Sequence record: PV611058.1 | Reading direction: 5' to 3' (one strand) | Length of the DNA: 64,000 nucleotides | Notes under the pieces: model-generated | Databases searched by the model: none | Told to the model about the DNA's origin: nothing | What the model saw: the letters and a program-made list of their open reading frames with translations, nothing else | Shown: in pieces, positions 1 to 64,000 of the stretch | Layout of the letters: every line of letters starts with the position of its first letter | Position numbering within the stretch: position 1 is the stretch's first letter | Program-made: the position numbers and the translations under genes

Positions 1-80
1 TTCAACATGGATTGAACGGAAACCCGAATCCTCATTCTGATCCCAAAGTACTGGGTTAGTTTTAAACAGTACTGACATAG

Positions 81-614
81 TTATTTCCTCATGTATTTTA
101 TTACATCTTCAAATAGTTTAGTTTTCAGTGCATCATCATTACCAGGTAGAAAAGTACTGAAGCTATTAAAATCTTCATTCTTGGCAAACTCACGCATCTG
201 TGTGGAACTGTAGCGACTTATATTTCGGTCAATTCCAGCTTGAACTGCCTTGATTGAACAAAAATTATATAACTTCCCATTGTACGTGTCAAGTGTTTTT
301 TGGAATGGTTCAAGTCTATCTGAACCACATATGAAAAGAACATCTAAGTACTTTCCATCCAGTTCTCTCATTATATCAAACAGATTATCTTCTGTATAGA
401 TATTTTCTTGTACAGATGGGTAAAATCCTTCTGTATAGTACATTTTCAGTTCAGGAGGTAATGGGTTTTTGATGGCATCAGTACTGGTACTAAGGAATAT
501 TTTCAAATCAGCATTGTACTGTTCTTGTAGTGCTTGAGCTTTTTCAAACACTAAACCATGACCTCGATGTACAGGGTTAATTCTTCCGAATGTCACTACG
601 CATGTTTCTTTCAT
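81..614 (-). CDS. cytidylyltransferase-like (HxGH) nucleotidyltransferase
   Basis: TFGRINPVHRGH (HIGH-type motif), CGSDR and SSTQMR (KMSKS-like) motifs typical of phage cytidyltransferase-family proteins. Confidence 0.8.
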   Translation of the reverse strand: MKETCVVTFGRINPVHRGHGLVFEKAQALQEQYNADLKIFLSTSTDAIKNPLPPELKMYYTEGFYPSVQENIYTEDNLFDIMRELDGKYLDVLFICGSDRLEPFQKTLDTYNGKLYNFCSIKAVQAGIDRNISRYSSTQMREFAKNEDFNSFSTFLPGNDDALKTKLFEDVIKYMRK

Positions 615-1135
615 ATGTTCTTCATCACCTGACCAATAGATTTAAGATGGTTGATTTTAGCTGGAGTCAAATACTTATCCAGTACTATTAAACAACTAGG
701 GAATGGAGCACTGTCAGTCTTTTTATCTGGTTCTTCAGGGATACCGAACTTTAAGCGACCTTTTATAAAACAAATACAATCACAAACTTTCGCAGCATAA
801 TCCTGAAAGGCTATAGTATCAGTTCTTGATGGTACGAGAATCAGTACTGTAGCACCTTTGTTATATGCATCAACTGCCTTAGATAACCACGTTTTCAAAT
901 CACTGTACGGTGGGTTGAGCCACACGATATTGTTTCCCCAGTCCTGTTCAAGTGAATTGTCTTCTGGTGTAAAGAAATTATCACACAATGCTGTTTCTTT
1001 AACACATGCTGCATCTAGTGTAAATCCCCAGAGTTCATCCAAATCTTCAAAGAAATCCTTTGGAGTAGTCCAGTTATCTTTCCCAGTACTGAAATGTACT
1101 GATTGTTTTTTCTTCGAAGCATCCTTCTTCGACAT
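611..1135 (-). CDS. phage DNA N6-adenine methyltransferase (Dam-like family; specificity unknown)
   Basis: WTTPKDFF...FTLDAAC, catalytic WLNPPYS, LVPSRTDT, FIKGRLKF motifs of the phage N-6-adenine MTase family. Confidence 0.85.
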   Translation of the reverse strand: MSKKDASKKKQSVHFSTGKDNWTTPKDFFEDLDELWGFTLDAACVKETALCDNFFTPEDNSLEQDWGNNIVWLNPPYSDLKTWLSKAVDAYNKGATVLILVPSRTDTIAFQDYAAKVCDCICFIKGRLKFGIPEEPDKKTDSAPFPSCLIVLDKYLTPAKINHLKSIGQVMKNI

Positions 1136-1151
1136 ACATAATTTCCTTTGA

Positions 1152-1748
1152 TTATAGACAGTTAAGTACTATGTCATCAAAAGTACTACTGTCAATGTTG
1201 TATTCATATAAAAATTTAAAATGTGATCCATAACGCATCATCAGATTAAACTCTTCTTCAGTATTAAATTTGTAATCATGAAGAGTTTCAAGGGTACATG
1301 TTAAACCTAAAAACTCAATAATTTCTGATGTTACATCATTTCCTGAATTGAAGTATTTAACCCAAACACATTTTCCTTGTGGGTTGAATTTTCTATATTC
1401 TCCTTCTAGTTCTCCATTGACGATATGTGCTTTCGCACTGATTAGATTATTACTATAACGCTCTTCGTAGTAGTTCCCATAACGAGCTTTAAGAATTGTA
1501 GGCTTCTTGGTTGGGAATAACTTAATGGAAGTTAATTCAAAACCGCACTGCAACTCTTTGATGTACGAAATACATCCCTTTTCTTTAATCACAACAAAAC
1601 CAGTAAAATTCTCTTGGTCTTGGTTCTGATTGTCTGAATCAACAAATTCTAGTGTTTTATAAGTGACGCTTTTAGATTTTTTAATAAATGACATCATTAT
1701 TCCTATGGAAACATCAATGACTGTACATGGCGTTGACTTCATCAACAC
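1152..1748 (-). CDS. hypothetical protein with MORN-variant-like segment
   Basis: GELEGEYRKFNPQGK resembles a MORN-variant repeat; C-terminal TEEEFNLMM may be a divergent FQ-family motif. Confidence 0.6.
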   Translation of the reverse strand: MLMKSTPCTVIDVSIGIMMSFIKKSKSVTYKTLEFVDSDNQNQDQENFTGFVVIKEKGCISYIKELQCGFELTSIKLFPTKKPTILKARYGNYYEERYSNNLISAKAHIVNGELEGEYRKFNPQGKCVWVKYFNSGNDVTSEIIEFLGLTCTLETLHDYKFNTEEEFNLMMRYGSHFKFLYEYNIDSSTFDDIVLNCL

Positions 1749-1799
1749 CAGTCGAATTATACACGCTTCGCATGTCTAATTCGACGAAAGTACTATGAT

Positions 1800-2345
1800 T
1801 TGTTTTAATTAATATTGACGGGGTTTGCTTGAGCATATTTCATCCCCCCGCAGGGGAAAGAACAAAAAAGTTTGACGCTGGTGGCCTTCACATAGTTCAT
1901 ATCACGAATTCTCTTCCGAGGCGAAAGCGGGTTGCTCTGTTTCTCTCTATCGCGGTTCTTGTAGCAACGGTCGTCGGTCTTAAACATCCCGACACATAAT
2001 ACAAATACCATATGACCAGTACTTGTATTTGATTTCACGAATTTTGGACGCAACTATTTTGTATAAATTACGACCGCAAATTTCTCATGAAATCTCCCTT
2101 AGATAATTGGTAAGGTGCGATCCTTATATGTCTATCGAGGAACTCTCTTTATCCTATTGGAGTTCTTTATACAGCCGCATTGCCGTGAGTGGTTCAAACT
2201 ATGCCATCATCTAACGGGTTTCATTTGCTGTTCGTACTGAAAGGACTACTCATCTACCCTCTACTTTTCGAGTGGATTAGGCTTTAATCATTTCCATATG
2301 GAACCTTTCAGGATTAAAAAAAGGCGACAACATATTCTGCTGTCA
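1800..2345 (-). ncRNA. candidate large structured non-coding RNA (~0.5 kb), family not recognised
   Basis: no credible ORF; GC-richer than flanks; many stems; G-U pairs work on the minus strand; TGATATAAT -10 element just upstream (2352-2360). Confidence 0.4.
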
Positions 2346-2348
2346 CCT
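2315..2348 (-). terminator. intrinsic terminator-like hairpin
   Basis: GGTGACAGC-agaatat-GTTGTCGCC followed by T7, just after stop of 2366..3226. Confidence 0.6.
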
Positions 2349-2365
2349 TACATTATATCATAAAC

Positions 2366-3226
2366 TTATGGTATGTCTCGGTTGTATTCTGTTTTTTCAG
2401 TGAAATTAGTTAAGATATCTGCACTTAAGCTTCTCATAACCTCAATCTTACTTGGCATGAACCTGTGCTTGTTTTTTACATACAACTCATCATCTTCAAT
2501 GAAAGATGTGAACATGAATACCATATCTTCACGTGGGATTGAGAGAATATTACAGTTTTCATTTTCAGCAACAGGGGAATCATTGTAGTACTTAGAGAAT
2601 GCAGTACTTTGACGACCGATTATGATAGAATTTCGGATTAGAAAATTACTACAGTACTGAAAATCTTTGTAGTACTTGTCAAGGATATATGGCATTATCG
2701 CTTCTTTCACTTCTTCATATCCATTGGTACTATCAATTTCAGTACAATAATCTTCTCGGTCTTTTTTCCCTCGATGATTATCAAACTCGTACTCAAAGAA
2801 TAAATTTTCATTTAATGAATTATTTGAACCAACTGATCCACTATAGTATGATTTTCTATCATTCATTCGATCATCCGGGCATGATGCATACATAGAAATG
2901 TCATGTGTTGACGTACCGATATAAATTTTCTTAGTAATGTGATTGTACGCGATGTAATCATAATCTTGTACTCCAGTTAGCATTAACTGGAACATCAATT
3001 CATCAGGAACATCAATTAACGGGTACTCAAACTTCGAATATCTACTACGACAGAAATTCTTTTCAAATGCTCGATATGCGATGAAATCTTTTAGGTTTGT
3101 AATAGATTCATGCTCATGTGTACTACTGGTGCGTACATTGACATTAGTAGACGAGCAATACCCTTCAGATTCTTCTGCGTAGTCATAATAACCCTTACTG
3201 TAGTCAACGATTAGATAAAGTTTCAT
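2366..3226 (-). CDS. hypothetical protein
   Basis: 286 aa ORF with GGAG RBS; PDELMFQLML resembles the FQ motif. Confidence 0.75.
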   Translation of the reverse strand: MKLYLIVDYSKGYYDYAEESEGYCSSTNVNVRTSSTHEHESITNLKDFIAYRAFEKNFCRSRYSKFEYPLIDVPDELMFQLMLTGVQDYDYIAYNHITKKIYIGTSTHDISMYASCPDDRMNDRKSYYSGSVGSNNSLNENLFFEYEFDNHRGKKDREDYCTEIDSTNGYEEVKEAIMPYILDKYYKDFQYCSNFLIRNSIIIGRQSTAFSKYYNDSPVAENENCNILSIPREDMVFMFTSFIEDDELYVKNKHRFMPSKIEVMRSLSADILTNFTEKTEYNRDIP

Positions 3227-3237
3227 ATATCTCCAGA

Positions 3238-3270
3238 CAAAAAAAAGACGAGATATTATATCCCGTCCTT
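3238..3270 (-). terminator. intrinsic terminator
   Basis: GACGGGAT...ATCTCGTC stem followed by T8. Confidence 0.6.
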
Positions 3271-3277
3271 TGGTTTA

Positions 3278-3583
3278 TTAGTGGCTTGCCCAGCAGTAAA
3301 CAGGACGTAGATTTTCCATTGGGTTTACTTCAGGCTTCAGTACTGTAACACGAACTTCATACGGAGTACCATCTGCATGATGGAACGTTTCGTAATGAAT
3401 ACTCTCAATGAAGGTTTCATATTCTTCTTGAGAACGTGAACGAACTGATGGGGAATATTTCTTTTTGGTATCTGATTTTAGTGTAACACTTACTAGTTCT
3501 GATTCTTCACCATTTTCAAGTTTATTGAAATCGAACTCTGGTACACCTTCAAACATATCAAATTTCATTCCGTTGTCTTCCAT
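3278..3583 (-). CDS. hypothetical protein
   Basis: 101 aa acidic ORF with AAGGA RBS. Confidence 0.75.
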   Translation of the reverse strand: MEDNGMKFDMFEGVPEFDFNKLENGEESELVSVTLKSDTKKKYSPSVRSRSQEEYETFIESIHYETFHHADGTPYEVRVTVLKPEVNPMENLRPVYCWASH

Positions 3584-3634
3584 TTTAAATTCCTTTTTAT
3601 ATAATGTTAGTTAGATAGTTTTTAATAAATCAGA

Positions 3635-4021
3635 TTAGATTACGTCATACGGTAGAGTACCGTGACGGAATTTATCAAGTTGTGCAAGAACTTCTTTACG
3701 TTCGACAATCTCTGGCACATCTTCTTGCAGTTGGTCACATACTTCAACGATGAAATCCCAATCGCTCTCACAACTCACACGTACTGCTTCAATTGTTTTC
3801 CAATCAGCACTAATTTCACCTTCAGGATTTACATACGAAGGCCATACCTTTCCATAGTCTTGTACTGATTTGTCGTTAAGAACACGAATAGCATTGAAAA
3901 TCTGTCCAGTACTGAAGTGTTTAGTATTCTTCATGTCTTCTAAGCAACATAGCTTAGGTTCACCCTGGACTTCAATCAGAAGTACACCACCAATAGCTTT
4001 TAGAACAGAACTTGTATTCAT
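3635..4021 (-). CDS. hypothetical protein
   Basis: 128 aa ORF with GGAG RBS. Confidence 0.75.
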   Translation of the reverse strand: MNTSSVLKAIGGVLLIEVQGEPKLCCLEDMKNTKHFSTGQIFNAIRVLNDKSVQDYGKVWPSYVNPEGEISADWKTIEAVRVSCESDWDFIVEVCDQLQEDVPEIVERKEVLAQLDKFRHGTLPYDVI

Positions 4022-4092
4022 CTATATCTCCATTTATCAAAAAAAGATGTGAACATTATATCACAAGGAATTGTCATGTCCACAATATTTTA

Positions 4093-4386
4093 TCAAATAG
4101 TCAAACTTTCGTGCCAGTTATTGAAATCGTTAATAGCCAGCATAAACATATTCTCATCATTAAATTCTAGAATATGTTCATTGTATAAGTAGCTAATGTA
4201 CTTATTACTACAGTGTTTGCTATTCATAATTAGCATTTCAACTGCACGTTCATACGAACATGGGCTGAGATACAATTTTGTTCCATCAGGATGCTCAATC
4301 TCCACTGCACCAGGTGGAATAAAACGTTCACCAGTATAAGGGATATACGGCTCTGTTTTGAAAATAAGTTTGAATTTAGTATCCAT
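4093..4386 (-). CDS. hypothetical protein
   Basis: 97 aa ORF with GAGG RBS; NDENMFMLAI weakly FQ-like. Confidence 0.7.
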   Translation of the reverse strand: MDTKFKLIFKTEPYIPYTGERFIPPGAVEIEHPDGTKLYLSPCSYERAVEMLIMNSKHCSNKYISYLYNEHILEFNDENMFMLAINDFNNWHESLTI

Positions 4387-4402
4387 ACCAAATCCTCCAT
4401 AA

Positions 4403-5251
4403 TTACATTGTTTCTTTTATGTTGCGTAACATAGTATTAACTATGTTCATCTTCCCGCCTAACTTGAAGTAATATTCCAATTTATTAATAATATTACTTT
4501 TTAATATCTCAAATATTTGATATTCATTTGTTTCGAAACCAAGTTCGAATTGGAAAGTATATAAATTGTTGAATAGATGTACCAACGATGCATCAGGTGA
4601 TTCCATTGTAAATGTGTAGTTGGTACGATAACCAGTACTAATCACTACTTCCGATGATTCACCTTTCATGGATATGTCAATATTATACATCATTGGGCGA
4701 CCAGTTGCAATATCTTTCATTCGGAAGAATGCAGTACTACGATACACAACACCATCTTCGGTAACCTTTTCTTGTATAGTGATATTTGAAACTTCACTCT
4801 CTTTGAATTTGGATTCGAATGAATGAATACGATTTGATTTTTCATCATCCGTATACATAGTGCATGTATATTTTCCAAAATCATCTCTAGATGTATATGA
4901 TTTATCACTGCTAGTTTTATAAAACGAAACCCCATTGATGTGTTCTTCTTTGTACATCATTGTGTCATTGGATTTGTAGTATGAACAATTAGGTGTTGAA
5001 AGAGATTCAAAATTGTTCACATCATGACAGTAAGAAATAGAAGAATCGCTATACAGTACTACATCACGAATTGCAACTTCTTTTGAAGTACCTTTTTTGA
5101 CAGAAATTTGAAAGTCATTACATGGGAAAATTCTATATCCATCGTATGAATCTGATGTACTGATGCCAAATGGTGTAGTAGAATTTAGAAATTCGTTGAT
5201 ATGTTCAAGTACTGAATACTTTTTGAAATTACGAAAATCTGTTGTATCCAT
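4403..5251 (-). CDS. hypothetical protein
   Basis: 282 aa ORF with AGGAG RBS. Confidence 0.75.
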   Translation of the reverse strand: MDTTDFRNFKKYSVLEHINEFLNSTTPFGISTSDSYDGYRIFPCNDFQISVKKGTSKEVAIRDVVLYSDSSISYCHDVNNFESLSTPNCSYYKSNDTMMYKEEHINGVSFYKTSSDKSYTSRDDFGKYTCTMYTDDEKSNRIHSFESKFKESEVSNITIQEKVTEDGVVYRSTAFFRMKDIATGRPMMYNIDISMKGESSEVVISTGYRTNYTFTMESPDASLVHLFNNLYTFQFELGFETNEYQIFEILKSNIINKLEYYFKLGGKMNIVNTMLRNIKETM

Positions 5252-5278
5252 AGTAATACAATCTCCTAAATTTCGGAC

Positions 5279-5310
5279 AAAAAATTAGTCGAGAATAAAT
5301 CTCGACTTGT
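5279..5310 (-). terminator. intrinsic terminator
   Basis: AGTCGAGA-tttat-TCTCGACT plus T tract. Confidence 0.65.
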
Positions 5311-5418
5311 GTTTTACTTTACCATTCTTCATTGCTTTTTTACGGTCCACATGTGTTTGAGGTTTATTAAACTCATTCATATGCTTTTGTACAAAGTTGT
5401 TTACATTTTTAGCCATAC

Positions 5419-5892
5419 TTACTCCAAATCGGGATCTTTAACTGTTAGGCTTTCAATATCACTTGCGTAAAGAACTACATTAGTTTGTGTCTCTGATACT
5501 TTAAAATCATGATAACTATCTTTCACTTTAAAATTATCCAAAATAAACCCTTTACTACAACACATCATGATTTTATCATCTTTGATAGTGTATGTATTCT
5601 TTTTCTTACGTACTTCAGATTGTGGGGTAATATTATCATTGTTACGAATAACACAATCAATGTACTCGTCATTTGTACTCATAGGCATACCCATGATAAA
5701 CGAATTACTAGTACTGATTGTTAGTATGAAAACATTAGTATTTGGATTGTGAAAGAAGTCGTGCATAGTTTTACTGCATAAAAACAAGCACTGAATTATG
5801 TCCTTTACATTGAACATTATATCATGAACTTTGAATGCGTCCAACTCTAAAATGTCATCTATCTTTCCATTCTCAACAGTTTTAATCTCCAT
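5419..5892 (-). CDS. hypothetical protein
   Basis: 157 aa ORF with AAGGA RBS. Confidence 0.7.
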   Translation of the reverse strand: MEIKTVENGKIDDILELDAFKVHDIMFNVKDIIQCLFLCSKTMHDFFHNPNTNVFILTISTSNSFIMGMPMSTNDEYIDCVIRNNDNITPQSEVRKKKNTYTIKDDKIMMCCSKGFILDNFKVKDSYHDFKVSETQTNVVLYASDIESLTVKDPDLE

Positions 5893-5934
5893 GATCTATC
5901 CTTGATCTTCAAAGGCACTCCATGTGCACATATA

Positions 5935-6435
5935 TTAGGTCACAGCTTTGTATTTCTCCATTGCTTCGGTGATATTCAATACTGCTTGCGGTACGTCACT
6001 TTTGTTGTATGCAATGGTTAGTTTTTCCATGTTATTGAGAAGACTTAGAAACAATGGAAGTACTTCTGCATTGTCACTGAAGTTACAATCATTGACAGTA
6101 CTCAATTGAAATAACTCACCAGCATCAACATTGAGTGTGTTGTATTCTTTAACAATGTTTTCTTCAGTATTGAAGATGTAGAATACAGTCCCCATGTGGT
6201 GTAAGTATACACCAGTATCATTCTGAATATGACATGGGGTGATTACAATTGCTGTGTTATCAATATTATTTACTATTGTCAAACGCAGACTATGTAACCC
6301 AAAGATTACAGTACAATCCTTTGTACTGTGTTGGATCTGGTCACTAGTAAAGGAAGACCCACTATGATTTTTAGATCCATTTAGTATTTCTTTGATAATT
6401 TTAAATGAATACTTCATCGAATTAGTTAAAAGCAT
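5935..6435 (-). CDS. FQ-motif family hypothetical protein
   Basis: motif DAGELFQLSTVND. Confidence 0.75.
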   Translation of the reverse strand: MLLTNSMKYSFKIIKEILNGSKNHSGSSFTSDQIQHSTKDCTVIFGLHSLRLTIVNNIDNTAIVITPCHIQNDTGVYLHHMGTVFYIFNTEENIVKEYNTLNVDAGELFQLSTVNDCNFSDNAEVLPLFLSLLNNMEKLTIAYNKSDVPQAVLNITEAMEKYKAVT

Positions 6436-6835
6436 GAACTTTACCTTTAAGTAAATTAATTAATGATCGCATAGATTCAGTACTGACAGTACCAAAATCA
6501 ACACCTAAGCACTCGTATTGAAAGAACTCAATAGAATCAATTGAGTCCAAAGGAATCTCAACAACCTGATTCCCTATACCAGACATAGTAACATTGCTTT
6601 TATTAATCGTCAAGAAGTTTTTTGAATAAGTATTAAATTTTAGTGAAATCGCATCGGGGTGCTTTGTAACAATGCAGTACTGGGAGCCATACACATATAG
6701 TACTTTACTTTCACTAAGATCCGTTTTAAAAAAATGAATCCCATTGAAGTATTTCTCATTGGCTTCCATCGCCGCGATTAGTTCATCTGTTGTTGTTAAC
6801 CTTGTTTCGTTCTTCGTTAAACTGTTGAAAAGCAT
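6422..6835 (-). CDS. FQ-motif family hypothetical protein
   Basis: motif DSIEFFQYECLG. Confidence 0.75.
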   Translation of the reverse strand: MLFNSLTKNETRLTTTDELIAAMEANEKYFNGIHFFKTDLSESKVLYVYGSQYCIVTKHPDAISLKFNTYSKNFLTINKSNVTMSGIGNQVVEIPLDSIDSIEFFQYECLGVDFGTVSTESMRSLINLLKGKVHAFN

Positions 6836-7256
6836 AGAATACTACCTTAACCATTTGTAGTGTTTCAGACATTACTTCTGATGAAAATTCAACATCATTG
6901 AATTTCAGCATAGTGTTCTGTGTAAAGAAAGTTGCTTCTAAGTCTTCCAGATTGAAGGGTTCATCAAACAAATTAGTACTGAACATGTCAGTCTTCTTCT
7001 TGTATGTGAACAAGAATTTGGAATTATAACGAAGAACTATTTCATCTTTATTAACCAAAATACGTGCAATGTTCTGACGTGTCAATGTGGTAATGTTTAA
7101 ATTGAACACGTTCTTGCGTGTTTCAGTGATATCAACAAAATACCCATCTCCCTGATGGATATTACATCGTACATCCAACCCTTTCTGTACTGTATTGAAC
7201 AGTGCATCTTGAATAAAATAATTTGCTGTATCGATGTTTCCTAAAATGTCTAACAT
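6783..7256 (-). CDS. FQ-motif family hypothetical protein (divergent)
   Basis: motif LEATFFTQNTML. Confidence 0.7.
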   Translation of the reverse strand: MLDILGNIDTANYFIQDALFNTVQKGLDVRCNIHQGDGYFVDITETRKNVFNLNITTLTRQNIARILVNKDEIVLRYNSKFLFTYKKKTDMFSTNLFDEPFNLEDLEATFFTQNTMLKFNDVEFSSEVMSETLQMVKVVFYAFQQFNEERNKVNNNR

Positions 7257-7768
7257 AACTTCTCCTTGATTGCTGTCATATTTAGAAGAAATTCTTCAAG
7301 CAATTCCTCTGTAACATACTCAACATACCAGAATATCACAATATCTTTTGAAAGTCGAGTATTCTTAAAAATATCTACTAACTCTTTGTAGTACTCAAGA
7401 TCATATACATCTTTTATAATTAGTGAGTACTGAAATAGTGATTCTTCAGTTAACTTAAATTCTGGATATAGTAAGTCATTAAATTCTAATGATTCTGATT
7501 GTACTTTTATTTTAGTGAAGTCATTTGTTAATCCACCATTACATCCATATAATGCAGCGTAATTCACGAACTTGGCTTTTGGATTAAAATCAAGAACAGT
7601 TTCACCATTATATGACAATCGGTGGAACGCCGTGAACTTTGTAATTTGCCACGGTTGCTTAATATCTAAGTCATTTATGTCTTTATTATTGTACATAAGA
7701 ACAGTGAATATTTCAGCAATCTTCAATAATAATTTAGTACGTGCTAGTACTGTCATAGGTTCAATCAT
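7250..7768 (-). CDS. FQ-motif family hypothetical protein
   Basis: motif TEESLFQYSLII. Confidence 0.75.
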   Translation of the reverse strand: MIEPMTVLARTKLLLKIAEIFTVLMYNNKDINDLDIKQPWQITKFTAFHRLSYNGETVLDFNPKAKFVNYAALYGCNGGLTNDFTKIKVQSESLEFNDLLYPEFKLTEESLFQYSLIIKDVYDLEYYKELVDIFKNTRLSKDIVIFWYVEYVTEELLEEFLLNMTAIKEKLC

Positions 7769-8181
7769 TATACACCTTCATATTCATCAAGGAAATCTTC
7801 GATGATCATTTCTGCGTCATCCATGTGCATAGCATCAACTTCAACAATGCGAACCTTAGACGTATCCCAAATCATATAGCTAGGAACTGTATCTGGTTCG
7901 TAATCGTTTTTGTACTGAACTGCATCATAGCCGTTAATTTCGCAGTACTCAATCACTCCACGCCATTCGTCGTCACTGCCCATATCCGTCCACAGAAGCA
8001 CGTTATCAACATCAACTTCTAAGGTATGTAAGTATACTGTATCAGCGTCAACAACGTTCAGTGGGCTTCTCAACTTGCGTAATGCAGCTTCTAAAGCACT
8101 GTGTTTACCTCCCATATGAAGGCCACCATACGGGATATAAAAGTTATCAATTTTTACAGTACTCGCATGATACAGTTTCAT
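7768..8181 (-). CDS. putative ADP-ribosyltransferase-fold protein
   Basis: N-terminal KLYHAS, then GLHMG and AALEAA, a pattern like ART-fold phage proteins; lacks FQ motif. Confidence 0.45.
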   Translation of the reverse strand: MKLYHASTVKIDNFYIPYGGLHMGGKHSALEAALRKLRSPLNVVDADTVYLHTLEVDVDNVLLWTDMGSDDEWRGVIEYCEINGYDAVQYKNDYEPDTVPSYMIWDTSKVRIVEVDAMHMDDAEMIIEDFLDEYEGV

Positions 8182-8190
8182 TATTCATTC

Positions 8191-8775
8191 CTATTTCAGT
8201 ACTTTGACAAGGGCTTTAACCGCTGTTTCAAGTTGTGCAAAGTCGTTGATTGTAAGATAATGAATACCCAATGTACTCATTTCTGAATCTATTTTACTAT
8301 ACAAATCGAACATGTCAAGTAGATATTGATATGTATATGACTCCGATGACACACATGATTCTTGAAATAGACGTTCTTCCATATCATTTACTACTTCATC
8401 ATTTGCGTCTCGAATCACACCATCTTTGTATGTGTAGTAAATCTCATCCCATTCATCTGATAAGCGGAATAGTAAAGGTTTACCATTAAACATCTCAAGG
8501 TCATATGCATTGACTTCACTCAATAACATATCATCAGGATCAGGTGTGAAATCGAATTGAGCGAGTGAAGAACCATCATAATCCTTAAGGAATACACCAA
8601 TAGCATTCAATTTAACTTCGCCATAATTGCCATTCTTGAACTTTACACGAATATTAATATCAATGTTTTGAACAGTATCATCATCTTGGAATTGATAATC
8701 AATTTTATACTTTTCCCAAAGTTTTTTAATATCTTTAAAGTACTTAATTTTACTTTCTATTTCTTTAAAGTTCAT
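8191..8775 (-). CDS. FQ-motif family hypothetical protein
   Basis: motif MEERLFQESCVS. Confidence 0.75.
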   Translation of the reverse strand: MNFKEIESKIKYFKDIKKLWEKYKIDYQFQDDDTVQNIDINIRVKFKNGNYGEVKLNAIGVFLKDYDGSSLAQFDFTPDPDDMLLSEVNAYDLEMFNGKPLLFRLSDEWDEIYYTYKDGVIRDANDEVVNDMEERLFQESCVSSESYTYQYLLDMFDLYSKIDSEMSTLGIHYLTINDFAQLETAVKALVKVLK

Positions 8776-9403
8776 CTGGAACCGCCATCTCTTGTATGTT
8801 CTTGCATTTTATCATTGCACAATTAGTATGTAAAATGATAGCGTACTTGTGTAATGATTTAATTTTATAACACTCATTAAGTACTGAAATGATGCCCCAT
8901 AACTCTTCTACATCAATAGTGATAGGTTCACTAGTACTAAGTTGCATTAGTGCTGCTTCCACATCATCTTTGTTATTGATTTTGAACTGCATACCACGTT
9001 TCAGTATTTTGGTTTTTGGATTATACTCTGCCATTACATCACCTTCAGGGTAACCCTCGTGTAATAATAATGTAGTCTCATAACCTCCACAATTGAAATT
9101 AATTTCATCATAGTCAGGAACACAAATCATTCCTTCACCATATTGATTATCTACTGATTCGATTGTTAAAATACGCTGATGTTCATTACTCAGGATAATA
9201 GAATCATGCCAGTACTGCGTAGTGAATTTACTACGTTTCTTTTGACAGCACATACTTGACATGGGACCATACTTTTTATATAGGGACTTCTTGAATGCTA
9301 TCGCATCAGGAGCCACCTTAATAACTTCTCGAATTAGGTCAATAGCTTCTTGATAACTTTTTCTCATTTGTCGTACCCATATAAAATATGATCTAAAGTG
9401 CAT
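8765..9403 (-). CDS. FQ-motif family hypothetical protein (divergent)
   Basis: motif VEAALMQLSTSE; true start probably MRKSY. Confidence 0.7.
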   Translation of the reverse strand: MHFRSYFIWVRQMRKSYQEAIDLIREVIKVAPDAIAFKKSLYKKYGPMSSMCCQKKRSKFTTQYWHDSIILSNEHQRILTIESVDNQYGEGMICVPDYDEINFNCGGYETTLLLHEGYPEGDVMAEYNPKTKILKRGMQFKINNKDDVEAALMQLSTSEPITIDVEELWGIISVLNECYKIKSLHKYAIILHTNCAMIKCKNIQEMAVPDEL

Positions 9404-9915
9404 TGAACTTCTTCATGGAAGAACAGTGGGTAAATTTGTATCAATTTTTCTTTAAGTTCAAGTGAATGGCATAATTCTAATGCTTTGATACAATCTTCAT
9501 ATTGAACTAAGCTATGTATTGTACTTAACTGGAAATGTTGTTCTTCAGAGTAAGCTAAATCATATACCAAATTATCATCTAAAAGGTTTGATTTCTTTGA
9601 AGGATCAAGTACTGTGTTGCTATGACCTACCCAGAAAAAAGCATTGGTGTTCATATTATTACAACCCCAACCTGCCCCCATTTTCTGGTGAATAGCAAAG
9701 ACACAACTATCATAGAGATTAATACCAAGACGTTCTTCGTTGACATAAATCGTAACACCATCGATTGTCATGGTTATTTGGAAACGCATTGAACCTTCAC
9801 TTCGTGAACGTGCACAGAAGCCAAGATAACGGTTAATAATTGTATTGATTTTATCTGCCCATCCTTCCACATCTTTGGATGCACATAATTTAAAAAGATC
9901 ATGACTTTGATTCAT
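9364..9915 (-). CDS. FQ-motif family hypothetical protein
   Basis: motif SEEQHFQLSTIH. Confidence 0.75.
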   Translation of the reverse strand: MNQSHDLFKLCASKDVEGWADKINTIINRYLGFCARSRSEGSMRFQITMTIDGVTIYVNEERLGINLYDSCVFAIHQKMGAGWGCNNMNTNAFFWVGHSNTVLDPSKKSNLLDDNLVYDLAYSEEQHFQLSTIHSLVQYEDCIKALELCHSLELKEKLIQIYPLFFHEEVQCTLDHILYGYDK

Positions 9916-9926
9916 GTAGTTCTCCG

Positions 9927-10508
9927 TTAATCAAGCATAAGTGGCATCATCGCCCATATCTTTTTCATAATCATATCTTCAGTAAAAACAAACGTTTTAG
10001 GTGCAGTATATGATATTGACAACCCAAATGGAAGTACGATTGCATCATCAATTATATTATGAATATCAAACCATGTTTTTACACAATCATATGGTGGAAG
10101 TTCATGTATTGTACTTAACTGAAAGTATTGTTCTTCACCAAATGTACTGCAATCAATATCACAAATTTTAGTGAATTGATGATTCCATTTAGATATAATA
10201 CTGTTTTTATTATTGAACATATTAGTTCTATGCATGAAACCATTTCTGCTAATATGATTTGATATTGCGTTTTCTTCAATATCATTGCTTATTTTAAAAT
10301 TCATGTCAAAGTTGTAGTGCGAACTCGACGATTCTTTGAATTTTAAATGAAAATAACGATTGTTATTAATTTCCATTTCAATACAAAACACATCTGAATC
10401 AAAACGATTAAACTTGTAATCGTTGTCTTCAGGTAGAGTCTGTAATTTTTTCATAACACCAAGCATAGGGTGCACTAAGCTTCTAATAAAATCATTAGTT
10501 ATTTTCAT
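9927..10508 (-). CDS. FQ-motif family hypothetical protein
   Basis: motif GEEQYFQLSTIHE. Confidence 0.75.
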   Translation of the reverse strand: MKITNDFIRSLVHPMLGVMKKLQTLPEDNDYKFNRFDSDVFCIEMEINNNRYFHLKFKESSSSHYNFDMNFKISNDIEENAISNHISRNGFMHRTNMFNNKNSIISKWNHQFTKICDIDCSTFGEEQYFQLSTIHELPPYDCVKTWFDIHNIIDDAIVLPFGLSISYTAPKTFVFTEDMIMKKIWAMMPLMLD

Positions 10509-11001
10509 AGTATTCCTTTAGAACTTTAAATGATTCAACAATACTATCTTGTGTGTAATTAGAACTATATACAATTGCATTTGATTTGATTGACCACAGA
10601 TATGACATAAAGGTTATAACACTACTACATGAACTTAATGTATTGTTTTGGAATTCATTTTCTTCAATGTTATCAGTACTGGTATTGATGAATTGGATAG
10701 TATCTTGTTTCTGATTAGACATTGAAACTAAAGTACAATCAGTATAAGGAGTGTACAAAAACGTCTCATTACTAATTGAACTATCATTAGTATATGATGG
10801 TTTGGTAATATAAATCAAACGCATGATATCACGCTCAATACCCGATTTACGACTTTCCACTAAAGAAATCATATCTATATTTTTCATATGATCAACATTG
10901 ACATGGAACTTTTTGTTTAGAATTACATCTTTTGGGGAATTTTTATATGAAGATAAGATCTCATACATCTCAACTAATTCTCGTGCATTTAATAAACTCA
11001 T
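10495..11001 (-). CDS. FQ-motif family hypothetical protein
   Basis: motif EENEFQNNTLS. Confidence 0.7.
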   Translation of the reverse strand: MSLLNARELVEMYEILSSYKNSPKDVILNKKFHVNVDHMKNIDMISLVESRKSGIERDIMRLIYITKPSYTNDSSISNETFLYTPYTDCTLVSMSNQKQDTIQFINTSTDNIEENEFQNNTLSSCSSVITFMSYLWSIKSNAIVYSSNYTQDSIVESFKVLKEYYENN

Positions 11002-11426
11002 GTTTTGTCTCTTAATGAAAGAATATCCTTAGTATAAACTGATACAGAAATGTGATTGTATTTCATCATTAATTTATACACATAAGAAGCTAGTACTAAA
11101 TCGTAAATTAATTTAGTATCATACAGTACTCCGTATTGTAAAGCAAGTGAATCAATATCATCTTTACTTTCAATATCCAGAAATGTGCCGAAATATGTAG
11201 TACCGTGGAGATGAAAATTGGAATTAATGCAATCAATGCATTCATTGTCCAACAGAGTAGATGATGATGCCCTCGGTGAATCCCAAATAGTCACTGCGTG
11301 TATGCCCTCAACGAACAAATCTATCCATATTTTGTGTCGTTGTCTTTTTTTTGTTTTATAATTTTCTGGATTTGAAAGTGTAGTTTCAATTATATCCCAT
11401 ATGTATAAGCATTCATCTCTTGTCAT
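10998..11426 (-). CDS. FQ-motif family hypothetical protein (divergent)
   Basis: motif IDSLALQYGVLYD. Confidence 0.7.
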   Translation of the reverse strand: MTRDECLYIWDIIETTLSNPENYKTKKRQRHKIWIDLFVEGIHAVTIWDSPRASSSTLLDNECIDCINSNFHLHGTTYFGTFLDIESKDDIDSLALQYGVLYDTKLIYDLVLASYVYKLMMKYNHISVSVYTKDILSLRDKT

Positions 11427-12004
11427 TATAGCACCTTGTCCATTGCTGCATTTAATGCTTTTAAACGATCAACATTCAAAGTATTGAAGATGTACGTTCC
11501 TAAAATGTGGAAATCGAACTGGTTCTTTTTGTATGTGTGATAAATTAAACTACAAAAAACAACAGTACTAAGAACCTCTTCCGGTATAACGGTGCTCATC
11601 TGAAACAGTTCTTCATCAACTGTACTTGATTCTGGATTGATAGCTTTTAACTCATACTCTTTATCACCGAATAGTACTTTAATATTATATAAAACACCAA
11701 CAGTACTAATATGAAATGGATGGTGTGAAAAACTTCCATCATCATTAATTTGGATATCGGATCTAATCTCGCACTCTTCATTACTTTTACTATTATTTTT
11801 TACAATACAAATATTCCTGGCACCAGAAATAGTAAGAATACCGTGATCGTAATATTCTTTGGACATACATTTAGATGAAAATGACACATCACGAATGAGG
11901 TAATGTTTGTTAATTTCTTTGGTACTACCAACAATGGATAACATTTTTGTACTGATATCATATAGCTGTTGGTGTCGGGCTGTCATATAACTATAAGCGT
12001 TCAT
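11426..12004 (-). CDS. FQ-motif family hypothetical protein
   Basis: motif DEELFQMSTVIP. Confidence 0.75.
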   Translation of the reverse strand: MNAYSYMTARHQQLYDISTKMLSIVGSTKEINKHYLIRDVSFSSKCMSKEYYDHGILTISGARNICIVKNNSKSNEECEIRSDIQINDDGSFSHHPFHISTVGVLYNIKVLFGDKEYELKAINPESSTVDEELFQMSTVIPEEVLSTVVFCSLIYHTYKKNQFDFHILGTYIFNTLNVDRLKALNAAMDKVL

Positions 12005-12575
12005 ATGTATCCTTGATGTTTTTGATTGCCGTGTGTAGCTCTTTTAATGTATCGGATTCACAGTTAATGAACTTACTATACATTACCAATTCACCAGTGT
12101 CAATAGCTTTTGCAGTTTCATAGCAAAGCATCATGTACTCAAACTCCTTGAAGTTGTCAAGTACTGATCTCTGGAAAATGTATGCTTCACGAATGTCTTC
12201 ACTTTGATCTAGTTCTGGTGGAATTTCCAAATATGTATCATTCTCTACGTCATCAAAATTAGATTCAACAATTCGATTAATATCTTCGTGTAAAGCATTG
12301 ACAAATATCATGTTTGGAGTAATGGAACCAATTCGCTCACTATGCCTTGATGTACGGATATACATTGCCATAGTATCCCATGAACCTTTTTTTGTCGTTC
12401 CATAATCGTAAACTTTATAAGACTCCAGTACTACTGAACCAAAACGATATGGTGATTTGCATTCAACTTTAAGACGATAATTTCCAATAGGCTCATGTTC
12501 AGTAATGTTGTGCTTTTCAGATAGTTCTGCAATGTCATGCATCAATTTCATAATTTGAATGTGTTCAGCTTGCAT
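11991..12575 (-). CDS. FQ-motif family hypothetical protein
   Basis: motif REAYIFQRSVLD. Confidence 0.75.
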   Translation of the reverse strand: MQAEHIQIMKLMHDIAELSEKHNITEHEPIGNYRLKVECKSPYRFGSVVLESYKVYDYGTTKKGSWDTMAMYIRTSRHSERIGSITPNMIFVNALHEDINRIVESNFDDVENDTYLEIPPELDQSEDIREAYIFQRSVLDNFKEFEYMMLCYETAKAIDTGELVMYSKFINCESDTLKELHTAIKNIKDTYERL

Positions 12576-13138
12576 TATAAGTCCTCTAATTTAACAGGTA
12601 CATGTTCATTGATGAACGTCTTAAGAGCCAGTACTAGATCTTCTAATTCTTCTGTACTGAATTTTAATATAGTTTTAAAGATTATCAATTCATTTCTTTC
12701 TATAATCTTTGGAATTTCATATGCTAACATAAGATTGCGAACAGTACCAGCGTTGTGTATGAGGTTCGCATTGAATAAAAGTACATCGTACTCGTCTTTT
12801 TTAATTTTATAATTGTACTCTTCAATTACTTCATGTGTGTATGTATTCTTATAAGCAATTTTATTTTTATGAAATTTATAACCAACAGTAACACTATCAT
12901 CATAAAATGTAGAACGATAATCTTGTTTTCTATCGCCGGACGAAATGATGTGTAATGCGGTGTATTTGTCCTCAACATCTAACTCAATGTTTGCATAACT
13001 GTTAACGGTTTCATTCTTTAGGACGTTAATGTTATATTTCTCATTAACTTTAATGTACTGGCGTGAACCATTATCATCAATGAACTTAAAACAATGCTTT
13101 ACCAACAATGTGATTTCTTTAATTAATTCAGTACTCAT
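12575..13138 (-). CDS. FQ-motif family hypothetical protein (divergent)
   Basis: motif YDVLLFNANLIH; AGGAG RBS. Confidence 0.7.
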   Translation of the reverse strand: MSTELIKEITLLVKHCFKFIDDNGSRQYIKVNEKYNINVLKNETVNSYANIELDVEDKYTALHIISSGDRKQDYRSTFYDDSVTVGYKFHKNKIAYKNTYTHEVIEEYNYKIKKDEYDVLLFNANLIHNAGTVRNLMLAYEIPKIIERNELIIFKTILKFSTEELEDLVLALKTFINEHVPVKLEDL

Positions 13139-13165
13139 ATCTTCTCCTGTACTCTGTTAAAAGCG

Positions 13166-13194
13166 ATTATAACACACCTGAATGCTCATGTAAA
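13166..13194 (-). promoter_or_regulatory. sigma70-type promoter
   Basis: TTTACA-N17-TATAAT. Confidence 0.7.
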
Positions 13195-13203
13195 GCACTA
13201 AAC

Positions 13204-13227
13204 AAAAAAAGACCCATAAGGGTCTTT
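13204..13227 (-). terminator. intrinsic terminator
   Basis: AAAGACCC-ttat-GGGTCTTT plus T tract. Confidence 0.7.
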
Positions 13228-13810
13228 ATTTTGGTAAAACGCTGTCAATGTACGCTAGAGCCTCATCTCGGAGGTACGTTCCATCTATTGTTATGTAATA
13301 GTTCTTAGGGATATCACTACCAATCTTCTCGTAAATTTTCATACATGATATCACATCTTCATCACAAATGGTACTCAATTGAAACTGTACTTCATCAGTT
13401 AAAGGTACGATATCATGTTTAGATGGGGGGTTGGTATTTTCATTCAAAACAATATCAAACAAATTAGGAGTATTCTTTGACGAAATGTAACGATGTTTAC
13501 TACGAATTACCATTCTCGACAGAGAAATACTGGAACTCCATCTTGGGTCCACATCTTCGTATGTTAACGCAATTAACATTTCATAATAATCTTGGAATTT
13601 CATTGATGCATAATATGTTTTGTCCTCACCGTACATTCCAAATGATTTGAATTCAATGTCACCTACATTGTGTGTATCGCTATCACTATTCACGAATTTT
13701 AACAGACTGTTGATTAGTCTGATTAGAATATCATCTTTATTCATTATCAGATAACTCCCTGTGCATGTTGTATAAATCTCTAAAGTCCTGATAGAAATCT
13801 TTTTCTTCAA
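13226..13810 (-). CDS. FQ-motif family hypothetical protein
   Basis: motif TDEVQFQLSTICD; true start probably near 13744 (MNKDD). Confidence 0.7.
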   Translation of the reverse strand: MKKKISIRTLEIYTTCTGSYLIMNKDDILIRLINSLLKFVNSDSDTHNVGDIEFKSFGMYGEDKTYYASMKFQDYYEMLIALTYEDVDPRWSSSISLSRMVIRSKHRYISSKNTPNLFDIVLNENTNPPSKHDIVPLTDEVQFQLSTICDEDVISCMKIYEKIGSDIPKNYYITIDGTYLRDEALAYIDSVLPK

Positions 13811-14294
13811 GAATATCTTTTAAACTAGGAATCTCATCCATAATCTCATCGATATCAGTTTCAATAGTAAAACCTGATTTATAATTTTGTAAGAGATAAC
13901 TAAAAGCAACAAGATAAAGAATTTCATTTGGTTTATGAATTAACATGTGTTGGAACATAACTGATTCTAAATCAGATTCAGTACTAAGGTCAGCATAACA
14001 TGTATCGTTGGTGTCAATTCGTACTTTACTTGAATTTGGATTCCATGTAAAGCAATGTGTTCCAACTGTTCCCAAACATCCTACTCTTGTACTATCATTT
14101 GTTCCCAAAAAGATATCAAAATACGTTTCATCTGTATAATCGTATTTTTGTACTTTACCTTTTTTAAGGCATAAATCATTATCCTTTCGAAAAGTTTTAG
14201 ATGATAGTGTATCAATGATGCACATTAATGTTTTTGCAAATGCAATACAATGACGTAATTCAAGTCTATGTAAATTATAATTAGTAAAATTCAT
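13737..14294 (-). CDS. FQ-motif family hypothetical protein
   Basis: motif LESVMFQHMLIH. Confidence 0.75.
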   Translation of the reverse strand: MNFTNYNLHRLELRHCIAFAKTLMCIIDTLSSKTFRKDNDLCLKKGKVQKYDYTDETYFDIFLGTNDSTRVGCLGTVGTHCFTWNPNSSKVRIDTNDTCYADLSTESDLESVMFQHMLIHKPNEILYLVAFSYLLQNYKSGFTIETDIDEIMDEIPSLKDILEEKDFYQDFRDLYNMHRELSDNE

Positions 14295-14833
14295 AATTGT
14301 ACCTTCAATATTTTATCAGCAATTGATATAACCTTCTCATTGAATACATTACCAATCTCAATTCTTATATACATCGCAGGTGGAATCTTTCCCTGAAGTG
14401 CATAATATGTTTGTATACCTAAGTACTCATTATTTGATAATGAAAATTTGATTCTCTCCATATCTATGTCTGATGTTGGTAAATCTAGTAGTTCATGGTT
14501 GTAGTCAACATTTTCAGTGTATATCTGTTCGACGTAATTTGAATGATCACTACTAATGTAGATACTATCATCACGAATAATTACTTTATAATCAGAAGGT
14601 TCAAACTTATCTTTAGGAGAAAAGAAGACATCATCTATCTTCTCTTCTCGTATACCGAATAACAATTTACCATCGTACTTTACATCAAGCATATTACCTA
14701 GAATAGTAATTACACAATGTTCATCAATGTCATGACGTAATGAACGAGTCTTGTATTTTGGGTTAATGAAAATTTTCATTAATTTTATACAAATGTCGGC
14801 AATGCATTTTACATTATCATTTTCTATGTACAT
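14291..14833 (-). CDS. FQ-motif family hypothetical protein (divergent)
   Basis: motif MERIKFSLSNNE. Confidence 0.7.
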   Translation of the reverse strand: MYIENDNVKCIADICIKLMKIFINPKYKTRSLRHDIDEHCVITILGNMLDVKYDGKLLFGIREEKIDDVFFSPKDKFEPSDYKVIIRDDSIYISSDHSNYVEQIYTENVDYNHELLDLPTSDIDMERIKFSLSNNEYLGIQTYYALQGKIPPAMYIRIEIGNVFNEKVISIADKILKVQL

Positions 14834-15311
14834 CGTAAATCCTCTTTAATTCTTTTACATTTTTAATGAATACTTTCATTGCAGAAATCTCAAAAGCTAA
14901 TGATTTAAATTTGCAGTACTTTTTAAAGTACGACATAATGAATAGCATTTTGAGTTCTTTTTCTGTGTAAATTAAACTATTTTGAAAGTAACTTTCTTCT
15001 GATAAATCATCAAGAAAAGGATATACAACTCCATTTGGAGTCAAGAACATGACACGTTCACTCCAAGATCTAAATGAAATGTAATCAGTCTTACCACATT
15101 CATATAATGAGTTTATCATGCCATCAATCATTAAGGAGAACTCAATACTGTATCCTAATCGTTGACACTTGTATCTCTTATCTTCTTTCTTTGTAATTAC
15201 GAAGTGACGACCCAATGCGTCTTTGTTATCGAAAATGAAATTAACTGTCTCTAAACACTCCTTAGCGAACTTTATAGTTTCTCTGTACTTTCGGTTCATT
15301 AGTCTCTCCAA
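14817..15311 (-). CDS. FQ-motif family hypothetical protein
   Basis: motif SEESYFQNSLIY. Confidence 0.75.
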   Translation of the reverse strand: MERLMNRKYRETIKFAKECLETVNFIFDNKDALGRHFVITKKEDKRYKCQRLGYSIEFSLMIDGMINSLYECGKTDYISFRSWSERVMFLTPNGVVYPFLDDLSEESYFQNSLIYTEKELKMLFIMSYFKKYCKFKSLAFEISAMKVFIKNVKELKRIYDVHRK

Positions 15312-15712
15312 ACTTTACCAGGGAAGTGTTTCTCGTAGAACTCATCATCACTTAACATATAATCAGGTGTTTCTACTTCTATGGGTTTGTAGAATGTTTC
15401 TGGAATGTGTGTAATTTTATTGGGTAGTACTTTATGTTCGCGTAAAACCTTCTGTATAGCTCCTAGACGTTGTAAATCAATACAACCCGGCAGAACTAAG
15501 CTGTACTGAAATAGCTCATCAGGGGTCATTATAGATACATCCTTGGCTTGTTTGATTTTATTGTTGGCATTAATGAATATATCAAAACCAAGTACTGCAT
15601 TATAGCTTACATATGTTGTTTTGTTTTTGTCAATAGCTGCACTTAAACTATATCCATATATTCCATGTTGGTCAACAATGCATCGTTGCATAATTTTAAT
15701 CATTTCGAACAT
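15299..15712 (-). CDS. FQ-motif family hypothetical protein
   Basis: motif PDELFQYSLVLP. Confidence 0.75.
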   Translation of the reverse strand: MFEMIKIMQRCIVDQHGIYGYSLSAAIDKNKTTYVSYNAVLGFDIFINANNKIKQAKDVSIMTPDELFQYSLVLPGCIDLQRLGAIQKVLREHKVLPNKITHIPETFYKPIEVETPDYMLSDDEFYEKHFPGKVWRD

Positions 15713-16058
15713 AATTTACCTCGTATGTGTTATAATTCCACGTTTTAACACTATCCATTTGTATATCCTGAACTTCATGGAAATATTTAAGTACCTTCTG
15801 GTATTCCATTAGTTCGTACACATCTTCAGTATTGACAGTGCTCTCCTGAAACAATTCCTCTTCTGATAAAGTACTATAATCAGGGATTTTTATTTCAGAA
15901 TATATCTCATTCATATATGAATCATTTTGGTAAATCTGTAGATAAAACTGATTATATTCAGGGATATAGGTTACGAAATGGTTCTTGATGAATTCATATC
16001 TTGAAGCAAAGCAATCATTGCCATCCGTCATGTACTGAATTGTTGTTGTATTATGCAT
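15696..16058 (-). CDS. FQ-motif family hypothetical protein
   Basis: motif SEEELFQESTVN. Confidence 0.75.
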   Translation of the reverse strand: MHNTTTIQYMTDGNDCFASRYEFIKNHFVTYIPEYNQFYLQIYQNDSYMNEIYSEIKIPDYSTLSEEELFQESTVNTEDVYELMEYQKVLKYFHEVQDIQMDSVKTWNYNTYEVNYVRND

Positions 16059-16533
16059 TCAAATAATCCACGCATTTATGGTATACATCTAAATCTAAAA
16101 AGAATCGTTGTTTGTATTTGTAATGATGAAGTAGTGCACCATAAAGTAATATAGCATTAAGTACTTTTGCATCATGAATACAAGACCCTTGGAAGTACAT
16201 TTCTTCTGTCATGAAAACTAACTCATTGTACGGGATAAGCACTGAATCTCTAAATGTATCAATGTTAATCTTCAAATCGGACCCTTGGCAATATGAAATA
16301 TATTCACCTCGGTAATGAAAGTCATTATCGTCAAAGTACTCAGCATATACTTGATTGTTCCTATTATTTTTAAAGGCAAGTCTTCCTTTGGTTGAACTGA
16401 ATTGGTCATATTGGAACATTCCACCAAAAGGCATTCCACCGAAAGGTTGGGGACTTCTGAACTCCTTTGCAATGCGATGAATGTTAGATGCAAATTCTAA
16501 AACACCATCGTAATCATATTCTGTTGTAATCAT
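16051..16533 (-). CDS. FQ-motif family hypothetical protein
   Basis: motif TEEMYFQGSCIHD. Confidence 0.75.
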   Translation of the reverse strand: MITTEYDYDGVLEFASNIHRIAKEFRSPQPFGGMPFGGMFQYDQFSSTKGRLAFKNNRNNQVYAEYFDDNDFHYRGEYISYCQGSDLKINIDTFRDSVLIPYNELVFMTEEMYFQGSCIHDAKVLNAILLYGALLHHYKYKQRFFLDLDVYHKCVDYLNA

Positions 16534-17009
16534 AGACCATTTTTCTCCATGTACTCAATGATTTCATCTACGAAGTTTAAATCCATATAGAATCTATCAT
16601 CTGCGTCATTGAGTTCATCTTTAAGTACTGTAAAAATTGTAGAACTAAACACGATTCTCTCATTGTACAAAGTACTGTACTGGAAGAATTCTTCTTCTGA
16701 TCTAACATTAAATGTGTCATATTCATCATCATCATTAGATCTAGGATGATAGTACTTAAAACTATCAGATGTATGGAAACAATATGAGATAAAATCCCCT
16801 GATGGTGCATCGTCAAGTACACGAATACCACAGAAATTCTCATCTGTAGTATGCAACAAATTGCTATTCATTGACAAATAATTTTTGTACGCATAAAGTG
16901 TGCATCGTGGGAGAATTATATTCTCTTTAACTGTTACAAAGAACTTATGAAGTTTAATGATATTTTGTGCGATTTTTTGTGCATTGCTAAATGATAGGTC
17001 TTTGGACAT
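16530..17009 (-). CDS. FQ-motif family hypothetical protein
   Basis: motif SEEEFFQYSTLYN. Confidence 0.75.
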   Translation of the reverse strand: MSKDLSFSNAQKIAQNIIKLHKFFVTVKENIILPRCTLYAYKNYLSMNSNLLHTTDENFCGIRVLDDAPSGDFISYCFHTSDSFKYYHPRSNDDDEYDTFNVRSEEEFFQYSTLYNERIVFSSTIFTVLKDELNDADDRFYMDLNFVDEIIEYMEKNGL

Positions 17010-17042
17010 AGTGATATAACCCTTTACAATTAATATAAAGAG

Positions 17043-17072
17043 ATTATATCACAAAGATTTGGAGGGTGTCAA
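17043..17072 (-). promoter_or_regulatory. sigma70-type promoter
   Basis: TTGACA-N18 with TGA-TATAAT (extended -10). Confidence 0.65.
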
Positions 17073-17659
17073 GAGTTCTCACGAAGTTCTACCATTTCTT
17101 TCCATACTAAATGGTAATCTTCTAAGTCCAGATAGAAGTCTTCATTTAAGTGCTCATATAAGTACTTGTACATGAATAGTACACCTAAATTGTATTCAGT
17201 ATTAAGCAATGATTGTTGGAAGTAGTTTTCTTCATTTAGTTCTATATCCATGAACTCAAATCTACCTAGACCTTTTAATGTACGTATCTCAACATGTGAA
17301 GTATCTGTTTTACTGAAGCACATGAATCCACCTCTAAATTCGGGATCATATTCACATTCATACTGTCCACTGTTATTATAGAAATCTCTATTACCATCCT
17401 TATCTTTTGGCTTAACAACTGATACGTGAAGGTCGTCATCTTTGTACATTGTACGTTCTGGCGTTTTCACACATTTTAACTTATTTTCTTTAATGTACTT
17501 GATAATATCAATTATATCTTGTGCAGTACTGATTGCTGCCTCGAACGTATCCAACTTAAGATGATTGTATAGAGTTCCCTCGTTCTTTATTTTATCTAAC
17601 ATACTAACCTCATAGTTCATACATCTTTGATTTGAATTGCATTGGTCCACCAACTTCAC
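17069..17659 (-). CDS. FQ-motif family hypothetical protein
   Basis: motif NEENYFQQSLLN; start probably near 17617. Confidence 0.75.
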   Translation of the reverse strand: MKLVDQCNSNQRCMNYEVSMLDKIKNEGTLYNHLKLDTFEAAISTAQDIIDIIKYIKENKLKCVKTPERTMYKDDDLHVSVVKPKDKDGNRDFYNNSGQYECEYDPEFRGGFMCFSKTDTSHVEIRTLKGLGRFEFMDIELNEENYFQQSLLNTEYNLGVLFMYKYLYEHLNEDFYLDLEDYHLVWKEMVELRENS

Positions 17660-17948
17660 ATGGATAATTTTCCATAATACGATTCAAAAGTATCTGGTAC
17701 TGTTGTAGTACTTCAATTTCCAAATGTATACTACTATCCAGTACTAATGACTCCTGGAACAATTCACCTGTATCTAAACATGAAAAATCATTTATAGTTA
17801 GCATTGGCTTATCATTGGTACGCAATGTAAATGATTCCTCATTTCGGATTAATGTACAGAATTCATTATGTTTTCTGTTATAATTCATTTTAACCAATAA
17901 TAACTTAGTGTGAGTTGCGTACATTATTTTTACTAATTCAGTCTTCAT
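17610..17948 (-). CDS. FQ-motif family hypothetical protein
   Basis: motif DTGELFQESLVLD. Confidence 0.75.
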   Translation of the reverse strand: MKTELVKIMYATHTKLLLVKMNYNRKHNEFCTLIRNEESFTLRTNDKPMLTINDFSCLDTGELFQESLVLDSSIHLEIEVLQQYQILLNRIMENYPCEVGGPMQFKSKMYEL

Positions 17949-18297
17949 AACGGAATAAAATTCTCCTGTACTGCTCCGGCTTAGTACTCAATCTCTTCAC
18001 CGGATAATTGTCGAAGATCCTTTTCATTTCTTTCTGGATTAAACAAAGAAAATCAAAATCACAATAGTATTTTTTATCCCATACTAAACTTTCTTGAAAT
18101 AACTCATCTTCTTGCATTAGCGTAGTATCAATTGTATCTTCACGTGTATTTGAGTACGCTTCATGACATTGAAAACCATCTTCTGATAATTCTAATGTAT
18201 ATGCCGCCATTTCAAACATATCATCATTTGTCTTTAACGAAAGTAAACAACAAACGTATTTTTTCGTTGTGTAGTACGTAATACTAATGGTATTCAT
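17938..18297 (-). CDS. FQ-motif family hypothetical protein
   Basis: motif QEDELFQESLVWD. Confidence 0.75.
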   Translation of the reverse strand: MNTISITYYTTKKYVCCLLSLKTNDDMFEMAAYTLELSEDGFQCHEAYSNTREDTIDTTLMQEDELFQESLVWDKKYYCDFDFLCLIQKEMKRIFDNYPVKRLSTKPEQYRRILFRYED

Positions 18298-18302
18298 GGC
18301 AT

Positions 18303-18905
18303 TTAAACCTCAGTATAAAGCTTACAATAGCTTTCATCGAAATCAAAAATACTTCTCAAGAACTGACAAAGGTCAGTAAAAATATTTACATTTGCTATAT
18401 ACACATTATCAAATTCTGTTCTTTCGAAGAATGTATGCATAGAATTTGTAATATATCTCATTGCAGATTCACGCTGCATTGTTATATCATTTGTGAACAT
18501 CGCATCTTCATCAGTACTGACTAATTCAATATCAAATGATTGCATATATGGGATACTCTTTCCTAGTGCAAAGCTATCACCGTATGATGCTTCAACTGCA
18601 CCTTTAGAATACACCAATTGATATAAGTCCGAAATAGGGTTATAAAAAGTACGACATATTGATGAACATAATTTATTATCTATCCAAAAGAAAACCCTAT
18701 TTGTATTACCGTCAAATGCTATACGCAATCCATCACCATCTAACGATATATCACCATCGAGATTAAAAGAGAACTGAACTAATGCTTTTTCTAAGTCCAT
18801 TCTTTTGTGATAAATGATTTCTTGCATATAGATAATATCATTTACTAATTTCTTAAAATACAAATGAACCTCAATACTACAACATTTATTTGCATTTAAT
18901 AACAT
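18303..18905 (-). CDS. FQ-motif family hypothetical protein (divergent)
   Basis: motif DEDAMFTNDIT. Confidence 0.65.
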   Translation of the reverse strand: MLLNANKCCSIEVHLYFKKLVNDIIYMQEIIYHKRMDLEKALVQFSFNLDGDISLDGDGLRIAFDGNTNRVFFWIDNKLCSSICRTFYNPISDLYQLVYSKGAVEASYGDSFALGKSIPYMQSFDIELVSTDEDAMFTNDITMQRESAMRYITNSMHTFFERTEFDNVYIANVNIFTDLCQFLRSIFDFDESYCKLYTEV

Positions 18906-19492
18906 AGTAGATCCTTATACATTGCATGTATTCTTACAATGTCTCTGTAAGAACTCATATCTTCACGATTATCATTAAAAACAGTAACACTGAATACAGC
19001 AGTACTAATTGAACTATCAACAATGTACTCTTTTAATTTATTATAAAGATATATGCACTTAGTAGATGTATCATCCCACATAAGACTATTTTGAAAGATG
19101 TTTTCTTCTGTGTTAGGATATAAGTACTGCTCAATCTTGTACTCCAATGAACTATCACAGTTTTTATATACAGAAATAGATGGGACATTCATATTGCACA
19201 TAATACTAATAACATTATCATTGTATGTAGAAATTAAACTGGTACTGGATGCTACACTTTCATCATAATTCAGTACTGAAATTCTTGCATTATCTGTGCA
19301 GTACAGATGTTTCATTCCACCTCTCATAGCCATAGTAAGAAATTTATCAGTGAACCATATTCCTTTTGTTTTCAGTATAGTTTCATGCATAATATAAGTT
19401 TCAATGAAGATTTTTACACGCTCAAATGCCAAGTCAAGTTCATTGTACATAACGGATATCCTTCTGTAAAGAATCAATATATTCTTTAACAA
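18896..19492 (-). CDS. FQ-motif family hypothetical protein
   Basis: motif TEENIFQNSLMWD. Confidence 0.75.
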   Translation of the reverse strand: MLKNILILYRRISVMYNELDLAFERVKIFIETYIMHETILKTKGIWFTDKFLTMAMRGGMKHLYCTDNARISVLNYDESVASSTSLISTYNDNVISIMCNMNVPSISVYKNCDSSLEYKIEQYLYPNTEENIFQNSLMWDDTSTKCIYLYNKLKEYIVDSSISTAVFSVTVFNDNREDMSSYRDIVRIHAMYKDLLCY

Positions 19493-19631
19493 CTTGTTCC
19501 TGATACTGTGTACCCAAATACATCAGTACTTTTAATTCTTTGAATTCAGTACTATATGAGTCGGTTTGCATCATTTTAGAAGAATATATATTGAATAGTT
19601 TAGCAATATCATCTTGGTCTATTATTTTCAT
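19440..19631 (-). CDS. GTNYQE-family small protein
   Basis: motif YLGTQYQEQ. Confidence 0.75.
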   Translation of the reverse strand: MKIIDQDDIAKLFNIYSSKMMQTDSYSTEFKELKVLMYLGTQYQEQVVKEYIDSLQKDIRYVQ

Positions 19632-19836
19632 ATATTCTCTTCTGGATTAGTTCCTGTAAGTGCTGAATATAACCCTTCATTGCAACATCCTGTTTGTTAG
19701 AGCCAACGAAGAACAATAGCTTAAAGTCATGGTAATCCATTTTTGGTTTAGTAGTGAACCATATGTCCCACACTGCACTCACAGTTCTCATGTATTCAAT
19801 TCGATTAAATGTTTTTGAATACTTCATCGAAATCAA
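19609..19836 (-). CDS. GTNYQE-family small protein
   Basis: motif FVGSNKQDV. Confidence 0.7.
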   Translation of the reverse strand: MISMKYSKTFNRIEYMRTVSAVWDIWFTTKPKMDYHDFKLLFFVGSNKQDVAMKGYIQHLQELIQKRIYENNRPR

Positions 19837-20338
19837 CCTTTAATAAATTGATATTTAAATTACTGTTAAATGCCATCTGCAATTCCATATAGAACTGAAT
19901 AATAGCATAGTCAGGATCAGTACAAGATAGTTGAAAGCACTGTTCTTCAAATGAATTGTAATTGTACTTAGGAATATTAATAGTACGATATAACTCTGGA
20001 TAACCCCATATCATAGTGTACACGTCAATTTCAGTACACTTTTTCTTAAAAGTCATCTGTCGAATAGTTTCAGATCTGGATTCAAGGTATACAACATTCT
20101 TATGAACGGCTGAACCAATTGAAAGCAATGATGTATCAATGACGTGTTTCTCACGTATCTCACACTTCTGGAATGCACCATTCCCTTGTAGAAGTTTATG
20201 GAAATCGTACTTCTCACTAATAACTGTACTAGGATCAATTAATCCAGTACTGCATTTTTTCAGTACTGGTACGATAGTGCGAATCTTTTTTGATAAATCT
20301 TGTAATGCATCATAATCATTAATGTTAATTTTTCTCAA
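19805..20338 (-). CDS. FQ-motif family hypothetical protein
   Basis: motif FEEQCFQLSCTD. Confidence 0.75.
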   Translation of the reverse strand: MRKININDYDALQDLSKKIRTIVPVLKKCSTGLIDPSTVISEKYDFHKLLQGNGAFQKCEIREKHVIDTSLLSIGSAVHKNVVYLESRSETIRQMTFKKKCTEIDVYTMIWGYPELYRTINIPKYNYNSFEEQCFQLSCTDPDYAIIQFYMELQMAFNSNLNINLLKVDFDEVFKNI

Positions 20339-20781
20339 ACGGATGCCTCTTCTATAGTAACGAAATCAACTAACCTATCAAGTTTTTCAGTGTCTAGATA
20401 AAATATATCCAGTACTGACTTCTGATATAGTACACTAAATGTACATAGATTGTCAAGTGTTCCTTCATTATAAACAGTACTTCCCTGGAAGTACCCTTCT
20501 TCTGTACTCAGAGATAAAATATCAGAAATTTTAAAAGATTCTTCATTCTCATGACGCTCTATCGTAACTTCATCATATTTTCTGTTCAATGAAATATAAT
20601 CGTATGCTAATTCAATAGTACTACAGTTGTTGTTGCTAGTGTCAAATAAAGAATCAATTGTAATCTTCGTGCCATTAGAAACTTCTCTTCGTTCATCATC
20701 TACGTATTCAGGATTTTCTTTGAAGAACTTAACAACTTTTAGAATATCATTTGCTTTCTTGATTGCACTTTCGTAACTCAT
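20335..20781 (-). CDS. FQ-motif family hypothetical protein
   Basis: motif TEEGYFQGSTVYN. Confidence 0.75.
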   Translation of the reverse strand: MSYESAIKKANDILKVVKFFKENPEYVDDERREVSNGTKITIDSLFDTSNNNCSTIELAYDYISLNRKYDEVTIERHENEESFKISDILSLSTEEGYFQGSTVYNEGTLDNLCTFSVLYQKSVLDIFYLDTEKLDRLVDFVTIEEASV

Positions 20782-21221
20782 TTTTTTCTGGACTCCATAT
20801 ATATCACCTGATTTAGTTCATATACATAATCTAAATCAATGAATATAGAATTATTAAAGTTCTCTTTCAGGAATGCATTAAAAACTACTAAAGCTCTTAA
20901 CGCCCCATTTGGGTATATAGTACTGTACTGGAAGTAAGCATCTTCTGAATTTAAAAATAGTACTTCTTCTTCTGTGAATTCAAAATATTTTCCACCTTCC
21001 TCTATATAATAGAAAGTTCCAGAATCCCATACGAAGTACTTGAATTCCAAATCATAATCATGGGACTCGTACTTATATTCATTACCTAATCCTAGAATAT
21101 CTGTACCAACACTTATAGTACTAATATATGCCCCTTTATAGTCTAAGTACTTTACATTATTTTGAAAGAACTTTACTATATTAACTAATTCTTCAGCGTG
21201 CTTAAGAACACTTTCGTACAT
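20778..21221 (-). CDS. FQ-motif family hypothetical protein
   Basis: motif SEDAYFQYSTIYP. Confidence 0.75.
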   Translation of the reverse strand: MYESVLKHAEELVNIVKFFQNNVKYLDYKGAYISTISVGTDILGLGNEYKYESHDYDLEFKYFVWDSGTFYYIEEGGKYFEFTEEEVLFLNSEDAYFQYSTIYPNGALRALVVFNAFLKENFNNSIFIDLDYVYELNQVIYMESRKK

Positions 21222-21535
21222 TATATTTCAATCTCTATATATTTTTGGGTAATTAAGTAATCCCAGTAGTACTTCACTTGTTTTTGTATCTCAAGTAAAG
21301 CATAAAAATTAATTCTCTTATCCCATACAAGTGATTCCTGAAAAATAAATGATTCATGATCATCTCTGTAATCGCATTCAAGGAAGTCAGGAATATAATC
21401 ACAATCGTGAAGATATTCAATCATTAAAGATTCATTACATCTTCTAATGGCAAGGAGCTGGAAATTATCATGATCGAAGAAATACATTAAACTAATTGTA
21501 CCAGGAATGTACTGAATACTGTATAAGAATTTCAT
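21221..21535 (-). CDS. FQ-motif family hypothetical protein
   Basis: motif HESFIFQESLVWD. Confidence 0.75.
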   Translation of the reverse strand: MKFLYSIQYIPGTISLMYFFDHDNFQLLAIRRCNESLMIEYLHDCDYIPDFLECDYRDDHESFIFQESLVWDKRINFYALLEIQKQVKYYWDYLITQKYIEIEI

Positions 21536-21975
21536 CGTTTGCCCTTATATGCTTCACGTACATATTCATAATCCAAATAAAATCTTGTACTATCAATACT
21601 TTTAAAGTACCACATAATAACTAAAGTATCTAGTACTTCATCATCATACAAAGTACTATTCTGAAAGTAATACTCTTCACTATCCCACGGACCTTTCAGT
21701 ACTTCAAAGTTCAATTTTAAAGGTCTGCTGCGATTATAAAAACGGATTTCACCACCATAAGCATAACTGATAAATTCTGCATCTGGATTGTATTGTGAAA
21801 AATCTGCGGGACTTTTGGAATTCAGCCCAAGAATAACTGTAGTTGTGGTAAAATCACTATCCTTGTAGTAGTTACCATTCTCGGCTTTGTATACTTCTTC
21901 GAACTTCCCAGCCTTGATATCTTCAATATATACCTGTAGTTCTTTTGCTTTATCCAGAGCACTTTGTAATGACAT
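21532..21975 (-). CDS. FQ-motif family hypothetical protein
   Basis: motif GPWDSEEYYFQNSTLYD. Confidence 0.8.
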   Translation of the reverse strand: MSLQSALDKAKELQVYIEDIKAGKFEEVYKAENGNYYKDSDFTTTTVILGLNSKSPADFSQYNPDAEFISYAYGGEIRFYNRSRPLKLNFEVLKGPWDSEEYYFQNSTLYDDEVLDTLVIMWYFKSIDSTRFYLDYEYVREAYKGKR

Positions 21976-22441
21976 TATCTTCCCCTACAGTATTCTCTAC
22001 GTATTCATAATCGAAATAGAAACTATCAGAACCAATACTTTTAAAGTACCACATAATTACAATAACATCTAATTCTTCTTCATTGTACACAGTACTGTTC
22101 TGGAAGTAATATTCTTCACTATCCCACGGACCTTCCAGTACTGAATACGGAATGATTGTGTCATAATCATCGTAATCAGGACTGTAAATTATAATATCTT
22201 CATCTCTACAATAACTAATGTACTGATTGTACATATGATATTCACAGTCATCAGTATCACCCGTATCAGTGTGTAGTACTAACGTTTCTGCACATATCTC
22301 TGACTCATCATAATCGTCGCGGTCTTTTACAAAAAATTCAGTATCAGATGTTTTATACACACCAGGCACTGAACCTTCTTGTACCATAATCATGTACTCA
22401 TGAATCTTCTTTGCTTCTTTCAATGCACTTTCTAATGACAT
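21950..22441 (-). CDS. FQ-motif family hypothetical protein
   Basis: motif GPWDSEEYYFQNSTVYN. Confidence 0.8.
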   Translation of the reverse strand: MSLESALKEAKKIHEYMIMVQEGSVPGVYKTSDTEFFVKDRDDYDESEICAETLVLHTDTGDTDDCEYHMYNQYISYCRDEDIIIYSPDYDDYDTIIPYSVLEGPWDSEEYYFQNSTVYNEEELDVIVIMWYFKSIGSDSFYFDYEYVENTVGEDNVITKCSG

Positions 22442-22443
22442 TA

Positions 22444-22884
22444 CTAATCCCCTGTACTTAAATATTCACATGCTCCCCAGTCAAGGAAGAAGGGTTCAAA
22501 ATTCAATTCCTTAAAGTACCACAAAACAACCAAGGAATCAAGCATTTCTTGGTTAAAAATAAGACTCTGTTGGAAGTAATACTCTTCAGTACCCCACGGC
22601 CCATCAAGTACCCCGAAGTCAACAGGTGTATTTGATGTGTCAAAAGTAATCTTAGTACCTGGAATATATACAAAGAAACTAGTATATTGACTACATGAAG
22701 AGTACTGTATAGTATTGTCTTTATCATGGCCCATAAGTAAAATATCATCAGAGTATGTCTTTATACCTGATAGATAATACTCATTACCAAATGCACTTAC
22801 TTTATCACCATAGAAACCACTTTTTATGTTATCGTGGAAGTGATGTATTTTGTGTGCCAGTTTAAGTGCACTTGCTAAACTCAT
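22444..22884 (-). CDS. FQ-motif family hypothetical protein
   Basis: motif GPWGTEEYYFQQSLIFN. Confidence 0.8.
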   Translation of the reverse strand: MSLASALKLAHKIHHFHDNIKSGFYGDKVSAFGNEYYLSGIKTYSDDILLMGHDKDNTIQYSSCSQYTSFFVYIPGTKITFDTSNTPVDFGVLDGPWGTEEYYFQQSLIFNQEMLDSLVVLWYFKELNFEPFFLDWGACEYLSTGD

Positions 22885-23351
22885 ATATCCTCTTTAATAA
22901 CTCGTAGTAGATCCAAGTCCAGATAGAAGCTAGGACAATCGGTATTATTAAAGTACCACAGAATGACAAGCTTGTCAAGCACATATTCCTCGTAGATAGT
23001 ATTCTGCTGGAAGTAGAACTCTTCACTTCCCCAGTCATTATCCAGTACTGAATATGGAAGATGTTTCTCTGCTGCACCAGTTATAATGTCAGTATATTGT
23101 ATTAAAATATCAGCATCACGACAGAAGTACATGTAATTATCTTCCAGATTAACATCACACCCAGTGAGTGTTGTTTCAGAAGAATCTAAGTTTTCTTCGT
23201 ACATGTGAATGTACTCACTACTGTCATCGTATATCATTCGACAATAAGCTTTACCTTCCTTGAATAGATACCCATTGAGTCGATTGAGTACTATTTCCTT
23301 TTTACATAAATCAATTAACTTAGCAATTTCTAATGCTCTTGCAAAACTCAT
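22881..23351 (-). CDS. FQ-motif family hypothetical protein
   Basis: motif NDWGSEEFYFQQNTIYE. Confidence 0.8.
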   Translation of the reverse strand: MSFARALEIAKLIDLCKKEIVLNRLNGYLFKEGKAYCRMIYDDSSEYIHMYEENLDSSETTLTGCDVNLEDNYMYFCRDADILIQYTDIITGAAEKHLPYSVLDNDWGSEEFYFQQNTIYEEYVLDKLVILWYFNNTDCPSFYLDLDLLRVIKEDI

Positions 23352-23352
23352 A

Positions 23353-23538
23353 TCAACTCCTGTGTTGTGTCTTGATATAATCTCGGTAAACCATGTGAAT
23401 ATTAGCTATATACAATTCACTAATATCATATGTACCGAAGTACATGTCATTCCTAATGCTGTTGTTATGTCTAATATCAATTACGAATCGTCGAAGTATT
23501 GTATTCATGAATGATTCCATTTGTTCTTTTTTATTCAT
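23353..23538 (-). CDS. small hypothetical protein
   Basis: 61 aa ORF abutting both neighbours; YFGT may be a degenerate GTNYQE motif. Confidence 0.6.
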   Translation of the reverse strand: MNKKEQMESFMNTILRRFVIDIRHNNSIRNDMYFGTYDISELYIANIHMVYRDYIKTQHRS

Positions 23539-23951
23539 AGCTTAAAACGATACCTATCTTTGGAATCAGTCTCTATACAGATTCTTCTATATTCTTTCAT
23601 CTTCTGTTGGAGTTCAATAACTTCCTCTAGTGTACACAAGTACTTCTTGTCAAATATTAATGACTCTTGAAATATTTCAGCCTCACCCTGTACAGTTGTA
23701 TAGTCTTTCATATTTTCTACAACTGTTCCTTTGGCCTGATAATCAATGAAGCTAAAGTAAGAACCATTAAATTTAATGTACTGATCCATTTTGTGTTCAT
23801 AATCACCTTTGTTAAGATTGCAATACACTTCCAGTGAAGTACTAATCTTAGGTATAAACATAGAAAAATCATATTCCATATTACTCACCTGTATTGAAAT
23901 AATAATTACTTGTTGTTGGTGTAGATGTATCAAAGGTGTTTTCTTTAACAT
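23535..23951 (-). CDS. FQ-motif family hypothetical protein
   Basis: CNLNKGD plus EAEIFQESLIFDKKY; start probably 23879 (MEYDF). Confidence 0.75.
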   Translation of the reverse strand: MLKKTPLIHLHQQQVIIISIQVSNMEYDFSMFIPKISTSLEVYCNLNKGDYEHKMDQYIKFNGSYFSFIDYQAKGTVVENMKDYTTVQGEAEIFQESLIFDKKYLCTLEEVIELQQKMKEYRRICIETDSKDRYRFKL

Positions 23952-24246
23952 ATCTCTTCATTTCATTTTGTATAAAAATCATATCTTCTATTGTACATGA
24001 GTACTTATTCTTGTCAAACACCAAAGAAGCTTGAAATAGTTCAACATCATCCAGTACTGTATAATCTGTAATACTTTCAGAGTTATAGTCGAAGTCATCA
24101 TGCAATACATCAATGAAATTAAAACACAAATCCGAGTACTGAATATATAAACTCAACTCATGTTCCGAATCACCCTTGACAAGATTACAGCACAAATCCC
24201 ACCCCGTTCTGGACTTACAAACGTACATTGAATAATCATATGTCAT
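23881..24246 (-). CDS. FQ-motif family hypothetical protein
   Basis: CNLVKGD plus DVELFQASLVFD. Confidence 0.8.
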   Translation of the reverse strand: MTYDYSMYVCKSRTGWDLCCNLVKGDSEHELSLYIQYSDLCFNFIDVLHDDFDYNSESITDYTVLDDVELFQASLVFDKNKYSCTIEDMIFIQNEMKRYVKENTFDTSTPTTSNYYFNTGE

Positions 24247-24602
24247 TCTGGTATTCCTATATTGAATTTGTATTCTTGATTAATACTGACATTGCCTTTA
24301 TTCAAAGAGTCATACTCTTTCATTTCATTTTGTATTGCAATAACTTCTTCAAATGTACACAAGTACTTCTTATCAAATACTAATGACTCCTGAAATAGTT
24401 CAGCGGCATCCATTACTGTATAATCCGGCATATCCTGATGTGGATACTGTAATGAATTGTAATCAATGAATGTAAATTTACCCTGAGTGAAATGAATATA
24501 CTCATTTGCACTGTGCATCAAATCACCTTTGTTTAAATTACAAAAGTACTGATAACTGTGCTTGAAAGTATGTACTGATATTAAAAAATCAAATTCCATC
24601 AC
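24243..24602 (-). CDS. FQ-motif family hypothetical protein
   Basis: CNLNKGD plus AAELFQESLVFDKKY. Confidence 0.8.
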   Translation of the reverse strand: MMEFDFLISVHTFKHSYQYFCNLNKGDLMHSANEYIHFTQGKFTFIDYNSLQYPHQDMPDYTVMDAAELFQESLVFDKKYLCTFEEVIAIQNEMKEYDSLNKGNVSINQEYKFNIGIPE

Positions 24603-25024
24603 TCTTCTCCTAGATTAAAAAATTTCCAGAAATCAACTTCACCAGTACTGCACCAGATATCTATACATTCCTTGTGAATACATTTAATTCTATGCTGGAT
24701 TTCAACCATCTCTTCTAATGTACAGATGTACTTCTTATCAAATACTAATGCCTCCTGAAACAGTGCAGCATCATCAAGTACTGTATAGTCCTGCATCTCG
24801 ATAGATATCCCATGAAACCCAGTACTAAAATCCATCAAATAAAAGTCAGCATTCCAGTACTTTAAAATCTTGTCCCTGGCGTAGTTTAAATCACCCTTGT
24901 ATAAGTTACAATGCGTAACTAACTCACCAGTGTACATGAATGTCCTTGCACAAAATTCATTATATTTTATTTGCATCTTCATTTCAATCGTAATCTCTAC
25001 TATAATTAATAAGGTAAACGCCAA
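24599..25024 (-). CDS. FQ-motif family hypothetical protein
   Basis: CNLYKGD plus DAALFQEALVFDKKY; 5' end near assembly gap is uncertain. Confidence 0.7.
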   Translation of the reverse strand: MAFTLLIIVEITIEMKMQIKYNEFCARTFMYTGELVTHCNLYKGDLNYARDKILKYWNADFYLMDFSTGFHGISIEMQDYTVLDDAALFQEALVFDKKYICTLEEMVEIQHRIKCIHKECIDIWCSTGEVDFWKFFNLGEE

Positions 25025-25073
25025 TATAAGGAGAACGTTTGCGGCGGGGTATTTTTTGTTTCAGGAAACATGA

Positions 25074-25150
25074 NNNNNNNNNNNNNNNNNNNNNNNNNNN
25101 NNNNNNNNNNNNNNNNNNNNNNNNNNNNNNNNNNNNNNNNNNNNNNNNNN
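25074..25150. other. assembly gap (N run) with atypical flanks
   Basis: 77 N; flanks (gcggcgggg, caggaaaca, C9 run) are unlike the rest and look like low-quality read ends. Confidence 0.95.
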
Positions 25151-25186
25151 ACCCCCCCCCCAGCGGCCTGTAAAAATGAAACGTCT

Positions 25187-25411
25187 CTATTTATTCAGCC
25201 TAGAAAGCTTGATTTCTTCAATCCTTTTCATCGCACAAAGCCTTCGACTCGTCTTCTCGTATATATTCAATACTCGTTGTACTGCATTATCTGCATCATC
25301 TGCAACTGCAATCTGAACCAAATATGTATCCTTCAAAATCGAATCCATCATGTATTCAAAACCTTTCACACTAAAGCAATATACCACTTCCGGCTCTTCA
25401 AACGTAATCAT
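25187..25411 (-). CDS. small hypothetical protein
   Basis: 74 aa ORF; 3' end adjacent to gap. Confidence 0.55.
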   Translation of the reverse strand: MITFEEPEVVYCFSVKGFEYMMDSILKDTYLVQIAVADDADNAVQRVLNIYEKTSRRLCAMKRIEEIKLSRLNK

Positions 25412-25601
25412 AATTCCAATCCCCTATCCCATCTAACCTTCTAAGATATCTTGCGTAAATTATTTCGAAATATCTGTGCAACGAAATTACGGATTGCTCA
25501 TAATCATCATTCCTGTACATTGTGCATGTAAGAAAATCATTTAAACCGTAATCTAAACTGCACTTGAACTTCTCCTTTGCAACATCTCTAAAATTATCCA
25601 T
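25398..25601 (-). CDS. small hypothetical protein
   Basis: 67 aa ORF with GAGGA RBS. Confidence 0.6.
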   Translation of the reverse strand: MDNFRDVAKEKFKCSLDYGLNDFLTCTMYRNDDYEQSVISLHRYFEIIYARYLRRLDGIGDWNYDYV

Positions 25602-25764
25602 AATATGTCCTCTGCACAGCGTAGGTGTACTGTGAACTCAGCACCGTTAATAGGTAATCTATGTTGTAAGCACGATTTCCTCGTTGACTAGCATGACTAG
25701 AATAAAGAATATTATCCACATATGTATCGAACTGTTCTTCAAATAACTCTTTCATCAGCACCCT

Positions 25765-26391
25765 TTAGCACCCTTTAACAACTTTTGAAATGTAATCTTC
25801 TAATGCACCAATGTTCTTTGTATTCGTTCGAACTAAAAGATAACTTAAATTCTCGAACTCCTGAACATAATGCTTAACAGCGTACATGCATCGTAATTCA
25901 AAATCTGTATGAACCGTTTTGTACTGAAATAACATCTCTTCTGAAGCATCTAAAAGCTCTGTAGCTTGTTCTGTACTGAACTTAAAGGGATTCTGTACTC
26001 CTGAACTAAAACACTTTTGTTCGTTCGTCTGGACACCCTGTGATAGATATAATCCTGTGCTACCATCTTGTGTTGATATCGAATTGAAACCATTACTTGC
26101 AACCATTAAATCTGAACTCAATACAAATAATAATTTATCTTCCTTATGAATTAATAAATCTGACTTCAGGGATTTTATTCCTGTACTGGTTATATCACCT
26201 ATACTAAGATTGTCACTGAACTTCTCAGCGTTGTTCGCAATGCTCTGGACAAGATTTTTTAATCTCTTAATGGCACTTCTGTCTTTTTCTAATGTATCTA
26301 ATAAACTCATTGAACTCATTGTACTTTCCTTACATATTTGTACCGAACAAAACGGAACTTTGAATGCCATTAATCGACACTTCATGTACAT
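25765..26391 (-). CDS. FQ-motif family hypothetical protein
   Basis: motif SEEMLFQYKTVH; start probably near 26319. Confidence 0.7.
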   Translation of the reverse strand: MYMKCRLMAFKVPFCSVQICKESTMSSMSLLDTLEKDRSAIKRLKNLVQSIANNAEKFSDNLSIGDITSTGIKSLKSDLLIHKEDKLLFVLSSDLMVASNGFNSISTQDGSTGLYLSQGVQTNEQKCFSSGVQNPFKFSTEQATELLDASEEMLFQYKTVHTDFELRCMYAVKHYVQEFENLSYLLVRTNTKNIGALEDYISKVVKGC

Positions 26392-26674
26392 ATATATTTT
26401 GTCTGAATACCTGAAGCAATTGAACTAAACTCTGTTGCATAATAATATGCATCGCTAAATTATCAAAGGCCGTTTCGTGTTGGAATCGTGCAGCTTCATC
26501 TTCTATGAAATTCGGAACTTGGACTGGATTCTCAAAATTTGTCCTTGTACTGAACTGTACATCATTGTCCTGTACCTTAATACCATATGAATTATCATTG
26601 TTATCAACTACATCAAATTCAATTAAACTACCATCTTTACTGACGTTTACTATATAAACTGAAAATCTACTCAT
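26330..26674 (-). CDS. FQ-motif family hypothetical protein
   Basis: motif EAARFQHETAFD. Confidence 0.7.
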   Translation of the reverse strand: MSRFSVYIVNVSKDGSLIEFDVVDNNDNSYGIKVQDNDVQFSTRTNFENPVQVPNFIEDEAARFQHETAFDNLAMHIIMQQSLVQLLQVFRQNIYVHEVSINGIQSSVLFGTNM

Positions 26675-27309
26675 AATCCTATTTCCTTTAAATCTTCCAA
26701 AAATGTTTCATAATCACTTAAGGAAAAAAAGATATCCGTATCGATGTTCGCATCTAATACATTATACAAATTCTGCATCTGTAACACATCAGGAGCATCA
26801 ATCAATGATTGCTGAAAATAGGCAGCTTCATCTTCTAAAATATCCCTGAATGATCTCTCTCGTACTCTGTGGTGTACTGAATTGAATATTGTTTTCTCAT
26901 CCTTAAGCATTGGTAGGTATCGAATGTACATGTGTTCTCTTAGATCAGGACTGATGGAACCCCTGAACTGTAACACGTATTCGAAGCACATAGCAACATC
27001 CTGAAGGTAATTGGCACTGTAATTATTGCTGTAAACAATCTTATGACTTCTGAACTCATCATCATTTCTGAACCAATTGTCACCTACTCTGGTGTACTTA
27101 TGACTAAGCAATCCACCCTCTAACGCTTTGATGATCTTCAAAATGTTGTGTGCAAATGCATATGATGTATTGTACTTGGCCTGATACATGTGTGCCTCAA
27201 CCTTATCTTGTGTTAAAATATTCACTGAAATGATTATAACACAAAAGCACCACGATGTTAAGCACTCTGTTGTCAAAATCATCTTGTGATGTAGGATGCA
27301 AGGACGCAT
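26671..27309 (-). CDS. FQ-motif family hypothetical protein
   Basis: motif EAAYFQQSLID; start probably 27189 (MYQAK, GAGG RBS). Confidence 0.7.
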   Translation of the reverse strand: MRPCILHHKMILTTECLTSWCFCVIIISVNILTQDKVEAHMYQAKYNTSYAFAHNILKIIKALEGGLLSHKYTRVGDNWFRNDDEFRSHKIVYSNNYSANYLQDVAMCFEYVLQFRGSISPDLREHMYIRYLPMLKDEKTIFNSVHHRVRERSFRDILEDEAAYFQQSLIDAPDVLQMQNLYNVLDANIDTDIFFSLSDYETFLEDLKEIGL

Positions 27310-27397
27310 TGATGTTAAAATTCACTATATCATTGTGGAATTGGTATGTGAACAAATCAAACTTCGTATGCCTTTGTTTGATATCATAGGCGGTCAT
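27203..27397 (-). CDS. small hypothetical protein
   Basis: 64 aa ORF between array members. Confidence 0.55.
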   Translation of the reverse strand: MTAYDIKQRHTKFDLFTYQFHNDIVNFNINASLHPTSQDDFDNRVLNIVVLLCYNHFSEYFNTR

Positions 27398-27398
27398 A

Positions 27399-28007
27399 TT
27401 ATATATTCAACCCTTTAACAATGGAAATAAATTCTTTGTAAACATTTTCAGGTAAAGCTCTACTACCATAAAGAACACTAAATTCAGGTAACATATCCGA
27501 AATCTCTTTCGCTAAATTTATTTCATCCCTGAACATTTGCACAGGCATGATATCCTGTACCAATGATAACTGAAAGAAAAATGATTCAATATCTTCATGA
27601 ACCTCTGAATTTAAATAAATCTCTTCTGGAAACTGGGCTGTACTGTAATAATAAAATACATCAATTCTTTTTTCATTATTTTGTACAAGAGGTAAATTTC
27701 TTTCGTCTCTCTTATTAATATTTGTTTTCCATGACTCAATGTTATTCGGAACCCAAAACTCATAAGGTGTCTTCTCTCCTGAAATATTATCCAGCTTCAA
27801 TCCATAATATTCACTTTCGCCGTACTTTTGCTTCAAAACAATACCTGTACTACTGATGTTTACAATGTACGTATCAACAATCCCTTCTGTGGTAAAAGGA
27901 ATATTTAACTCTGAACCTTCAGGGTACTTAGCATTGAATGAATCTAATGCTTTACTTAGCACTGGGATTGCACTTGTACTGTACTTCATTAATTGATCTA
28001 TGTTCAT
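27399..28007 (-). CDS. FQ-motif family hypothetical protein
   Basis: motif IESFFFQLSLVQD. Confidence 0.75.
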   Translation of the reverse strand: MNIDQLMKYSTSAIPVLSKALDSFNAKYPEGSELNIPFTTEGIVDTYIVNISSTGIVLKQKYGESEYYGLKLDNISGEKTPYEFWVPNNIESWKTNINKRDERNLPLVQNNEKRIDVFYYYSTAQFPEEIYLNSEVHEDIESFFFQLSLVQDIMPVQMFRDEINLAKEISDMLPEFSVLYGSRALPENVYKEFISIVKGLNI

Positions 28008-28579
28008 TTTAATTCCCCTGTAATCACTGCATTTACTGCACTTGATGCAAATAAACTGATATTTGAACGATACATATCGTACACTGTACTTTCTTTCTTG
28101 TGCACAATGAAATCATAAAGATCGACGAATGCAGGAATAATAATCTTGAATGATTTATTTGGGTACGTCCCAAAATCAACTGTACTCAATTTTGCAACGA
28201 GCATAACAACAAAGATTTCTTCTGGACTATGCAATGTACTGTACTGAAAATATTCCTCAGCACTCATGGCACTTATTGCATTTATATCTTGTGTTTGTAA
28301 TGTAATATTAAGATATTCAAAAATAGAATAAAACTCTGATTTTGTTTGTATTTTGTATTTGTCAATTGGGGTATCTCTCATGAACCATAAACGATCTTGT
28401 CCATAAAAAGGAATGATTGAATTTGGGGAAGCCAGAAATACTTCTTCTCTATCAATATCCTTTAACTCAATTTGCATACCGGATGAATTGGCAATAATTA
28501 ATTCATGAAAAATATAATGAACCTTGTGTACCATCTCTTGTACTGAATTGAAATCATCTGGTATTTTAAAATTTTCCAT
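28004..28579 (-). CDS. FQ-motif family hypothetical protein
   Basis: motif AEEYFQYSTLH; AGGAG RBS. Confidence 0.8.
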   Translation of the reverse strand: MENFKIPDDFNSVQEMVHKVHYIFHELIIANSSGMQIELKDIDREEVFLASPNSIIPFYGQDRLWFMRDTPIDKYKIQTKSEFYSIFEYLNITLQTQDINAISAMSAEEYFQYSTLHSPEEIFVVMLVAKLSTVDFGTYPNKSFKIIIPAFVDLYDFIVHKKESTVYDMYRSNISLFASSAVNAVITGELK

Positions 28580-28653
28580 AGGTATCTCCTTAAAAAATGA
28601 TTACACATTGTACCATGCATTTGTACTTGTGTCAAACAAAAAAAGCCCATATC

Positions 28654-29151
28654 TTACGATACAGGCATGTTTATTTGAATTTCATTGTACAAATCATCAA
28701 TATATAGACATGAAAACGATAAACTTTCTTTAACTATATTGTTGTGATAAAGCATTTTAAATGCAATATAGAAAAATAAATCAATATCATCATGTACTAA
28801 ATTCTGCTGGAACCACCACTCTTCTGTTAAATCTTGTGCATTAAAATCATCAGGAACTACAATTGACGACATATCAGCATCTTCTTTGTACTCAAACCAC
28901 ATGTCGTCATTTGGATAACGTTCATGCTTCTCTGGGTAACAATTGCTGGGATTAAATGCTAAAATATAAAATGCCGTCGCAGAATGTTCTTTATTATAAA
29001 ATGAATTATTCCACACCTGATACCTTTCACCAACATCAAACTCTTTTGATACTGATGTTATTGCACATAATGTACGATATATTGTTTCTATTTTGTGAAC
29101 AAATTTAAAGGCTGCATCTAAACTGAACTCTAAATCAGACATGCGGTGCAT
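28654..29151 (-). CDS. FQ-motif family hypothetical protein
   Basis: motif TEEWWFQQNLVHD. Confidence 0.75.
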   Translation of the reverse strand: MHRMSDLEFSLDAAFKFVHKIETIYRTLCAITSVSKEFDVGERYQVWNNSFYNKEHSATAFYILAFNPSNCYPEKHERYPNDDMWFEYKEDADMSSIVVPDDFNAQDLTEEWWFQQNLVHDDIDLFFYIAFKMLYHNNIVKESLSFSCLYIDDLYNEIQINMPVS

Positions 29152-29471
29152 AAAATTACCTCAACTAAAATAAGAACGGTATTGAATTCGATGCAACCTT
29201 TGATACCTTGATTGTACATGTACTTTGCTACTACATATTTCTGTACTAAATTATAATTATTAAATTCCTCAAAATTGTAATTTAGAATGAAATTTGTACT
29301 CAAAAATAACTTATGCATCTCTAATGCACTCTGATAATATTTGTACAACTCACTGATATCAATACTTTGTAAATCACTTTGTTCATATGTATGATAAGGA
29401 ATGGCGTCAATTTCAATATTATTAAACCATTCTCTTAACTTCTTAATATCAAATGTATTATTCAGCTTCAT
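29130..29471 (-). CDS. hypothetical protein
   Basis: 113 aa ORF in the array; no clear motif. Confidence 0.6.
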   Translation of the reverse strand: MKLNNTFDIKKLREWFNNIEIDAIPYHTYEQSDLQSIDISELYKYYQSALEMHKLFLSTNFILNYNFEEFNNYNLVQKYVVAKYMYNQGIKGCIEFNTVLILVEVILCTACLI

Positions 29472-30051
29472 AACTCAATACCTCCATTAAGCACTCATAA
29501 ACACCATCAATCGCATAAGCACAAAAATTGAAATTAATTTTGTGATTCTTGTGTAATGGACTATTGTGTACTGTACTCATTATGACATTATAAAACAACA
29601 AACGCACTGGTACAAGCATTGAACCTTGGAAAAATTCTTCCTCTGATTTATATGTATTGTACTCTATTGCTTTGTTCGTTTCTGTATCATATGTTACCAT
29701 TACTAATGGGGAATTTTTATTATACCATGCGTATTCTAAATCATTCTTTCCAATAACAGCACCTGGGGCGAAATCCAAAAGACCAATAACACTACGGGAA
29801 TTTGGGGTATCAGGTGTATTGAATCGTTTATCAAAATGACTCGTGCACGCAATATGTGAATTATAATCAGATGGTTTAAACCCCATGAATGCGTTAATGA
29901 TTCTTGTATATGGTTTTTTATTATGTGCTGCTTTCTGTGCATTATATAAGGCTGCAACAATACAAGCTAACTTTTGTCCCATAAGGATTGCATTAGCGTA
30001 GGTGTACTGAATTTCATTGTACTCATTGCTTTCATTGTACTTCGAGATCAT
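29458..30051 (-). CDS. FQ-motif family hypothetical protein
   Basis: motif SEEEFFQGSMLV. Confidence 0.75.
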   Translation of the reverse strand: MISKYNESNEYNEIQYTYANAILMGQKLACIVAALYNAQKAAHNKKPYTRIINAFMGFKPSDYNSHIACTSHFDKRFNTPDTPNSRSVIGLLDFAPGAVIGKNDLEYAWYNKNSPLVMVTYDTETNKAIEYNTYKSEEEFFQGSMLVPVRLLFYNVIMSTVHNSPLHKNHKINFNFCAYAIDGVYECLMEVLSYEAE

Positions 30052-30373
30052 GGAACAGCCTCACTTTACCTAACTTGTCATTGGATATTAATTCGTTAAC
30101 AGCTTTCTGTATATTCCTTAATAATAGCACATCAAATCCTTTTGTGTCAAGCACACATTGCATTTGGAAGAATTCTTCTTCTGATAATGTATTAAAATCC
30201 ACAAAATTGTCTAATATTACGTCATTATCCAAATGTGCCATGTGCCATGTATTTCTTTCGGAGCGTTTAATAAAATTCCATCCATCTGGATAATCGGGTT
30301 CTAATTCTACATATATCCCCGATACTGTATAAAGCATTTTATATATCATAACTATTGTACTCATTGCTTTCAC
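30032..30373 (-). CDS. FQ-motif family hypothetical protein
   Basis: motif DFNTLSEEEFFQMQCVLD. Confidence 0.8.
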   Translation of the reverse strand: MKAMSTIVMIYKMLYTVSGIYVELEPDYPDGWNFIKRSERNTWHMAHLDNDVILDNFVDFNTLSEEEFFQMQCVLDTKGFDVLLLRNIQKAVNELISNDKLGKVRLFHDLEVQ

Positions 30374-30681
30374 TGTACGTCGATGTCATAATACGCTCCT
30401 ACCTCATAATCTTTCTTGCTTTGGAATTCATTAACGACTTTCTGTATATTTCTTAATGTTACCATGTCATGTCCGTACATGTCAACCACCAATTGCATTT
30501 GGAAAAATTCTTCTTCAGATAATGTATTAAAATCTATAAAATAATCCGTAACAACATGTTCGTCTAAATTTGCCATGTACCATTGATTGGTATCGACCTC
30601 TTTAACCAAATTCCATGCATCTGAATCGGATTCTAATTCTACATATATTAATGTTAATGTATAAAGAATTTTATACTTCAT
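30370..30681 (-). CDS. FQ-motif family hypothetical protein
   Basis: motif DFNTLSEEEFFQMQLVVD; close paralogue of previous. Confidence 0.8.
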   Translation of the reverse strand: MKYKILYTLTLIYVELESDSDAWNLVKEVDTNQWYMANLDEHVVTDYFIDFNTLSEEEFFQMQLVVDMYGHDMVTLRNIQKVVNEFQSKKDYEVGAYYDIDVQ

Positions 30682-31177
30682 AACTATATCCTTGCATTAA
30701 TAAATCATAAACGTTTGAAAGGTGCGGAATTTTGATATAAAATTTAAAACCCTTAATTAAAGGATTCGCGTACAATGAACTGAATAACTTTAGATAATGT
30801 ATTTGACGAGGACTGTATAATAACGATTTCTGAAATAATTCAGCACTACAATCTGAACTAATATCAATTAAATCAATTCGTGCTTCTACTTCATCATCTT
30901 GTTTCAAAACATAAAAGAAATAATCGTTTGTGTTGACCCACAAATACCCTTCACTATTTTCGTATATAACAGGAGATGCTTGTTCTGGATTGCCTTGGGC
31001 AAATGCTGCAAAACAAACTTTTGCATTACTTTCATCTTTAAACATAAACGATAATTTATCATATCTATCTTCTATGCGTAAATCACCTATAAAAATGTAC
31101 TTATGCATAGAATGATTATTCTTGAGCATAAGCATTACTGTACTAATCTTGTGTGCTAATAATTCTATCTCATTCAT
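30671..31177 (-). CDS. FQ-motif family hypothetical protein
   Basis: motif SAELFQKSLLYS; ends LLMQGYSYEV. Confidence 0.8.
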   Translation of the reverse strand: MNEIELLAHKISTVMLMLKNNHSMHKYIFIGDLRIEDRYDKLSFMFKDESNAKVCFAAFAQGNPEQASPVIYENSEGYLWVNTNDYFFYVLKQDDEVEARIDLIDISSDCSAELFQKSLLYSPRQIHYLKLFSSLYANPLIKGFKFYIKIPHLSNVYDLLMQGYSYEV

Positions 31178-31253
31178 ATATTATTACCTATTGATGGATA
31201 CATCGTCATTGTCTTCTAATTCAACATAAATCATATCTTTTGTATAAAGCATT

Positions 31254-31814
31254 TTATACTTCATAACTATATCCTTGCATTAAAAGATCATAAGCAATAT
31301 CAACTAATTCTAAACGAATGAAAAATTTTAAATTATCTTTCAATGGATTCAAATGCATTGTACTAAACAACATAAGATACTTCATTTGATTTGTATTGTA
31401 TATTAGGGATGTCTGAAATACTTCTGCTTCATTGTAAGGATCAATGAATTTTATACCTTCTTCACTATAATCCGTTTTGGAATTCTGATATATAAAATAA
31501 TCATCACCATAATTGTACCACAAATAACCTTCAAAACTGGAATCAAATTCTGAATTTTCATTTCGCATTAAAGGTGATACTGAAATTGGATTTGAACCAA
31601 CTGTTGCACAAACCTCAATGAAAGCATCTTCATTTCCCTTAACTTCTTCTTTGATTTTATCATTGTACTGTCCTGCAAAACCAGCTTTTACTTCCAAATA
31701 TAAACTACTCCCAACTTTATTAATTCTTAAAAGGGAACTCTGTACTGTATTCGCATTGTTCAGCACTAACGATATTGTGCAAATCTTATGTACCAATAAC
31801 TCAATATCATTCAT
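31254..31814 (-). CDS. FQ-motif family hypothetical protein
   Basis: motif EAEVFQTSLIYN; ends LLMQGYSYEV like previous. Confidence 0.8.
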   Translation of the reverse strand: MNDIELLVHKICTISLVLNNANTVQSSLLRINKVGSSLYLEVKAGFAGQYNDKIKEEVKGNEDAFIEVCATVGSNPISVSPLMRNENSEFDSSFEGYLWYNYGDDYFIYQNSKTDYSEEGIKFIDPYNEAEVFQTSLIYNTNQMKYLMLFSTMHLNPLKDNLKFFIRLELVDIAYDLLMQGYSYEV

Positions 31815-31825
31815 ATTGGTATTCC

Positions 31826-32008
31826 TTAATTTGGTGGATTTGGATGTAATAACTGATCTATATAATTTAAATGTTCTATTGTAACTAATGAAAGATAATA
31901 ATTGTAATTATCTATACCACCCTTTAAATGTATATTGTAATACATCTTGATACTTACTAATAAAGAATCATTTAAATCATTTATTGCTTTTGTATTAACG
32001 GTTTTCAT
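31826..32008 (-). CDS. small hypothetical protein
   Basis: 60 aa ORF, stop/start overlap. Confidence 0.55.
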   Translation of the reverse strand: MKTVNTKAINDLNDSLLVSIKMYYNIHLKGGIDNYNYYLSLVTIEHLNYIDQLLHPNPPN

Positions 32009-32205
32009 TAATGTTCTTCTCTTAAAAAACGCTTAATGGCACAATCTAAATAAAAATCATAATACATCATATCTCTATTCTTAACCCATACACAATAATC
32101 TGCATTAATATTTCTTAATAATATATTCATATTATAATCTTCACACCCTAATCGTGCCATTTGATAGGATACTCCGTTCCATTTATTGTATAAGATATAA
32201 TCCAT
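32008..32205 (-). CDS. small hypothetical protein
   Basis: 65 aa ORF. Confidence 0.55.
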   Translation of the reverse strand: MDYILYNKWNGVSYQMARLGCEDYNMNILLRNINADYCVWVKNRDMMYYDFYLDCAIKRFLREEH

Positions 32206-32558
32206 CCGTAATGAATAGGATGATTTTTGTCTGAAACAGGAATAAAATATAAAGATGTACTGGGGTTATAACTGAATAAATCGTTGTTACCAATTGTAAA
32301 ATGTGATAACTCAATCTTCCTTGTACCTGTACTTGGACGAAGAACATTCTTAACACCGAAGACTGTACCTTGATATTTCTCGGAAAATTCAAACAATGCA
32401 TCTGCAATTAAATCACGAAACTCCGCATGTATGGTTTCAAAAAAATCTATATTACACGATGTTTTAATATCCTTGAACTCCTTATATAAAGAGCTTCTTG
32501 TATTCAAAAGAAATATTACTTTTTTAAGATCCTGAACTATTTCTGGATTCATATTCAT
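32148..32558 (-). CDS. hypothetical protein
   Basis: 136 aa ORF. Confidence 0.65.
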   Translation of the reverse strand: MNMNPEIVQDLKKVIFLLNTRSSLYKEFKDIKTSCNIDFFETIHAEFRDLIADALFEFSEKYQGTVFGVKNVLRPSTGTRKIELSHFTIGNNDLFSYNPSTSLYFIPVSDKNHPIHYGWIISYTINGTEYPIKWHD

Positions 32559-32775
32559 TTATCTCATTCTGTAACTTAAGCATCAAAATTTGCATATTAA
32601 TTTTTTGTACAAGATGATTGAGAAATTTCTGTACTGTATCTTCTTGTTCTTTTGTACCAAGATAAAATAACATATTAAATTCAGATAATCTCAGAGCGAA
32701 ATCTTCCTCTCCACCTTGTAAACAAAAATCCCTGTACTTTGATGCATACAAATAACGGTTTATTTTTTTGTACAT
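32524..32775 (-). CDS. GTNYQE-family small protein
   Basis: motif YLGTKEQED; AGGAG RBS. Confidence 0.75.
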   Translation of the reverse strand: MYKKINRYLYASKYRDFCLQGGEEDFALRLSEFNMLFYLGTKEQEDTVQKFLNHLVQKINMQILMLKLQNEINEYESRNSSGS

Positions 32776-32803
32776 TTATATTGCATCTCCTTTAGGTATA
32801 TTC

Positions 32804-33115
32804 TTATATGTCAATTTCAATGATCCTCCCTGACATACCTTGTATTAGCTTATCATACATATCGAGCATCACTTTTTGTATATTAATTAATACTGGCATC
32901 GTGCAAATATCAATGTCGTATATTAAGCTGTACTGGAATAATTCCTCTTCCTGCATGTGTACTAAATTAGGTAAAAGATAATTGTCTGCCTCTTCATCCT
33001 GGTACTTGAAATGCATAACACCATCCTTTTTGTACAAAAGAATGTCAATATCACCTAACTCTTCTGCATAACCAAAAATACATATACTCGATGTTTTTGC
33101 TATATTAAATTTCAT
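32804..33115 (-). CDS. FQ-motif family hypothetical protein
   Basis: motif QEEELFQYSLIYD. Confidence 0.8.
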   Translation of the reverse strand: MKFNIAKTSSICIFGYAEELGDIDILLYKKDGVMHFKYQDEEADNYLLPNLVHMQEEELFQYSLIYDIDICTMPVLINIQKVMLDMYDKLIQGMSGRIIEIDI

Positions 33116-33124
33116 ATTCTTCTC

Positions 33125-33475
33125 TTATATGTAGAATTCACATACGCGTTGAACAAAATTCTTTGGAAGATGACAATGTGCAATCATCTGCTTTTGTACT
33201 TCCTTCATGTCTTCGAATGTAAATCCTAAAGAATCATCATGTACTAACAAGTACTGAAACTCTTCTTCTTCAGAGATAGAACATAAATTCGGTACTGAAA
33301 TTGTTTTTGCTTTTCTTGCACCCAATTTCCAATGAAAAGAATTATTGCATTTTCTGTACTCAAATATCTTCAACCCAGAACCTGTATTAAAATCAGCTAC
33401 TACAATGTAACATGAATTCTTACGTACAATACAATTGAACTTACGCATTATCTCCACCTCTCTCCGTCTGTACAA
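33125..33475 (-). CDS. FQ-motif family hypothetical protein
   Basis: motif SEEEEFQYLLVHD. Confidence 0.75.
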   Translation of the reverse strand: MYRRREVEIMRKFNCIVRKNSCYIVVADFNTGSGLKIFEYRKCNNSFHWKLGARKAKTISVPNLCSISEEEEFQYLLVHDDSLGFTFEDMKEVQKQMIAHCHLPKNFVQRVCEFYI

Positions 33476-33693
33476 GAGTACTGGTACGTTGTCGTTAGGG
33501 TAGGGACCATGTTTGTAATGGGCATATTATTAACAATAACGGTAACAGGCATAAGAATCGTCTCTACTCTACTCTGTCCTGTCCTTGTACAATTCATCTT
33601 CTGCATTTCATCTGAATCCATGAAATACAATACAAATGGTGCAATCCCAAGAACAATACACAAGACGATAAGGAAATTTAAAAAATTTAACAT
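33448..33693 (-). CDS. putative membrane-anchored small protein
   Basis: hydrophobic N-terminal FLIVLCIVLGIAPFVLYF; Cys pair in soluble part. Confidence 0.65.
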   Translation of the reverse strand: MLNFLNFLIVLCIVLGIAPFVLYFMDSDEMQKMNCTRTGQSRVETILMPVTVIVNNMPITNMVPTLTTTYQYSCTDGERWR

Positions 33694-33722
33694 AATTTTT
33701 ACCCCATGATTAACGTACAGGT

Positions 33723-33751
33723 ACTATATCAGTAATGAAAAGTACTGTCAA
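33723..33751 (-). promoter_or_regulatory. sigma70-type promoter with AGTACT overlapping -35
   Basis: TTGACA-GTACT...-N17-TGA-TATAGT. Confidence 0.65.
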
Positions 33752-33752
33752 G

Positions 33753-34127
33753 CTAGTATTGCACTGTTCTAATGAAAGTACCTTTACTCATGGATTTAAG
33801 CTTATGAACCTCTTCCTGTATACCCTTGATTAACCCTAAAGGTATAGGTAAATCATGTACTAAGCTGTACTGAAAGTATTCTTCTTCAGATAAAGTACTA
33901 ACATCTGGAATGCCAATTTTAGTTAGATAATCTTGATGTGTTGACCAATAAATTATATCTTCAGTACTATTGTACTCCCCATATACTGAACAATATTGAT
34001 GAATATCTTTCCTGTACCCTTGAGCAATAAAGAACTTATCTACTGCATTACCAGCATTAATAGAATTCACTTCGATTGTCACAGTACTTGAGCTTGTTTT
34101 TCCTTTACTATGCATATTAATCCCCAA
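33753..34127 (-). CDS. FQ-motif family hypothetical protein
   Basis: motif SEEEYFQYSLVHD. Confidence 0.75.
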   Translation of the reverse strand: MGINMHSKGKTSSSTVTIEVNSINAGNAVDKFFIAQGYRKDIHQYCSVYGEYNSTEDIIYWSTHQDYLTKIGIPDVSTLSEEEYFQYSLVHDLPIPLGLIKGIQEEVHKLKSMSKGTFIRTVQY

Positions 34128-34303
34128 ATTAGATATCGAACACTATCAGCTTGATAGTTAGTTCCTACTGTGTGTTTTAATATTAACTCATCTTTCAGTA
34201 CTGAACATTCTGCATTAGATATAGGAAGAGAATTAATTCTTTGAATTTCTGGTCGCAAAATACCGCGAAGCTTGCGGTAATCTTCGTATGATAATATTTT
34301 CAT
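34079..34303 (-). CDS. GTNYQE-family small protein
   Basis: motif TVGTNYQAD. Confidence 0.75.
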   Translation of the reverse strand: MKILSYEDYRKLRGILRPEIQRINSLPISNAECSVLKDELILKHTVGTNYQADSVRYLIWGLICIVKEKQAQVL

Positions 34304-34306
34304 TGT

Positions 34307-34648
34307 TCAGTACTCAACGATGTGTTCTTCATAACCATTAAACTCCGGTTTAGTTTCTTTCATTAGGACTACCATTTTATGTACTAATGGCATAGGAAAT
34401 TCTAAATCCCATACTAATGATTCTTGAAAGTATTCTTCTTCAGATAAAGTACTTAAATCTTTAATATCAACGTGCTTGTATATTTTCTTTTCGTAATTAA
34501 GAAATGATATATATAAATCATTAACATAAGAATCATAAGTAATTGTGAATGGCTTACCCTTGTAGTCCATTACATCTTTACATAGACTGCATTTGATATA
34601 TGTATGTTCTTCTGAACTGTATACATTGAGTTGTATATTAGTTTTCAT
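34307..34648 (-). CDS. FQ-motif family hypothetical protein
   Basis: motif LSTLSEEEYFQESLVWDLEFP. Confidence 0.8.
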   Translation of the reverse strand: MKTNIQLNVYSSEEHTYIKCSLCKDVMDYKGKPFTITYDSYVNDLYISFLNYEKKIYKHVDIKDLSTLSEEEYFQESLVWDLEFPMPLVHKMVVLMKETKPEFNGYEEHIVEY

Positions 34649-34662
34649 AGTTACCTTATATA

Positions 34663-35001
34663 TTAATACTCAACGATGTGTTCTTCATAACCATTAAACT
34701 CCGGTTTAGTTTCTTTCATTAGTACTATCATCTTATGTACTAATGGCATAGGAAACTCCAAATCCCATACTAATGATTCTTGAAAGTATTCCTCTTCAGA
34801 TAAAGTACTTAAATCTTCAATGTCAATGTGTTCGTATATGTTATATTTGTAATCAGCAAAAGATATATAAAAACCTCTTGTATTATCATAAGTAAGTGCA
34901 AATGGCTTACCTTTGTAGTCCATTACAGAGTTACATGTATGGCATTTGATGTATGTACTTGCAAATGATTTATATACCTTGAGTTTTATATTAGTTTTCA
35001 T
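34663..35001 (-). CDS. FQ-motif family hypothetical protein (recent duplicate of previous)
   Basis: C-terminal 40+ aa nearly identical to 34307..34648. Confidence 0.8.
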   Translation of the reverse strand: MKTNIKLKVYKSFASTYIKCHTCNSVMDYKGKPFALTYDNTRGFYISFADYKYNIYEHIDIEDLSTLSEEEYFQESLVWDLEFPMPLVHKMIVLMKETKPEFNGYEEHIVEY

Positions 35002-35275
35002 ATTTCTCTTTATTAGCTTGTTTAGATTGTGTGGTTTTATAGTGAATGAAATCTATTAATGTAATCAAGTACAACGTCAAATAGTACTCTTGTTGATCTG
35101 TACCTAATGATACAAAGAACTTGTGCTCATAGATTAAAACCTGTTTCTCTTCAAATGGACATTTAATCCTCTGTATAGGCTTAAGTAAATGATAGTACTT
35201 ATTAAATCTATGATACATTTCTAGTTCTGTCAGTACTTTCATATTAAACACGTACTCCATTAGCAGTAGCATCAC
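34991..35275 (-). CDS. GTNYQE-family small protein
   Basis: SLGTDQQEY; start probably 35242. Confidence 0.75.
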   Translation of the reverse strand: MMLLLMEYVFNMKVLTELEMYHRFNKYYHLLKPIQRIKCPFEEKQVLIYEHKFFVSLGTDQQEYYLTLYLITLIDFIHYKTTQSKQANKEKYEN

Positions 35276-35465
35276 GTAAAGCTAACAAATACTTCTGTAC
35301 TGCTTGCTCTTGATGATCTGTACCTAAAAGTATATACATCCATAATTCACTGTAATGTACATCTTGTGTATAAGGGTTGTTGTAACTTTTTGATAATATA
35401 GCATCAAATTCAGATGCATGAACCCTTGCGAACTTAAGCATATCTTGTTGTGTTATGATTCTCAT
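35244..35465 (-). CDS. GTNYQE-family small protein
   Basis: LLGTDHQEQ. Confidence 0.8.
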   Translation of the reverse strand: MRIITQQDMLKFARVHASEFDAILSKSYNNPYTQDVHYSELWMYILLGTDHQEQAVQKYLLALRDATANGVRV

Positions 35466-35677
35466 ATCTTTTCCTGTACTATCTGTATAAGAATACCTAT
35501 GTGTGAATTAACAGTTCTCTCTTGATGCTGTGTTCCTAAGAGTGTCAGTACTATCATATCTGAACGCAAAAGATTTTTCTGAAGTTCACTTATATCAGTT
35601 CTTGAATCAAGTGCCATATATTTGTGATTATTCTTCCTGAATAGTGCCAAGTACTCTTGATTTGATATTTCCTTCAT
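35462..35677 (-). CDS. GTNYQE-family small protein
   Basis: LLGTQHQER. Confidence 0.8.
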   Translation of the reverse strand: MKEISNQEYLALFRKNNHKYMALDSRTDISELQKNLLRSDMIVLTLLGTQHQERTVNSHIGILIQIVQEKI

Positions 35678-35913
35678 AGTTTATCCCTGATGCCATTTAA
35701 AAGTGCTCTAATATGCTCCTGTACGAATTTGTACTGACTGTCTGTTCCTAGAGTGAGTAGTAATCTTAAATCTGAACTTTTGATATGATATTCTAAATCA
35801 TTATTTGATTCTTGCATCAGTTTCTTAAAGGATGAGAAGTTTGCAGCCATTAGTTCAATGTATTCTGCTGTTCCTAGGGGTTTGTGTATTGGCTGTTTGT
35901 GCTGTCTGTGCAT
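35674..35913 (-). CDS. GTNYQE-family small protein
   Basis: TLGTDSQYK. Confidence 0.8.
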   Translation of the reverse strand: MHRQHKQPIHKPLGTAEYIELMAANFSSFKKLMQESNNDLEYHIKSSDLRLLLTLGTDSQYKFVQEHIRALLNGIRDKL

Positions 35914-36125
35914 TTTAATTTTATTACCCTTTTGAGTGTATTAATGTAATTATACACATTGGCTTCTTGATAGTTTGTTCCTAGAGTAGCTTGAACGTAG
36001 ATTTCATTTAACTTAATAATTTTATCAGTATCTGGAAGTTTTGATGTGTTAATGGCAAATAACTTCGAAAACAGTCCATTTATGATTGTTAGGTATTCTA
36101 CTTCGGTAATGATTCGCATTTGCAT
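35874..36125 (-). CDS. GTNYQE-family small protein
   Basis: TLGTNYQEA. Confidence 0.8.
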   Translation of the reverse strand: MQMRIITEVEYLTIINGLFSKLFAINTSKLPDTDKIIKLNEIYVQATLGTNYQEANVYNYINTLKRVIKLKCTDSTNSQYTNP

Positions 36126-36331
36126 TGGATAAACCTTTTTAGTTCTTTGATGTAATCATTAATATTACATTCTTGATAGTTAGTCCCTAGGGTAGAATTA
36201 ACATAGATTTCACTCATTAGAATATTTTTTTCTTCATCAGGTAAATCTGTGGTCTTTGCTATATACAATTTTAGAATTAAACTACTTAATAGTTCGTGGT
36301 ATTCACTTGGTGAAAGGATTTTCATTTGCAT
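36098..36331 (-). CDS. GTNYQE-family small protein
   Basis: TLGTNYQEC. Confidence 0.8.
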   Translation of the reverse strand: MQMKILSPSEYHELLSSLILKLYIAKTTDLPDEEKNILMSEIYVNSTLGTNYQECNINDYIKELKRFIQCKCESLPK

Positions 36332-36537
36332 GTTCTCAGTACAGATTCTTTAAGTTCATCGATGTAGTCCTCAACGAATTGCTCTTGGAAGTTAGTTCCA
36401 ATATATAAAAGAACTCTTAAATCTGCTCTAAGTAACTCTTTTTCATCATCATCTATATCAGACAATGTTATGTTTAAGAATTTACTTGTATTAAAGATTA
36501 ACAATTCTGTTTGTTCACTGTGGCTTAAAATTTTCAT
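36322..36537 (-). CDS. GTNYQE-family small protein
   Basis: YIGTNFQEQ. Confidence 0.8.
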   Translation of the reverse strand: MKILSHSEQTELLIFNTSKFLNITLSDIDDDEKELLRADLRVLLYIGTNFQEQFVEDYIDELKESVLRTCK

Positions 36538-36745
36538 AATCTCTTTTTGCTTTCCTCGACAGTAGGTACAAATACGATTCTTCGTATTGTGCTTGGAAGT
36601 TTGTGTTTAAGAGTCGAAACAACTTCTGTTCTTCTAGAACGAGTTGCTTATCTTCATAACAACGGTAGCGTATCAACTTTTTGTATTCGATGTTGATTAC
36701 ATCCATTACTATAAGCCCATGTTCATCATCTGTCAAGTGCTTCAT
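36515..36745 (-). CDS. GTNYQE-family small protein
   Basis: LLNTNFQAQ. Confidence 0.8.
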   Translation of the reverse strand: MKHLTDDEHGLIVMDVINIEYKKLIRYRCYEDKQLVLEEQKLFRLLNTNFQAQYEESYLYLLSRKAKRDYENFKPQ

Positions 36746-36984
36746 GCTTTTTTTCTTTTCCTGATGTGTTTAGTTAAAAGGTATATTAGTTTTCTGATGT
36801 ATTCTTCCTGATAGTTTGTTCCTAGGAGTGCAAGAAGTTTTGCTTCAACTAAAGCTAATTGACGTTCTTCAAATGTGTGTTCCAGTATGTACTTTGGGTT
36901 TGATTTTTTAGAAATTGCACTATTAGTTTTCATTACAATCTTATGATATTCATTAACTGTTAGGATTTTTAAATTCTTGAGCAT
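36742..36984 (-). CDS. GTNYQE-family small protein
   Basis: LLGTNYQEE. Confidence 0.8.
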   Translation of the reverse strand: MLKNLKILTVNEYHKIVMKTNSAISKKSNPKYILEHTFEERQLALVEAKLLALLGTNYQEEYIRKLIYLLTKHIRKRKKA

Positions 36985-37210
36985 GTATCTTTTCCTTTAT
37001 AGAGAATTTAAGATATCGAAGCATACTTTCAATGTAATACTCTTGTCTGTCAGTTCCAAGAAAGTACAGGAGTTGAATGTATAAAACTTCTGCACTCCTT
37101 TCGGCATGTGACTTGTTTGTGTCGTTTGGAAGTTGATTTGTAAGTTTTCTGGATTTAATTAATCGTTCTTTTAACTCATCGTCTGTTAAGTATTTCATTT
37201 CATTTTGCAT
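36953..37210 (-). CDS. GTNYQE-family small protein
   Basis: FLGTDRQEY. Confidence 0.8.
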   Translation of the reverse strand: MQNEMKYLTDDELKERLIKSRKLTNQLPNDTNKSHAERSAEVLYIQLLYFLGTDRQEYYIESMLRYLKFSIKEKIHAQEFKNPNS

Positions 37211-37430
37211 TTACTTTTTCCTTAATACTCATTACAAGATGTTCAATCATATTTTGAACCATAAATTCTTGTTTATCAGTTCCAAGAACGTATGGTAGCT
37301 TCTGAAACAATACATTCGCAGACATTTCATATATTGATTGATTTGGAACGAACTTAAGAGTAATGTTATTGGCTTTTAACATCTTCTCTTGAAATTCTTC
37401 ATTCGTTAAGTATATCATTTCACTTTGCAT
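37200..37430 (-). CDS. GTNYQE-family small protein
   Basis: VLGTDKQEF. Confidence 0.8.
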   Translation of the reverse strand: MQSEMIYLTNEEFQEKMLKANNITLKFVPNQSIYEMSANVLFQKLPYVLGTDKQEFMVQNMIEHLVMSIKEKVNAK

Positions 37431-37656
37431 TTACTTTTTCCATAATAGTAATTTTGAGATATTTAATTATACGTTCAATGTGATACTCTTGCCTATCAGT
37501 TCCAAGAATGTATGGTAATCTTTGGAATAAAACTTCTGCACTCCTTTCCGCTGGGGTTTGGTTTGGGTTGTGTGGAAGATATTTTGTAAGTTTTTTGGAT
37601 TTATCTAGTCTTTCTGTTAACTCATCATGTGTTAAGTATATCATTTCATTTTGCAT
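37420..37656 (-). CDS. GTNYQE-family small protein
   Basis: ILGTDRQEY. Confidence 0.8.
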   Translation of the reverse strand: MQNEMIYLTHDELTERLDKSKKLTKYLPHNPNQTPAERSAEVLFQRLPYILGTDRQEYHIERIIKYLKITIMEKVNAK

Positions 37657-37892
37657 TTAATGTTCCTTACGTAAATTGTCTGGATTAAACAATCAATCCA
37701 AGTTTGAATATATTGGTTTTGATACTGTGTGCCTAAGAGACTCTGCATTTTAAACTCTGCTTCAAGTTCATATCTCTTTTCTATAGAAAAGCTCAAATGA
37801 CCATATTCTTTATCGTATCTTCTCAGTGCTTCCCCAATTCTATCAAATCTTTCTGCTAATCTGATGTTATTCACAATATTCATCGCATTCAT
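37641..37892 (-). CDS. GTNYQE-family small protein
   Basis: LLGTQYQNQ. Confidence 0.8.
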   Translation of the reverse strand: MNAMNIVNNIRLAERFDRIGEALRRYDKEYGHLSFSIEKRYELEAEFKMQSLLGTQYQNQYIQTWIDCLIQTIYVRNIKCKMK

Positions 37893-38167
37893 CGATCAGT
37901 ACACCTCAGTGGTTGGGTCATTTGATAAAAGTACAGCTTACCTTTGATTTCCAATAGTAACTCCGCGATTAAGCGATTTACTTCTGGCTCTTGATAGTTT
38001 GTTCCCAAGAATACACCCATCTTTAACTCACGCATCATAATCATTTTCTTACTGTGTTGAATTTTTTGGTTGTGATAGATTGTATTACGTTTGTGTGTAA
38101 TTTTTGTCATACGCTCGGTATATTCATCTTTACTTAAATTGATCATTTGCATGTTCATCAACCTCAC
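37889..38167 (-). CDS. GTNYQE-family small protein
   Basis: FLGTNYQEP. Confidence 0.8.
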   Translation of the reverse strand: MRLMNMQMINLSKDEYTERMTKITHKRNTIYHNQKIQHSKKMIMMRELKMGVFLGTNYQEPEVNRLIAELLLEIKGKLYFYQMTQPLRCTDR

Positions 38168-38378
38168 ATTTATTTTCGATACAAATCATGAGTTCTCTAA
38201 GATAGTTTTTTATCTTACCTTCCTGATGGTTCGTCCCCAGGAAGTTGCATAACTCTGCTTCTATTATTTTGATTCTTCTGGTGTCAGGTTTCAATCTTTT
38301 GTTATTGAAGATTTGAATCCTTATATCCCTTGATGCATTTAAACGTTTTTGATATTCATGGAAAGATAAATTAATCAT
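38130..38378 (-). CDS. GTNYQE-family small protein
   Basis: FLGTNHQEG. Confidence 0.8.
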   Translation of the reverse strand: MINLSFHEYQKRLNASRDIRIQIFNNKRLKPDTRRIKIIEAELCNFLGTNHQEGKIKNYLRELMICIENKCEVDEHANDQFK

Positions 38379-38602
38379 TTACTTTGTATCTCTCTCTTGA
38401 GGGCATCAATTAACAACAGTACAGCATTCTCTTGATAGTTTGTTCCTAAGACTGAAAGCATCTTAATCTCATTTACTACAATCAACTTCTTTGAGCGTTC
38501 AATAATGTTACTATTATAAACGGCGTTACGTGCTGGATAAGTTTTTGCAAGACGTTCATAATATTCATCTTTACTTAAATTAATCATTTGCATTTCTCGC
38601 AC
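38375..38602 (-). CDS. GTNYQE-family small protein
   Basis: VLGTNYQEN. Confidence 0.8.
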   Translation of the reverse strand: MREMQMINLSKDEYYERLAKTYPARNAVYNSNIIERSKKLIVVNEIKMLSVLGTNYQENAVLLLIDALKREIQSK

Positions 38603-38828
38603 GTTTACTTAGTTTACTTCCAATGTATTTCTTAAGTGTAATTATATATTCCTCTACATAATACTCCTGATAGTTAGTTCCTAAGAATGCACATAGCTTT
38701 GTCTCACGCTTCATAATCATCTTATTTTCGTGTTTGTTTACTTCACCGAAATGGATTTCATTAAGTTTAGGTAAGATTTTTGCTTGGCGTTCTTTATATT
38801 CAGATTTACTTAAATTAATCATTTGCAT
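38580..38828 (-). CDS. GTNYQE-family small protein
   Basis: FLGTNYQEY. Confidence 0.8.
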   Translation of the reverse strand: MQMINLSKSEYKERQAKILPKLNEIHFGEVNKHENKMIMKRETKLCAFLGTNYQEYYVEEYIITLKKYIGSKLSKRARNAND

Positions 38829-39037
38829 TTACTTTTGACCTCCTTGACTAATGCATCAACCCACATGTCTATATACATTTGTTGATAGTTTGTCCCTATG
38901 AGTGCCCCTGCATAGAGTTCAGCTATCAATGTATGTTTTAGGTTGGCAGGGATGCTCTTATCAGATTGAATCTTTACTCTTCTGTTGGCACATGTTTTCA
39001 GGAGTCTGATGTATTCAAAGCCTTGTAATTTTCTCAT
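38819..39037 (-). CDS. GTNYQE-family small protein
   Basis: LIGTNYQQM. Confidence 0.8.
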   Translation of the reverse strand: MRKLQGFEYIRLLKTCANRRVKIQSDKSIPANLKHTLIAELYAGALIGTNYQQMYIDMWVDALVKEVKSKCK

Positions 39038-39249
39038 TCTTTTGATATCACCTTGTTACGTAAGGCACTTAACAATACGTCAGTGTAGATGTTTTGATAG
39101 TTTGTTCCTACGAATGCACCCAACTTCATTTCAGCTATTATAACACATTTATCCTCTTGTGCAATAGACTTGTCTAAAGAAATACTAACAACTTTCCTTC
39201 TTATAGCTTGTAACCTCCAATGATACTGATACTCATTTAGTGTTATCAT
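39034..39249 (-). CDS. GTNYQE-family small protein
   Basis: FVGTNYQNI. Confidence 0.8.
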   Translation of the reverse strand: MITLNEYQYHWRLQAIRRKVVSISLDKSIAQEDKCVIIAEMKLGAFVGTNYQNIYTDVLLSALRNKVISKE

Positions 39250-39484
39250 TCTCTCGCCTCCATATCTCGGTTCTAATGTGTTGACATTGTGCTTCGATGA
39301 ACATATCTATTGATTTGGCAATTGCGTTTTTATCTGTGCCTGTCATCAGTACAAGCATCTCGGCCTCACAGTGAAGTAAACGCATGATATCATAGGGTAA
39401 TATTCCAGATACCGTGTCATAGTGTTTCTGTGCCAGTGTCTGCAATAGTTTACAATACATTTTGTGATTTAGTCTGTGTCGCAT
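39233..39484 (-). CDS. GTNYQE-family small protein (divergent)
   Basis: MTGTDKNAI. Confidence 0.75.
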   Translation of the reverse strand: MRHRLNHKMYCKLLQTLAQKHYDTVSGILPYDIMRLLHCEAEMLVLMTGTDKNAIAKSIDMFIEAQCQHIRTEIWRRENDNTK

Positions 39485-39741
39485 TGTTTATTCCATTCTT
39501 TTTTGGCCTTGATGGTTTTATATTGGATTTGGTTTCTTAATGCTGATAAGTATCGTTGAATGAACAGATCTTGATAGTTTGTTCCAATGAATTTCATAAG
39601 ATAAAGTTCACCGTTGATAACATCCACTTCAGGTGCACCATATAAGGCATTGTTTTTTCTAAGGGCATGGATTAAAGAGAATAGGGCAGTTTGATACTCA
39701 ACTCCTGATAAAGTCTTCATGTTTTGTGAGCCAATAATCAT
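39469..39741 (-). CDS. GTNYQE-family small protein
   Basis: FIGTNYQDL. Confidence 0.8.
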   Translation of the reverse strand: MIIGSQNMKTLSGVEYQTALFSLIHALRKNNALYGAPEVDVINGELYLMKFIGTNYQDLFIQRYLSALRNQIQYKTIKAKKEWNKQCDTD

Positions 39742-39979
39742 CTAGTTTATCCTGTATAACATTCATTAATTGTTCGACATATTCTGTGCAAAACTTATCT
39801 TGATATTGAGTCCCCATAAAGTACAGCAACCATAGCTCATTAACTTTAGCTCGCATTTGGTTCCATGTAAGGCTGGGGTCATCGTAGACTATCCTTGCTA
39901 TAGGGGTTAGTTTACGGACTATAGTTTCATATTCATCTAGTGTTAAGTGTTTCATTTGCCTAAATCCCTGACATGACAT
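39698..39979 (-). CDS. GTNYQE-family small protein
   Basis: FMGTQYQDK. Confidence 0.8.
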   Translation of the reverse strand: MSCQGFRQMKHLTLDEYETIVRKLTPIARIVYDDPSLTWNQMRAKVNELWLLYFMGTQYQDKFCTEYVEQLMNVIQDKLDDYWLTKHEDFIRS

Positions 39980-40176
39980 TTTAAGGCCGTGATGTGGTTG
40001 TCTACCATAACCTCCTGATAGTTTGTTCCTACAAATGGTATTAATGTTGAGTCTGTTAGTATAACATACTTTTCATTGGATGTTAGTGATTCATCATCGT
40101 AAACTTGAAGTCTAAAGTTCTTCCCTTGTTCTAATCGTTTAAGATATTCTTGAGTGTTTATGTCTTTCATTTGCAT
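39952..40176 (-). CDS. GTNYQE-family small protein
   Basis: FVGTNYQEV. Confidence 0.8.
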   Translation of the reverse strand: MQMKDINTQEYLKRLEQGKNFRLQVYDDESLTSNEKYVILTDSTLIPFVGTNYQEVMVDNHITALKCHVRDLGK

Positions 40177-40385
40177 TTGTCCCTTATTAAATCAGTGAGG
40201 GCAACTATGTGTGCAACAACATACTCTTCCTGAAAGTTCGTCCCCAGTACAGCCATCATGCGTATATCGGTGGTGTTTATCCTGTGTTCCCTTACACATA
40301 AACCTTCTGTGTGAGGAAGTGTAAAATATTTGTTTATTGCAGCAACGATAATTTTATTCTTCTCGGAATTACTTAAATGTTTCAT
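40167..40385 (-). CDS. GTNYQE-family small protein
   Basis: VLGTNFQEE. Confidence 0.8.
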   Translation of the reverse strand: MKHLSNSEKNKIIVAAINKYFTLPHTEGLCVREHRINTTDIRMMAVLGTNFQEEYVVAHIVALTDLIRDKCK

Positions 40386-40594
40386 AGTTTACTCTTAATG
40401 TATTTCTGGAGTGCAATTATATACTCATTCAAGAAATGCTCCTGATAGTCTGTGCCGAGGAATGCACCCAATAGTATATCATTTTCCAATACTAATGCTA
40501 AGTTCAAATCATCAGTCTCTTCATATACTATGAGAATTTCAAGTTGTCTTGCAGCGACGCGTTCGGTATATAGATTTGAGTTAATGCTATTCAT
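40382..40594 (-). CDS. GTNYQE-family small protein
   Basis: FLGTDYQEH. Confidence 0.8.
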   Translation of the reverse strand: MNSINSNLYTERVAARQLEILIVYEETDDLNLALVLENDILLGAFLGTDYQEHFLNEYIIALQKYIKSKL

Positions 40595-40803
40595 AGTTTA
40601 CTCTTAATGTAATTCTGGAGTGCAATTAAGTATTCCCCTACATAATACACCTGAAAGTCTGTATCCAAAAATGCACCCATAAGTAAATCTTTTTCTAATA
40701 CCCTTGATAAGTTAAGGTCTGCATTTGAATTGTATATAATTAAGATTTTATTCTGGACAGAAACAAAACGTATCTTATATTCTTCTGGTGTTAAAAAAAT
40801 CAT
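40591..40803 (-). CDS. GTNYQE-family small protein
   Basis: FLDTDFQVY. Confidence 0.8.
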   Translation of the reverse strand: MIFLTPEEYKIRFVSVQNKILIIYNSNADLNLSRVLEKDLLMGAFLDTDFQVYYVGEYLIALQNYIKSKL

Positions 40804-41009
40804 AGTTTACTCTTAATATCTTCTATTAAAAAATGAATCCAATCGTCAACATACTCTTCCTGATGGTTTGTGTTCAGTACAGCCAACATGCGGATCTCTG
40901 CTCTTGCAACTTGGATTTCAGTTTTAGAAAGGTCTTTGCTGATATCAAACATTAAGTCCATGTATTTCAAGATAAGACCGAATGATTGGGTTCGTGTTAT
41001 AGTTTTCAT
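40800..41009 (-). CDS. GTNYQE-family small protein
   Basis: VLNTNHQEE. Confidence 0.8.
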   Translation of the reverse strand: MKTITRTQSFGLILKYMDLMFDISKDLSKTEIQVARAEIRMLAVLNTNHQEEYVDDWIHFLIEDIKSKL

Positions 41010-41206
41010 TGTTTCCTCGTGGACAATATTTTATTTTTCAATGTATCCATATATTGAATCACCCATCTTTCCTGATAGTTAGTTCCCAAAGTAATCAAAA
41101 GGTATAACTCCATTCGTTCTACGTGTGTGTCTGTATTATAAATCTTTGTGAAGTTTTTACGTAACAGTTCTTGATAATCTTCTTTATTTAAAATACGCAT
41201 TTTCAT
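41006..41206 (-). CDS. GTNYQE-family small protein
   Basis: TLGTNYQER. Confidence 0.8.
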   Translation of the reverse strand: MKMRILNKEDYQELLRKNFTKIYNTDTHVERMELYLLITLGTNYQERWVIQYMDTLKNKILSTRKQ

Positions 41207-41400
41207 AGTCTACCTTTTATGTCCCTTCGTAATTCTTGTAAGTATAGTTCGATATACTTTTCTTGATAGTTAGTTCCTATGAAAAGTTTCATAACCAATT
41301 CACGCTTATATGCAATACCACGGATATGTGACATATGTAAGATATATGCCATGTTGGATATGAGTGTGTGGTTGTGCTCTTCTTGAGTTAAAATACGCAT
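41203..41400 (-). CDS. GTNYQE-family small protein (first of operon)
   Basis: FIGTNYQEK; GGAG RBS. Confidence 0.8.
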   Translation of the reverse strand: MRILTQEEHNHTLISNMAYILHMSHIRGIAYKRELVMKLFIGTNYQEKYIELYLQELRRDIKGRL

Positions 41401-41430
41401 AGGGACTCCATTAAAAATAATATCAATCCA

Positions 41431-41458
41431 ATAATATACGATTCATATAAAAAGTCAA
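41431..41458 (-). promoter_or_regulatory. sigma70-type promoter for the GTNYQE array
   Basis: TTGACT-N16-TATTAT directly upstream of the first array gene. Confidence 0.65.
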
Positions 41459-41649
41459 TAACATTTTATTAGTAATACCCCTTTATCGAAGTCGCTAAGG
41501 TTACCCGCCCTTTAGCCCCCTACGCATTTTGCCATAGTCCAATCCCTTTTTATTCATAAAAGTCAAGGGATTACCTATGCATTTTTTTAACGCTGAAGTT
41601 TAAAAATGTCTTGACTTTTTTATGATTCAGTACTAAATCCTTTTACGCA

Positions 41650-41859
41650 TTAATCCTTCGTTACGCTTACGATTATCTGTGTATCCCCATAGTCCTGCCA
41701 TACTTCCACGCCAGCCGTCGCCCTGGTTAGTCGTGCTGTCATCTGCTTAATGGTCTTAGGCTTTAGTGGAACCTGTTGCAGTACTGTACGCATAGCACCA
41801 TCGACGTTATCATGTACGCCTGCAATAGTGCCTAGAACGTTGTATACTGTATAGATCAT
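41650..41859 (-). CDS. small hypothetical protein
   Basis: 69 aa ORF with AGGAG RBS. Confidence 0.7.
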   Translation of the reverse strand: MIYTVYNVLGTIAGVHDNVDGAMRTVLQQVPLKPKTIKQMTARLTRATAGVEVWQDYGDTQIIVSVTKD

Positions 41860-41883
41860 GTGTATGTACTCCTGATATAGTTA

Positions 41884-41902
41884 AGGCCGCTAGAGAGCGG
41901 CC
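41884..41902 (-). terminator. terminator-like hairpin
   Basis: GGCCGC-tctcta-GCGGCC after stop of the upstream gene. Confidence 0.5.
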
Positions 41903-41927
41903 TATGATGTTTGATGATGTGTAACGC

Positions 41928-42329
41928 TTACAACCCTAAGATAGTGCGTGCTTCGTTACGTTCCGTACACAGCTGCATGATGTGAGCAAGTAAGTCCTTG
42001 CTAATGTATCCGGTGTTCATAGCTTCACGAATAGATACATCATAAGCACCGAACCCAGTGCGAACGATACGCACATCATTCAGGTTAGTATTATAGATAC
42101 CGCCGAGATCAACGGCTTCGAATACTACATCAACAGAATATTCATTGTTGCCATCGTGGAAGTTTTCCAGTGCAATAGTATTGGAAACCGCCCAACGTTT
42201 GCAGTTTCCAATGATGCGGCACTGTTCCGGTTGGATAGTGCCATTACTTACAGCGTACTCCAGTGCATCTTTACCAAAAGTCCGAGCCAGTACTAAAACG
42301 TCAGCGAAGGAAGTGATTGAGAAGGTCAT
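41928..42329 (-). CDS. hypothetical protein
   Basis: start moved to MTFSI (AAGGAG RBS, cassette upstream). Confidence 0.75.
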   Translation of the reverse strand: MTFSITSFADVLVLARTFGKDALEYAVSNGTIQPEQCRIIGNCKRWAVSNTIALENFHDGNNEYSVDVVFEAVDLGGIYNTNLNDVRIVRTGFGAYDVSIREAMNTGYISKDLLAHIMQLCTERNEARTILGL

Positions 42330-42418
42330 GATAAAACTCCTTAATTTAGGAGGGAGAACCATTTCCCCCTCTCTATGTAAAACATTATACATGAATCTAA
42401 GTACTATGCAAGTACTTT

Positions 42419-42751
42419 TTACATTTTAATACCTGGATTCAGGTAGCGGTGAGATCCATATTCTGGATCGGTTTCGGTCCAGTACTGTAAATCTATAGTA
42501 CCTTTAGCGTTAATCTTATCTACCAGCTTATTCATCTTAGCGTATACTACATCAGCATCGATGCGTTTAAAGCCAGTGGCTTTAGTGAAGTAGTAGTGAT
42601 TTGCTTCACTATCATTCAGGATGTACCGAGAACCGTTTGCCGTTTGTGCGATAATGATTGAGTATTCTACGTTACGGTCGAGGCCGTCGATGAATACAGA
42701 GGAAACATTAGTACGGATGAAAGCTTTAACGATAGCGATTGAAGTAGTCAT
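42419..42751 (-). CDS. hypothetical protein
   Basis: own promoter cassette and AGGAG RBS. Confidence 0.75.
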   Translation of the reverse strand: MTTSIAIVKAFIRTNVSSVFIDGLDRNVEYSIIIAQTANGSRYILNDSEANHYYFTKATGFKRIDADVVYAKMNKLVDKINAKGTIDLQYWTETDPEYGSHRYLNPGIKM

Positions 42752-42901
42752 TTTGAATCTCCTAACTTTGTGGGCCGTCGCACCATTGCCGCCCTACGAG
42801 ATACATTATCGCAGTACTGATATACTTTGTCAATACTTTTTTTATTAATAGTTTTAGTTCCACCAGCAGATAGTTACTCACCGTTATTAACTATATATTT
42901 T

Positions 42902-42985
42902 GGATACACCTATGCACCCTGTGGGCTAGTTTTTGTCTATGCGTATATAATAGCAAAGGGACTGACCGGAGTCAATCCCTTTTTT
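42902..42985 (-). ncRNA. family-1 promoter-driven two-hairpin RNA element
   Basis: TTGACT-N17-TATTAT then ...CTA-GCCC-ACA-GGGT-GC-ATAGGTGTATCC; no ORF. Confidence 0.55.
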
Positions 42986-42997
42986 TATTCTTTTTTG

Positions 42998-43198
42998 TTA
43001 GATGATTCTCCAATCATCAACGATCATGGTAAGATACCGAACCAGTGATTCGAGTGATTCGTGTTCTCGATAGTCTGCCGCTCCACCAGCGGTACAAGTA
43101 CAGCCGATTAAGCCGTTTTGTAGTTCCTGGATCTTTACGTCGATCTGGTTGGCTTTAGCTTCTTTCAGTACTTCAACCAGGGCGATAGCGATAGACAT
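42998..43198 (-). CDS. small hypothetical protein
   Basis: own cassette, GGAG RBS. Confidence 0.7.
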   Translation of the reverse strand: MSIAIALVEVLKEAKANQIDVKIQELQNGLIGCTCTAGGAADYREHESLESLVRYLTMIVDDWRII

Positions 43199-43288
43199 AA
43201 TGTTTTACTCCAAACTATTGGCGGGAGAACTATTCCCCCGCTCTATGTAAAACATTATACATTACTGGTTAGTACTGTCAAATAGTTT

Positions 43289-43546
43289 TTATGAAATATC
43301 TTCGATGTAGTCGGCCCATTTCATTTTTTCAGTACTGTCAATGGCTACCGGATTATTTGGATCAAACCATTCACCATCACCGCAATACATACCCACGGCT
43401 ACGGTTTTATAGCCATCCTGGGCCGTACACCACGACATTGCACGATAGATATGGCCTTTAACTGGTTGCAGTACTGGTAACGTTTTATGGTCTTCTACGT
43501 AGGCCATAGCTTGAGGATTTACCCGATATTGTGTGAACTGATCCAT
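43289..43546 (-). CDS. small hypothetical protein
   Basis: own promoter, AGGGG RBS. Confidence 0.7.
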   Translation of the reverse strand: MDQFTQYRVNPQAMAYVEDHKTLPVLQPVKGHIYRAMSWCTAQDGYKTVAVGMYCGDGEWFDPNNPVAIDSTEKMKWADYIEDIS

Positions 43547-43622
43547 TATGTTTCCCCTTGTAGTTAGTAAAGTTATTACATCAGTACTATCAAGCTATGT
43601 CAATAGTACTGAAATAAAACTT

Positions 43623-43847
43623 TTAGATTAGATTATTGAGGCCGTCAATGGTAGACTCACTTTCTTCTTTCTCCCATTGTCGGTAGTACTTCCATGCTTC
43701 ATGATAGGTGGCGATTAGTTCATCTTTTTGATCCTGGTTACATGCCAGTACTGAATCACGGTGAGCGGTGTTATAGATAGAATCGAATGATTTCTTCTCT
43801 TCTGCCAGGTTAGCTACTTCCCGCATCAGTTCATCAAAGTTAGCCAT
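43623..43847 (-). CDS. small acidic helical protein
   Basis: own cassette, AAGGAG RBS. Confidence 0.7.
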   Translation of the reverse strand: MANFDELMREVANLAEEKKSFDSIYNTAHRDSVLACNQDQKDELIATYHEAWKYYRQWEKEESESTIDGLNNLI

Positions 43848-43914
43848 TTTATTACTCCTTTTAGTGGGGGAGGATATCTCCCCCTATGCAAAACATTATA
43901 CTTTGTTTTAGTTA

Positions 43915-44178
43915 TTATGCAAGTACTTTTTTCATATAAACATTAAATTCTACACCGCCGTAACCTTCCACGATGATATGTTTTGCGTTATCACGTTTGC
44001 ACATAGTGAAACCATCGTTTACGTGTTTTGCATTTTCCAGGGCGACATCACCGATAGCGGCACATACGGCACTAATAACAGTATTCCGCAAAGTACTGGT
44101 ATCATTGGCGGTCATAGTAGTTTGCAGTACTACGTTGTCGTATACGTGTGCATTGATAGTGATTTCGATAGTGTTCAT
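43915..44178 (-). CDS. hypothetical protein
   Basis: start moved to MNTIE (AGGAG RBS). Confidence 0.7.
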   Translation of the reverse strand: MNTIEITINAHVYDNVVLQTTMTANDTSTLRNTVISAVCAAIGDVALENAKHVNDGFTMCKRDNAKHIIVEGYGGVEFNVYMKKVLA

Positions 44179-44265
44179 GGTGTATCTCCTGGACTTGAGG
44201 GGAAACCATTTCCCCCTCTCGATATAAAACATTATACGTTAATCTAACTACAATGCAAGTACTTT

Positions 44266-44457
44266 TTAAATTTTATTTCCGATATAGTCCGGCATGTTCT
44301 TTTCAGTCATACGCTTTGCTAATGTCTGCATATGGCTTATAGCGTTCAAGGTGTCTTCCTCCAGGGATGAATCAAGATAATCAGGATCATTCTTCACCTT
44401 GCAATGATTATGATATCGTAGTACTGCCAGTACTTTTTTAACTTCTTCAACTGTCAT
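44266..44457 (-). CDS. small hypothetical protein
   Basis: overlaps stop of upstream gene. Confidence 0.65.
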   Translation of the reverse strand: MTVEEVKKVLAVLRYHNHCKVKNDPDYLDSSLEEDTLNAISHMQTLAKRMTEKNMPDYIGNKI

Positions 44458-44726
44458 AATAAGTACCCCACTTCGTTAGCTTTCAGGTTAGTATCAATCA
44501 TCAGTGGATTTTTGTAGTTCACAAAACGAGTAGTTTTCTCGATAGCGAAACCCATATAATCCAGCTTACTAACAGTACATTCATTCTTAAAAACTTCTTT
44601 CGCTGCATCGATGGCTGATTGCATGGATAACCGCCCATCTAAGTTAATATTTCCAAATGATCCACCAGCAGAAGTAGGATTACCGTTCATATCTTTAATG
44701 ATCATAGTAGCGGAGTAGCTGGACAT
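44454..44726 (-). CDS. small hypothetical protein
   Basis: own cassette, AAGGA RBS. Confidence 0.7.
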   Translation of the reverse strand: MSSYSATMIIKDMNGNPTSAGGSFGNINLDGRLSMQSAIDAAKEVFKNECTVSKLDYMGFAIEKTTRFVNYKNPLMIDTNLKANEVGYLL

Positions 44727-44815
44727 AATTTTGTTTCCTTTTATTGGTGTGGGGAGAACTATTCTCCCCTTGATGTAAACTATTATACAGTACTGATATA
44801 CTTTGTCAAATACTT

Positions 44816-45223
44816 TTATTCGCCCATATAGATTAGATTATCATCGCCTACATAGGGATCGCAAACGTTGATTTCTTCGCAGTACTTCGTGAATACATCG
44901 CCATAGTGACCTAAACCACGATCCCAAAAACCAGTTCCGTGACCTTCGCGGGTAAGGAACAGATCATGACCAGCTTGCTCATAACCGTAATCAATAAACA
45001 TACCGCGAACTACTTCCAGATCATTACCGTGTTTCTCAATGAAGCGAGAACATGCAATCACTGCCGCTTGATGGGCTTGCTCTGATAATTCATAATCTTC
45101 CAGGTAATCGCCGTTCTCATTGTGTACAGTACTGAATTGCATAGCTTCAATGTAAGCTACAACCATTGCAGCATGATTTTTATCGTTAGTGATGTTCCGA
45201 GCGAGATTAGTAGTAGTAGACAT
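44816..45223 (-). CDS. conserved phage hypothetical protein (GHDLFLTREGHGTGFWDR motif)
   Basis: motif pattern recurrent in phage proteins of unknown function; own cassette. Confidence 0.75.
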   Translation of the reverse strand: MSTTTNLARNITNDKNHAAMVVAYIEAMQFSTVHNENGDYLEDYELSEQAHQAAVIACSRFIEKHGNDLEVVRGMFIDYGYEQAGHDLFLTREGHGTGFWDRGLGHYGDVFTKYCEEINVCDPYVGDDNLIYMGE

Positions 45224-45306
45224 GATTTTATTCCTTATTGTATTGGGGAGAACTATTCTCCCCTTGATGTAAACTATTATACAGTACTGATATACTTTGT
45301 CAATAC

Positions 45307-45528
45307 TTAATTACGTTTAAAATGATATGTGCCTTTATCATCCTGTACGCCCCATACTGATTTACCATCAACACCAGTGAAACCGGATTGTAATTCAATA
45401 TGGAAACCATTATTATCAACTACAAAAACTTTTTTATTTTCATCCCGATAACATTGATATTCTGAATCAACATTAAAGGCCGCATCATTCAGTAGATTGG
45501 AAGCGTAAATGCAAGTCATTGTAGTCAT
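45307..45528 (-). CDS. small hypothetical protein
   Basis: own cassette, AAGGA RBS. Confidence 0.7.
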   Translation of the reverse strand: MTTMTCIYASNLLNDAAFNVDSEYQCYRDENKKVFVVDNNGFHIELQSGFTGVDGKSVWGVQDDKGTYHFKRN

Positions 45529-45650
45529 GATTTTATTCCTTATTGCCAGGGAGAACCGTTCCCCCTCTCGATATAAAACATTATACTTGATTCTAAGTAC
45601 AATGCAAGTACTTTTTAAAAAATAGTTTTCAGTACTGAATACTTATATAA

Positions 45651-45740
45651 TAGATACACTTCCGCACCCTATGGGTCAGTGAGTTATCTCTCAATGGATA
45701 TATAATAGCAAAGGGACTGACCGGAGTCAATCCCTTTTTT
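45651..45740 (-). ncRNA. family-1 two-hairpin RNA element
   Basis: TTGACT-N17-TATTAT; GAG-AGATAA-CTC-ACTG-ACCC-ATA-GGGT-GC-GGAAGTGTATCTA. Confidence 0.6.
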
Positions 45741-45748
45741 AATCTTTT

Positions 45749-46333
45749 TTATCGTGTTACCTTACTTGCTGCCACATCACGCTTTTTATAGTACTGATTC
45801 CAGATATTGCTGGTTAAACCGTAATCAAGTACTTTAATAAGTCCATTACGATCCTGGCCGATATTCTGTTTTCTGATATCTCTTATCGTTAGTGTTGATA
45901 ATGTATCATCAACGTGTTGTAGTGCATCAGCAAAGCGGTGCTGGCGTTCGATTGCATTACGTTTAATATTGTACTTTAATTCATTGCACGCGTTTACGTG
46001 CTTCACACTACCTTTGCTTGCAGTACTCAACCGATCCATAACGATAAACATATTATCAGGATCGCATAAATGCATATGCACCTTTGCAAAGTACTGTTTC
46101 AACTGAGGGCGGTCATAGTCTAAAAAATTCCATACCTTACATTCAGTTTCATTTTGTTCTACACCCGCATCACAATTCGCGACCTTAATCACTAACCGAT
46201 CATTTAAAGCGAAAACTATACGGGAAGAACCAGCACCGATGATCTCCAGGCCAGCTAACCGACAAGCTGAAAGGATCTCTTTGTTGGTTTCCATTTCTGA
46301 CAGTGTACGGATGAATTTAGTATAATTACGCAT
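45749..46333 (-). CDS. putative Ser/Thr protein kinase (minimal kinase fold)
   Basis: IGAGSSRIVF (Gly loop), VIKVA (catalytic Lys), QNETE (helix C Glu), RDIRKQNIG (catalytic loop), VLDYG (DFG-like); start moved to MRNYT (AAGGAG RBS). Confidence 0.75.
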   Translation of the reverse strand: MRNYTKFIRTLSEMETNKEILSACRLAGLEIIGAGSSRIVFALNDRLVIKVANCDAGVEQNETECKVWNFLDYDRPQLKQYFAKVHMHLCDPDNMFIVMDRLSTASKGSVKHVNACNELKYNIKRNAIERQHRFADALQHVDDTLSTLTIRDIRKQNIGQDRNGLIKVLDYGLTSNIWNQYYKKRDVAASKVTR

Positions 46334-46364
46334 TGCATGTTCTCCTTGAGTTAATGAAACTATA

Positions 46365-46607
46365 TTACAGTACTTTACTATCAATGGCAACTACTTTTTT
46401 AACATTAACGGCGTGGATCACTTCCTTCGTGTTTTTAGTACTGAATACTTTCGCCGCTCCTTGTTCGACCGTGATACGATAGCGACCATTAACATCAACC
46501 ATATTAATAAAGTCCGGCGTGCTGAATGGTGTTGTTTTACATTTGAGTACTGTTAACAGTTCCACCAGCGATGTAGTTTCTTTGATACGTTTTTCTAAAG
46601 TAATCAT
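46365..46607 (-). CDS. small hypothetical protein
   Basis: start moved to MITLE. Confidence 0.65.
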   Translation of the reverse strand: MITLEKRIKETTSLVELLTVLKCKTTPFSTPDFINMVDVNGRYRITVEQGAAKVFSTKNTKEVIHAVNVKKVVAIDSKVL

Positions 46608-46664
46608 TTTGTTTCCCCCGTGTTGGTATGTACATATAGTACTAAAACATTTGAGTACTGTCAA

Positions 46665-46883
46665 TTAGATAATATTATATTTCTTAAAATAAAATGCGTC
46701 CTGTGTTGGTTGATACTCGATACCGTTACCGTTATTGACTTCAACTAATAAACCTTTGTCAATTAGTTTTTTAATAGTACGATACCCTTGTTGAAAATTG
46801 GTAAAATGTGAATCATTACGAAAGGTATAACCGTGCTTAACTGCTTCATCAATAGTTTTCTTTTCGATTTTAGATAATTTCAT
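46665..46883 (-). CDS. small hypothetical protein (possible winged helix)
   Basis: start moved to MKLSK; TIKKLIDKGLLVEV...YQPT pattern suggests wHTH. Confidence 0.6.
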   Translation of the reverse strand: MKLSKIEKKTIDEAVKHGYTFRNDSHFTNFQQGYRTIKKLIDKGLLVEVNNGNGIEYQPTQDAFYFKKYNII

Positions 46884-46936
46884 TTTGTTTCTCCCGTGTT
46901 GGTATGTGTACATAATACTAAAACATTTGAGTACTG

Positions 46937-47191
46937 TCAACGTGATATTAGTTTTATTTTCTTATTGTATTGTTGATGCTCATAAAGGTTTATCTTTCCT
47001 GTGTTCTCGATTACTATCCTGTTGTTAGTGTCCACGTCGATTACACGCAGTTTACCGTTGCTTAACTTCCTAGGTAATAGGTTACCATTAATAAACTCAT
47101 TAGCAAGCTGTACGGCCTTTGTGATGATTCTCTGAGGTGCTTTATAGTGTACCCGTAAGATGTTATCTTTATATAGTTGAACCTTAATCAT
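46937..47191 (-). CDS. small basic hypothetical protein
   Basis: 84 aa, AGGA RBS. Confidence 0.65.
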   Translation of the reverse strand: MIKVQLYKDNILRVHYKAPQRIITKAVQLANEFINGNLLPRKLSNGKLRVIDVDTNNRIVIENTGKINLYEHQQYNKKIKLISR

Positions 47192-47204
47192 TTTGTTTGT
47201 CCTA

Positions 47205-47232
47205 TAAAAAAGGCGGGAACTGATCCCGCCGT
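47205..47232 (-). terminator. intrinsic terminator
   Basis: GGCGGGA-tcagt-TCCCGCC plus T6. Confidence 0.7.
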
Positions 47233-47252
47233 GTTGTTAGTACTGCAAGTTA

Positions 47253-47648
47253 TTAGATAACCTGGCGGCGTTTACTGTATACTGTTACACGATTACCCTT
47301 ACGATCATGTCGGATCTCTTTCTGGTTGCGAATCAGTTCACTTGGACGCTTAAGGTTTGCCAGGTGATCCGCGTGAGTCCATGCGGTGTGGTTTACCTGT
47401 ACTTTGATATCAGAATCAGCGATAAACTCATCTTGTGCGTCAAGTATTGCCGCCAGCATATCCGCTCGTTTTAGTTCTGCTGCTGTCAGTACTGGCTCAG
47501 GTGAATTCACAATATCAGAGATTTCTTTGAACTGTACGGCCCAGCGTTGACCTTTCGGTGCATCTTTGCCCATGTCTTTAAATGCTGCTCCTTCCTCGCG
47601 TGCAACAATACGGGCAGCTTCACGGGTAGCGTAGAATTTAGTAATCAT
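47253..47648 (-). CDS. hypothetical protein (paralogue of 61213..61479)
   Basis: FYATREAAR...FKDMG...GQRWAV and DRKGNRVTVY shared with 61213..61479. Confidence 0.75.
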   Translation of the reverse strand: MITKFYATREAARIVAREEGAAFKDMGKDAPKGQRWAVQFKEISDIVNSPEPVLTAAELKRADMLAAILDAQDEFIADSDIKVQVNHTAWTHADHLANLKRPSELIRNQKEIRHDRKGNRVTVYSKRRQVI

Positions 47649-47743
47649 GGTATACATCCTATTAGTTAAGTTAGTACTACAAGTTAGAGTCTATTATAAA
47701 GTACTATCTGGGCAATGTCAAATAGTACTTTAAATGGATTCTA

Positions 47744-48067
47744 TTACATGTCTTTCTTACGTTTTACATCGTAGTAGCGAACTGTAATTTCTTTGTTGAT
47801 CTCTTTCTCAATTCTGTGTAGTACTTTCTCTTTCGGGTTGAAACCTATTACAGTTTCCTTAATGATTTCTAAACCCGTGTACTCGCCTTGTGTGCCGTAA
47901 CCGTATGTAAAGGTTTCGTGTCCCAGGTCTTCCCAGCGATCACCAATCAATGCGGACACGTAGCAGGAGTGGTAAGTATTGCCGTGGCTATCAGTCCACC
48001 GATTAACTTTAATGTCAAAGGAGGTTACAATTTTCAGTTCTACTTTCTGGGTAAGGATCATAGCCAT
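47744..48067 (-). CDS. hypothetical protein (paralogue of 55124..55447)
   Basis: RWTDSHGNTYHSC...TFTYGY shared. Confidence 0.75.
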   Translation of the reverse strand: MAMILTQKVELKIVTSFDIKVNRWTDSHGNTYHSCYVSALIGDRWEDLGHETFTYGYGTQGEYTGLEIIKETVIGFNPKEKVLHRIEKEINKEITVRYYDVKRKKDM

Positions 48068-48154
48068 TTTTATTTCTCTCTCTTTGTTAGGAGGGGAACC
48101 ATTCCCCTCGCTTGATGTAAACTATTATACAGTACTAAGATACTTTGTCAATAC

Positions 48155-48337
48155 TTATTTTTTGGAAAGTTTACGCATTAATTCTACGCTTTCTTGTGAA
48201 CGTTTTGCTACCTGGCAAGCTGTATGGGCAGTAAACATTTTTGTATAGTCTGACGCTTTGCCACCGAACCGAGCGGCACGTTCACGGGCACTTGGAACTA
48301 ATACTATTTCTTTATTACAGATAGTGCACTTAGCCAT
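48155..48337 (-). CDS. small putative zinc-binding protein
   Basis: CTIC...HTAC ligand pattern; own cassette. Confidence 0.7.
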   Translation of the reverse strand: MAKCTICNKEIVLVPSARERAARFGGKASDYTKMFTAHTACQVAKRSQESVELMRKLSKK

Positions 48338-48423
48338 TTTTATTTCTCTCTCTTTGTTAGGAGGGGAACCATTCCCCCTCTCGATGTAAACTATTATACA
48401 GTACTAAGATACTTTGTCAATAC

Positions 48424-48699
48424 TTAAGTATTGTAAATGTCGTGAATAGTGATAAAGTTTTTACGACCGTAAACATGTAAATCAGTATCAATGTAGTGCT
48501 TATCAAGTACATCCTCGACGCTTAAAGACGTGTCGTGAATATCTTCATAAAATTGTGGATCAACAATCGTGCTTAAGTCATCTGGCGTTAACTTATCGTT
48601 AAGGCATTGAACCGCCTGGATATCTGCTTCACGTTTCCATTGTTCCAGATTAGTAGTCAGTACTTGCTCGATTTCGTTAGCTGTAAGTAAAGTCCGCAT
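48424..48699 (-). CDS. small acidic hypothetical protein
   Basis: own promoter, AAGGA RBS. Confidence 0.7.
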   Translation of the reverse strand: MRTLLTANEIEQVLTTNLEQWKREADIQAVQCLNDKLTPDDLSTIVDPQFYEDIHDTSLSVEDVLDKHYIDTDLHVYGRKNFITIHDIYNT

Positions 48700-48768
48700 T
48701 TTAATGTTTCCTTATCAGTGGTTGATGTAAGTATTATACTCGTTTACTTTCTATTGTCAAACTATTTT

Positions 48769-48843
48769 ATCAGGGGAGTTTTTCGTATGTCTTACTCCTG
48801 GACTACTTAACGGGGTTACTTATTTCGTTCCCCGTCCTGATGT
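48769..48843 (-). ncRNA. family-2 structured RNA element
   Basis: own TTGCAT-N16-TATAAT promoter; ATCAGG/CCTGAT closing stem, two internal hairpins, loop AAGACATACGAAAA; no ORF. Confidence 0.55.
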
Positions 48844-48920
48844 AAAACATTATACTTGATTCTAAGTACAATGCAAGTACTTTTTTAAAAATAGTTTTCA
48901 GTACTAGCCACCAGCAAACA

Positions 48921-49005
48921 ATAGATACATTTATGCACCCTGTGGGCTGATTTGTTTCTATGCGTATATAATAGCAAAGGGACTGACCGGAGTCAATCCC
49001 TTTTT
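48921..49005 (-). ncRNA. family-1 RNA element
   Basis: TTGACT-N17-TATTAT; CA-GCCC-ACA-GGGT-GC-ATAAATGTATCTA. Confidence 0.55.
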
Positions 49006-49014
49006 CAAATATTT

Positions 49015-49164
49015 TTAAACTTCTTTCGGGTTGCGATATGTGATAGCGTTAGGGTACATTTGTTTAATGTTATTCCATGCCTGGTTAACATTATAACCAC
49101 TTGATCGAATCAGTTGGTTATTACCGACACCTTGAAACACTACTTCAAATAAGAATTCTTTCAT
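49015..49164 (-). CDS. small hypothetical protein (49 aa, below ORF-track cutoff)
   Basis: MKEFLFEVVFQGVGNNQLIRSSGY...; GAGG RBS; overlaps upstream stop. Confidence 0.55.
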   Translation of the reverse strand: MKEFLFEVVFQGVGNNQLIRSSGYNVNQAWNNIKQMYPNAITYRNPKEV

Positions 49165-49334
49165 GCTTTCACCTCGCTATCTGCTTTGCCTTTACGCCAG
49201 GCCGTTGCTAATTGTTCGCGTTGCCATAAGTCGAGTGATACGTAAAGTTTTGCATTATCACCCTTCGGATATTCGCCAGTAGTACCAATCCGATAAAACA
49301 GATCTTTCAGTACTGTTAATTCTACCTGGACCAT
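49161..49334 (-). CDS. small hypothetical protein
   Basis: start moved to MVQVE. Confidence 0.65.
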   Translation of the reverse strand: MVQVELTVLKDLFYRIGTTGEYPKGDNAKLYVSLDLWQREQLATAWRKGKADSEVKA

Positions 49335-49420
49335 TATACTTTCCTCTTTGTTCGGAGGGGAACTATTCCCCTTCCGATATAAAACATTATACACTTTATT
49401 CAGTACTGTGCAAGTACTTT

Positions 49421-49633
49421 TTAATCTTTCAGCCAATGATCCTGAATGAATTTTTCACCGGAACCTTGCTGCATTGATTGTAACAGACGTTCGCGATGAG
49501 CGGCGGCGAATTGCTCAGTACTATGCGTTACACCTGGTTGATATCTGGATTCACCATTGGGGGCGATGTATTGTACATCCCACGGTTTTTCGTTAGTATC
49601 AGACCATTTACGAACGATTAGTTGACCTTGCAT
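49421..49633 (-). CDS. small hypothetical protein
   Basis: own cassette, GAGGA RBS. Confidence 0.7.
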   Translation of the reverse strand: MQGQLIVRKWSDTNEKPWDVQYIAPNGESRYQPGVTHSTEQFAAAHRERLLQSMQQGSGEKFIQDHWLKD

Positions 49634-49716
49634 TTTTCTTTCCTCTTAGTGGGGAGAATCATTTCTCCCCTTCATGTAAACTATTATACAGTACTGGATT
49701 GCATTGTCAATAGTTT

Positions 49717-50040
49717 TTATTCACCTTGTTTGAATTTAGTTTTCTGCATTGATTCCATGATTGCAACCAATACGCCGTGGATCTCGCTTAACGCGGAATC
49801 ACTAAAAGCATTAATGAATAGTCGATCATTCTCGCGAATATTTTTAATGTACTTTTCAGCAGTAGTTGCGAATTCATTCAACGGTAGATCAAATGCTTTA
49901 TCCCATGATGGATGGCGTAATTGTAACAGTACTGGATTATCACGATCACCAGGGGAAAACGTACCAGTGATGAAACATACGCCCGGAATACTTTCGAACT
50001 GGCAACGGACTTCCTTTGTGATAGTAGTATGAATGTACAT
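49717..50040 (-). CDS. hypothetical protein
   Basis: GAGGA RBS. Confidence 0.7.
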   Translation of the reverse strand: MYIHTTITKEVRCQFESIPGVCFITGTFSPGDRDNPVLLQLRHPSWDKAFDLPLNEFATTAEKYIKNIRENDRLFINAFSDSALSEIHGVLVAIMESMQKTKFKQGE

Positions 50041-50067
50041 TTATTGTTATCCTCTATTAAATTAATA

Positions 50068-50256
50068 TTACAGTTTATGAATTAATTCTTTATCTAAGCG
50101 ATAGCGTACATTATTAATGGTAACAGCATTATTTTTAATGCTACGCTGTACGGGTCCACCAGCAATAACAAACGTTGCTTTATTGCCCCGAACAATGATA
50201 GCACTTCCAGGATTACCGAAATCATCTTGTACTAAAATACTTGATAAGTTTTCCAT
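50068..50256 (-). CDS. small hypothetical protein
   Basis: own cassette, GAGGA RBS. Confidence 0.7.
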   Translation of the reverse strand: MENLSSILVQDDFGNPGSAIIVRGNKATFVIAGGPVQRSIKNNAVTINNVRYRLDKELIHKL

Positions 50257-50334
50257 TTTTATTTCCTCTTAGTAGGGGAAGATGTTTCCCCTTGATGCAA
50301 GTACTATAACAGTACTGAAAACTAAATGCAAGTA

Positions 50335-50691
50335 CTATGATAAAATCATGATAGGATATTCACTATCTATCAATACCTCGAATCCGAAACCTTCGTACCA
50401 TTCTTTAAGATTAAAGGCGTTATCTTCTCCCGTATCGCATTCTAAGATGATACAATCTGAATCATCGGCGGCATCAATAAAGGCATTCATTAATTCGTTA
50501 CCTTCACCATTGCCCCGACTATCAGGATCAACATAAAGAGAATCAATAAACGCTACACGGTCATAATCAAGATCCGGTGCAATGATTCCACGTTTAACAA
50601 ACCAGTACTGCAATTGTGCTACTTTGCCCTGTACCTGATAGCCAGTGATCTCGCCATTGTCAGTAGTACGCGTGATATGTTGTATTCCCAT
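50335..50691 (-). CDS. GNAT-family acetyltransferase
   Basis: FIDSLYVDPDSRGNGEG (acetyl-CoA binding R-x-x-G-x-G motif) and LKEWYEGFGF. Confidence 0.8.
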   Translation of the reverse strand: MGIQHITRTTDNGEITGYQVQGKVAQLQYWFVKRGIIAPDLDYDRVAFIDSLYVDPDSRGNGEGNELMNAFIDAADDSDCIILECDTGEDNAFNLKEWYEGFGFEVLIDSEYPIMILS

Positions 50692-50754
50692 GATTACTAT
50701 CCTCAGTTAAGATATAAAACATTATACACTATCTTTCAGTACTGTCAATACTTT

Positions 50755-51012
50755 TTATCTCATAGATCTATGCCAACAATTACGCGGATCTCTTTTAAAA
50801 GTACTATCATGATCCTCCTGGCAAGTAATACAATACATGCACCCTATAACGGCCTGGCGTCGATTCTCAGGGATTTTATCGCCGCAGTCGCGGCAATGTA
50901 CAAGTGATTCTCTTTGTGCGTTAATTTGCTTTCTAGCGTGGTTAACGGCGGCCTGAATCACTGCATGAATCTCGTCTTGTTCGGCCCCGTCTTTCGCGTA
51001 TCCTACTGCCAT
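50755..51012 (-). CDS. TraR/DksA-family C4 zinc-finger protein
   Basis: CRDCGDKIPENRRQAVIGCMYCITCQE zinc finger; acidic N-terminal DGAEQDE coiled-coil tip region. Confidence 0.85.
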   Translation of the reverse strand: MAVGYAKDGAEQDEIHAVIQAAVNHARKQINAQRESLVHCRDCGDKIPENRRQAVIGCMYCITCQEDHDSTFKRDPRNCWHRSMR

Positions 51013-51267
51013 TATTTTAACCTCATTATAAAAATACTATAGTACTGTAATGCTACAATAATACTACTAGTGTTTATCTTATTCAAACCATATGATACTA
51101 CATATCCACCAGCATTACCACGGATAGTAACGCCTTTGTACTGTCTATATAAATTCAACTGCGTATATTGCCTTTGATCAAGAATTGATCAGAATTATAC
51201 GCCTTATGCTAAATTGATCCAGTACTTTTTTGATCATTTATTGATCGATATTATATAGTTACATTTG

Positions 51268-51338
51268 TGCACCCTATGGGTTAGTGACGTTCTCGTCTTG
51301 ATGTAAGTATTATGCCAGTACTGGAGGATATTGTCAAT
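51268..51338 (-). ncRNA. family-1 two-hairpin RNA element
   Basis: TTGACA-N17-CATAAT; GAC-GAGAAC-GTC-ACTA-ACCC-ATA-GGGT-GC. Confidence 0.6.
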
Positions 51339-51341
51339 AGA

Positions 51342-51545
51342 TTATTTTAATTTTTTTCTGTCATTGATTAATGCTTTCAGTACTATACTAATAACTTGCA
51401 ATGATTCATCAATGACAATGAAATTATTCTCTTTCATTAGATGATAGTTACCATTGATTGTATATTCTAACGAGTACTGTTTACGTTTAATTTTTGATAA
51501 TGTTTCTATTTGTTTTTGTACTGATTTCATGCTAATCATTGTCAA
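51342..51545 (-). CDS. small hypothetical protein
   Basis: 67 aa ORF. Confidence 0.55.
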   Translation of the reverse strand: MTMISMKSVQKQIETLSKIKRKQYSLEYTINGNYHLMKENNFIVIDESLQVISIVLKALINDRKKLK

Positions 51546-51610
51546 ACGTCCTGTAACGCATTCTAACGAGATAAACGGTTGAGTACTGGCATTGTATAGG
51601 GTAAATGATT

Positions 51611-51638
51611 AAAGCCCACCAGCGTTAACCAGTGGGCT
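51611..51638 (-). terminator. terminator hairpin (AGCCCAC family)
   Basis: AGCCCAC...GTGGGCT; related to 56525 and 57262. Confidence 0.6.
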
Positions 51639-51644
51639 ATAATA

Positions 51645-51788
51645 TTACATCTTGCGGATAATCTTAACAGTATCTTTCACCGATTTACCGTTTTGCTGAC
51701 ATTGCTCGATCATCGCGTATTGTTCTGCGGTCAGATCCTCGCCAGTTTTTGCCAGTACTGCGTCGATGAATGAATCCAGTGCGATCAT
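51645..51788 (-). CDS. small hypothetical protein (47 aa)
   Basis: MIALDSFIDAVLAKTGEDLTAEQY...; own promoter; terminator follows. Confidence 0.6.
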   Translation of the reverse strand: MIALDSFIDAVLAKTGEDLTAEQYAMIEQCQQNGKSVKDTVKIIRKM

Positions 51789-51878
51789 TTTGTTTCTCTC
51801 TTAGGTTAAGTTAACTACTGTTTATAAAACTTATTATACAGTACTATCAAACTATGTCAATAGTACTGGTAATATATT

Positions 51879-52058
51879 TTAGCGGTAGTCGTCGTATGCT
51901 TTATTCACCTGGCGAATATAACTTTCAAAGGCTTCGTCTACCGTTTCATACTCCCGAACATAATCACCATATGAAACTACATACATACCTTTTTGATCTT
52001 CAAACGTCATGATGATAGAATCCAGACCAACGATTTCAGTTTTTGCGATGATAGCCAT
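51879..52058 (-). CDS. small hypothetical protein (59 aa)
   Basis: MAIIAKTEIVGLD...; own promoter, AAGGA RBS. Confidence 0.6.
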   Translation of the reverse strand: MAIIAKTEIVGLDSIIMTFEDQKGMYVVSYGDYVREYETVDEAFESYIRQVNKAYDDYR

Positions 52059-52141
52059 TTTTTAATTCCTTAGTAGTGTAGTTGATAAAAGTTATTATGT
52101 CAGTACTATCAAACTATGTCAATAGTACTGTGATAATATTT

Positions 52142-52354
52142 TTAGTTAATGATAGTCAGTGTAAAATTGTAATCACCGCAGCGATATAGCACGTTATTCC
52201 CAAATGTCCCAACTAATCGCACATCACACAAAACGCCGGTTTTTTCTTTTACTTCCTTGATACTTGTAACTCCTGTAATATCTTTATTAAAGTATTCATG
52301 ATCTGAAAATAAAACTTGTTTTGCATTTTTTAATTTCGACCGGATATTAGCCAT
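52142..52354 (-). CDS. small hypothetical protein
   Basis: own cassette. Confidence 0.7.
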   Translation of the reverse strand: MANIRSKLKNAKQVLFSDHEYFNKDITGVTSIKEVKEKTGVLCDVRLVGTFGNNVLYRCGDYNFTLTIIN

Positions 52355-52450
52355 TTTGTTTTCTCTCTCTGTTAGTGGGGAGAAGTTTTTCTCCCCTTGA
52401 TGTAAACTATTATACAGTACTATAATCTATTGTCAAACTATTTTTTTATA

Positions 52451-52792
52451 TTATTCGAAATCTTCTGGACCGGACTGATAATCATCTTCACCGTATGCAC
52501 TTTCTAACCGCTCGCCAGTGTGATCATCAGTTAGTGAGTCATCCTCATAGTTCACGTCTACGCCAGTGATGTAAAACTGGCTATCGTCTGGATCATTGAA
52601 ATTAATTTTTTGGATGTTTACAATAACTGTATTGATACCCAGGACACCGCCATCAGCCGTTACAAAGTACTGATATTTTTCACAACCGCCTGAATTGAAA
52701 CCGTAATTAATTTCGGCCCGACCATCATTTAAACGCAGTGCCTGGGCGATGATTTCATTTTCAAAGTTAGATTGAGCAATTGAGATAGTCAT
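52451..52792 (-). CDS. hypothetical protein (VNYEDDSL...ESAYGE motif)
   Basis: own cassette, AAGGA RBS. Confidence 0.75.
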   Translation of the reverse strand: MTISIAQSNFENEIIAQALRLNDGRAEINYGFNSGGCEKYQYFVTADGGVLGINTVIVNIQKINFNDPDDSQFYITGVDVNYEDDSLTDDHTGERLESAYGEDDYQSGPEDFE

Positions 52793-52874
52793 GATTTGTT
52801 TCCTTATTACCAGGGGAAACCGTTTCCCCTTTCGATGTAAAACATTATACGCTTATCAGGAAGTAATGCAAGTA

Positions 52875-53342
52875 CTATTTCACGTTAATTTCAAAGTACT
52901 GCTCTTTGATGTTTTCCTGTTGGTAAATCTCGTTTAATGCTTTAAGATCTAAAACCTGTTTACCTGCTGCCTGAATATACTTTTTAAGAGTCGCTAACAG
53001 CTTCTCAGGCGTGTTTGTAGTCTTACGTGTTGGGATCTTATCGTGCCCCATAGCGTAGTACTGCTTACGTGCTATAGTACTGATAACACTGCGGTACGGT
53101 TCCATGATCAGCTTGTCTGTGTATTCGTCGCTATCCCCAAACTTCATACCGTGGATCGCAAAGGTCATCATCATGCGGTCGTTATCGCGGATATTGTGGG
53201 GGCAGTCGGCAAGCTCGCGAGTCAGTGACATAGTGATCCCCACGTCGCCACCCAGCGGTAAAGGTCGGGCGATAAAGAAACCGTTAGGGAATACTTTCAG
53301 GAAGTTTTCTTGAACTGCTGCGACGAATTCGATGCTATTCAT
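52875..53342 (-). CDS. hypothetical protein
   Basis: own cassette, AAGGA RBS. Confidence 0.75.
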   Translation of the reverse strand: MNSIEFVAAVQENFLKVFPNGFFIARPLPLGGDVGITMSLTRELADCPHNIRDNDRMMMTFAIHGMKFGDSDEYTDKLIMEPYRSVISTIARKQYYAMGHDKIPTRKTTNTPEKLLATLKKYIQAAGKQVLDLKALNEIYQQENIKEQYFEINVK

Positions 53343-53464
53343 AATTCATTTCCTTAATTAGTGGGGGAAGTTGTTTCCCCTCTCGATGTAAAACATTATA
53401 CGCTTATTGAGATAGTTTGCAAGTACTTTTTAAAAATAGTTTTCAGTACTCAATACTTATATAA

Positions 53465-53553
53465 TAGATACACTTATGCACCCTGTGGGCTAGTGAGCTA
53501 TCTCTCAATGAATATATAATAGCAAAATGGCTGACCGGAGTCAACCACTTTTT
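53465..53553 (-). ncRNA. family-1 two-hairpin RNA element
   Basis: TTGACT-N17-TATTAT; GAG-AGATAG-CTC-ACTA-GCCC-ACA-GGGT-GC-ATAAGTGTATCTA. Confidence 0.6.
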
Positions 53554-53697
53554 TCATTTATTTTTAGCTTTTAGAATCGCCGCCTTTCGCGTCATGCCTT
53601 GCTTGATGTATTCCTGTACTTTCGCTTTACGTGCATTCGCTTTATTTGCTTTCGTAAACGCCGAACAACTTTTATAGTTTAAACCTGTTGGATTCAT

Positions 53698-53787
53698 TTA
53701 AATCACCATAAAGAATAGATAGGTTACTAACAACGCCGCGATCAATGCACCGACCAGGGCCGAACTATAGTAAGCTAATGTTTTCAT
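53698..53787 (-). CDS. small hydrophobic peptide (29 aa)
   Basis: MKTLAYYSSALVGALIAALLVTYLFFMVI; single predicted TM helix; overlaps upstream stop. Confidence 0.45.
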   Translation of the reverse strand: MKTLAYYSSALVGALIAALLVTYLFFMVI

Positions 53788-53936
53788 TTTTTAGCCTGAA
53801 AATAATGTTTAATTTGTGCGGCGGTCAGTGCACAATTACGCAGGAAGTTTTCTGTATAACTTTTGCGAGTACTGAAAGAGAATTGACCTTTGCCGTTGCC
53901 GATAGTAACATCAAACCGAGCGTTGTATTGTTTCAT
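53784..53936 (-). CDS. small hypothetical protein
   Basis: start moved to MKQYN (AGGAG RBS). Confidence 0.65.
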   Translation of the reverse strand: MKQYNARFDVTIGNGKGQFSFSTRKSYTENFLRNCALTAAQIKHYFQAKK

Positions 53937-54017
53937 TTTGTTTCTCCTGTTATTGGGGAGAATCATTTCTCCCCTTCATGTAAACTATTATACAGTACTA
54001 AAAACTAATTGCAAGTA

Positions 54018-54164
54018 CTATTTTTTAGATTTACGCAAACTTTCTACCATCTCAGGAGTAAGGCCCGGCGGGTAGGAAACTACTTCATCAACGAAACGTA
54101 AAGGGAATACCCCATCTAAGGTTGAACGTGCTTTCTTGTTAGTACTCTTTTTTGATGCTTTCAT
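54018..54164 (-). CDS. small basic hypothetical protein
   Basis: start moved to MKASK (AAGGA RBS). Confidence 0.65.
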   Translation of the reverse strand: MKASKKSTNKKARSTLDGVFPLRFVDEVVSYPPGLTPEMVESLRKSKK

Positions 54165-54234
54165 TTCATATTCCTTAAAAGTGAGGCGGGAACTATTCCC
54201 GCTCTCGATGTAAAACATTATACGCGTTTAAAAA

Positions 54235-54444
54235 CTAATTGCAAGTACTATTTGAAAGTAAATGCTCATACGCTGCATTAACTACGTTTTCAATAACCGA
54301 CTGTACAGAAAGATCCCCCACGTCCTGGCTATAGTAGAAATCGCTTACAGTAGTGTCATCGTATGCAAATACTTTACCAGGTACTGCATCAATCACATAC
54401 ATATTAACCTTTAAGATGTCGATCTTATCCTGTACAGTAAGCAT
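54235..54444 (-). CDS. small hypothetical protein
   Basis: 69 aa ORF. Confidence 0.65.
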   Translation of the reverse strand: MLTVQDKIDILKVNMYVIDAVPGKVFAYDDTTVSDFYYSQDVGDLSVQSVIENVVNAAYEHLLSNSTCN

Positions 54445-54449
54445 ATTAA

Positions 54450-54722
54450 TTAACCTTTTAAGTACTGGCTTAAGTAGTCTTGTTGATCTTCGGTGATTGC
54501 AGCCATCTTCCCTAGTACTGGATTGATGATATAATCCCCTGTAACGTCCTGTAACGCATTCTCAGGCGGTTTAACGGCTGGGGTAGCCATAGCCATTGCC
54601 TGGACTTGTTCGACGCTATAACGCTCATATAGGCGGCATTCTTCCGGTGTTAACATAGCATCAATGCGTTTCATTGGTTTAATGATGCTTTCGATCTCAT
54701 TCAGTACTTGATTAACGTTCAT
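54450..54722 (-). CDS. small hypothetical protein
   Basis: GGGG RBS. Confidence 0.65.
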   Translation of the reverse strand: MNVNQVLNEIESIIKPMKRIDAMLTPEECRLYERYSVEQVQAMAMATPAVKPPENALQDVTGDYIINPVLGKMAAITEDQQDYLSQYLKG

Positions 54723-54773
54723 GGTATAATCCCCAATATAAGCGGCCTAAATCGACCGCTAACGATGTTTTGA

Positions 54774-55043
54774 TTAATAGGTGTATGGTTGACGTTCAAA
54801 CAATGATTGCACGTTGTACGCCCCGCTTATGGGCTTTGCTGGTAAATCAATTTTATATTGCTCACGCTTAAAGATAATAAAACGGCAATTGTTTTTAACA
54901 TCAAAATTGATTGAACGTTCCAGTAGTTTACCATCGTGCACAAATACAAGATAACCGCTTGGTACTTGTTTTGTAGTACTGGTTGCAACCATAGACCGCC
55001 GAACATGTGTACCTGCGTCGATTAAAGTACTGATATTTTTCAT
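54774..55043 (-). CDS. small hypothetical protein
   Basis: GAGGA RBS. Confidence 0.65.
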   Translation of the reverse strand: MKNISTLIDAGTHVRRSMVATSTTKQVPSGYLVFVHDGKLLERSINFDVKNNCRFIIFKREQYKIDLPAKPISGAYNVQSLFERQPYTY

Positions 55044-55123
55044 TATACGATCCTCTTAAGTTAATTTAATTTCTTTCCCCTATGCAGACACTATATCAAA
55101 GTATCTGCATAAAGTAAAGCTAA

Positions 55124-55447
55124 TTAAAGATCTTTTTTGCGTTTAACATTATGTACAGTACAATGCAACGGGATATTAAGATCATTGCACAAACGAGTAA
55201 GGGAGGTTTCATCAGTATTAAGCCCGTCTACTGATTCCTTTAATAGATCTAACGCCGTTTGTTGATATGCATCTTCATAGCCATAAGTAAATGATTCAAC
55301 CGCCAGATCATTCAAACCGTTATCCAGTTCAACGCTTACATGACAAGAATGATAAGTATTGCCATATGAATCAGTCCAACGTTTACCGTCAACATTGATT
55401 GCACGGATTGCAGCCAGGGAAACGGTGTTAATGATAGTTTTAGCCAT
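55124..55447 (-). CDS. hypothetical protein (paralogue of 47744..48067)
   Basis: RWTDSYGNTYHSC...SFTYGY; ends VKRKKDL. Confidence 0.75.
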   Translation of the reverse strand: MAKTIINTVSLAAIRAINVDGKRWTDSYGNTYHSCHVSVELDNGLNDLAVESFTYGYEDAYQQTALDLLKESVDGLNTDETSLTRLCNDLNIPLHCTVHNVKRKKDL

Positions 55448-55536
55448 TTTAGTATTCCTTAAATTAATATGTTGTCTTGATAAAATCTATTATGCCAGTA
55501 CTATCAAACTATGTCAATAGTACTGTGATAATATTT

Positions 55537-55749
55537 TTACTTACTTTCTTTCGCTGCTTTGTGCGTTGCCACTGCCATAACCACATCAGCACGAACAAAG
55601 TTTTTAACCGTGTCGCTGTAATAATTGATTGCTTCATCAATATCTGCGAACATCCGATACATACCGCACCAAGATACTTTATAACCTGCTTTCACTTGTT
55701 CAAGTTTAACCAGGGTTTTACTTACTTTGATTTTAGTGATGATAGCCAT
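55537..55749 (-). CDS. small hypothetical protein
   Basis: own promoter, GAGGA RBS. Confidence 0.7.
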   Translation of the reverse strand: MAIITKIKVSKTLVKLEQVKAGYKVSWCGMYRMFADIDEAINYYSDTVKNFVRADVVMAVATHKAAKESK

Positions 55750-55828
55750 TTTATTTTCCTCAGTTGTCTTGATAAAATCTATTATGCCAGTACTATCAAA
55801 CTATGTCAATAGCACTGTGATAATATTT

Positions 55829-55972
55829 TTACTTACTTTTTGCTTTCTTGATTGCTTCCACCTGGTCGGCCCATTCTTTACCCCATACTTGTAAATTATA
55901 ATGGTACTGGCAAAGAGCAACGCCCCGCTTTAAACCCGTAATAGATTTCTGACCACATTGACAAGTTTTCAT
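55829..55972 (-). CDS. small putative zinc-binding protein (47 aa)
   Basis: MKTCQCG...LCQYH; own cassette, AAGGA RBS. Confidence 0.6.
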   Translation of the reverse strand: MKTCQCGQKSITGLKRGVALCQYHYNLQVWGKEWADQVEAIKKAKSK

Positions 55973-56058
55973 TTTAGTTTCCTTGTAGTGGGGAGAACCA
56001 TTTTCTCCCCTTGATGTAATGTATTATACTTTATTCGATTTACTTTGCAAGTACTTTT

Positions 56059-56286
56059 TTAATTTAATTCATCAAGGCAAAGGATACGCTCAACGCCCAA
56101 ATCAGTTAAACTAATCGACGGCACTTGATAGGTTTCAATGTATGCTACACTTGCCCACTGACCGAACTCATTAACGGCCCAGGTATTCATTGCATTTTGC
56201 AATTCCGCACCTTCCTTGTTGGTAATGACTGCAACTACTTGTTCGTTGCCAGTAGTACCAGATACGCGAGTAATGATAATAGCCAT
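56059..56286 (-). CDS. small hypothetical protein
   Basis: start moved to MAIII (AAGGA RBS). Confidence 0.65.
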   Translation of the reverse strand: MAIIITRVSGTTGNEQVVAVITNKEGAELQNAMNTWAVNEFGQWASVAYIETYQVPSISLTDLGVERILCLDELN

Positions 56287-56523
56287 TGTTTTGATTCCTT
56301 TGATTTGGAAGGAGAACCGTTTCCCCCTCTCGATGTAAAACATTATACGCTAATCTCTTAATCGTGCAAGTACTTTTTATTACTTTTTGCAAAATACTTT
56401 AAACGCTCTCAATCGCGTTCTTACAGCCTTAACGCCACCAGCTAGGGCAATGCATCAGATAATCAGTTTAATGCGTTAGAATCGTTTCTAGGCGGTGCTG
56501 GTGGCCTGGTAAACGATAAACAC

Positions 56524-56552
56524 AAAAAAGCCCACCGTTTAAGGTGGGCTAG
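56524..56552 (-). terminator. intrinsic terminator
   Basis: AGCCCACC-ttaaac-GGTGGGCT plus T6. Confidence 0.75.
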
Positions 56553-56571
56553 TGATTCAGTACTTTAATTG

Positions 56572-57054
56572 TTATGCTTCAACTTTGCGATGTGCTTCGA
56601 TCCATTCCTCGCGAGTCATACCACTGGAGTTAATCGCGTCCAGTACTACCGCAATGCAGTTACCACGCACCGGAATCAGATATTCTTCCCCGTTGTCCAG
56701 TACTACCGCTACGCGTTCCTGAATCCATTTTTTGGCTTTTACTTCTGGCTTGTCTTCCCCATACTTAACCGCCAGGGCTTTTTGTGCCATCTCTGTAACT
56801 ACTTCCAGATCCAATCCAACTACTGCCGCCTGAATACTTTCGATTGTTGCTTGTAGTTCTGCTTCACGGGCCGCCTTTGCCGCTTCAATTTCTGCCGCTT
56901 TATTTGCTTGTAGTTCTTTCGCAGTACTATAAGCGATGTTAAAATTATTGCGTACCGCTTTCATGGTATCGTTATCCAGTTCAGCCAGGATCTCAGCCGC
57001 GACGTTAGTTTCATTTGCTACCAGTGCTTTGATGAATGATTTTACATTAGCCAT
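56572..57054 (-). CDS. H-NS/StpA-like nucleoid-associated protein (divergent)
   Basis: coiled-coil N-half AAEIEAAKAAREAELQATIESIQAAVVGLD, basic linker, C-terminal DNGEEYLIPVRGNCIAVVLDAINSSGMTREEWI aligns by eye with H-NS [33 protein letters not shown]; start moved to MANVK. Confidence 0.5.
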   Translation of the reverse strand: MANVKSFIKALVANETNVAAEILAELDNDTMKAVRNNFNIAYSTAKELQANKAAEIEAAKAAREAELQATIESIQAAVVGLDLEVVTEMAQKALAVKYGEDKPEVKAKKWIQERVAVVLDNGEEYLIPVRGNCIAVVLDAINSSGMTREEWIEAHRKVEA

Positions 57055-57104
57055 TTTATAAATCCTCAATTAAAGTTTAGTTTACGTTTATTAGTGTATC
57101 AAAG

Positions 57105-57175
57105 TTTTCTCGACGTGTCCAGTTTTTCGTTCGACTTACTGGCGGTCTACTTAGTGCTCCCCGTCTTGATGTAAT
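57105..57175 (-). ncRNA. family-2 RNA element (leader of H-NS-like gene)
   Basis: ACATCAAGACGGGGA...TAAGTAG...CCAGT-AAGTCGAACGAAAA-ACTGG; promoter TTGACA-N16-TAGAAT. Confidence 0.5.
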
Positions 57176-57257
57176 ACATTCTACGCTTTTCTGTGGTAAT
57201 GTCAACTACTTTTTTAAAACTATTTTCAAAGTATCTCAGTACTACGATACTACAAAA

Positions 57258-57282
57258 ACAAAAAAGCCCACCAGGTGGGCTA
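57258..57282 (-). terminator. intrinsic terminator
   Basis: AGCCCACC-t-GGTGGGCT core plus T tract. Confidence 0.65.
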
Positions 57283-57287
57283 TGTAC

Positions 57288-57518
57288 TTAATCAGTGAGT
57301 AAAATATTAAACACTTTACCATTTAACGTTATTGGTGCACTGCTACCAGGCTCAAGATCCGTTAGTATACCTGCAATCGCTTTATCATTGGCTACCTTTC
57401 CAGTGTCCAACAGAACTACAGTACTGATAAGATTAACGCTCGTTTCAATATCATAATGCACGGCGTTAAGTAGTTGTGTAGTACTGCTTTCGTTAAGTAA
57501 AACAATTCGCTTAGTCAT
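57288..57518 (-). CDS. small hypothetical protein
   Basis: GGGG RBS. Confidence 0.65.
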   Translation of the reverse strand: MTKRIVLLNESSTTQLLNAVHYDIETSVNLISTVVLLDTGKVANDKAIAGILTDLEPGSSAPITLNGKVFNILLTD

Positions 57519-57539
57519 GATGTTACCCCGTAGTATCTA

Positions 57540-57839
57540 TCAACGGCAATTAATAACGCCGGTATGCGTTACTTTCTCAGTATCCATTACAGTGACCGAA
57601 CCGCGTTTAGTACTGGCATCATAATAAATTGTTGTGCTACCGTTTTCGTCTTCTTCATGGAACGGGCCGTTTTTAAATGCTTCCGGCTGGATCTCTAAAT
57701 CCTTTAATACAATCTCGCCAGTTCTTTCATCGGTCATTGCAACAGTGCACTGAATGAATTTTTCACTACTTACATCTAATGACGCATTAACAGCGAAAGA
57801 GGAAACAGATAAAGCCAGGGCGATGATTGCAATTTTCAT
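57540..57839 (-). CDS. putative exported protein
   Basis: signal-peptide-like MKIAIIALALSVSSFAVNA; two Cys. Confidence 0.7.
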   Translation of the reverse strand: MKIAIIALALSVSSFAVNASLDVSSEKFIQCTVAMTDERTGEIVLKDLEIQPEAFKNGPFHEEDENGSTTIYYDASTKRGSVTVMDTEKVTHTGVINCR

Positions 57840-57923
57840 TTGATTATCCTTAGTTACCAGGGGGAACCGCTCCCCCTTGCGATGTAAAATATTATACAGT
57901 ACTAAAAACTAATTGCAAGTACT

Positions 57924-58160
57924 TTATGATTTTTTATAAAACATTTCAGCAGTGATATTTTTACCCGTTGGCTGTACTTTATCCAGAATTTTTTGATGTC
58001 CAGGGCGACCAAATGAATATGATCCGTAAACCGTAAACCAGTAGTTGCCATCAGTGTTTACATGTACAGCACAATAGGGTACGCCCCGCGATTCATCACT
58101 AGTAAAGTGTGATACAGTTCCCGTTACATTCGCAGACGTTGATTTGATTTGTTCGAGCAT
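57924..58160 (-). CDS. small hypothetical protein
   Basis: own cassette, AAGGA RBS. Confidence 0.7.
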   Translation of the reverse strand: MLEQIKSTSANVTGTVSHFTSDESRGVPYCAVHVNTDGNYWFTVYGSYSFGRPGHQKILDKVQPTGKNITAEMFYKKS

Positions 58161-58269
58161 TTTCTTATTCCTTAGTTACCAGGGGAACCGCTCCCCCTAT
58201 GCAAAACATTATACGCGTTTAAAAACTAATTGCAAGTATTTTAATAAAAAGTATTTGAAAAAATAGTTG

Positions 58270-58352
58270 TTGACAAGTGCATCCAGTACTGGCATAATTA
58301 CTACATCAAGACGAAACAGTCACTAACCCACCGGGTGCCGAGATCCGTCTAT
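58270..58352 (+). ncRNA. family-1 two-hairpin RNA element (plus strand)
   Basis: TTGACA-N17-CATAAT; GAC-GAAACA-GTC-ACTA-ACCC-ACC-GGGT-GC; faces the bidirectional hairpin at 58377-58402. Confidence 0.6.
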
Positions 58353-58404
58353 TAAATGATTCAGTACTGAAAAAGTAACGGGGAGTTATTATCTCCCCGC
58401 GTTG

Positions 58405-58626
58405 TTATTTTGTAAGGTATAAACAGAAGTCGCCTTTATTTGCTACGCCGCCAGTGTAACGCGATGAATAGTTAGAAACGTCCTGGACTTCTGCTATTAC
58501 CAGGGTATCATCATTCAATTCGTCGCAGAAGCAAACGGCTGGATCTTGTACGCCGATTTTGTCAGCATGTTCCCGCATAGATTTCACCAGTGCTTCCAGT
58601 TGGGAAAGAGTAGTGATATTAGCCAT
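58405..58626 (-). CDS. small hypothetical protein
   Basis: start moved to MANIT (GAGGA RBS). Confidence 0.65.
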   Translation of the reverse strand: MANITTLSQLEALVKSMREHADKIGVQDPAVCFCDELNDDTLVIAEVQDVSNYSSRYTGGVANKGDFCLYLTK

Positions 58627-58710
58627 TGTATTTTCCTCATTACCAGGGAGAACCATTTCTCCCTTTGATGTAAACCATTATACAGTACTGAAAACTAATT
58701 GCAAGTACTT

Positions 58711-58899
58711 TTAATTAAATTCCATAAAATCATTTTCAACGTGCACAACAATCTGATTATTTTTAAAGGACGCAGAAAACTCTATACAATCATAAACCGC
58801 TTTTTCTGTTACCAGACTATGAGCACCAATCGGATTAATTGGGGATTGAATTGTTTCAATCTCGTTACCTTGTTCATTAACGATTAAAATATTAAACAT
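58711..58899 (-). CDS. small hypothetical protein
   Basis: AGGAG RBS. Confidence 0.65.
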   Translation of the reverse strand: MFNILIVNEQGNEIETIQSPINPIGAHSLVTEKAVYDCIEFSASFKNNQIVVHVENDFMEFN

Positions 58900-58938
58900 T
58901 GCCGTTACTCCTGGATAGTGTTAACTCGATATAAAGTA

Positions 58939-59121
58939 TTATACGCCTTTATTGCTTAGTGTCCAGTGATCACGCATCATACGCCCCGCACGATCCCAGC
59001 TAGTAGGCATGGGTATGCCTTGCAATTCGTTAGGGGAGATCTCGACCTCGATCCCTACATCAATAACAGTCATTCCAGCTTTCGCAGCTTGCTCGCGGAT
59101 AACCTCAGATAATGTTGTCAT
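58939..59121 (-). CDS. small hypothetical protein
   Basis: own promoter, AGGAG RBS. Confidence 0.65.
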   Translation of the reverse strand: MTTLSEVIREQAAKAGMTVIDVGIEVEISPNELQGIPMPTSWDRAGRMMRDHWTLSNKGV

Positions 59122-59195
59122 GATTAAAGCTCCTGGATAGTGTTAACTCGATATAAAGTATTATACAGTACTGAAAACTAATTGCAAGTACTTTT

Positions 59196-59456
59196 TCAAT
59201 ATTGTTTGTCGTTGTCTTCCTCGATGAATTGACCGACGAAATGATCTACTTTCGCTTTGAGGCTTTTATAATCTTCTTCTACTTCCTTTAAACGTTCCTG
59301 GTAGTATTCCAGGGCTTGAATATACGCCGCCTCAGCAGTTTTTGCACGCATAGCTAAATTCATTCCACGCGTTTCATCAAATAGCCAATAACCATCGGTG
59401 CAATGACTGATAGATAATGATTTACTTAGTACTGTATAGGCAATTACTTTACTCAT
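59196..59456 (-). CDS. small phage hypothetical protein
   Basis: GAGGG RBS; C-terminal coiled coil. Confidence 0.7.
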   Translation of the reverse strand: MSKVIAYTVLSKSLSISHCTDGYWLFDETRGMNLAMRAKTAEAAYIQALEYYQERLKEVEEDYKSLKAKVDHFVGQFIEEDNDKQY

Positions 59457-59513
59457 TAGATAACCCTCAGTAAAGGCGGGAACTATTACCCGCCATTATC
59501 TCAGTACTGAATA

Positions 59514-59753
59514 TTACATTCCAACCATTGCAGCACGGATCGCAGTAGTGCTATACTTAAAGCCGTCCGGCGTTGTAGTAGTACCGTTGGCTTTTAATCT
59601 GCGGTACATACATTCCGCAGCAATATCTTTAGTTCTACTTTGTGCGATGCAACTTTGAGCAAGCCGATACAATGACTCACCGTTATTAATCCAAAGGCTT
59701 ACATTCCAATGAGTTTTGTTTTTGTGTCCGTTGTAAGTTTTAGTACTAGCCAT
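59514..59753 (-). CDS. hypothetical protein (HWNVSLWINN motif; paralogue of 61566..61805)
   Basis: HKNKTHWNVSLWINN and PDGFKYSTTAIRAAMVGM shared; start moved to MASTK. Confidence 0.75.
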   Translation of the reverse strand: MASTKTYNGHKNKTHWNVSLWINNGESLYRLAQSCIAQSRTKDIAAECMYRRLKANGTTTTPDGFKYSTTAIRAAMVGM

Positions 59754-59843
59754 TTTTAAATCCTCGTTTGAGCGGGGAACCACTCCCCGCCTCGATATAA
59801 AGTATTATACGCTTTTAAACTTAGTTTGCAAGTACTTTTTAAA

Positions 59844-60455
59844 TTAATATTCGATTGATTCTACTACGCCATCAATAACATTGAATTGATACTCGTTACC
59901 CTCAATCAGTGCCGTAATGTTTTCAGTAGTGAATTGATCCTCATATGCATTCTCTAAATCACGGTACAACTTGCGGGACAATTCACGAATAGTTTCAGTG
60001 AGTAGTTCCTCAAGCTCATTAACTAACTTTTCTTGTTTTGCGGTTAAATCAGTGTAAGCCGATTCAATGTACCCGCTTACCGTGTTTTCGTGTGCGTAGC
60101 GAGAGTGTGAACGTTCTACACTCATTGCCAAATCATCTTCATTCAACAAGTGACGGATAGAACGATATTTCGTTAACGCTTTAATCTTGCGTAAAAACTT
60201 CACTGCGTCCACGTTGTCAGTACTGATTGATGCACCGTCACCTTGCGACCAAAAACCACTGTATTGCAATTCAGCTTCATCTATGCCGTATTCTGGTAGT
60301 ACTGTTTCTTTATAGTACTCGATAACGCCCTCAGCAAAGAAATTATCCTCACATGAACGCTCACGATCCCGAACCAGTTCGATAGCCGCCGTTTTTTGTT
60401 CTGCGTTCAGTTCAGAAAAAGCCATAACAAAAGTAGTAGTAGTGATAGTTTTCAT
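59844..60455 (-). CDS. conserved hypothetical protein (YSGFWSQGDGAS motif)
   Basis: motif recurrent in phage/plasmid proteins, from memory often labelled antitoxin-like; function not established here. Confidence 0.7.
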   Translation of the reverse strand: MKTITTTTFVMAFSELNAEQKTAAIELVRDRERSCEDNFFAEGVIEYYKETVLPEYGIDEAELQYSGFWSQGDGASISTDNVDAVKFLRKIKALTKYRSIRHLLNEDDLAMSVERSHSRYAHENTVSGYIESAYTDLTAKQEKLVNELEELLTETIRELSRKLYRDLENAYEDQFTTENITALIEGNEYQFNVIDGVVESIEY

Positions 60456-60523
60456 TTTGTAACCCTCATTCAGTAGTTGATGTAAGTATTATACGCTTTT
60501 ACTTTCTATTGTCAAACTATTTT

Positions 60524-60600
60524 ATCAGGGGAGTTTTTCGTGTGCCTTACTCCTGGGCTACTTAACGGGAAGTTACTTATTTCGTTCCCCGTCCTGATGT
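60524..60600 (-). ncRNA. family-2 structured RNA element
   Basis: near-copy of 48769..48843 with loop AAGGCACACGAAAA; own promoter. Confidence 0.55.
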
Positions 60601-60680
60601 AAAACATTATACGCCTTTAAACATAGTTAGCAAGTACTTTTTAAAAATAGTTTTCAGTACTGAATAGTAAAAAAAAAGTA

Positions 60681-60765
60681 TTGACAGCATTATCAAGTAC
60701 TGGCATAATAGCTACATAAAGACGAGAAAGTCACTAACCCACCGGGTGCATAACTGTAACTATAC
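60681..60765 (+). ncRNA. family-1 two-hairpin RNA element (plus strand)
   Basis: TTGACA-N17-CATAAT; GAC-GAGAAA-GTC-ACTA-ACCC-ACC-GGGT-GC. Confidence 0.6.
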
Positions 60766-60780
60766 TAAACTACTTTTTCT

Positions 60781-60860
60781 ATAGATACATCTCCGCACCC
60801 TATGGGCTACGGCTTATCTGCCAATGAATACATTATGCCAGTACTGACAAAATAAGTCAA
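60781..60860 (-). ncRNA. family-1 two-hairpin RNA element
   Basis: TTGACT-N17-CATAAT; GGC-AGATAA-GCC-GTA-GCCC-ATA-GGGT-GC-GGAGATGTATCTA. Confidence 0.6.
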
Positions 60861-60894
60861 TACCGGCAATTGTAAATTTTTCAAAAAAATATGA

Positions 60895-61125
60895 TTATAC
60901 TGCAATCGCGTCCAGGCTGTAATAATAATAAGTGCCGTATTGGTGTACTTTATTACCTTTTATTTCAGTACTGAATGAATCCGAACGATTTGCATATGAT
61001 GTTAATTTAAAGTACTTTGATTTGCTGATACGTTGCCATACACCACAGATCCGCTGTAAGTAAGTAGTTTTATTCGTGGTAGTATCTTTTACGGTTTTAA
61101 CTTCAGTCATATACATATTAGTCAT
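60895..61125 (-). CDS. small hypothetical protein
   Basis: own cassette, GGAG RBS. Confidence 0.7.
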   Translation of the reverse strand: MTNMYMTEVKTVKDTTTNKTTYLQRICGVWQRISKSKYFKLTSYANRSDSFSTEIKGNKVHQYGTYYYYSLDAIAV

Positions 61126-61212
61126 TTTTATTACTCCAGGTTATAGGCGGGAAGAGTTCCCGCTCTCGATGTAAAACATTATACGCCTTTAAACATAGTT
61201 AGCAAGTACTTT

Positions 61213-61479
61213 TTATTCAAGTACTGCAATCTTTTTAGTACGGTACACGGTCACGCGGTTGCCCTTTCGGTCGAGCTTTATTTCTACCACTCGACGCGAT
61301 ACACTATCGGGACTTTTTAAGGCCGCTAACCAGTACTGTAATGATCTGGCGGTACTACGCTTTACAATGGCCCAACGTTTACCACGTTCCGATTGTACGC
61401 CCATATCTTTAAACGTTGCCCCGTCCTGGCGTGCGGCGATCCGAGCTTGTTCACGCGTCGCAAAATACTTAATATTCAT
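61213..61479 (-). CDS. hypothetical protein (paralogue of 47253..47648)
   Basis: FATREQAR...FKDMG...GKRWAI; DRKGNRVTVY; start moved to MNIKY. Confidence 0.7.
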   Translation of the reverse strand: MNIKYFATREQARIAARQDGATFKDMGVQSERGKRWAIVKRSTARSLQYWLAALKSPDSVSRRVVEIKLDRKGNRVTVYRTKKIAVLE

Positions 61480-61565
61480 GCTGTTGCCCTTATCGTTGGT
61501 GTATGAATAAAACACTATTATAAAGTACTATCGCAAAAAAATGATAGTACTTTAAATAAATTCTA

Positions 61566-61805
61566 TTACATTCCAACCATCGCCGCACGGATCGCAGTAG
61601 TGCTATATTTGAATCCGTCCGGTGTTTTATCTTGTCCAGTCTGTTCTAAAAATAACATCATATGACGGGCCGCATCATTGCGATTAGTATTGGCGGCAAT
61701 AAAGTCCAGGGCCAACCGATACAATCCCTCATCGTTATTAATCCACAGGCTTACATTCCAATGAGTTTTGTTTTTGTGACCTAAGAACATTTTTGATTTA
61801 GCCAT
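61566..61805 (-). CDS. hypothetical protein (paralogue of 59514..59753)
   Basis: HKNKTHWNVSLWINNDEGLY; start moved to MAKSK (GAGGA RBS). Confidence 0.75.
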   Translation of the reverse strand: MAKSKMFLGHKNKTHWNVSLWINNDEGLYRLALDFIAANTNRNDAARHMMLFLEQTGQDKTPDGFKYSTTAIRAAMVGM

Positions 61806-61897
61806 TTTTTTAATCCTCTTATATAGTGGGGAACTATTCCCCACCTGATGTAAAACATTATACGCTTTTATTCAGTACTGTCAAACTAATTTTTAAC

Positions 61898-62260
61898 TTA
61901 TTCGTAAATTTTGCCACTGTCAGCCCATACCAGGAAACGAGGCATATTATCCCATGCATCTTGTTTTAAATTTAAACCGTGTAATACTTCTGTACTTTCC
62001 ATTCCTGGTACTGGTTTACTATACACCGCGAAATTTTCGCCCATATACTGATAAGCCATCGTCAAATCACTGGCGATCATCTTATGGATCATCGCATCAA
62101 GCATCACGGTGGCGGCGTATTGTTCACGCTTAAGCGGCAGCATTTTAATCAGTTCGCGGTATGCGTCAATGTGAGTTTTAACCGTTGCCGCCGGAAGATC
62201 TTTCATATCGTCGCGGAAGTTAACCAGGTTAGCAATGATTTTAGTGATTTGAGTCGCCAT
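61898..62260 (-). CDS. hypothetical protein
   Basis: own cassette. Confidence 0.7.
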   Translation of the reverse strand: MATQITKIIANLVNFRDDMKDLPAATVKTHIDAYRELIKMLPLKREQYAATVMLDAMIHKMIASDLTMAYQYMGENFAVYSKPVPGMESTEVLHGLNLKQDAWDNMPRFLVWADSGKIYE

Positions 62261-62374
62261 CGTTTTAATCTCTTAAAAGTGAGTAGGGAAGTGTTCCCGC
62301 TCTCGATGTAAAACATTATACGCTTTTTTCAGTACTGTGCAAGTACTTTCTACAAATACTTTTAAAATAGTTTT

Positions 62375-62466
62375 CTTTCTATATAGGAGTACTATTATTC
62401 AGTACTGAATCAATCCAGGGGAACTATCTTTCTATATAGGAGTACTATTATTCAGTACTGAATCAA
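62375..62466 (+). repeat. 39-bp direct repeat (2 copies), each with two AGTACT
   Basis: CTTTCTATATAGGAGTACTATTATTCAGTACTGAATCAA at 62375-62413 and 62428-62466. Confidence 0.9.
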
Positions 62467-62618
62467 CCAAATCACTACTACACCCCATAAAACGGCCTCA
62501 GACGCATTCTAACGCATTAATACACCTAAGCTATACATTTGCACCATTCTAATCATTCCAGGGCGTTACGGGCCGTTTAAACGCGTTGAATTATTTTCAA
62601 TTATTTTGTTTTTAGGTA

Positions 62619-62702
62619 TTGACTTGATCCTGAAAAAGCGTATAATTACTACATAGACGCGAGAAAGCGGATACCCCAGGGGGTGCGGAATTGTGCCCAA
62701 AA
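62619..62702 (+). ncRNA. family-1 RNA element (variant)
   Basis: TTGACT-N16-TATAAT; CGC-GAGAAA-GCG-GAT-ACCC-CAGG-GGGT-GC. Confidence 0.5.
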
Positions 62703-62834
62703 TTCAAGATATAAAAAAAGGATACACTCCCGCACCCTAGCAGGTAAACGCACTTTCTCAGTACTGAAATATAGTACCATAGTCCGGCCCAGGATAGCAA
62801 GCAAATTAATTAAAACTTTTTTGCTTCCAGGGTA

Positions 62835-62918
62835 TTGCTTTATTTTTTCAGTACTGTATAATAGTTCCATCAAGTCGAGAAAGACTCAAGCCCACCGGGT
62901 GCATAGTTACGCCCAAAA
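62835..62918 (+). ncRNA. family-1 RNA element
   Basis: TTGCTT-N16-TATAAT; AGTC-GAGAAA-GACT-CAA-GCCC-ACC-GGGT-GC. Confidence 0.55.
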
Positions 62919-63084
62919 TTCAGTACTGAAAAAATTTTTAAAAATATCCGGCCAGGCCGTTGACATTGCCCCCAGTTTATAAGATAATGATTCCAGATTC
63001 AGAAAAATCTAACACCAGATACTGCGGGGAAACTATCCCCACGCGGTAGGGGAACTATTGGAAAAAACAAAATAAAATTTTGAT

Positions 63085-63200
63085 TTAGCCGTCTATACTT
63101 CCAGACGTGTAACCATCTAGCCGTTTAGCCGTCCAAACGTCTAGCCATCCAGCCATCCAGAAATCTAGCCGTTTAGCCGTCTAGATGGATAGCCATCTTT
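63085..63200 (+). repeat. cluster of iterated (T/C)AGCC(G/A)T heptamers
   Basis: about eight TAGCCGT/TAGCCAT/CAGCCAT units, including TCTAGCCGTTTAGCCGTC twice. Confidence 0.8.
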
Positions 63201-63607
63201 ACTTCCAGACTTCTGGAGGGCTAGACATATCTACGCCCAAAATCCATCCAGGGTAACTACACCCAAAATCCGTCAGTACTATACCATAGATCTATCTTTT
63301 GAAAGGGAGTATTCAGTACTGCCATCATAGCCCTCACTATGTTACCCTAGGAGGATGAAGACCATCATGTAGTACTGAATACTGTTAGAGGGAATCCACC
63401 AGCACAAGCTGGTGGCATAATGCTTTAGATTAAAATCAGTACTGACACCATTCTGTTAATATCAGTACTGTTATTACGATTTTCATATGAGGTTCAAAAA
63501 GATGTACCACCACAGGAGGAACTATCTTTTCTGTACTGTCTCACGACAGGAGGTAGAGTAAATGAATTGTTCGCAGCAACTCATCACCCCTTGAAGCTAT
63601 GTAGAAC

Positions 63608-63635
63608 ATTATACAGTACTGAATCATAAAGTCAA
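63608..63635 (-). promoter_or_regulatory. sigma70-type promoter with CAGTACTG in spacer
   Basis: TTGACT-TTATGATTCAGTACTG-TATAAT. Confidence 0.6.
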
Positions 63636-64000
63636 TAACTTTCTTTCATCTTTCAGTACTGATATTCTTGAGAACTACCCGACTACAAACATCATTATAT
63701 CCCACAAATCATAAACGTCCCAACGTAAATTTCAACTTTCGAAGATCCAACTTTTATTTCATAAGTACTCCAAAATTTTTAGGATCGAGATTTAGGATGG
63801 AGTACTAACCAACTTTTTGCTGGAGCCTCAAGGGGTAATTGAATTTTACCCCGAAGGGTAAAAGGGTAATTGAAATTAAGGTGAAAGTAATAATTCAGTA
63901 CTAATCATTGCGTGATTACTTTTGATTACATTTGATGTAATTTGCAAAATGGAAAAGGAGCTTGGAAACTACAAAGTACGGCAGACTTCCTCTGCCTACT

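Follow-up and report, generated by a model that had tools for sequence, protein, structure and literature searches.

The window, a stretch of 64,000 nucleotides (PV611058.1), is the last 64 kb of the genome of Escherichia phage WPEC3 (Asteriusvirus). Positions 41498-64000 are its 22.5-kb direct terminal repeat (DTR), a field of about 50 small ORFan genes, each with its own repeated promoter, that is also packed with other DNA motifs such as AGTACT and Chi. All copies of the element described here lie inside the DTR (Table 1). A covariance model finds ten copies at E <= 1e-10, with scores of 51-71 bits and E values down to 8e-16. The next best hit in the 64 kb has E 1.9, and nothing lies in 1-41497. 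An eleventh copy (62714-62766, minus strand) is degenerate: it keeps the GAGAAA loop, GGGTGC and the tail, but its hairpin 2 is shifted and the model does not score it. A scan for the sigma70 consensus lists nine of the promoters at 10-11 of 12 matches.

Table 1. The DTR and its copies of the promoter-coupled RNA module. Positions are those of the 64-kb window; promoter entries are predicted from sequence; scores are from the covariance model.
Feature	Coordinates (strand)	Promoter	Model span	Bits	Description
DTR	41498..64000				Direct terminal repeat, 22.5 kb
Copy 1	42895..42982 (-)	42975; -35 TTGACT inside a terminator hairpin with UCCG loop (42955-42982); -10 TATTAT	42895-42941	58.8	CAT start; A-rich leader, no hairpin 1; hairpin 2 GCCC-ACA-GGGT; GC; tail GTGTATCCAAAAT
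Copy 2	45645..45737 (-)	45730; same terminator/promoter composite (45710-45737)	45645-45696	59.6	Hairpin 1 (T)GAG-AGATAA-CTC(A); hairpin 2 ACCC-ATA-GGGT; tail GTGTATCTAT, then AGTACT
Copy 3	48916..49003 (-)	48996; terminator/promoter composite (48976-49003)	48916-48962	55.6	A-rich leader, no hairpin 1; hairpin 2; tail; a Chi octamer directly follows
Copy 4	51250..51337 (-)	51337; TTGACA-17-CATAAT with TG	51250-51303	69.9	Hairpin 1 GACG-AGAA-CGTC; hairpin 2 ACCC-ATA-GGGT
Copy 5	53459..53551 (-)	53544; terminator/promoter composite (53524-53551)	53459-53510	61.9	Hairpin 1 (T)GAG-AGATAG-CTC(A); hairpin 2; tail; AGTACT
Copy 6	58270..58410 (+)	58270-58298	58304-58357	64.1	Antisense to the genes; complete unit with AGTACTG and bidirectional terminator 58379-58399 with a T-rich tail; predicted RNA about 100-105 nt
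Copy 7	60681..60768 (+)	60681-60709	60715-60768	71.2	Plus member of a convergent pair; hairpin 1 GAC-GAGAAA-GTC
Copy 8	60776..60860 (-)	60860-60832	60776-60826	51.5	Minus member of the same pair; hairpin 1 GGC-AGATAA-GCC; 47 nt between its GCACCC and the GGGTGC of copy 7
Copy 9	62619..62705 (+)	62619	62652-62705	55.2	Plus member of the end-proximal convergent pair; hairpin 1 CGC-GAGAAA-GCG; hairpin 2 variant ACCC-CAGG-GGGT; tail GTGCCCAAAAT
Copy 10	62712..62790 (-)	Weak or unclear			Degenerate variant, partner of copy 9; GGGTGC plus the tail form a hairpin followed by T7 (terminator-like, 62719-62738)
Copy 11	62835..62921 (+)	62835; weak -35 (TTGCTT), TG-extended perfect -10	62868-62921	59.5	Points at the physical genome end 1.1 kb away; hairpin 1 GTC-GAGAAA-GAC; tail ACGCCCAAAAT, then AGTACT

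A prior sequence-only reading had described about 11 promoter-driven, ORF-free two-hairpin elements with compensatory changes, and this observation is confirmed, as all 11 places hold the element. The positions it gave correspond to the low end of the tail for minus-strand copies and to the -35 box for plus-strand copies. Two corrections are needed. Two copies (42926- and 48947-) have no hairpin 1, only an A-rich single strand. The statement that no ORF follows holds for the immediate neighbourhood, but minus-strand copies are followed 30-100 nt later by the next gene's own promoter, and in two related metagenomic phages a copy sits 20-25 nt in front of an RBS and ATG.

The same model finds 8-13 copies per DTR region in ten other phages: G17, 121Q, SP27, RaK2, K64-1, GAP32, CBB, Munch, fENko-Kae01 and a Yersinia phage. 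The element is conserved in every enterobacterial RaK2-like jumbo phage tested. The model finds no copies in the unique parts of these genomes, nor in PA5oct (best E 0.43), XacN1, HK022, lambda, T4, T5 or E. coli genomes. Chance is excluded by the model scores, by conservation in ten other phages and by covariation. The family is undescribed: a covariance-model scan of 41000-64000 against Rfam 15 at E <= 1 gave three chance-level hits, none of them at an element, and neither GenBank annotation nor the literature describes it. Several GenBank records place 'hypothetical protein' calls over these elements.

We compared 85 distinct copies. All 85 have a sigma70-like promoter scoring 8-12 of 12 against the consensus, whereas a far-side control scores 5-9. 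The spacer is 17 bp in 64 copies, and the -10 box ends 5 nt before the C of a conserved CAT at the predicted start in 67. The first about 45 nt of the predicted RNA comprise a purine-rich stretch, usually displayed in the loop of a 3-4 bp covarying hairpin (GAGAAA, GCGAAA, AGAUAA), a CUA linker, a nearly invariant hairpin RCCC-AYN-GGGU followed by GC, and a UCUAU-type tail. The three hairpin-1 pairs are the three highest mutual-information pairs of the alignment, with about 15 different stem sequences and 95% pairing. The covariation score was reached by 0 of 500 shuffles, and slid controls give 8-55% pairing. Hairpin 2 (RCCC-N3-GGGU) is 98% paired. Since the large alignment was fitted to the model and the copies are related, these counts overstate the number of independent events. 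RNAalifold alone recovers only hairpin 2, because a fifth of the copies lack hairpin 1.

Wobble pairs in the paired columns are strand-specific, with 43 G-U against 1 A-C, which points to RNA of the promoter-sense strand rather than a DNA palindrome. The near-invariance of hairpin 2 would also be expected of a double-stranded DNA site for a dimeric protein (ACCC-N3-GGGT), with the RNA hairpins incidental, and the DTR contains other DNA motifs. We consider this very unlikely, however. In 35 of 85 copies G lies opposite T at the closing position, which breaks the DNA palindrome but keeps an RNA pair; hairpin 1 covaries without any sequence conservation in the stem; and orientation is always locked to a promoter.

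The copies occur in three recurring contexts: promoter-module-terminator units of about 100 nt antisense to genes, convergent pairs with fixed geometry, and co-directional copies behind terminator/promoter composites. About a third of copies are antisense to all genes, and many of these are promoter-module-AGTACT-terminator units with nothing downstream to regulate. This arrangement is conserved in the window (58270-58410), 121Q, RaK2, fENko-Kae01, CBB, the Yersinia phage and IMG/VR contigs. The ORF-free last 1.7 kb before the physical end carries three copies. An own promoter plus an intrinsic terminator with a U tail, as in Hfq-type trans-acting sRNAs, which are discrete RNAs of 50-300 nt, is present in the 58270-58410 unit and in at least nine units in relatives, but not in most other copies. 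The single-stranded parts, in which a seed might be sought, vary between copies.

Our tentative explanation is that the module itself is the product. What the sequence analysis establishes is a new family of promoter-coupled, non-coding structured RNA modules, confined to the about 20-kb terminal repeat of enterobacterial RaK2-like jumbo phages at 8-13 copies per repeat, and hence twice that per genome. Transcription from the predicted starts, early expression, action in trans and protein binding are all inferred. In this view, the module would be made in many copies by host RNA polymerase as soon as the terminal repeat enters the cell, and would work in trans as a sequence-specific binding handle for a protein, as a decoy, sponge or recruiter. 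Where a terminator follows, the product would be a discrete RNA of about 100 nt; elsewhere the same module would ride on the 5' end of longer early transcripts. Sequence-specific recognition rather than folding alone is suggested by hairpin 2, the first loop A, GC and UCUAU, which stay invariant across five genera while the neighbouring hairpin 1 covaries freely. The stems are too short to be stable alone, and single-sequence z-scores are only -0.4 to -2.4. The antisense units and the copies near the physical end argue for a trans-acting rather than a cis-acting element. Candidate partners are a host RNA chaperone, a ribonuclease, a defence sensor or a small phage protein, but the DTR proteins show no known RNA-binding or antiterminator domain. 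Contigs from public RNA runs break at the repeats and give no starts, ends or strand, so this explanation rests on sequence alone. Most copies have no terminator of their own, and co-directional copies could simply be leaders of long early mRNAs.

The interpretation in the sequence-only reading, a multicopy early small-RNA system, is partly supported. The element is indeed a real, multicopy, promoter-coupled, ORF-free structured element with compensatory changes; it behaves as RNA of the promoter-sense strand and is not a described family. At least one window copy (58270-58410) and many copies in relatives are compact promoter-module-terminator units of about 100 nt, and 'small-RNA system' fits those copies. 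It is not shown that all copies give discrete small RNAs, and early expression is inferred from the sigma70 promoters and the DTR position. None of the three roles it proposed is shown: the put-like reading fails tests of homology and size, the R-loop idea has no support, and the decoy, which we also favour, rests on inference only.

A cis-acting co-transcriptional leader, one of the two main rivals together with a PeSL-like cassette, is possible but unlikely. In this scenario, which resembles lambda nut or HK022 put, the nascent module would bind RNA polymerase directly, or through a small phage or host factor, and change elongation (antitermination, anti-Rho) of transcripts from a subset of DTR promoters. 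The module is strictly 5'-terminal at fixed spacing from four different promoter contexts, its hairpin-1 loops are GNRA-like and purine-rich as in boxB, co-directional copies sit at the head of multigene units just behind strong terminators, and the DTR encodes two DksA/TraR-type polymerase-binding proteins. On the other hand, antisense copies run into a strong conserved terminator about 20 nt after the module and have nothing behind it to read through, and the terminators bounding the units would be pointless if they were bypassed. No conserved boxA-like block appears in the 85-sequence alignment, where the conserved blocks are CUA, hairpin 2, GC and UCUAU. The loops GAGAAA, GCGAAA and AGAUAA sit on a 3-4 bp covarying stem in about 80% of copies and are absent in the rest. 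Pfam and PHROGs scans of 52 DTR ORFs found no N or Q family, although a novel small protein cannot be excluded.

About as unlikely is a regulatory and recombination cassette of the PeSL (promoter-early stem-loop) type. The repeats would then be promoter-plus-leader modules that flank small early genes and mediate modular shuffling, the leader giving the RNA only a protective or insulating 5' structure, and ORF-less copies would be cassettes whose gene was lost. Four of the 11 window copies are fused to a terminator stem-loop that contains the -35 box, a composite terminator/early promoter as defined for PeSLs (PMC4122927); the others have plain promoters. The copies lie between small ORFan genes, and, without a systematic mapping of junctions, copy number and subtype are seen to vary between close relatives: WPEC3 has 10-11 copies, G17 has 9, and a wastewater relative lacks the 60737(+) copy. 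The two copies in relatives that directly precede an ORF also fit this reading. However, neutral remnants would not keep covarying pairs and an invariant hairpin 2 across five genera, the conserved convergent pairs and promoter-module-terminator units have no gene to serve, and the 5' single strand of 4-14 nt is long for a protective 5' hairpin.

Primer RNAs for R-loop replication origins, as at T4 oriF and oriG, with convergent pairs serving as bidirectional origins, are very unlikely. The replication machinery of the RaK2-like phages is reported to be T4-related (the CBB paper compares CBB against the T4 replisome components; PMC5259590). The modules have a strong promoter with an AT-rich region downstream, occur on both strands, and form convergent pairs about 1 and 3 kb from the genome end in several genera. 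But ten or more origins per 20 kb is implausible, many copies end at a terminator about 100 nt downstream, there is no turn in cumulative GC skew anywhere in the window, and nothing in the module is known to favour persistent hybrids.

A more far-reaching possibility, which we regard as speculative and rather unlikely, is that RaK2-like jumbo phages use the first DNA to enter the cell to fire 20 or more strong host promoters that make no protein but a conserved 35-45 nt RNA ligand. This would be an immediate-early RNA countermeasure that titrates or redirects a specific enterobacterial RNA-binding protein or defence sensor before any phage protein can be translated, with the convergent pairs adding a built-in antisense or dsRNA control. 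If the partner is a host defence or RNA-metabolism protein, the module would be a new type of RNA-based takeover or counter-defence tool. The family would add a well-supported structured RNA to a phage group in which more than 80% of genes are unannotated and no regulatory RNA is known, and it gives a concrete, mutable 45-nt handle for asking how a 350-kb phage takes over E. coli in the first minutes. It also suggests that the long terminal repeats of these phages are dense arrays of host-directed signals (promoters, RNA modules, Chi, AGTACT) and not only ORFan gene fields, and it corrects existing annotation.

Several known systems share features with the module. Phage RNA decoys such as pseudo-ToxI and the Racr RNA anti-CRISPRs are likewise multicopy, short, structured RNAs whose only conserved part is a protein-binding hairpin, a role that is only inferred for the present module. 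Those decoys mimic a known host repeat, whereas no host sequence resembles this module, as there is no BLAST match in 5,426 E. coli genomes. The put RNAs of HK022 are ORF-free two-hairpin RNAs made just downstream of early host-polymerase promoters of a coliphage, as predicted for the present module, but put is about 65-70 nt with long stems and occurs in two copies that act in cis on read-through, suppressing downstream terminators through the beta-prime zinc-binding domain. Context argues against such action here, because a terminator follows directly behind many copies. The present module is about 35-45 nt with 3-4 bp stems, is present 10-11 times, is often followed by a working-looking terminator, and has no model match in HK022. 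Lambda nut sites resemble about 80% of the copies in having a short hairpin with a purine-rich GNRA-like loop and a freely variable stem near the 5' end of transcripts, here inferred to be early, and likely read by a protein. Here, a second, invariant hairpin is the core, a fifth of the copies lack the boxB-like hairpin altogether, and there is no match in lambda. ncRNA001 and ncRNA002 of the distantly related Pseudomonas jumbo phage PA5oct (PMC7318152) are abundant ORF-free transcripts from a long DTR whose genes are highly transcribed early, showing that such repeats can make non-coding RNAs. They are 236 and 451 nt, single copy, have no known promoter, and do not match the module in sequence or structure. 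The PeSL cassettes of T4-like phages (PMC2839356, PMC4122927) are repeated units of about 50-100 bp with a near-consensus sigma70 early promoter and a stem-loop, sitting between small ORFan genes in hyperplastic regions of T4-related myoviruses. They are defined by the stem-loop upstream of the promoter, whereas the conserved, covarying part of the present family is predicted to be transcribed, lies downstream of the promoter, and occurs without any gene, on both strands, in convergent pairs and only in the terminal repeat; in the four window composites the -35 box lies inside the terminator hairpin. Finally, in convergent-promoter antisense pairs (ColE1 RNA I/RNA II, P22 ant/sar), as in the convergent pairs described here, two promoters face each other about 70-110 bp apart and give fully overlapping short RNAs, here predicted from sequence. 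In the present pairs, however, both partners carry the same module, no gene or replication primer is controlled, and the geometry, with 47 nt between the cores, is conserved across genera.

Window 42000-50000 is 100% identical to Escherichia phage WPEC3 and 95-99% identical to other Asteriusvirus jumbo coliphages such as G17, fEgEco12 and Sharanji. Mapping against the WPEC3 record showed that the 64,000 nt end at the end of the record, and that their last part is the right-hand copy of a 22.5-kb direct terminal repeat (DTR), being identical to record positions 1-22503. Published relatives have DTRs of 20-22.5 kb confirmed by PhageTerm or restriction mapping (PMC13070987, PMC5259590). The DTR carries about 50 small minus-strand ORFs, almost all without known function, and dozens of repeated sigma70-type promoters. 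Among the products that can be assigned by similarity are two DksA/TraR-type zinc-finger proteins (RNA-polymerase secondary-channel binders), a ParE-like toxin domain, a GNAT acetyltransferase and a weak kinase-like hit.

The sequence-only reading reported a repeated two-hairpin element at eleven places, and all eleven hold the element, so the observation stands. We built a covariance model (R1) from ten copies, with hairpin 1 and hairpin 2 as the given structure. A MAFFT alignment (A3) misplaced hairpin 1, and a different alignment (A2) was therefore used as the seed. With filters off, R1 scores exactly those ten copies at 51-71 bits (E 1e-10 to 8e-16); the next hit in 64 kb has E 1.9, and nothing lies outside the DTR. 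The eleventh copy is a degenerate variant. Each element consists of a -35 box, a 17-bp spacer and a -10 box, followed after 5 nt by a conserved CAT whose A is the predicted start. There follow a purine-rich stretch, usually in the loop of a 3-4 bp hairpin, a CTA-type linker, RCCC-AYN-GGGT and GC, and then four variable bases and a TGTATCTAT, TCCGTCTAT or GYGCCCAAAAT tail. In two window copies hairpin 1 is replaced by an unstructured A-rich leader. The coordinates of these and other features are collected in the table below.

R1 finds nine copies in each DTR of G17 and none in the 330 kb between them. Copies were also found in 121Q, SP27 and Salmonella phage Munch (10-11 each, in one cluster of ~20 kb), Klebsiella phage fENko-Kae01 (10 per DTR; annotated DTR 1-19736), Yersinia phage fHe-Yen9-04 (about 10, in the first 12 kb), RaK2 (8, one cluster), K64-1 (9, one cluster), GAP32 (13, one cluster) and CBB (12 per DTR; annotated DTR 1-22456). 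The model finds nothing in Pseudomonas phage PA5oct (best E 0.43), Xanthomonas phage XacN1, HK022, lambda, T4 or T5. Mimicry of a host sequence was considered, but a BLAST search of one copy against 5,426 E. coli genomes found no match. An exact-pattern scan of IMG/VR returned 56 stretches, of which only those on jumbo-phage contigs and on two shorter contigs (33 and 5 kb) carry full elements, the rest being chance matches. The family therefore belongs to the enterobacterial RaK2-like lineage, covering at least four named genera plus an unclassified Salmonella/Klebsiella phage group (Munch, fENko-Kae01), and within these genomes it occurs only in the terminal repeat. Copy number is polymorphic: G17 has 9 copies against 10-11 here, and a wastewater metatranscriptome contig of a related phage skips 114 nt at window 60666-60781, has 8 other letters instead, and so lacks the 60737(+) copy.

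We next asked whether the structure is real and whether it is RNA or DNA. The alignment holds 92 hits, of which 85 are distinct. The three hairpin-1 pairs take GC, CG, AU and UA in comparable numbers, with about 15 different stems, and 95% of cells are paired. Hairpin 2 is 98% paired; its closing pair splits into 44 A-U and 35 G-U, and a few Yersinia-phage and other copies have CCCU/AGGG or CCUU/AAGG compensations. No shuffle out of 500 reaches the observed covariation score or the observed paired fraction, and sliding the partner by 1-3 columns drops pairing to 8-55%. The three hairpin-1 pairs are the top three mutual-information pairs of the whole alignment, and a fourth flanking pair is likely. 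These numbers should be read with some caution, as the alignment was fitted to the model and the copies are paralogues and orthologues of one another. RNAalifold alone recovers only hairpin 2, and single-sequence folds are barely better than shuffles (z -0.4 to -2.4); the stems are thus too short to be stable by themselves. Wobble pairs are strongly strand-specific, with 43 G-U or U-G against 1 A-C or C-A. This is what a transcript of the promoter-sense strand predicts, and it contradicts a duplex palindrome; we consider a double-stranded DNA site very unlikely. Hairpin 2, the first loop A, GC and UCUAU stay invariant next to a freely covarying hairpin 1. Together with the short stems, this points to sequence-specific recognition, most simply by a protein. 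Single folds also suggested a third hairpin, in which GGGUGC pairs with the tail, and a loop-tail pseudoknot, but mutual information gives no support for either, and only the degenerate copy forms a terminator-like version. A mini-ORF in the tail (ATG-TAA, ATG TAT CTA TAG) is not conserved. A sigma-dependent or consensus-pause reading of GGGTGC-N5-TG was dropped, as the geometry does not fit a hairpin pause.

Every one of the 85 distinct copies has a sigma70-like promoter at the same place. Scores are 8-12 of 12, with 81 copies at 9 or more, whereas the same scan on the far side gives scores of 5-9. The spacer is 17 bp in 64 copies, and the -10 box ends 5 nt before the C of CAT in 67. At least three promoter contexts carry the same module: TTGACA-17-CATAAT with a TG extension; plain consensus promoters; and a compact composite in which the -35 box TTGACT forms the upper stem of a UNCG-tetraloop terminator hairpin of the upstream gene, with the T tract running into the -10 box. 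G17 annotates this hairpin as a terminator, and the composite is conserved, with a covarying outer stem, in CBB, GAP32, RaK2 and fENko-Kae01. It is PeSL-like, matching the definition of the PeSL cassettes of T4-like phages (PMC4122927). A PeSL-like cassette whose leader merely stabilises or insulates transcripts would explain the genomic setting and the turnover of copies. It does not explain the cross-genus conservation of ORF-less units or the geometry of the pairs described below, and we regard it as unlikely.

The copies occur in three contexts. In antisense solitary copies the order is promoter, module, AGTACT within 0-10 nt, and then a strong bidirectional terminator about 20 nt after the module. 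Such a unit in the window has a predicted RNA of about 100-105 nt, and the same unit recurs in 121Q, RaK2, fENko-Kae01, CBB, the Yersinia phage and several IMG/VR contigs. Convergent pairs come in two geometries. One has 47 nt between GGGTGC and the partner's GCACCC, and is represented by two pairs in the window, three each in CBB and GAP32, and one in the Yersinia phage. The other has a wider spacing, seen in fENko-Kae01, the Yersinia phage and IMG/VR contigs, that holds a Fur-box-like AATGATAATCATT. This near-consensus Fur-box core sits exactly between the two members of the pairs in several relatives, but not in the window's pairs. A pair lies about 1.0-1.3 kb from the genome end in WPEC3, CBB and fENko-Kae01. 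Finally, co-directional copies sit behind terminators and are followed 30-100 nt later by the next gene's own promoter. In two metagenomic relatives, however, a copy is followed directly by an RBS and the ATG of a homologue of the virion proteins CBB_38 and ENKO_037. This DTR-encoded protein of 178 aa has an Arg/Gly/Ser-rich N-terminus (GSRGSRNQG) and is annotated as virion-associated in CBB and fENko-Kae01; no homologue is found in this window, and a link between the module and this ORF was therefore rejected. Of the 83 distinct copies with enough flanking sequence to classify, 25 are in convergent pairs and at least 9 have the close terminator. Contigs assembled from public RNA runs (Logan), when compared with window 57500-63400, are fragmentary, break at the repeats, and show neither starts nor strand.

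Coordinates of features in the window and in relatives
Feature	Position	Strand	Remarks
DTR, right-hand copy	41498-64000		position 64000 is the end of the WPEC3 record
Degenerate copy	62714-62766	minus	terminator-like hairpin at 62719-62738
Copies without hairpin 1	42926; 48947	minus	A-rich leader
Antisense solitary unit	58270-58410		promoter, module, AGTACT, terminator
Convergent pair	60737/60807	plus/minus	47-nt geometry
Convergent pair	62673/62745	plus/minus	47-nt geometry
Terminator/promoter composites	42955-42982; 45710-45737; 48976-49003; 53524-53551		UNCG tetraloop; TTGACT in upper stem
Chi octamers	42860; 43083; 44662; 46562; 48908; 50156; 51106; 51616; 56435; 63396	minus	GCTGGTGG
Chi octamers	56497; 63408	plus	GCTGGTGG
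Second repeat family	42373-63651	minus	28 copies, e.g. 57880-57934
Tandem-repeat region	63090-63241 and 62690-63270		8-bp tandem repeats (CGTCTAGC- and CATCCAGC-type) and several CCCAAAAT(T/C)C repeats
Duplicated 38-nt block	62375-62466		
DksA/TraR-type proteins	50758-51012 and 52145-52354		by correspondence with WPEC3 CDS706 and CDS711
Run of 77 N	25074-25150		masked stretch or gap
Fur-box-like core	L073 (fENko-Kae01) 1043 and 7312; also L031, L081, L075 (relatives)		AATGATAATCATT
178-aa protein	L077 2122-2658; L122 12666-13202; L073 (fENko-Kae01) 14429-14962; L072 14240-14758 (all relatives)		

The DTR is rich in other repeated signals. The palindrome AGTACT occurs 148 times in the 22.5-kb DTR against 6.5 expected, and 119 times against 11 in the rest of the window (1-41497). 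It sits just upstream of -35 boxes (AAAAAGTACTTGCA), in promoter spacers (CAGTACTGGCATAAT) and 0-10 nt after about half of the modules. The enrichment is similar in CBB (143 in its DTR) and fENko-Kae01 (122), making AGTACT a candidate operator of a conserved early regulator. Chi octamers are strongly enriched and oriented in the DTR, with 10 on one strand and 2 on the other, against 1 in the other 41.5 kb, where chance predicts about 0.3 per strand. An inverted Chi pair lies about 600 bp from the physical end. CBB (7 against 2) and fENko-Kae01 (12 against 2, with an inverted pair at 484/496) show the same bias, suggesting protection of the linear ends from RecBCD. The second repeat family consists of gene promoters (AAAAAGTACTTGCA-N16-TATAAT) followed by a 5'-UTR hairpin, GGGGRA-N-TYCCCC, and then an RBS and a small ORF. 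The tandem repeats and the duplicated 38-nt block lie in the last 1.7 kb before the genome end, which is free of ORFs.

What the analysis establishes is the family, its structure, its promoter coupling, its restriction to the DTR, and its contexts; how it works, including any protein binding, is inferred from sequence alone. About a third of the copies would make RNAs with no gene and often nothing but a terminator behind the module, and these units are conserved across genera. So the module itself appears to be what selection maintains. We therefore tentatively favour a trans-acting, multicopy, protein-binding RNA with an as yet unidentified partner, acting as a decoy, sponge or recruiter. 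It would be made by host polymerase from 20 or more promoters per genome as soon as the repeat is in the cell, although the early timing is itself inferred from promoter type and from the behaviour of PA5oct DTR genes. A cis-acting nut/put-like leader would explain the strict 5' position and the boxB-like loops. It is hard to reconcile with terminators placed right behind the module, no N or Q homologue was found among the DTR ORFs, and the family has no homology to put or nut; we consider this explanation unlikely. Primers for R-loop origins fit poorly and are very unlikely. The sequence-only reading had inferred a multicopy early small-RNA system, with a decoy, an HK022 put-like RNA and R-loop primers as candidate roles, and this interpretation is only partly supported.

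The sequence-only reading did not recognise the element as a described family, and our searches agree. A scan of Rfam returned no family, the element is unannotated or overlaid by 'hypothetical protein' calls in all GenBank records seen, and it is not mentioned in the papers found on RaK2-like phages. We regard it as a previously undescribed form of phage early regulatory or non-coding RNA cassette, and make no claim of a categorically new mechanism. The nearest functional precedent is PA5oct, where two abundant ORF-free RNAs map to the DTR (PMC7318152), but they are unrelated in sequence to the family described here.

Follow-up and report, generated by a model that had tools for sequence, protein, structure and literature searches.

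Three repeated sequences in the early region of an Asteriusvirus jumbo coliphage are copies of one folded RNA module located at the start of early transcripts, and the same module, which is not catalogued in Rfam, lies between promoters A1 and A2 of phage T7 and in hundreds of T7-like phages; its function is unknown. The stretch of DNA analyzed here (the window; 64,000 nt from PV611058.1) is the terminal-repeat early region of this phage and is 99.7% identical to phage WPEC3. An earlier note, made from the sequence alone, had described three copies (48769-48843, 57105-57175, and 60524-60600), and this observation was confirmed, with all three found on the minus strand at these positions. Its interpretation as a protein- or RNA-binding module acting as an sRNA or cis-regulatory leader was only partly supported, as described below.

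A 20-nt pattern for the hairpin and loop matched exactly these three sites, against 0.22 expected, and a covariance model (R1) run with filters off over all 64 kb gave scores of 57-58 bits for the three copies, while the next best match scored 9.8 bits. Each copy begins at the predicted +1 (48843, 57172, and 60600) of a strong sigma-70 promoter of the form TTGnnn-16/17-TA(T/G)AAT. The flip of the stem from GGAGU/ACUCC to CCAGU/ACUGG and the conserved loop AAG-N-C-NN-ACGAAAA are as the note described, and the closure by AUCAGG/CCUGAU into a three-way junction is the minimum-free-energy fold of copies 1 and 3. Copy 2 lacks the second hairpin and closes with GACG/CGUC, and its own fold is not better than shuffles (z = -0.15). 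The shared 5' sequence ACAUCA(G/A)GACGGGG, which the note had listed among the common features, is largely the generic start of about 30 early transcripts in this phage and is therefore not specific to this family. Positions of the features are listed in Table 1.

Table 1. Features of the three modules and their surroundings in the window (all on the minus strand).
Feature	Position	Description	Support
Copy 1	48769..48843	Whole module from predicted +1; closing helix AUCAGG 48841-48836 with CCUGAU 48774-48769; hairpin P2 48835-48810; UAAGUAG 48809-48803; hairpin P3 48798-48775, loop 48793-48780	58.1 bits; MFE -21 kcal/mol, z -3.16
Promoter P1 of copy 1	48849..48876	TTGCAT, spacer, TATAAT; predicted +1 at 48843	
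Second promoter behind copy 1	48733..48760	Consensus, 8 nt behind copy 1 (TTGACA-16-TATAAT, +1 about 48728); drives the 91-aa gene at 48699-48424 (phrog_14947, function unknown)	
Copy 2	57112..57172	Module without P2; closing helix GACG 57165-57162 with CGUC 57115-57112; UAAGUAG 57153-57147; hairpin P3 57142-57119, loop 57137-57124	57.4 bits
Promoter of copy 2	57178..57205	TTGACA-16-TAGAAT; preceded by an intrinsic terminator at 57281-57265	
160-aa gene	56572..57054	118-nt leader carries copy 2; C-terminus weakly resembles the H-NS DNA-binding domain; homologous genes follow the module in EJP2, Hallingskeid, and Munch; terminator at 56550-56529	
Copy 3	60524..60600	Whole module; closing helix 60598-60593 with 60529-60524; P2 60592-60565; UAAGUAG 60564-60558; P3 60553-60530, loop 60548-60535	56.9 bits; z -2.39
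Promoter P1 of copy 3	60606..60633	TTGCTA-16-TATAAT	
Second promoter behind copy 3	60488..60515	Consensus (+1 about 60483); drives the 203-aa gene at 60455-59844 (phrog_5162, function unknown)	

The model was also applied to other genomes, and the family was found to extend far beyond this phage. The core, which consists of single-stranded UAAGUAG, 4-5 nt, and a 5-bp hairpin (P3) whose loop of 14-16 nt (14 nt in the window copies) keeps UAAG-N-C-NN-A-Y-GAAA, also occurs at nt 549-590 of T7, where it scores 55.8 bits and has the same position behind a strong host promoter and in front of the next one. This inter-promoter region (nt about 536-593) is part of the non-coding "internalisation signal", and we found no paper or Rfam entry that describes it as an RNA element. 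The core is present in about 487 Studiervirinae records and once per genome in four other large-phage groups, and is absent from E. coli genomes, plasmids, and 185,579 prokaryote genomes, apart from one T7-like fragment in a MAG. In Rfam 15, no hit was obtained at gathering thresholds in the window, on the modules at E<=5, or at E<=1 in T7, Hallingskeid, Munch, LTH01, or L080.

The P3 stem has three covarying pairs, which are 100% paired in 23 distinct sequences, and P2 also covaries. In T7-like phages, the P2 loop forms a 5-bp pseudoknot with the five bases after P3 (GUCAA 541-545 with UUGAC 589-593 in T7), for which all five pairs show double, compensatory changes, 99.2% of cells are paired, and 0 of 500 shuffles were comparable; in T7 the latter five bases are TTGAC of the A2 -35 box. 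In the defined pairs, G.U was observed 20 times and A.C never, which points to RNA of the transcribed strand. By eye, no stretch complementary to the P2 loop was found in the 3' flank of the window copies, and the jumbo-phage copies close the same core with a nested helix instead and are therefore a structural variant, whereas the T7 type also has a separate 5' hairpin. A closing helix is predicted in every non-T7 type, with some compensatory shifts.

The module occurs only in virulent phages of Enterobacterales and always lies directly behind a strong sigma-70 promoter, but in front of different genes. It rides on repeated strong-promoter cassettes, about 30 of which were found in 42-63 kb of the window, resembling the PeSL promoter/stem-loop cassettes of T4-type phages, in which repeated strong sigma-70 promoters with G-tract/C-tract stem-loops flank small orphan genes and mediate modular exchange (PMC2839356). 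One whole unit (promoter, module, promoter, gene) is shared with Justusliebigvirus muut at 94.5% protein identity, and cassette-to-cassette joints are seen in related populations. The PeSL stem-loop, however, acts as a terminator or attenuator for transcription initiated upstream of the cassette, while here the hairpin lies in the transcribed leader just downstream of the +1, and the additional module is not part of PeSLs.

What the analysis itself establishes is that the three repeats belong to one family of compact structured RNA, that host RNA polymerase transcribes it as the first 60-90 nt of certain early transcripts, that the family includes the so far uncatalogued element in the A1 leader of T7 and its relatives, and that its cassettes are exchanged between unrelated coliphages; in this identity and structure we have high confidence. 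That the fold presents its conserved unpaired bases to a component conserved in enterobacterial hosts is, on the other hand, our inference. The most likely mode, in our judgement, is action as a nascent RNA on the polymerase that makes it or on its elongation factors, as put- or nut-like anti-pausing or anti-termination for polymerases starting at the first promoter of a tandem pair, but this mechanism is a tentative hypothesis and not a result.

A host-directed role independent of the downstream gene is suggested by the phage range and the varied gene contexts given above, and by the tandem pairs, in which the second promoter drives the gene without the module. In T7 the module lies about 340 nt upstream of gene 0.3, and the RNase III site R0.3 near nt 890 would then detach it from the 0.3 mRNA, which would argue against a cis effect on translation or stability of that mRNA. 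Concerning the put analogy, the HK022 polymerase-utilisation RNA putL is also a phage early-leader RNA of about 70 nt that begins at nt 3 of the transcript and has two stems, and putL/putR act without phage protein and independently of the downstream gene (PMC9378689). The model, however, found nothing in the whole HK022 genome at E<=10, and the module is therefore not a put homologue; put RNAs occur in temperate lambdoid phages, and resistance of the polymerase to termination in cis was not measured for the present module. A conserved linear box, a spacer, and a short hairpin with covarying stem and fixed loop is the syntax of nut sites, and in two T7-like contigs the module lies 24-30 nt before a boxA (GCUCUUUAACAA), with boxA downstream in most T7-likes. 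Nevertheless, the loop is not a GNRA-like pentaloop, UAAGUAG is not boxA, the rrn leader does not match the model, and no boxA was found on the transcribed strand of the window or within 450 nt in any non-T7 member. There are no functional data, copy 2 is a monocistronic unit bounded by strong terminators, which is an odd setting for an antiterminator, and E. coli polymerase is reported to terminate at the T7 early terminator in vitro. Contig ends in RNA libraries, described below, hint at processing instead.

Among the alternatives, two are possible but less likely, and nearly equal. In the first, the abundant early leader would act in trans as a decoy or sponge, titrating a host RNA-binding protein, a nuclease, a defence sensor, or a small signalling molecule during the first minutes of infection. 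It is made from the strongest and earliest promoters and lies in the DNA that enters first (near the left end in T7 and in the terminal repeat in the jumbo phages), is independent of the downstream gene and restricted to one host order, and has strongly conserved unpaired bases; but no partner is known, no similarity to host or plasmid RNA was found, and there is one copy per T7 genome and no terminator to release the RNA. In the second, the fold would be a site of specific cleavage, by a new small self-cleaving ribozyme or a host RNase, which would trim the promoter-proximal leader and leave a defined 5' end as a natural insulator. The size (45-75 nt), the pseudoknot, and the roughly 17 invariant unpaired bases resemble small self-cleaving ribozymes, which are common in phages, and contigs from RNA libraries end at the same motif position, the first A after G of ACGAAAA, in different cassettes (X4 ending at 57127 and two X11 records ending at 60538). 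Contig ends are not RNA ends, however, depth is low, a repeat-induced assembly break is expected only 3 nt away for copy 3, no Rfam ribozyme matched, and we know of no report of cleaved A1 transcripts in the long history of T7 A1 transcription. Small pseudoknotted riboswitches (e.g., preQ1 and guanidine-III) and ribozymes such as pistol are similar in size, pseudoknot topology, and a handful of invariant unpaired bases, but no expression platform is evident in the module and no ligand or cleavage has been shown.

It is rather unlikely that the module is a 5'-end stabiliser, in which the closing helix would sequester nt +3 to +12 and protect the mRNA from 5'-end-dependent decay by RppH and RNase E. 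The closing helix does involve the 5' end in all jumbo types, and about 30 other early leaders in the window carry a simple 5' hairpin at the same place; but because a plain hairpin already does that job there, this cannot explain the invariant loop and UAAGUAG, and the hairpin at the T7 5' end, the RNase III site, and the nearer promoters of the tandem units, which bypass the module, are also against it.

A gene-specific operator, bound by the product of the "H-NS-like" gene or another phage protein for autoregulation, is improbable. The P2-less module precedes homologous genes (31-51% identity) in Asteriusvirus, EJP2, Hallingskeid, and Munch-type phages, while its core stays near-invariant, but copies 1 and 3, the muut, A73, and LTH01 copies, and all T7-like copies precede unrelated genes; the T7 early genes annotated next to its module (0.3, 0.4, and 0.5) are unrelated, the rest of the T7 genome not having been searched for such a gene. 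The note's naming of the gene behind copy 2 as H-NS-like is only weakly supported. Pfam gave no H-NS hit, a four-sequence profile aligned the C-terminal 70 residues to the DNA-binding domain of E. coli H-NS with hhalign probability 58% (E 1e-4) and to PDB entry 2l93 with E 0.36, and the GQGR loop motif is not kept, so that these values leave its assignment to the H-NS family undecided.

A DNA-level element, either an UP-element or activator site of the downstream promoter or merely a recombination hot spot of the cassette, is very unlikely. By our own position count, the A-tract of the T7 loop falls at about -46 to -38 of A2, where UP-element proximal subsites lie, the pseudoknot 3' strand is the A2 -35 box, and cassette junctions in a DNA-type run fall in the shared promoter and leader; but the distance to the next -35 varies from 2 to about 40 nt, in two contigs boxA follows instead of a promoter, compensatory changes keep pairing and not half-site sequence, and the G.U excess is strand-specific. 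Least likely is the CsrA/Hfq/ProQ-binding sRNA suggested in the note: although CAGGA is present in copies 1 and 3 and the loop is A-rich, GGA lies in the stem arm of these two near-identical copies only and is replaced by CCAGU, CCUG, or CUUGU in copy 2, T7, and the other members, the ARN repeat pattern is not kept, and a discrete sRNA is not supported, since no terminator-like site (and hence no terminator hairpin for Hfq or ProQ) lies between the module and the downstream gene and transcription must run on into a second promoter and a gene. The remaining parts of the note's reading, a structured module in a 5' leader directly behind its own promoter and conserved unpaired bases that look like a binding surface, were supported.

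It is not excluded, though we consider it doubtful, that the module is a new class of functional RNA used by many virulent enterobacterial phages, T7 included, in the first seconds of infection, as a protein-independent modifier of host RNA polymerase unrelated to put, a new self-cleaving ribozyme, or an aptamer-type decoy for a host defence component, with its pseudoknot in T7 written over the -35 box of promoter A2.

T7 is one of the best-studied genomes in biology and its A1-A3 region is a standard tool for transcription research, and a covariation-supported pseudoknotted RNA in that region would therefore be an unexpected gap in knowledge, and one accessible to simple T7 genetics and in vitro transcription. 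The finding also bears on the design of therapeutic and synthetic phages and on the use of T7 A1 and A2 fragments as "plain" promoters. The element is conserved in hundreds of T7-like phages, has been passed to at least five unrelated groups of large coliphages, and is more conserved than the proteins encoded next to it, and its restriction to virulent phages of one host order points to a specific host target.

The part of the window from 48000 to 61500 is 99.7% identical to Escherichia phage WPEC3 (384 kb), and it also matches many other Asteriusvirus jumbo coliphages such as 121Q, PBECO4 and phAPEC6. By the coordinates of that match, window base 64000 falls on the last base of the WPEC3 record, and the same elements recur near the left end of that record. 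The region therefore lies in the long terminal repeat, and related records annotate the corresponding stretch as direct terminal repeats. On the minus strand between 42 and 63 kb, there are about 30 near-identical early units of one design, each consisting of a TTGnnn box, a 16-17-nt spacer and TATAAT, a transcript start reading ACAUC(G/A)AG, a 5' G-tract/C-tract hairpin of GGGGAGAA...UUCUCCCC type, a Shine-Dalgarno sequence and a small orphan gene. These repeated promoter/hairpin units resemble the PeSL cassettes of T4-type phages, and many joints between cassette positions, found in a DNA-type run of related phages, fit such shuffling and are consistent with cassette-mediated deletions and insertions between strains. 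WPEC3 and related records annotate DksA-like/TraR C4 zinc-finger proteins among the early genes of the stretch 48000-61500, and these are possible modulators of host RNA polymerase. Two copies of a 12-bp hairpin that encloses the -35 box of a TTGACT-17-TATTAT promoter-like site with a TG extension were also found, which may represent a different promoter class or a terminator/promoter overlap. No tRNA or tmRNA was found in the window. Coordinates of the features are collected in the table.

Coordinates of the RNA module and of related features in the window and in the sequences compared with it
Feature	Sequence	Position	Strand
Early promoter/hairpin units (about 30)	Window	42000-63700	minus
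Module copy 1 (with hairpin P2)	Window	48769	
Module copy 2 (without P2)	Window	57105	
Module copy 3 (with hairpin P2)	Window	60524	
Terminator and promoter of copy 2	Window	57155-57305	
Gene of the 160-aa protein	Window	56572-57054	minus
Homologous genes (160-208-aa protein family)	L016; L013; L015 (phage loci)	1599-2195; 1667-2293; 1658-2245	
Contig ends in the conserved loop	Window	57127; 60538 (twice)	
Joints between cassette positions, with examples	Window	57900-60700; 59726 to 60593, 58221 to 60692	
12-bp hairpins around a -35 box	Window	49003-48976; 53551-53524	minus
Leaders with a start like that of T7 A1	Window	56336; 48387	
Module core match	Yersinia phage phiA1122	nt 553-587	
Module	T7	nt 549-590	
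Host promoters A1 and A2 (annotated)	T7	498; 626	
Pseudoknot 3' strand	T7	589-593	
Initial transcribed sequence of A1	T7 (L011)	498-518	
Initial transcribed sequence of rrn P1	E. coli rrsH upstream (L142)	186-200	
Module followed by boxA	L080; L061 (IMG/VR T7-like contigs)	4111-4180; 5386-5450	

The three copies of the module lie where the earlier note placed them, and its observation is confirmed. A 20-nt pattern for the hairpin and loop hits only these three sites, against 0.22 expected. The covariance model R1, which was built on the core and run without filters over the whole window, gives 58.1, 57.4 and 56.9 bits, while the next best match scores 9.8 bits. Copies 1 and 3 fold, as minimum-energy structures, into the three-way junction that the note described, consisting of the closing helix AUCAGG/CCUGAU, hairpin P2 and hairpin P3 (z-scores of -3.2 and -2.4). 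Copy 2 lacks P2 and closes with GACG/CGUC, and on its own it folds no better than shuffled sequence. The shared 5' end is mostly the generic start of this phage's early transcripts, and P2 occupies the place of the ordinary 5' hairpin.

The family is much larger than the window. The core of copy 2 matches Yersinia phage phiA1122, and the T7 sequence itself carries the element between the annotated host promoters A1 and A2. The T7 stretch finds 487 phage records, essentially Studiervirinae, whose hosts include Escherichia, Klebsiella, Salmonella, Yersinia, Enterobacter, Citrobacter, Serratia, Erwinia, Pantoea and Morganella, and one is an Aeromonas phage. The module is also present in Justusliebigvirus (muut, outra and EmilieFrey), in Vequintavirinae (A73 and LTH01), in the jumbo phages Munch and fENko-Kae01, and in Erwinia phage Hallingskeid. 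A covariance search in related phages had been proposed in advance as a way of checking the family, and the model finds exactly one copy in each of muut, A73, Munch, Hallingskeid and T7. A first pattern search of IMG/VR returned only chance matches inside coding sequence, whereas further IMG/VR and metagenome scans added more T7-like contigs and two jumbo contigs. Some of the metagenome loci carry "human gut metagenome" in their names, but they are T7-like phage contigs. A second, degenerate copy next to the T7 boxA was not detected by the model.

Outside phages, the element was searched for in Rfam (no match), E. coli K-12 (best E value 2.9), 5,426 complete E. coli genomes (none), plasmids (none) and 185,579 prokaryote genomes, where there is one hit, a T7-like fragment in a MAG. 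It therefore belongs to virulent phages of Enterobacterales. Mimicry of host RNA was also considered, because the loop resembled 16S rRNA around nt 55-65 and the rrn leader. However, the E. coli sequence shows only about 10-nt identities with two variants, the family consensus differs, and the model scores these sites at 1.6-4 bits, so that the resemblance was rejected as chance. In a separate comparison, the initial transcribed sequence of T7 A1 (AUCGAGAGGGACACGGCGAAU) resembles that of rrn P1 (AUCGACACGGCGGAU) and also the ACAUCGAGAGGGGGA start of the jumbo phage's early transcripts. T7 shares further features with rrn operons, namely tandem promoters about 125 bp apart followed by boxA.

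In 23 distinct sequences, three of the six P3 pairs switch between C-G, G-C, U-A and A-U, and every cell is paired; sliding the partner by one column drops pairing from 91% to about 40%. The P3 loop keeps U-A-A-G, C, A and Y-G-A-A-A, and a possible inner pair G-Y tolerates C to U. A hairpin (P2) abuts the 5' side of UAAGUAG in 82% of distinct instances, against 37% in shuffles, and its pairs covary in 25 distinct T7-like sequences. In those same sequences, five bases of the P2 loop pair with the five bases starting 2 nt behind P3, forming a pseudoknot. All five pairs show double compensatory changes, 99.2% of cells are paired, and no shuffle of 500 reaches any measure. In T7 the 3' strand of the pseudoknot is UUGAC, the first five bases of the A2 -35 hexamer, and in phages where that hexamer is altered the loop has changed to match.

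The jumbo types enclose the same core with a nested helix that uses nt +3 to +12 of the transcript. This closing helix is predicted in every type, with some compensating shifts between close relatives. Each single case is only weakly significant (p 0.04-0.27); its support comes from the recurrence in every type. A free hairpin search with wobble pairs, run as a strand test, gave no clear outcome and was replaced by counts on fixed pairs. Within the fixed pairs of the T7-like alignment there are 20 G.U cells and no A.C cell, which is the signature of RNA from the transcribed strand and not of a DNA cruciform.

Every member lies directly behind a strong sigma-70-type promoter and on the sense strand. 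Usually a second promoter follows, at a distance from 2 nt (T7) to about 40 nt (Munch and Hallingskeid). In two T7-like contigs, L080 and L061, a boxA follows after 24-30 nt instead of a second promoter, and this is the only arrangement that links the module physically to a known antitermination signal. Most T7-likes have boxA further downstream, but no non-T7 member has one and the window has none, and an obligatory partnership with boxA was rejected. The downstream genes differ between members; copies 1 and 3 precede genes of 91 and 203 aa of unknown function. The unit of promoter, module, promoter and 91-aa gene is shared with muut at 94.5% protein identity, indicating recent exchange between families.

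The P2-less type, to which copy 2 belongs, precedes homologous genes in Asteriusvirus, EJP2, Hallingskeid and Munch-type phages. The proteins are only 31-51% identical, yet the module core is kept, and the RNA is therefore under stronger constraint than the protein. These proteins form a family of 160-208 aa, conserved in at least three jumbo-phage lineages, with a coiled-coil middle, and the family always has the module in its leader. The earlier note had called the gene behind copy 2 H-NS-like; its C-terminus weakly resembles the H-NS DNA-binding domain, but Pfam does not confirm this.

For expression, assembled contigs were examined, from which no starts, ends or levels can be read. In three RNA libraries, depth over the terminator and promoter of copy 2 is 0 to 0.5, falling to about zero upstream of its +1, while the module and gene are covered; a DNA-type run covers everything. 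This agrees with a start at the predicted promoter but proves no more. Contigs from two RNA libraries end at the homologous loop nucleotide in different cassettes, which may hint at processing between G and A of ACGAAAA or may be an assembly effect.

Our analysis shows that the element is a compact RNA fold that host polymerase transcribes first, that it is conserved across unrelated phages of one host order, and that it is not tied to one gene. We infer that the invariant unpaired bases are a recognition surface for a conserved host component. RNase III cuts the T7 early transcript at R0.3, near nt 890, and that cut would detach the module from the 0.3 mRNA. Because in tandem units the nearer promoter bypasses the module and in T7 RNase III would remove it, a cis role in translation or stability of the downstream mRNA is unlikely to be the general function. 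The interpretation in the earlier note, a binding module acting as an sRNA or cis-regulatory leader, is only partly supported.

What remains is an effect on the polymerase that makes the RNA, a function of the RNA itself, or processing, and none of the readings has been tested. Nascent-RNA action on the elongation complex, in the manner of put or nut, is placed first, but only tentatively. A decoy or sponge and, almost level with it, a cleavage or processing module are both possible but doubtful, and a 5' stabiliser is less likely still. A gene-specific operator is improbable, as is a DNA-level element; an UP element of the next promoter was rejected as a general explanation because the spacing varies. 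A CsrA/Hfq sRNA is the least likely.

The module works most like put or nut in placement and syntax. However, it does not qualify as a member of either class: it shares no homology with put, no boxA is present in the window, and it has no pentaloop. Full-text literature searches found no description of the element, although we cannot exclude that older T7 papers noted the conserved sequence, and a search on Asteriusvirus early transcription returned nothing relevant. One recent paper treats the T7 region simply as a non-coding internalisation signal. Structured early-leader RNAs of phages are already known, and we regard the module as one of these which differs from put and nut in the above respects and matches no Rfam family. 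There is a real chance that it is a new functional class.
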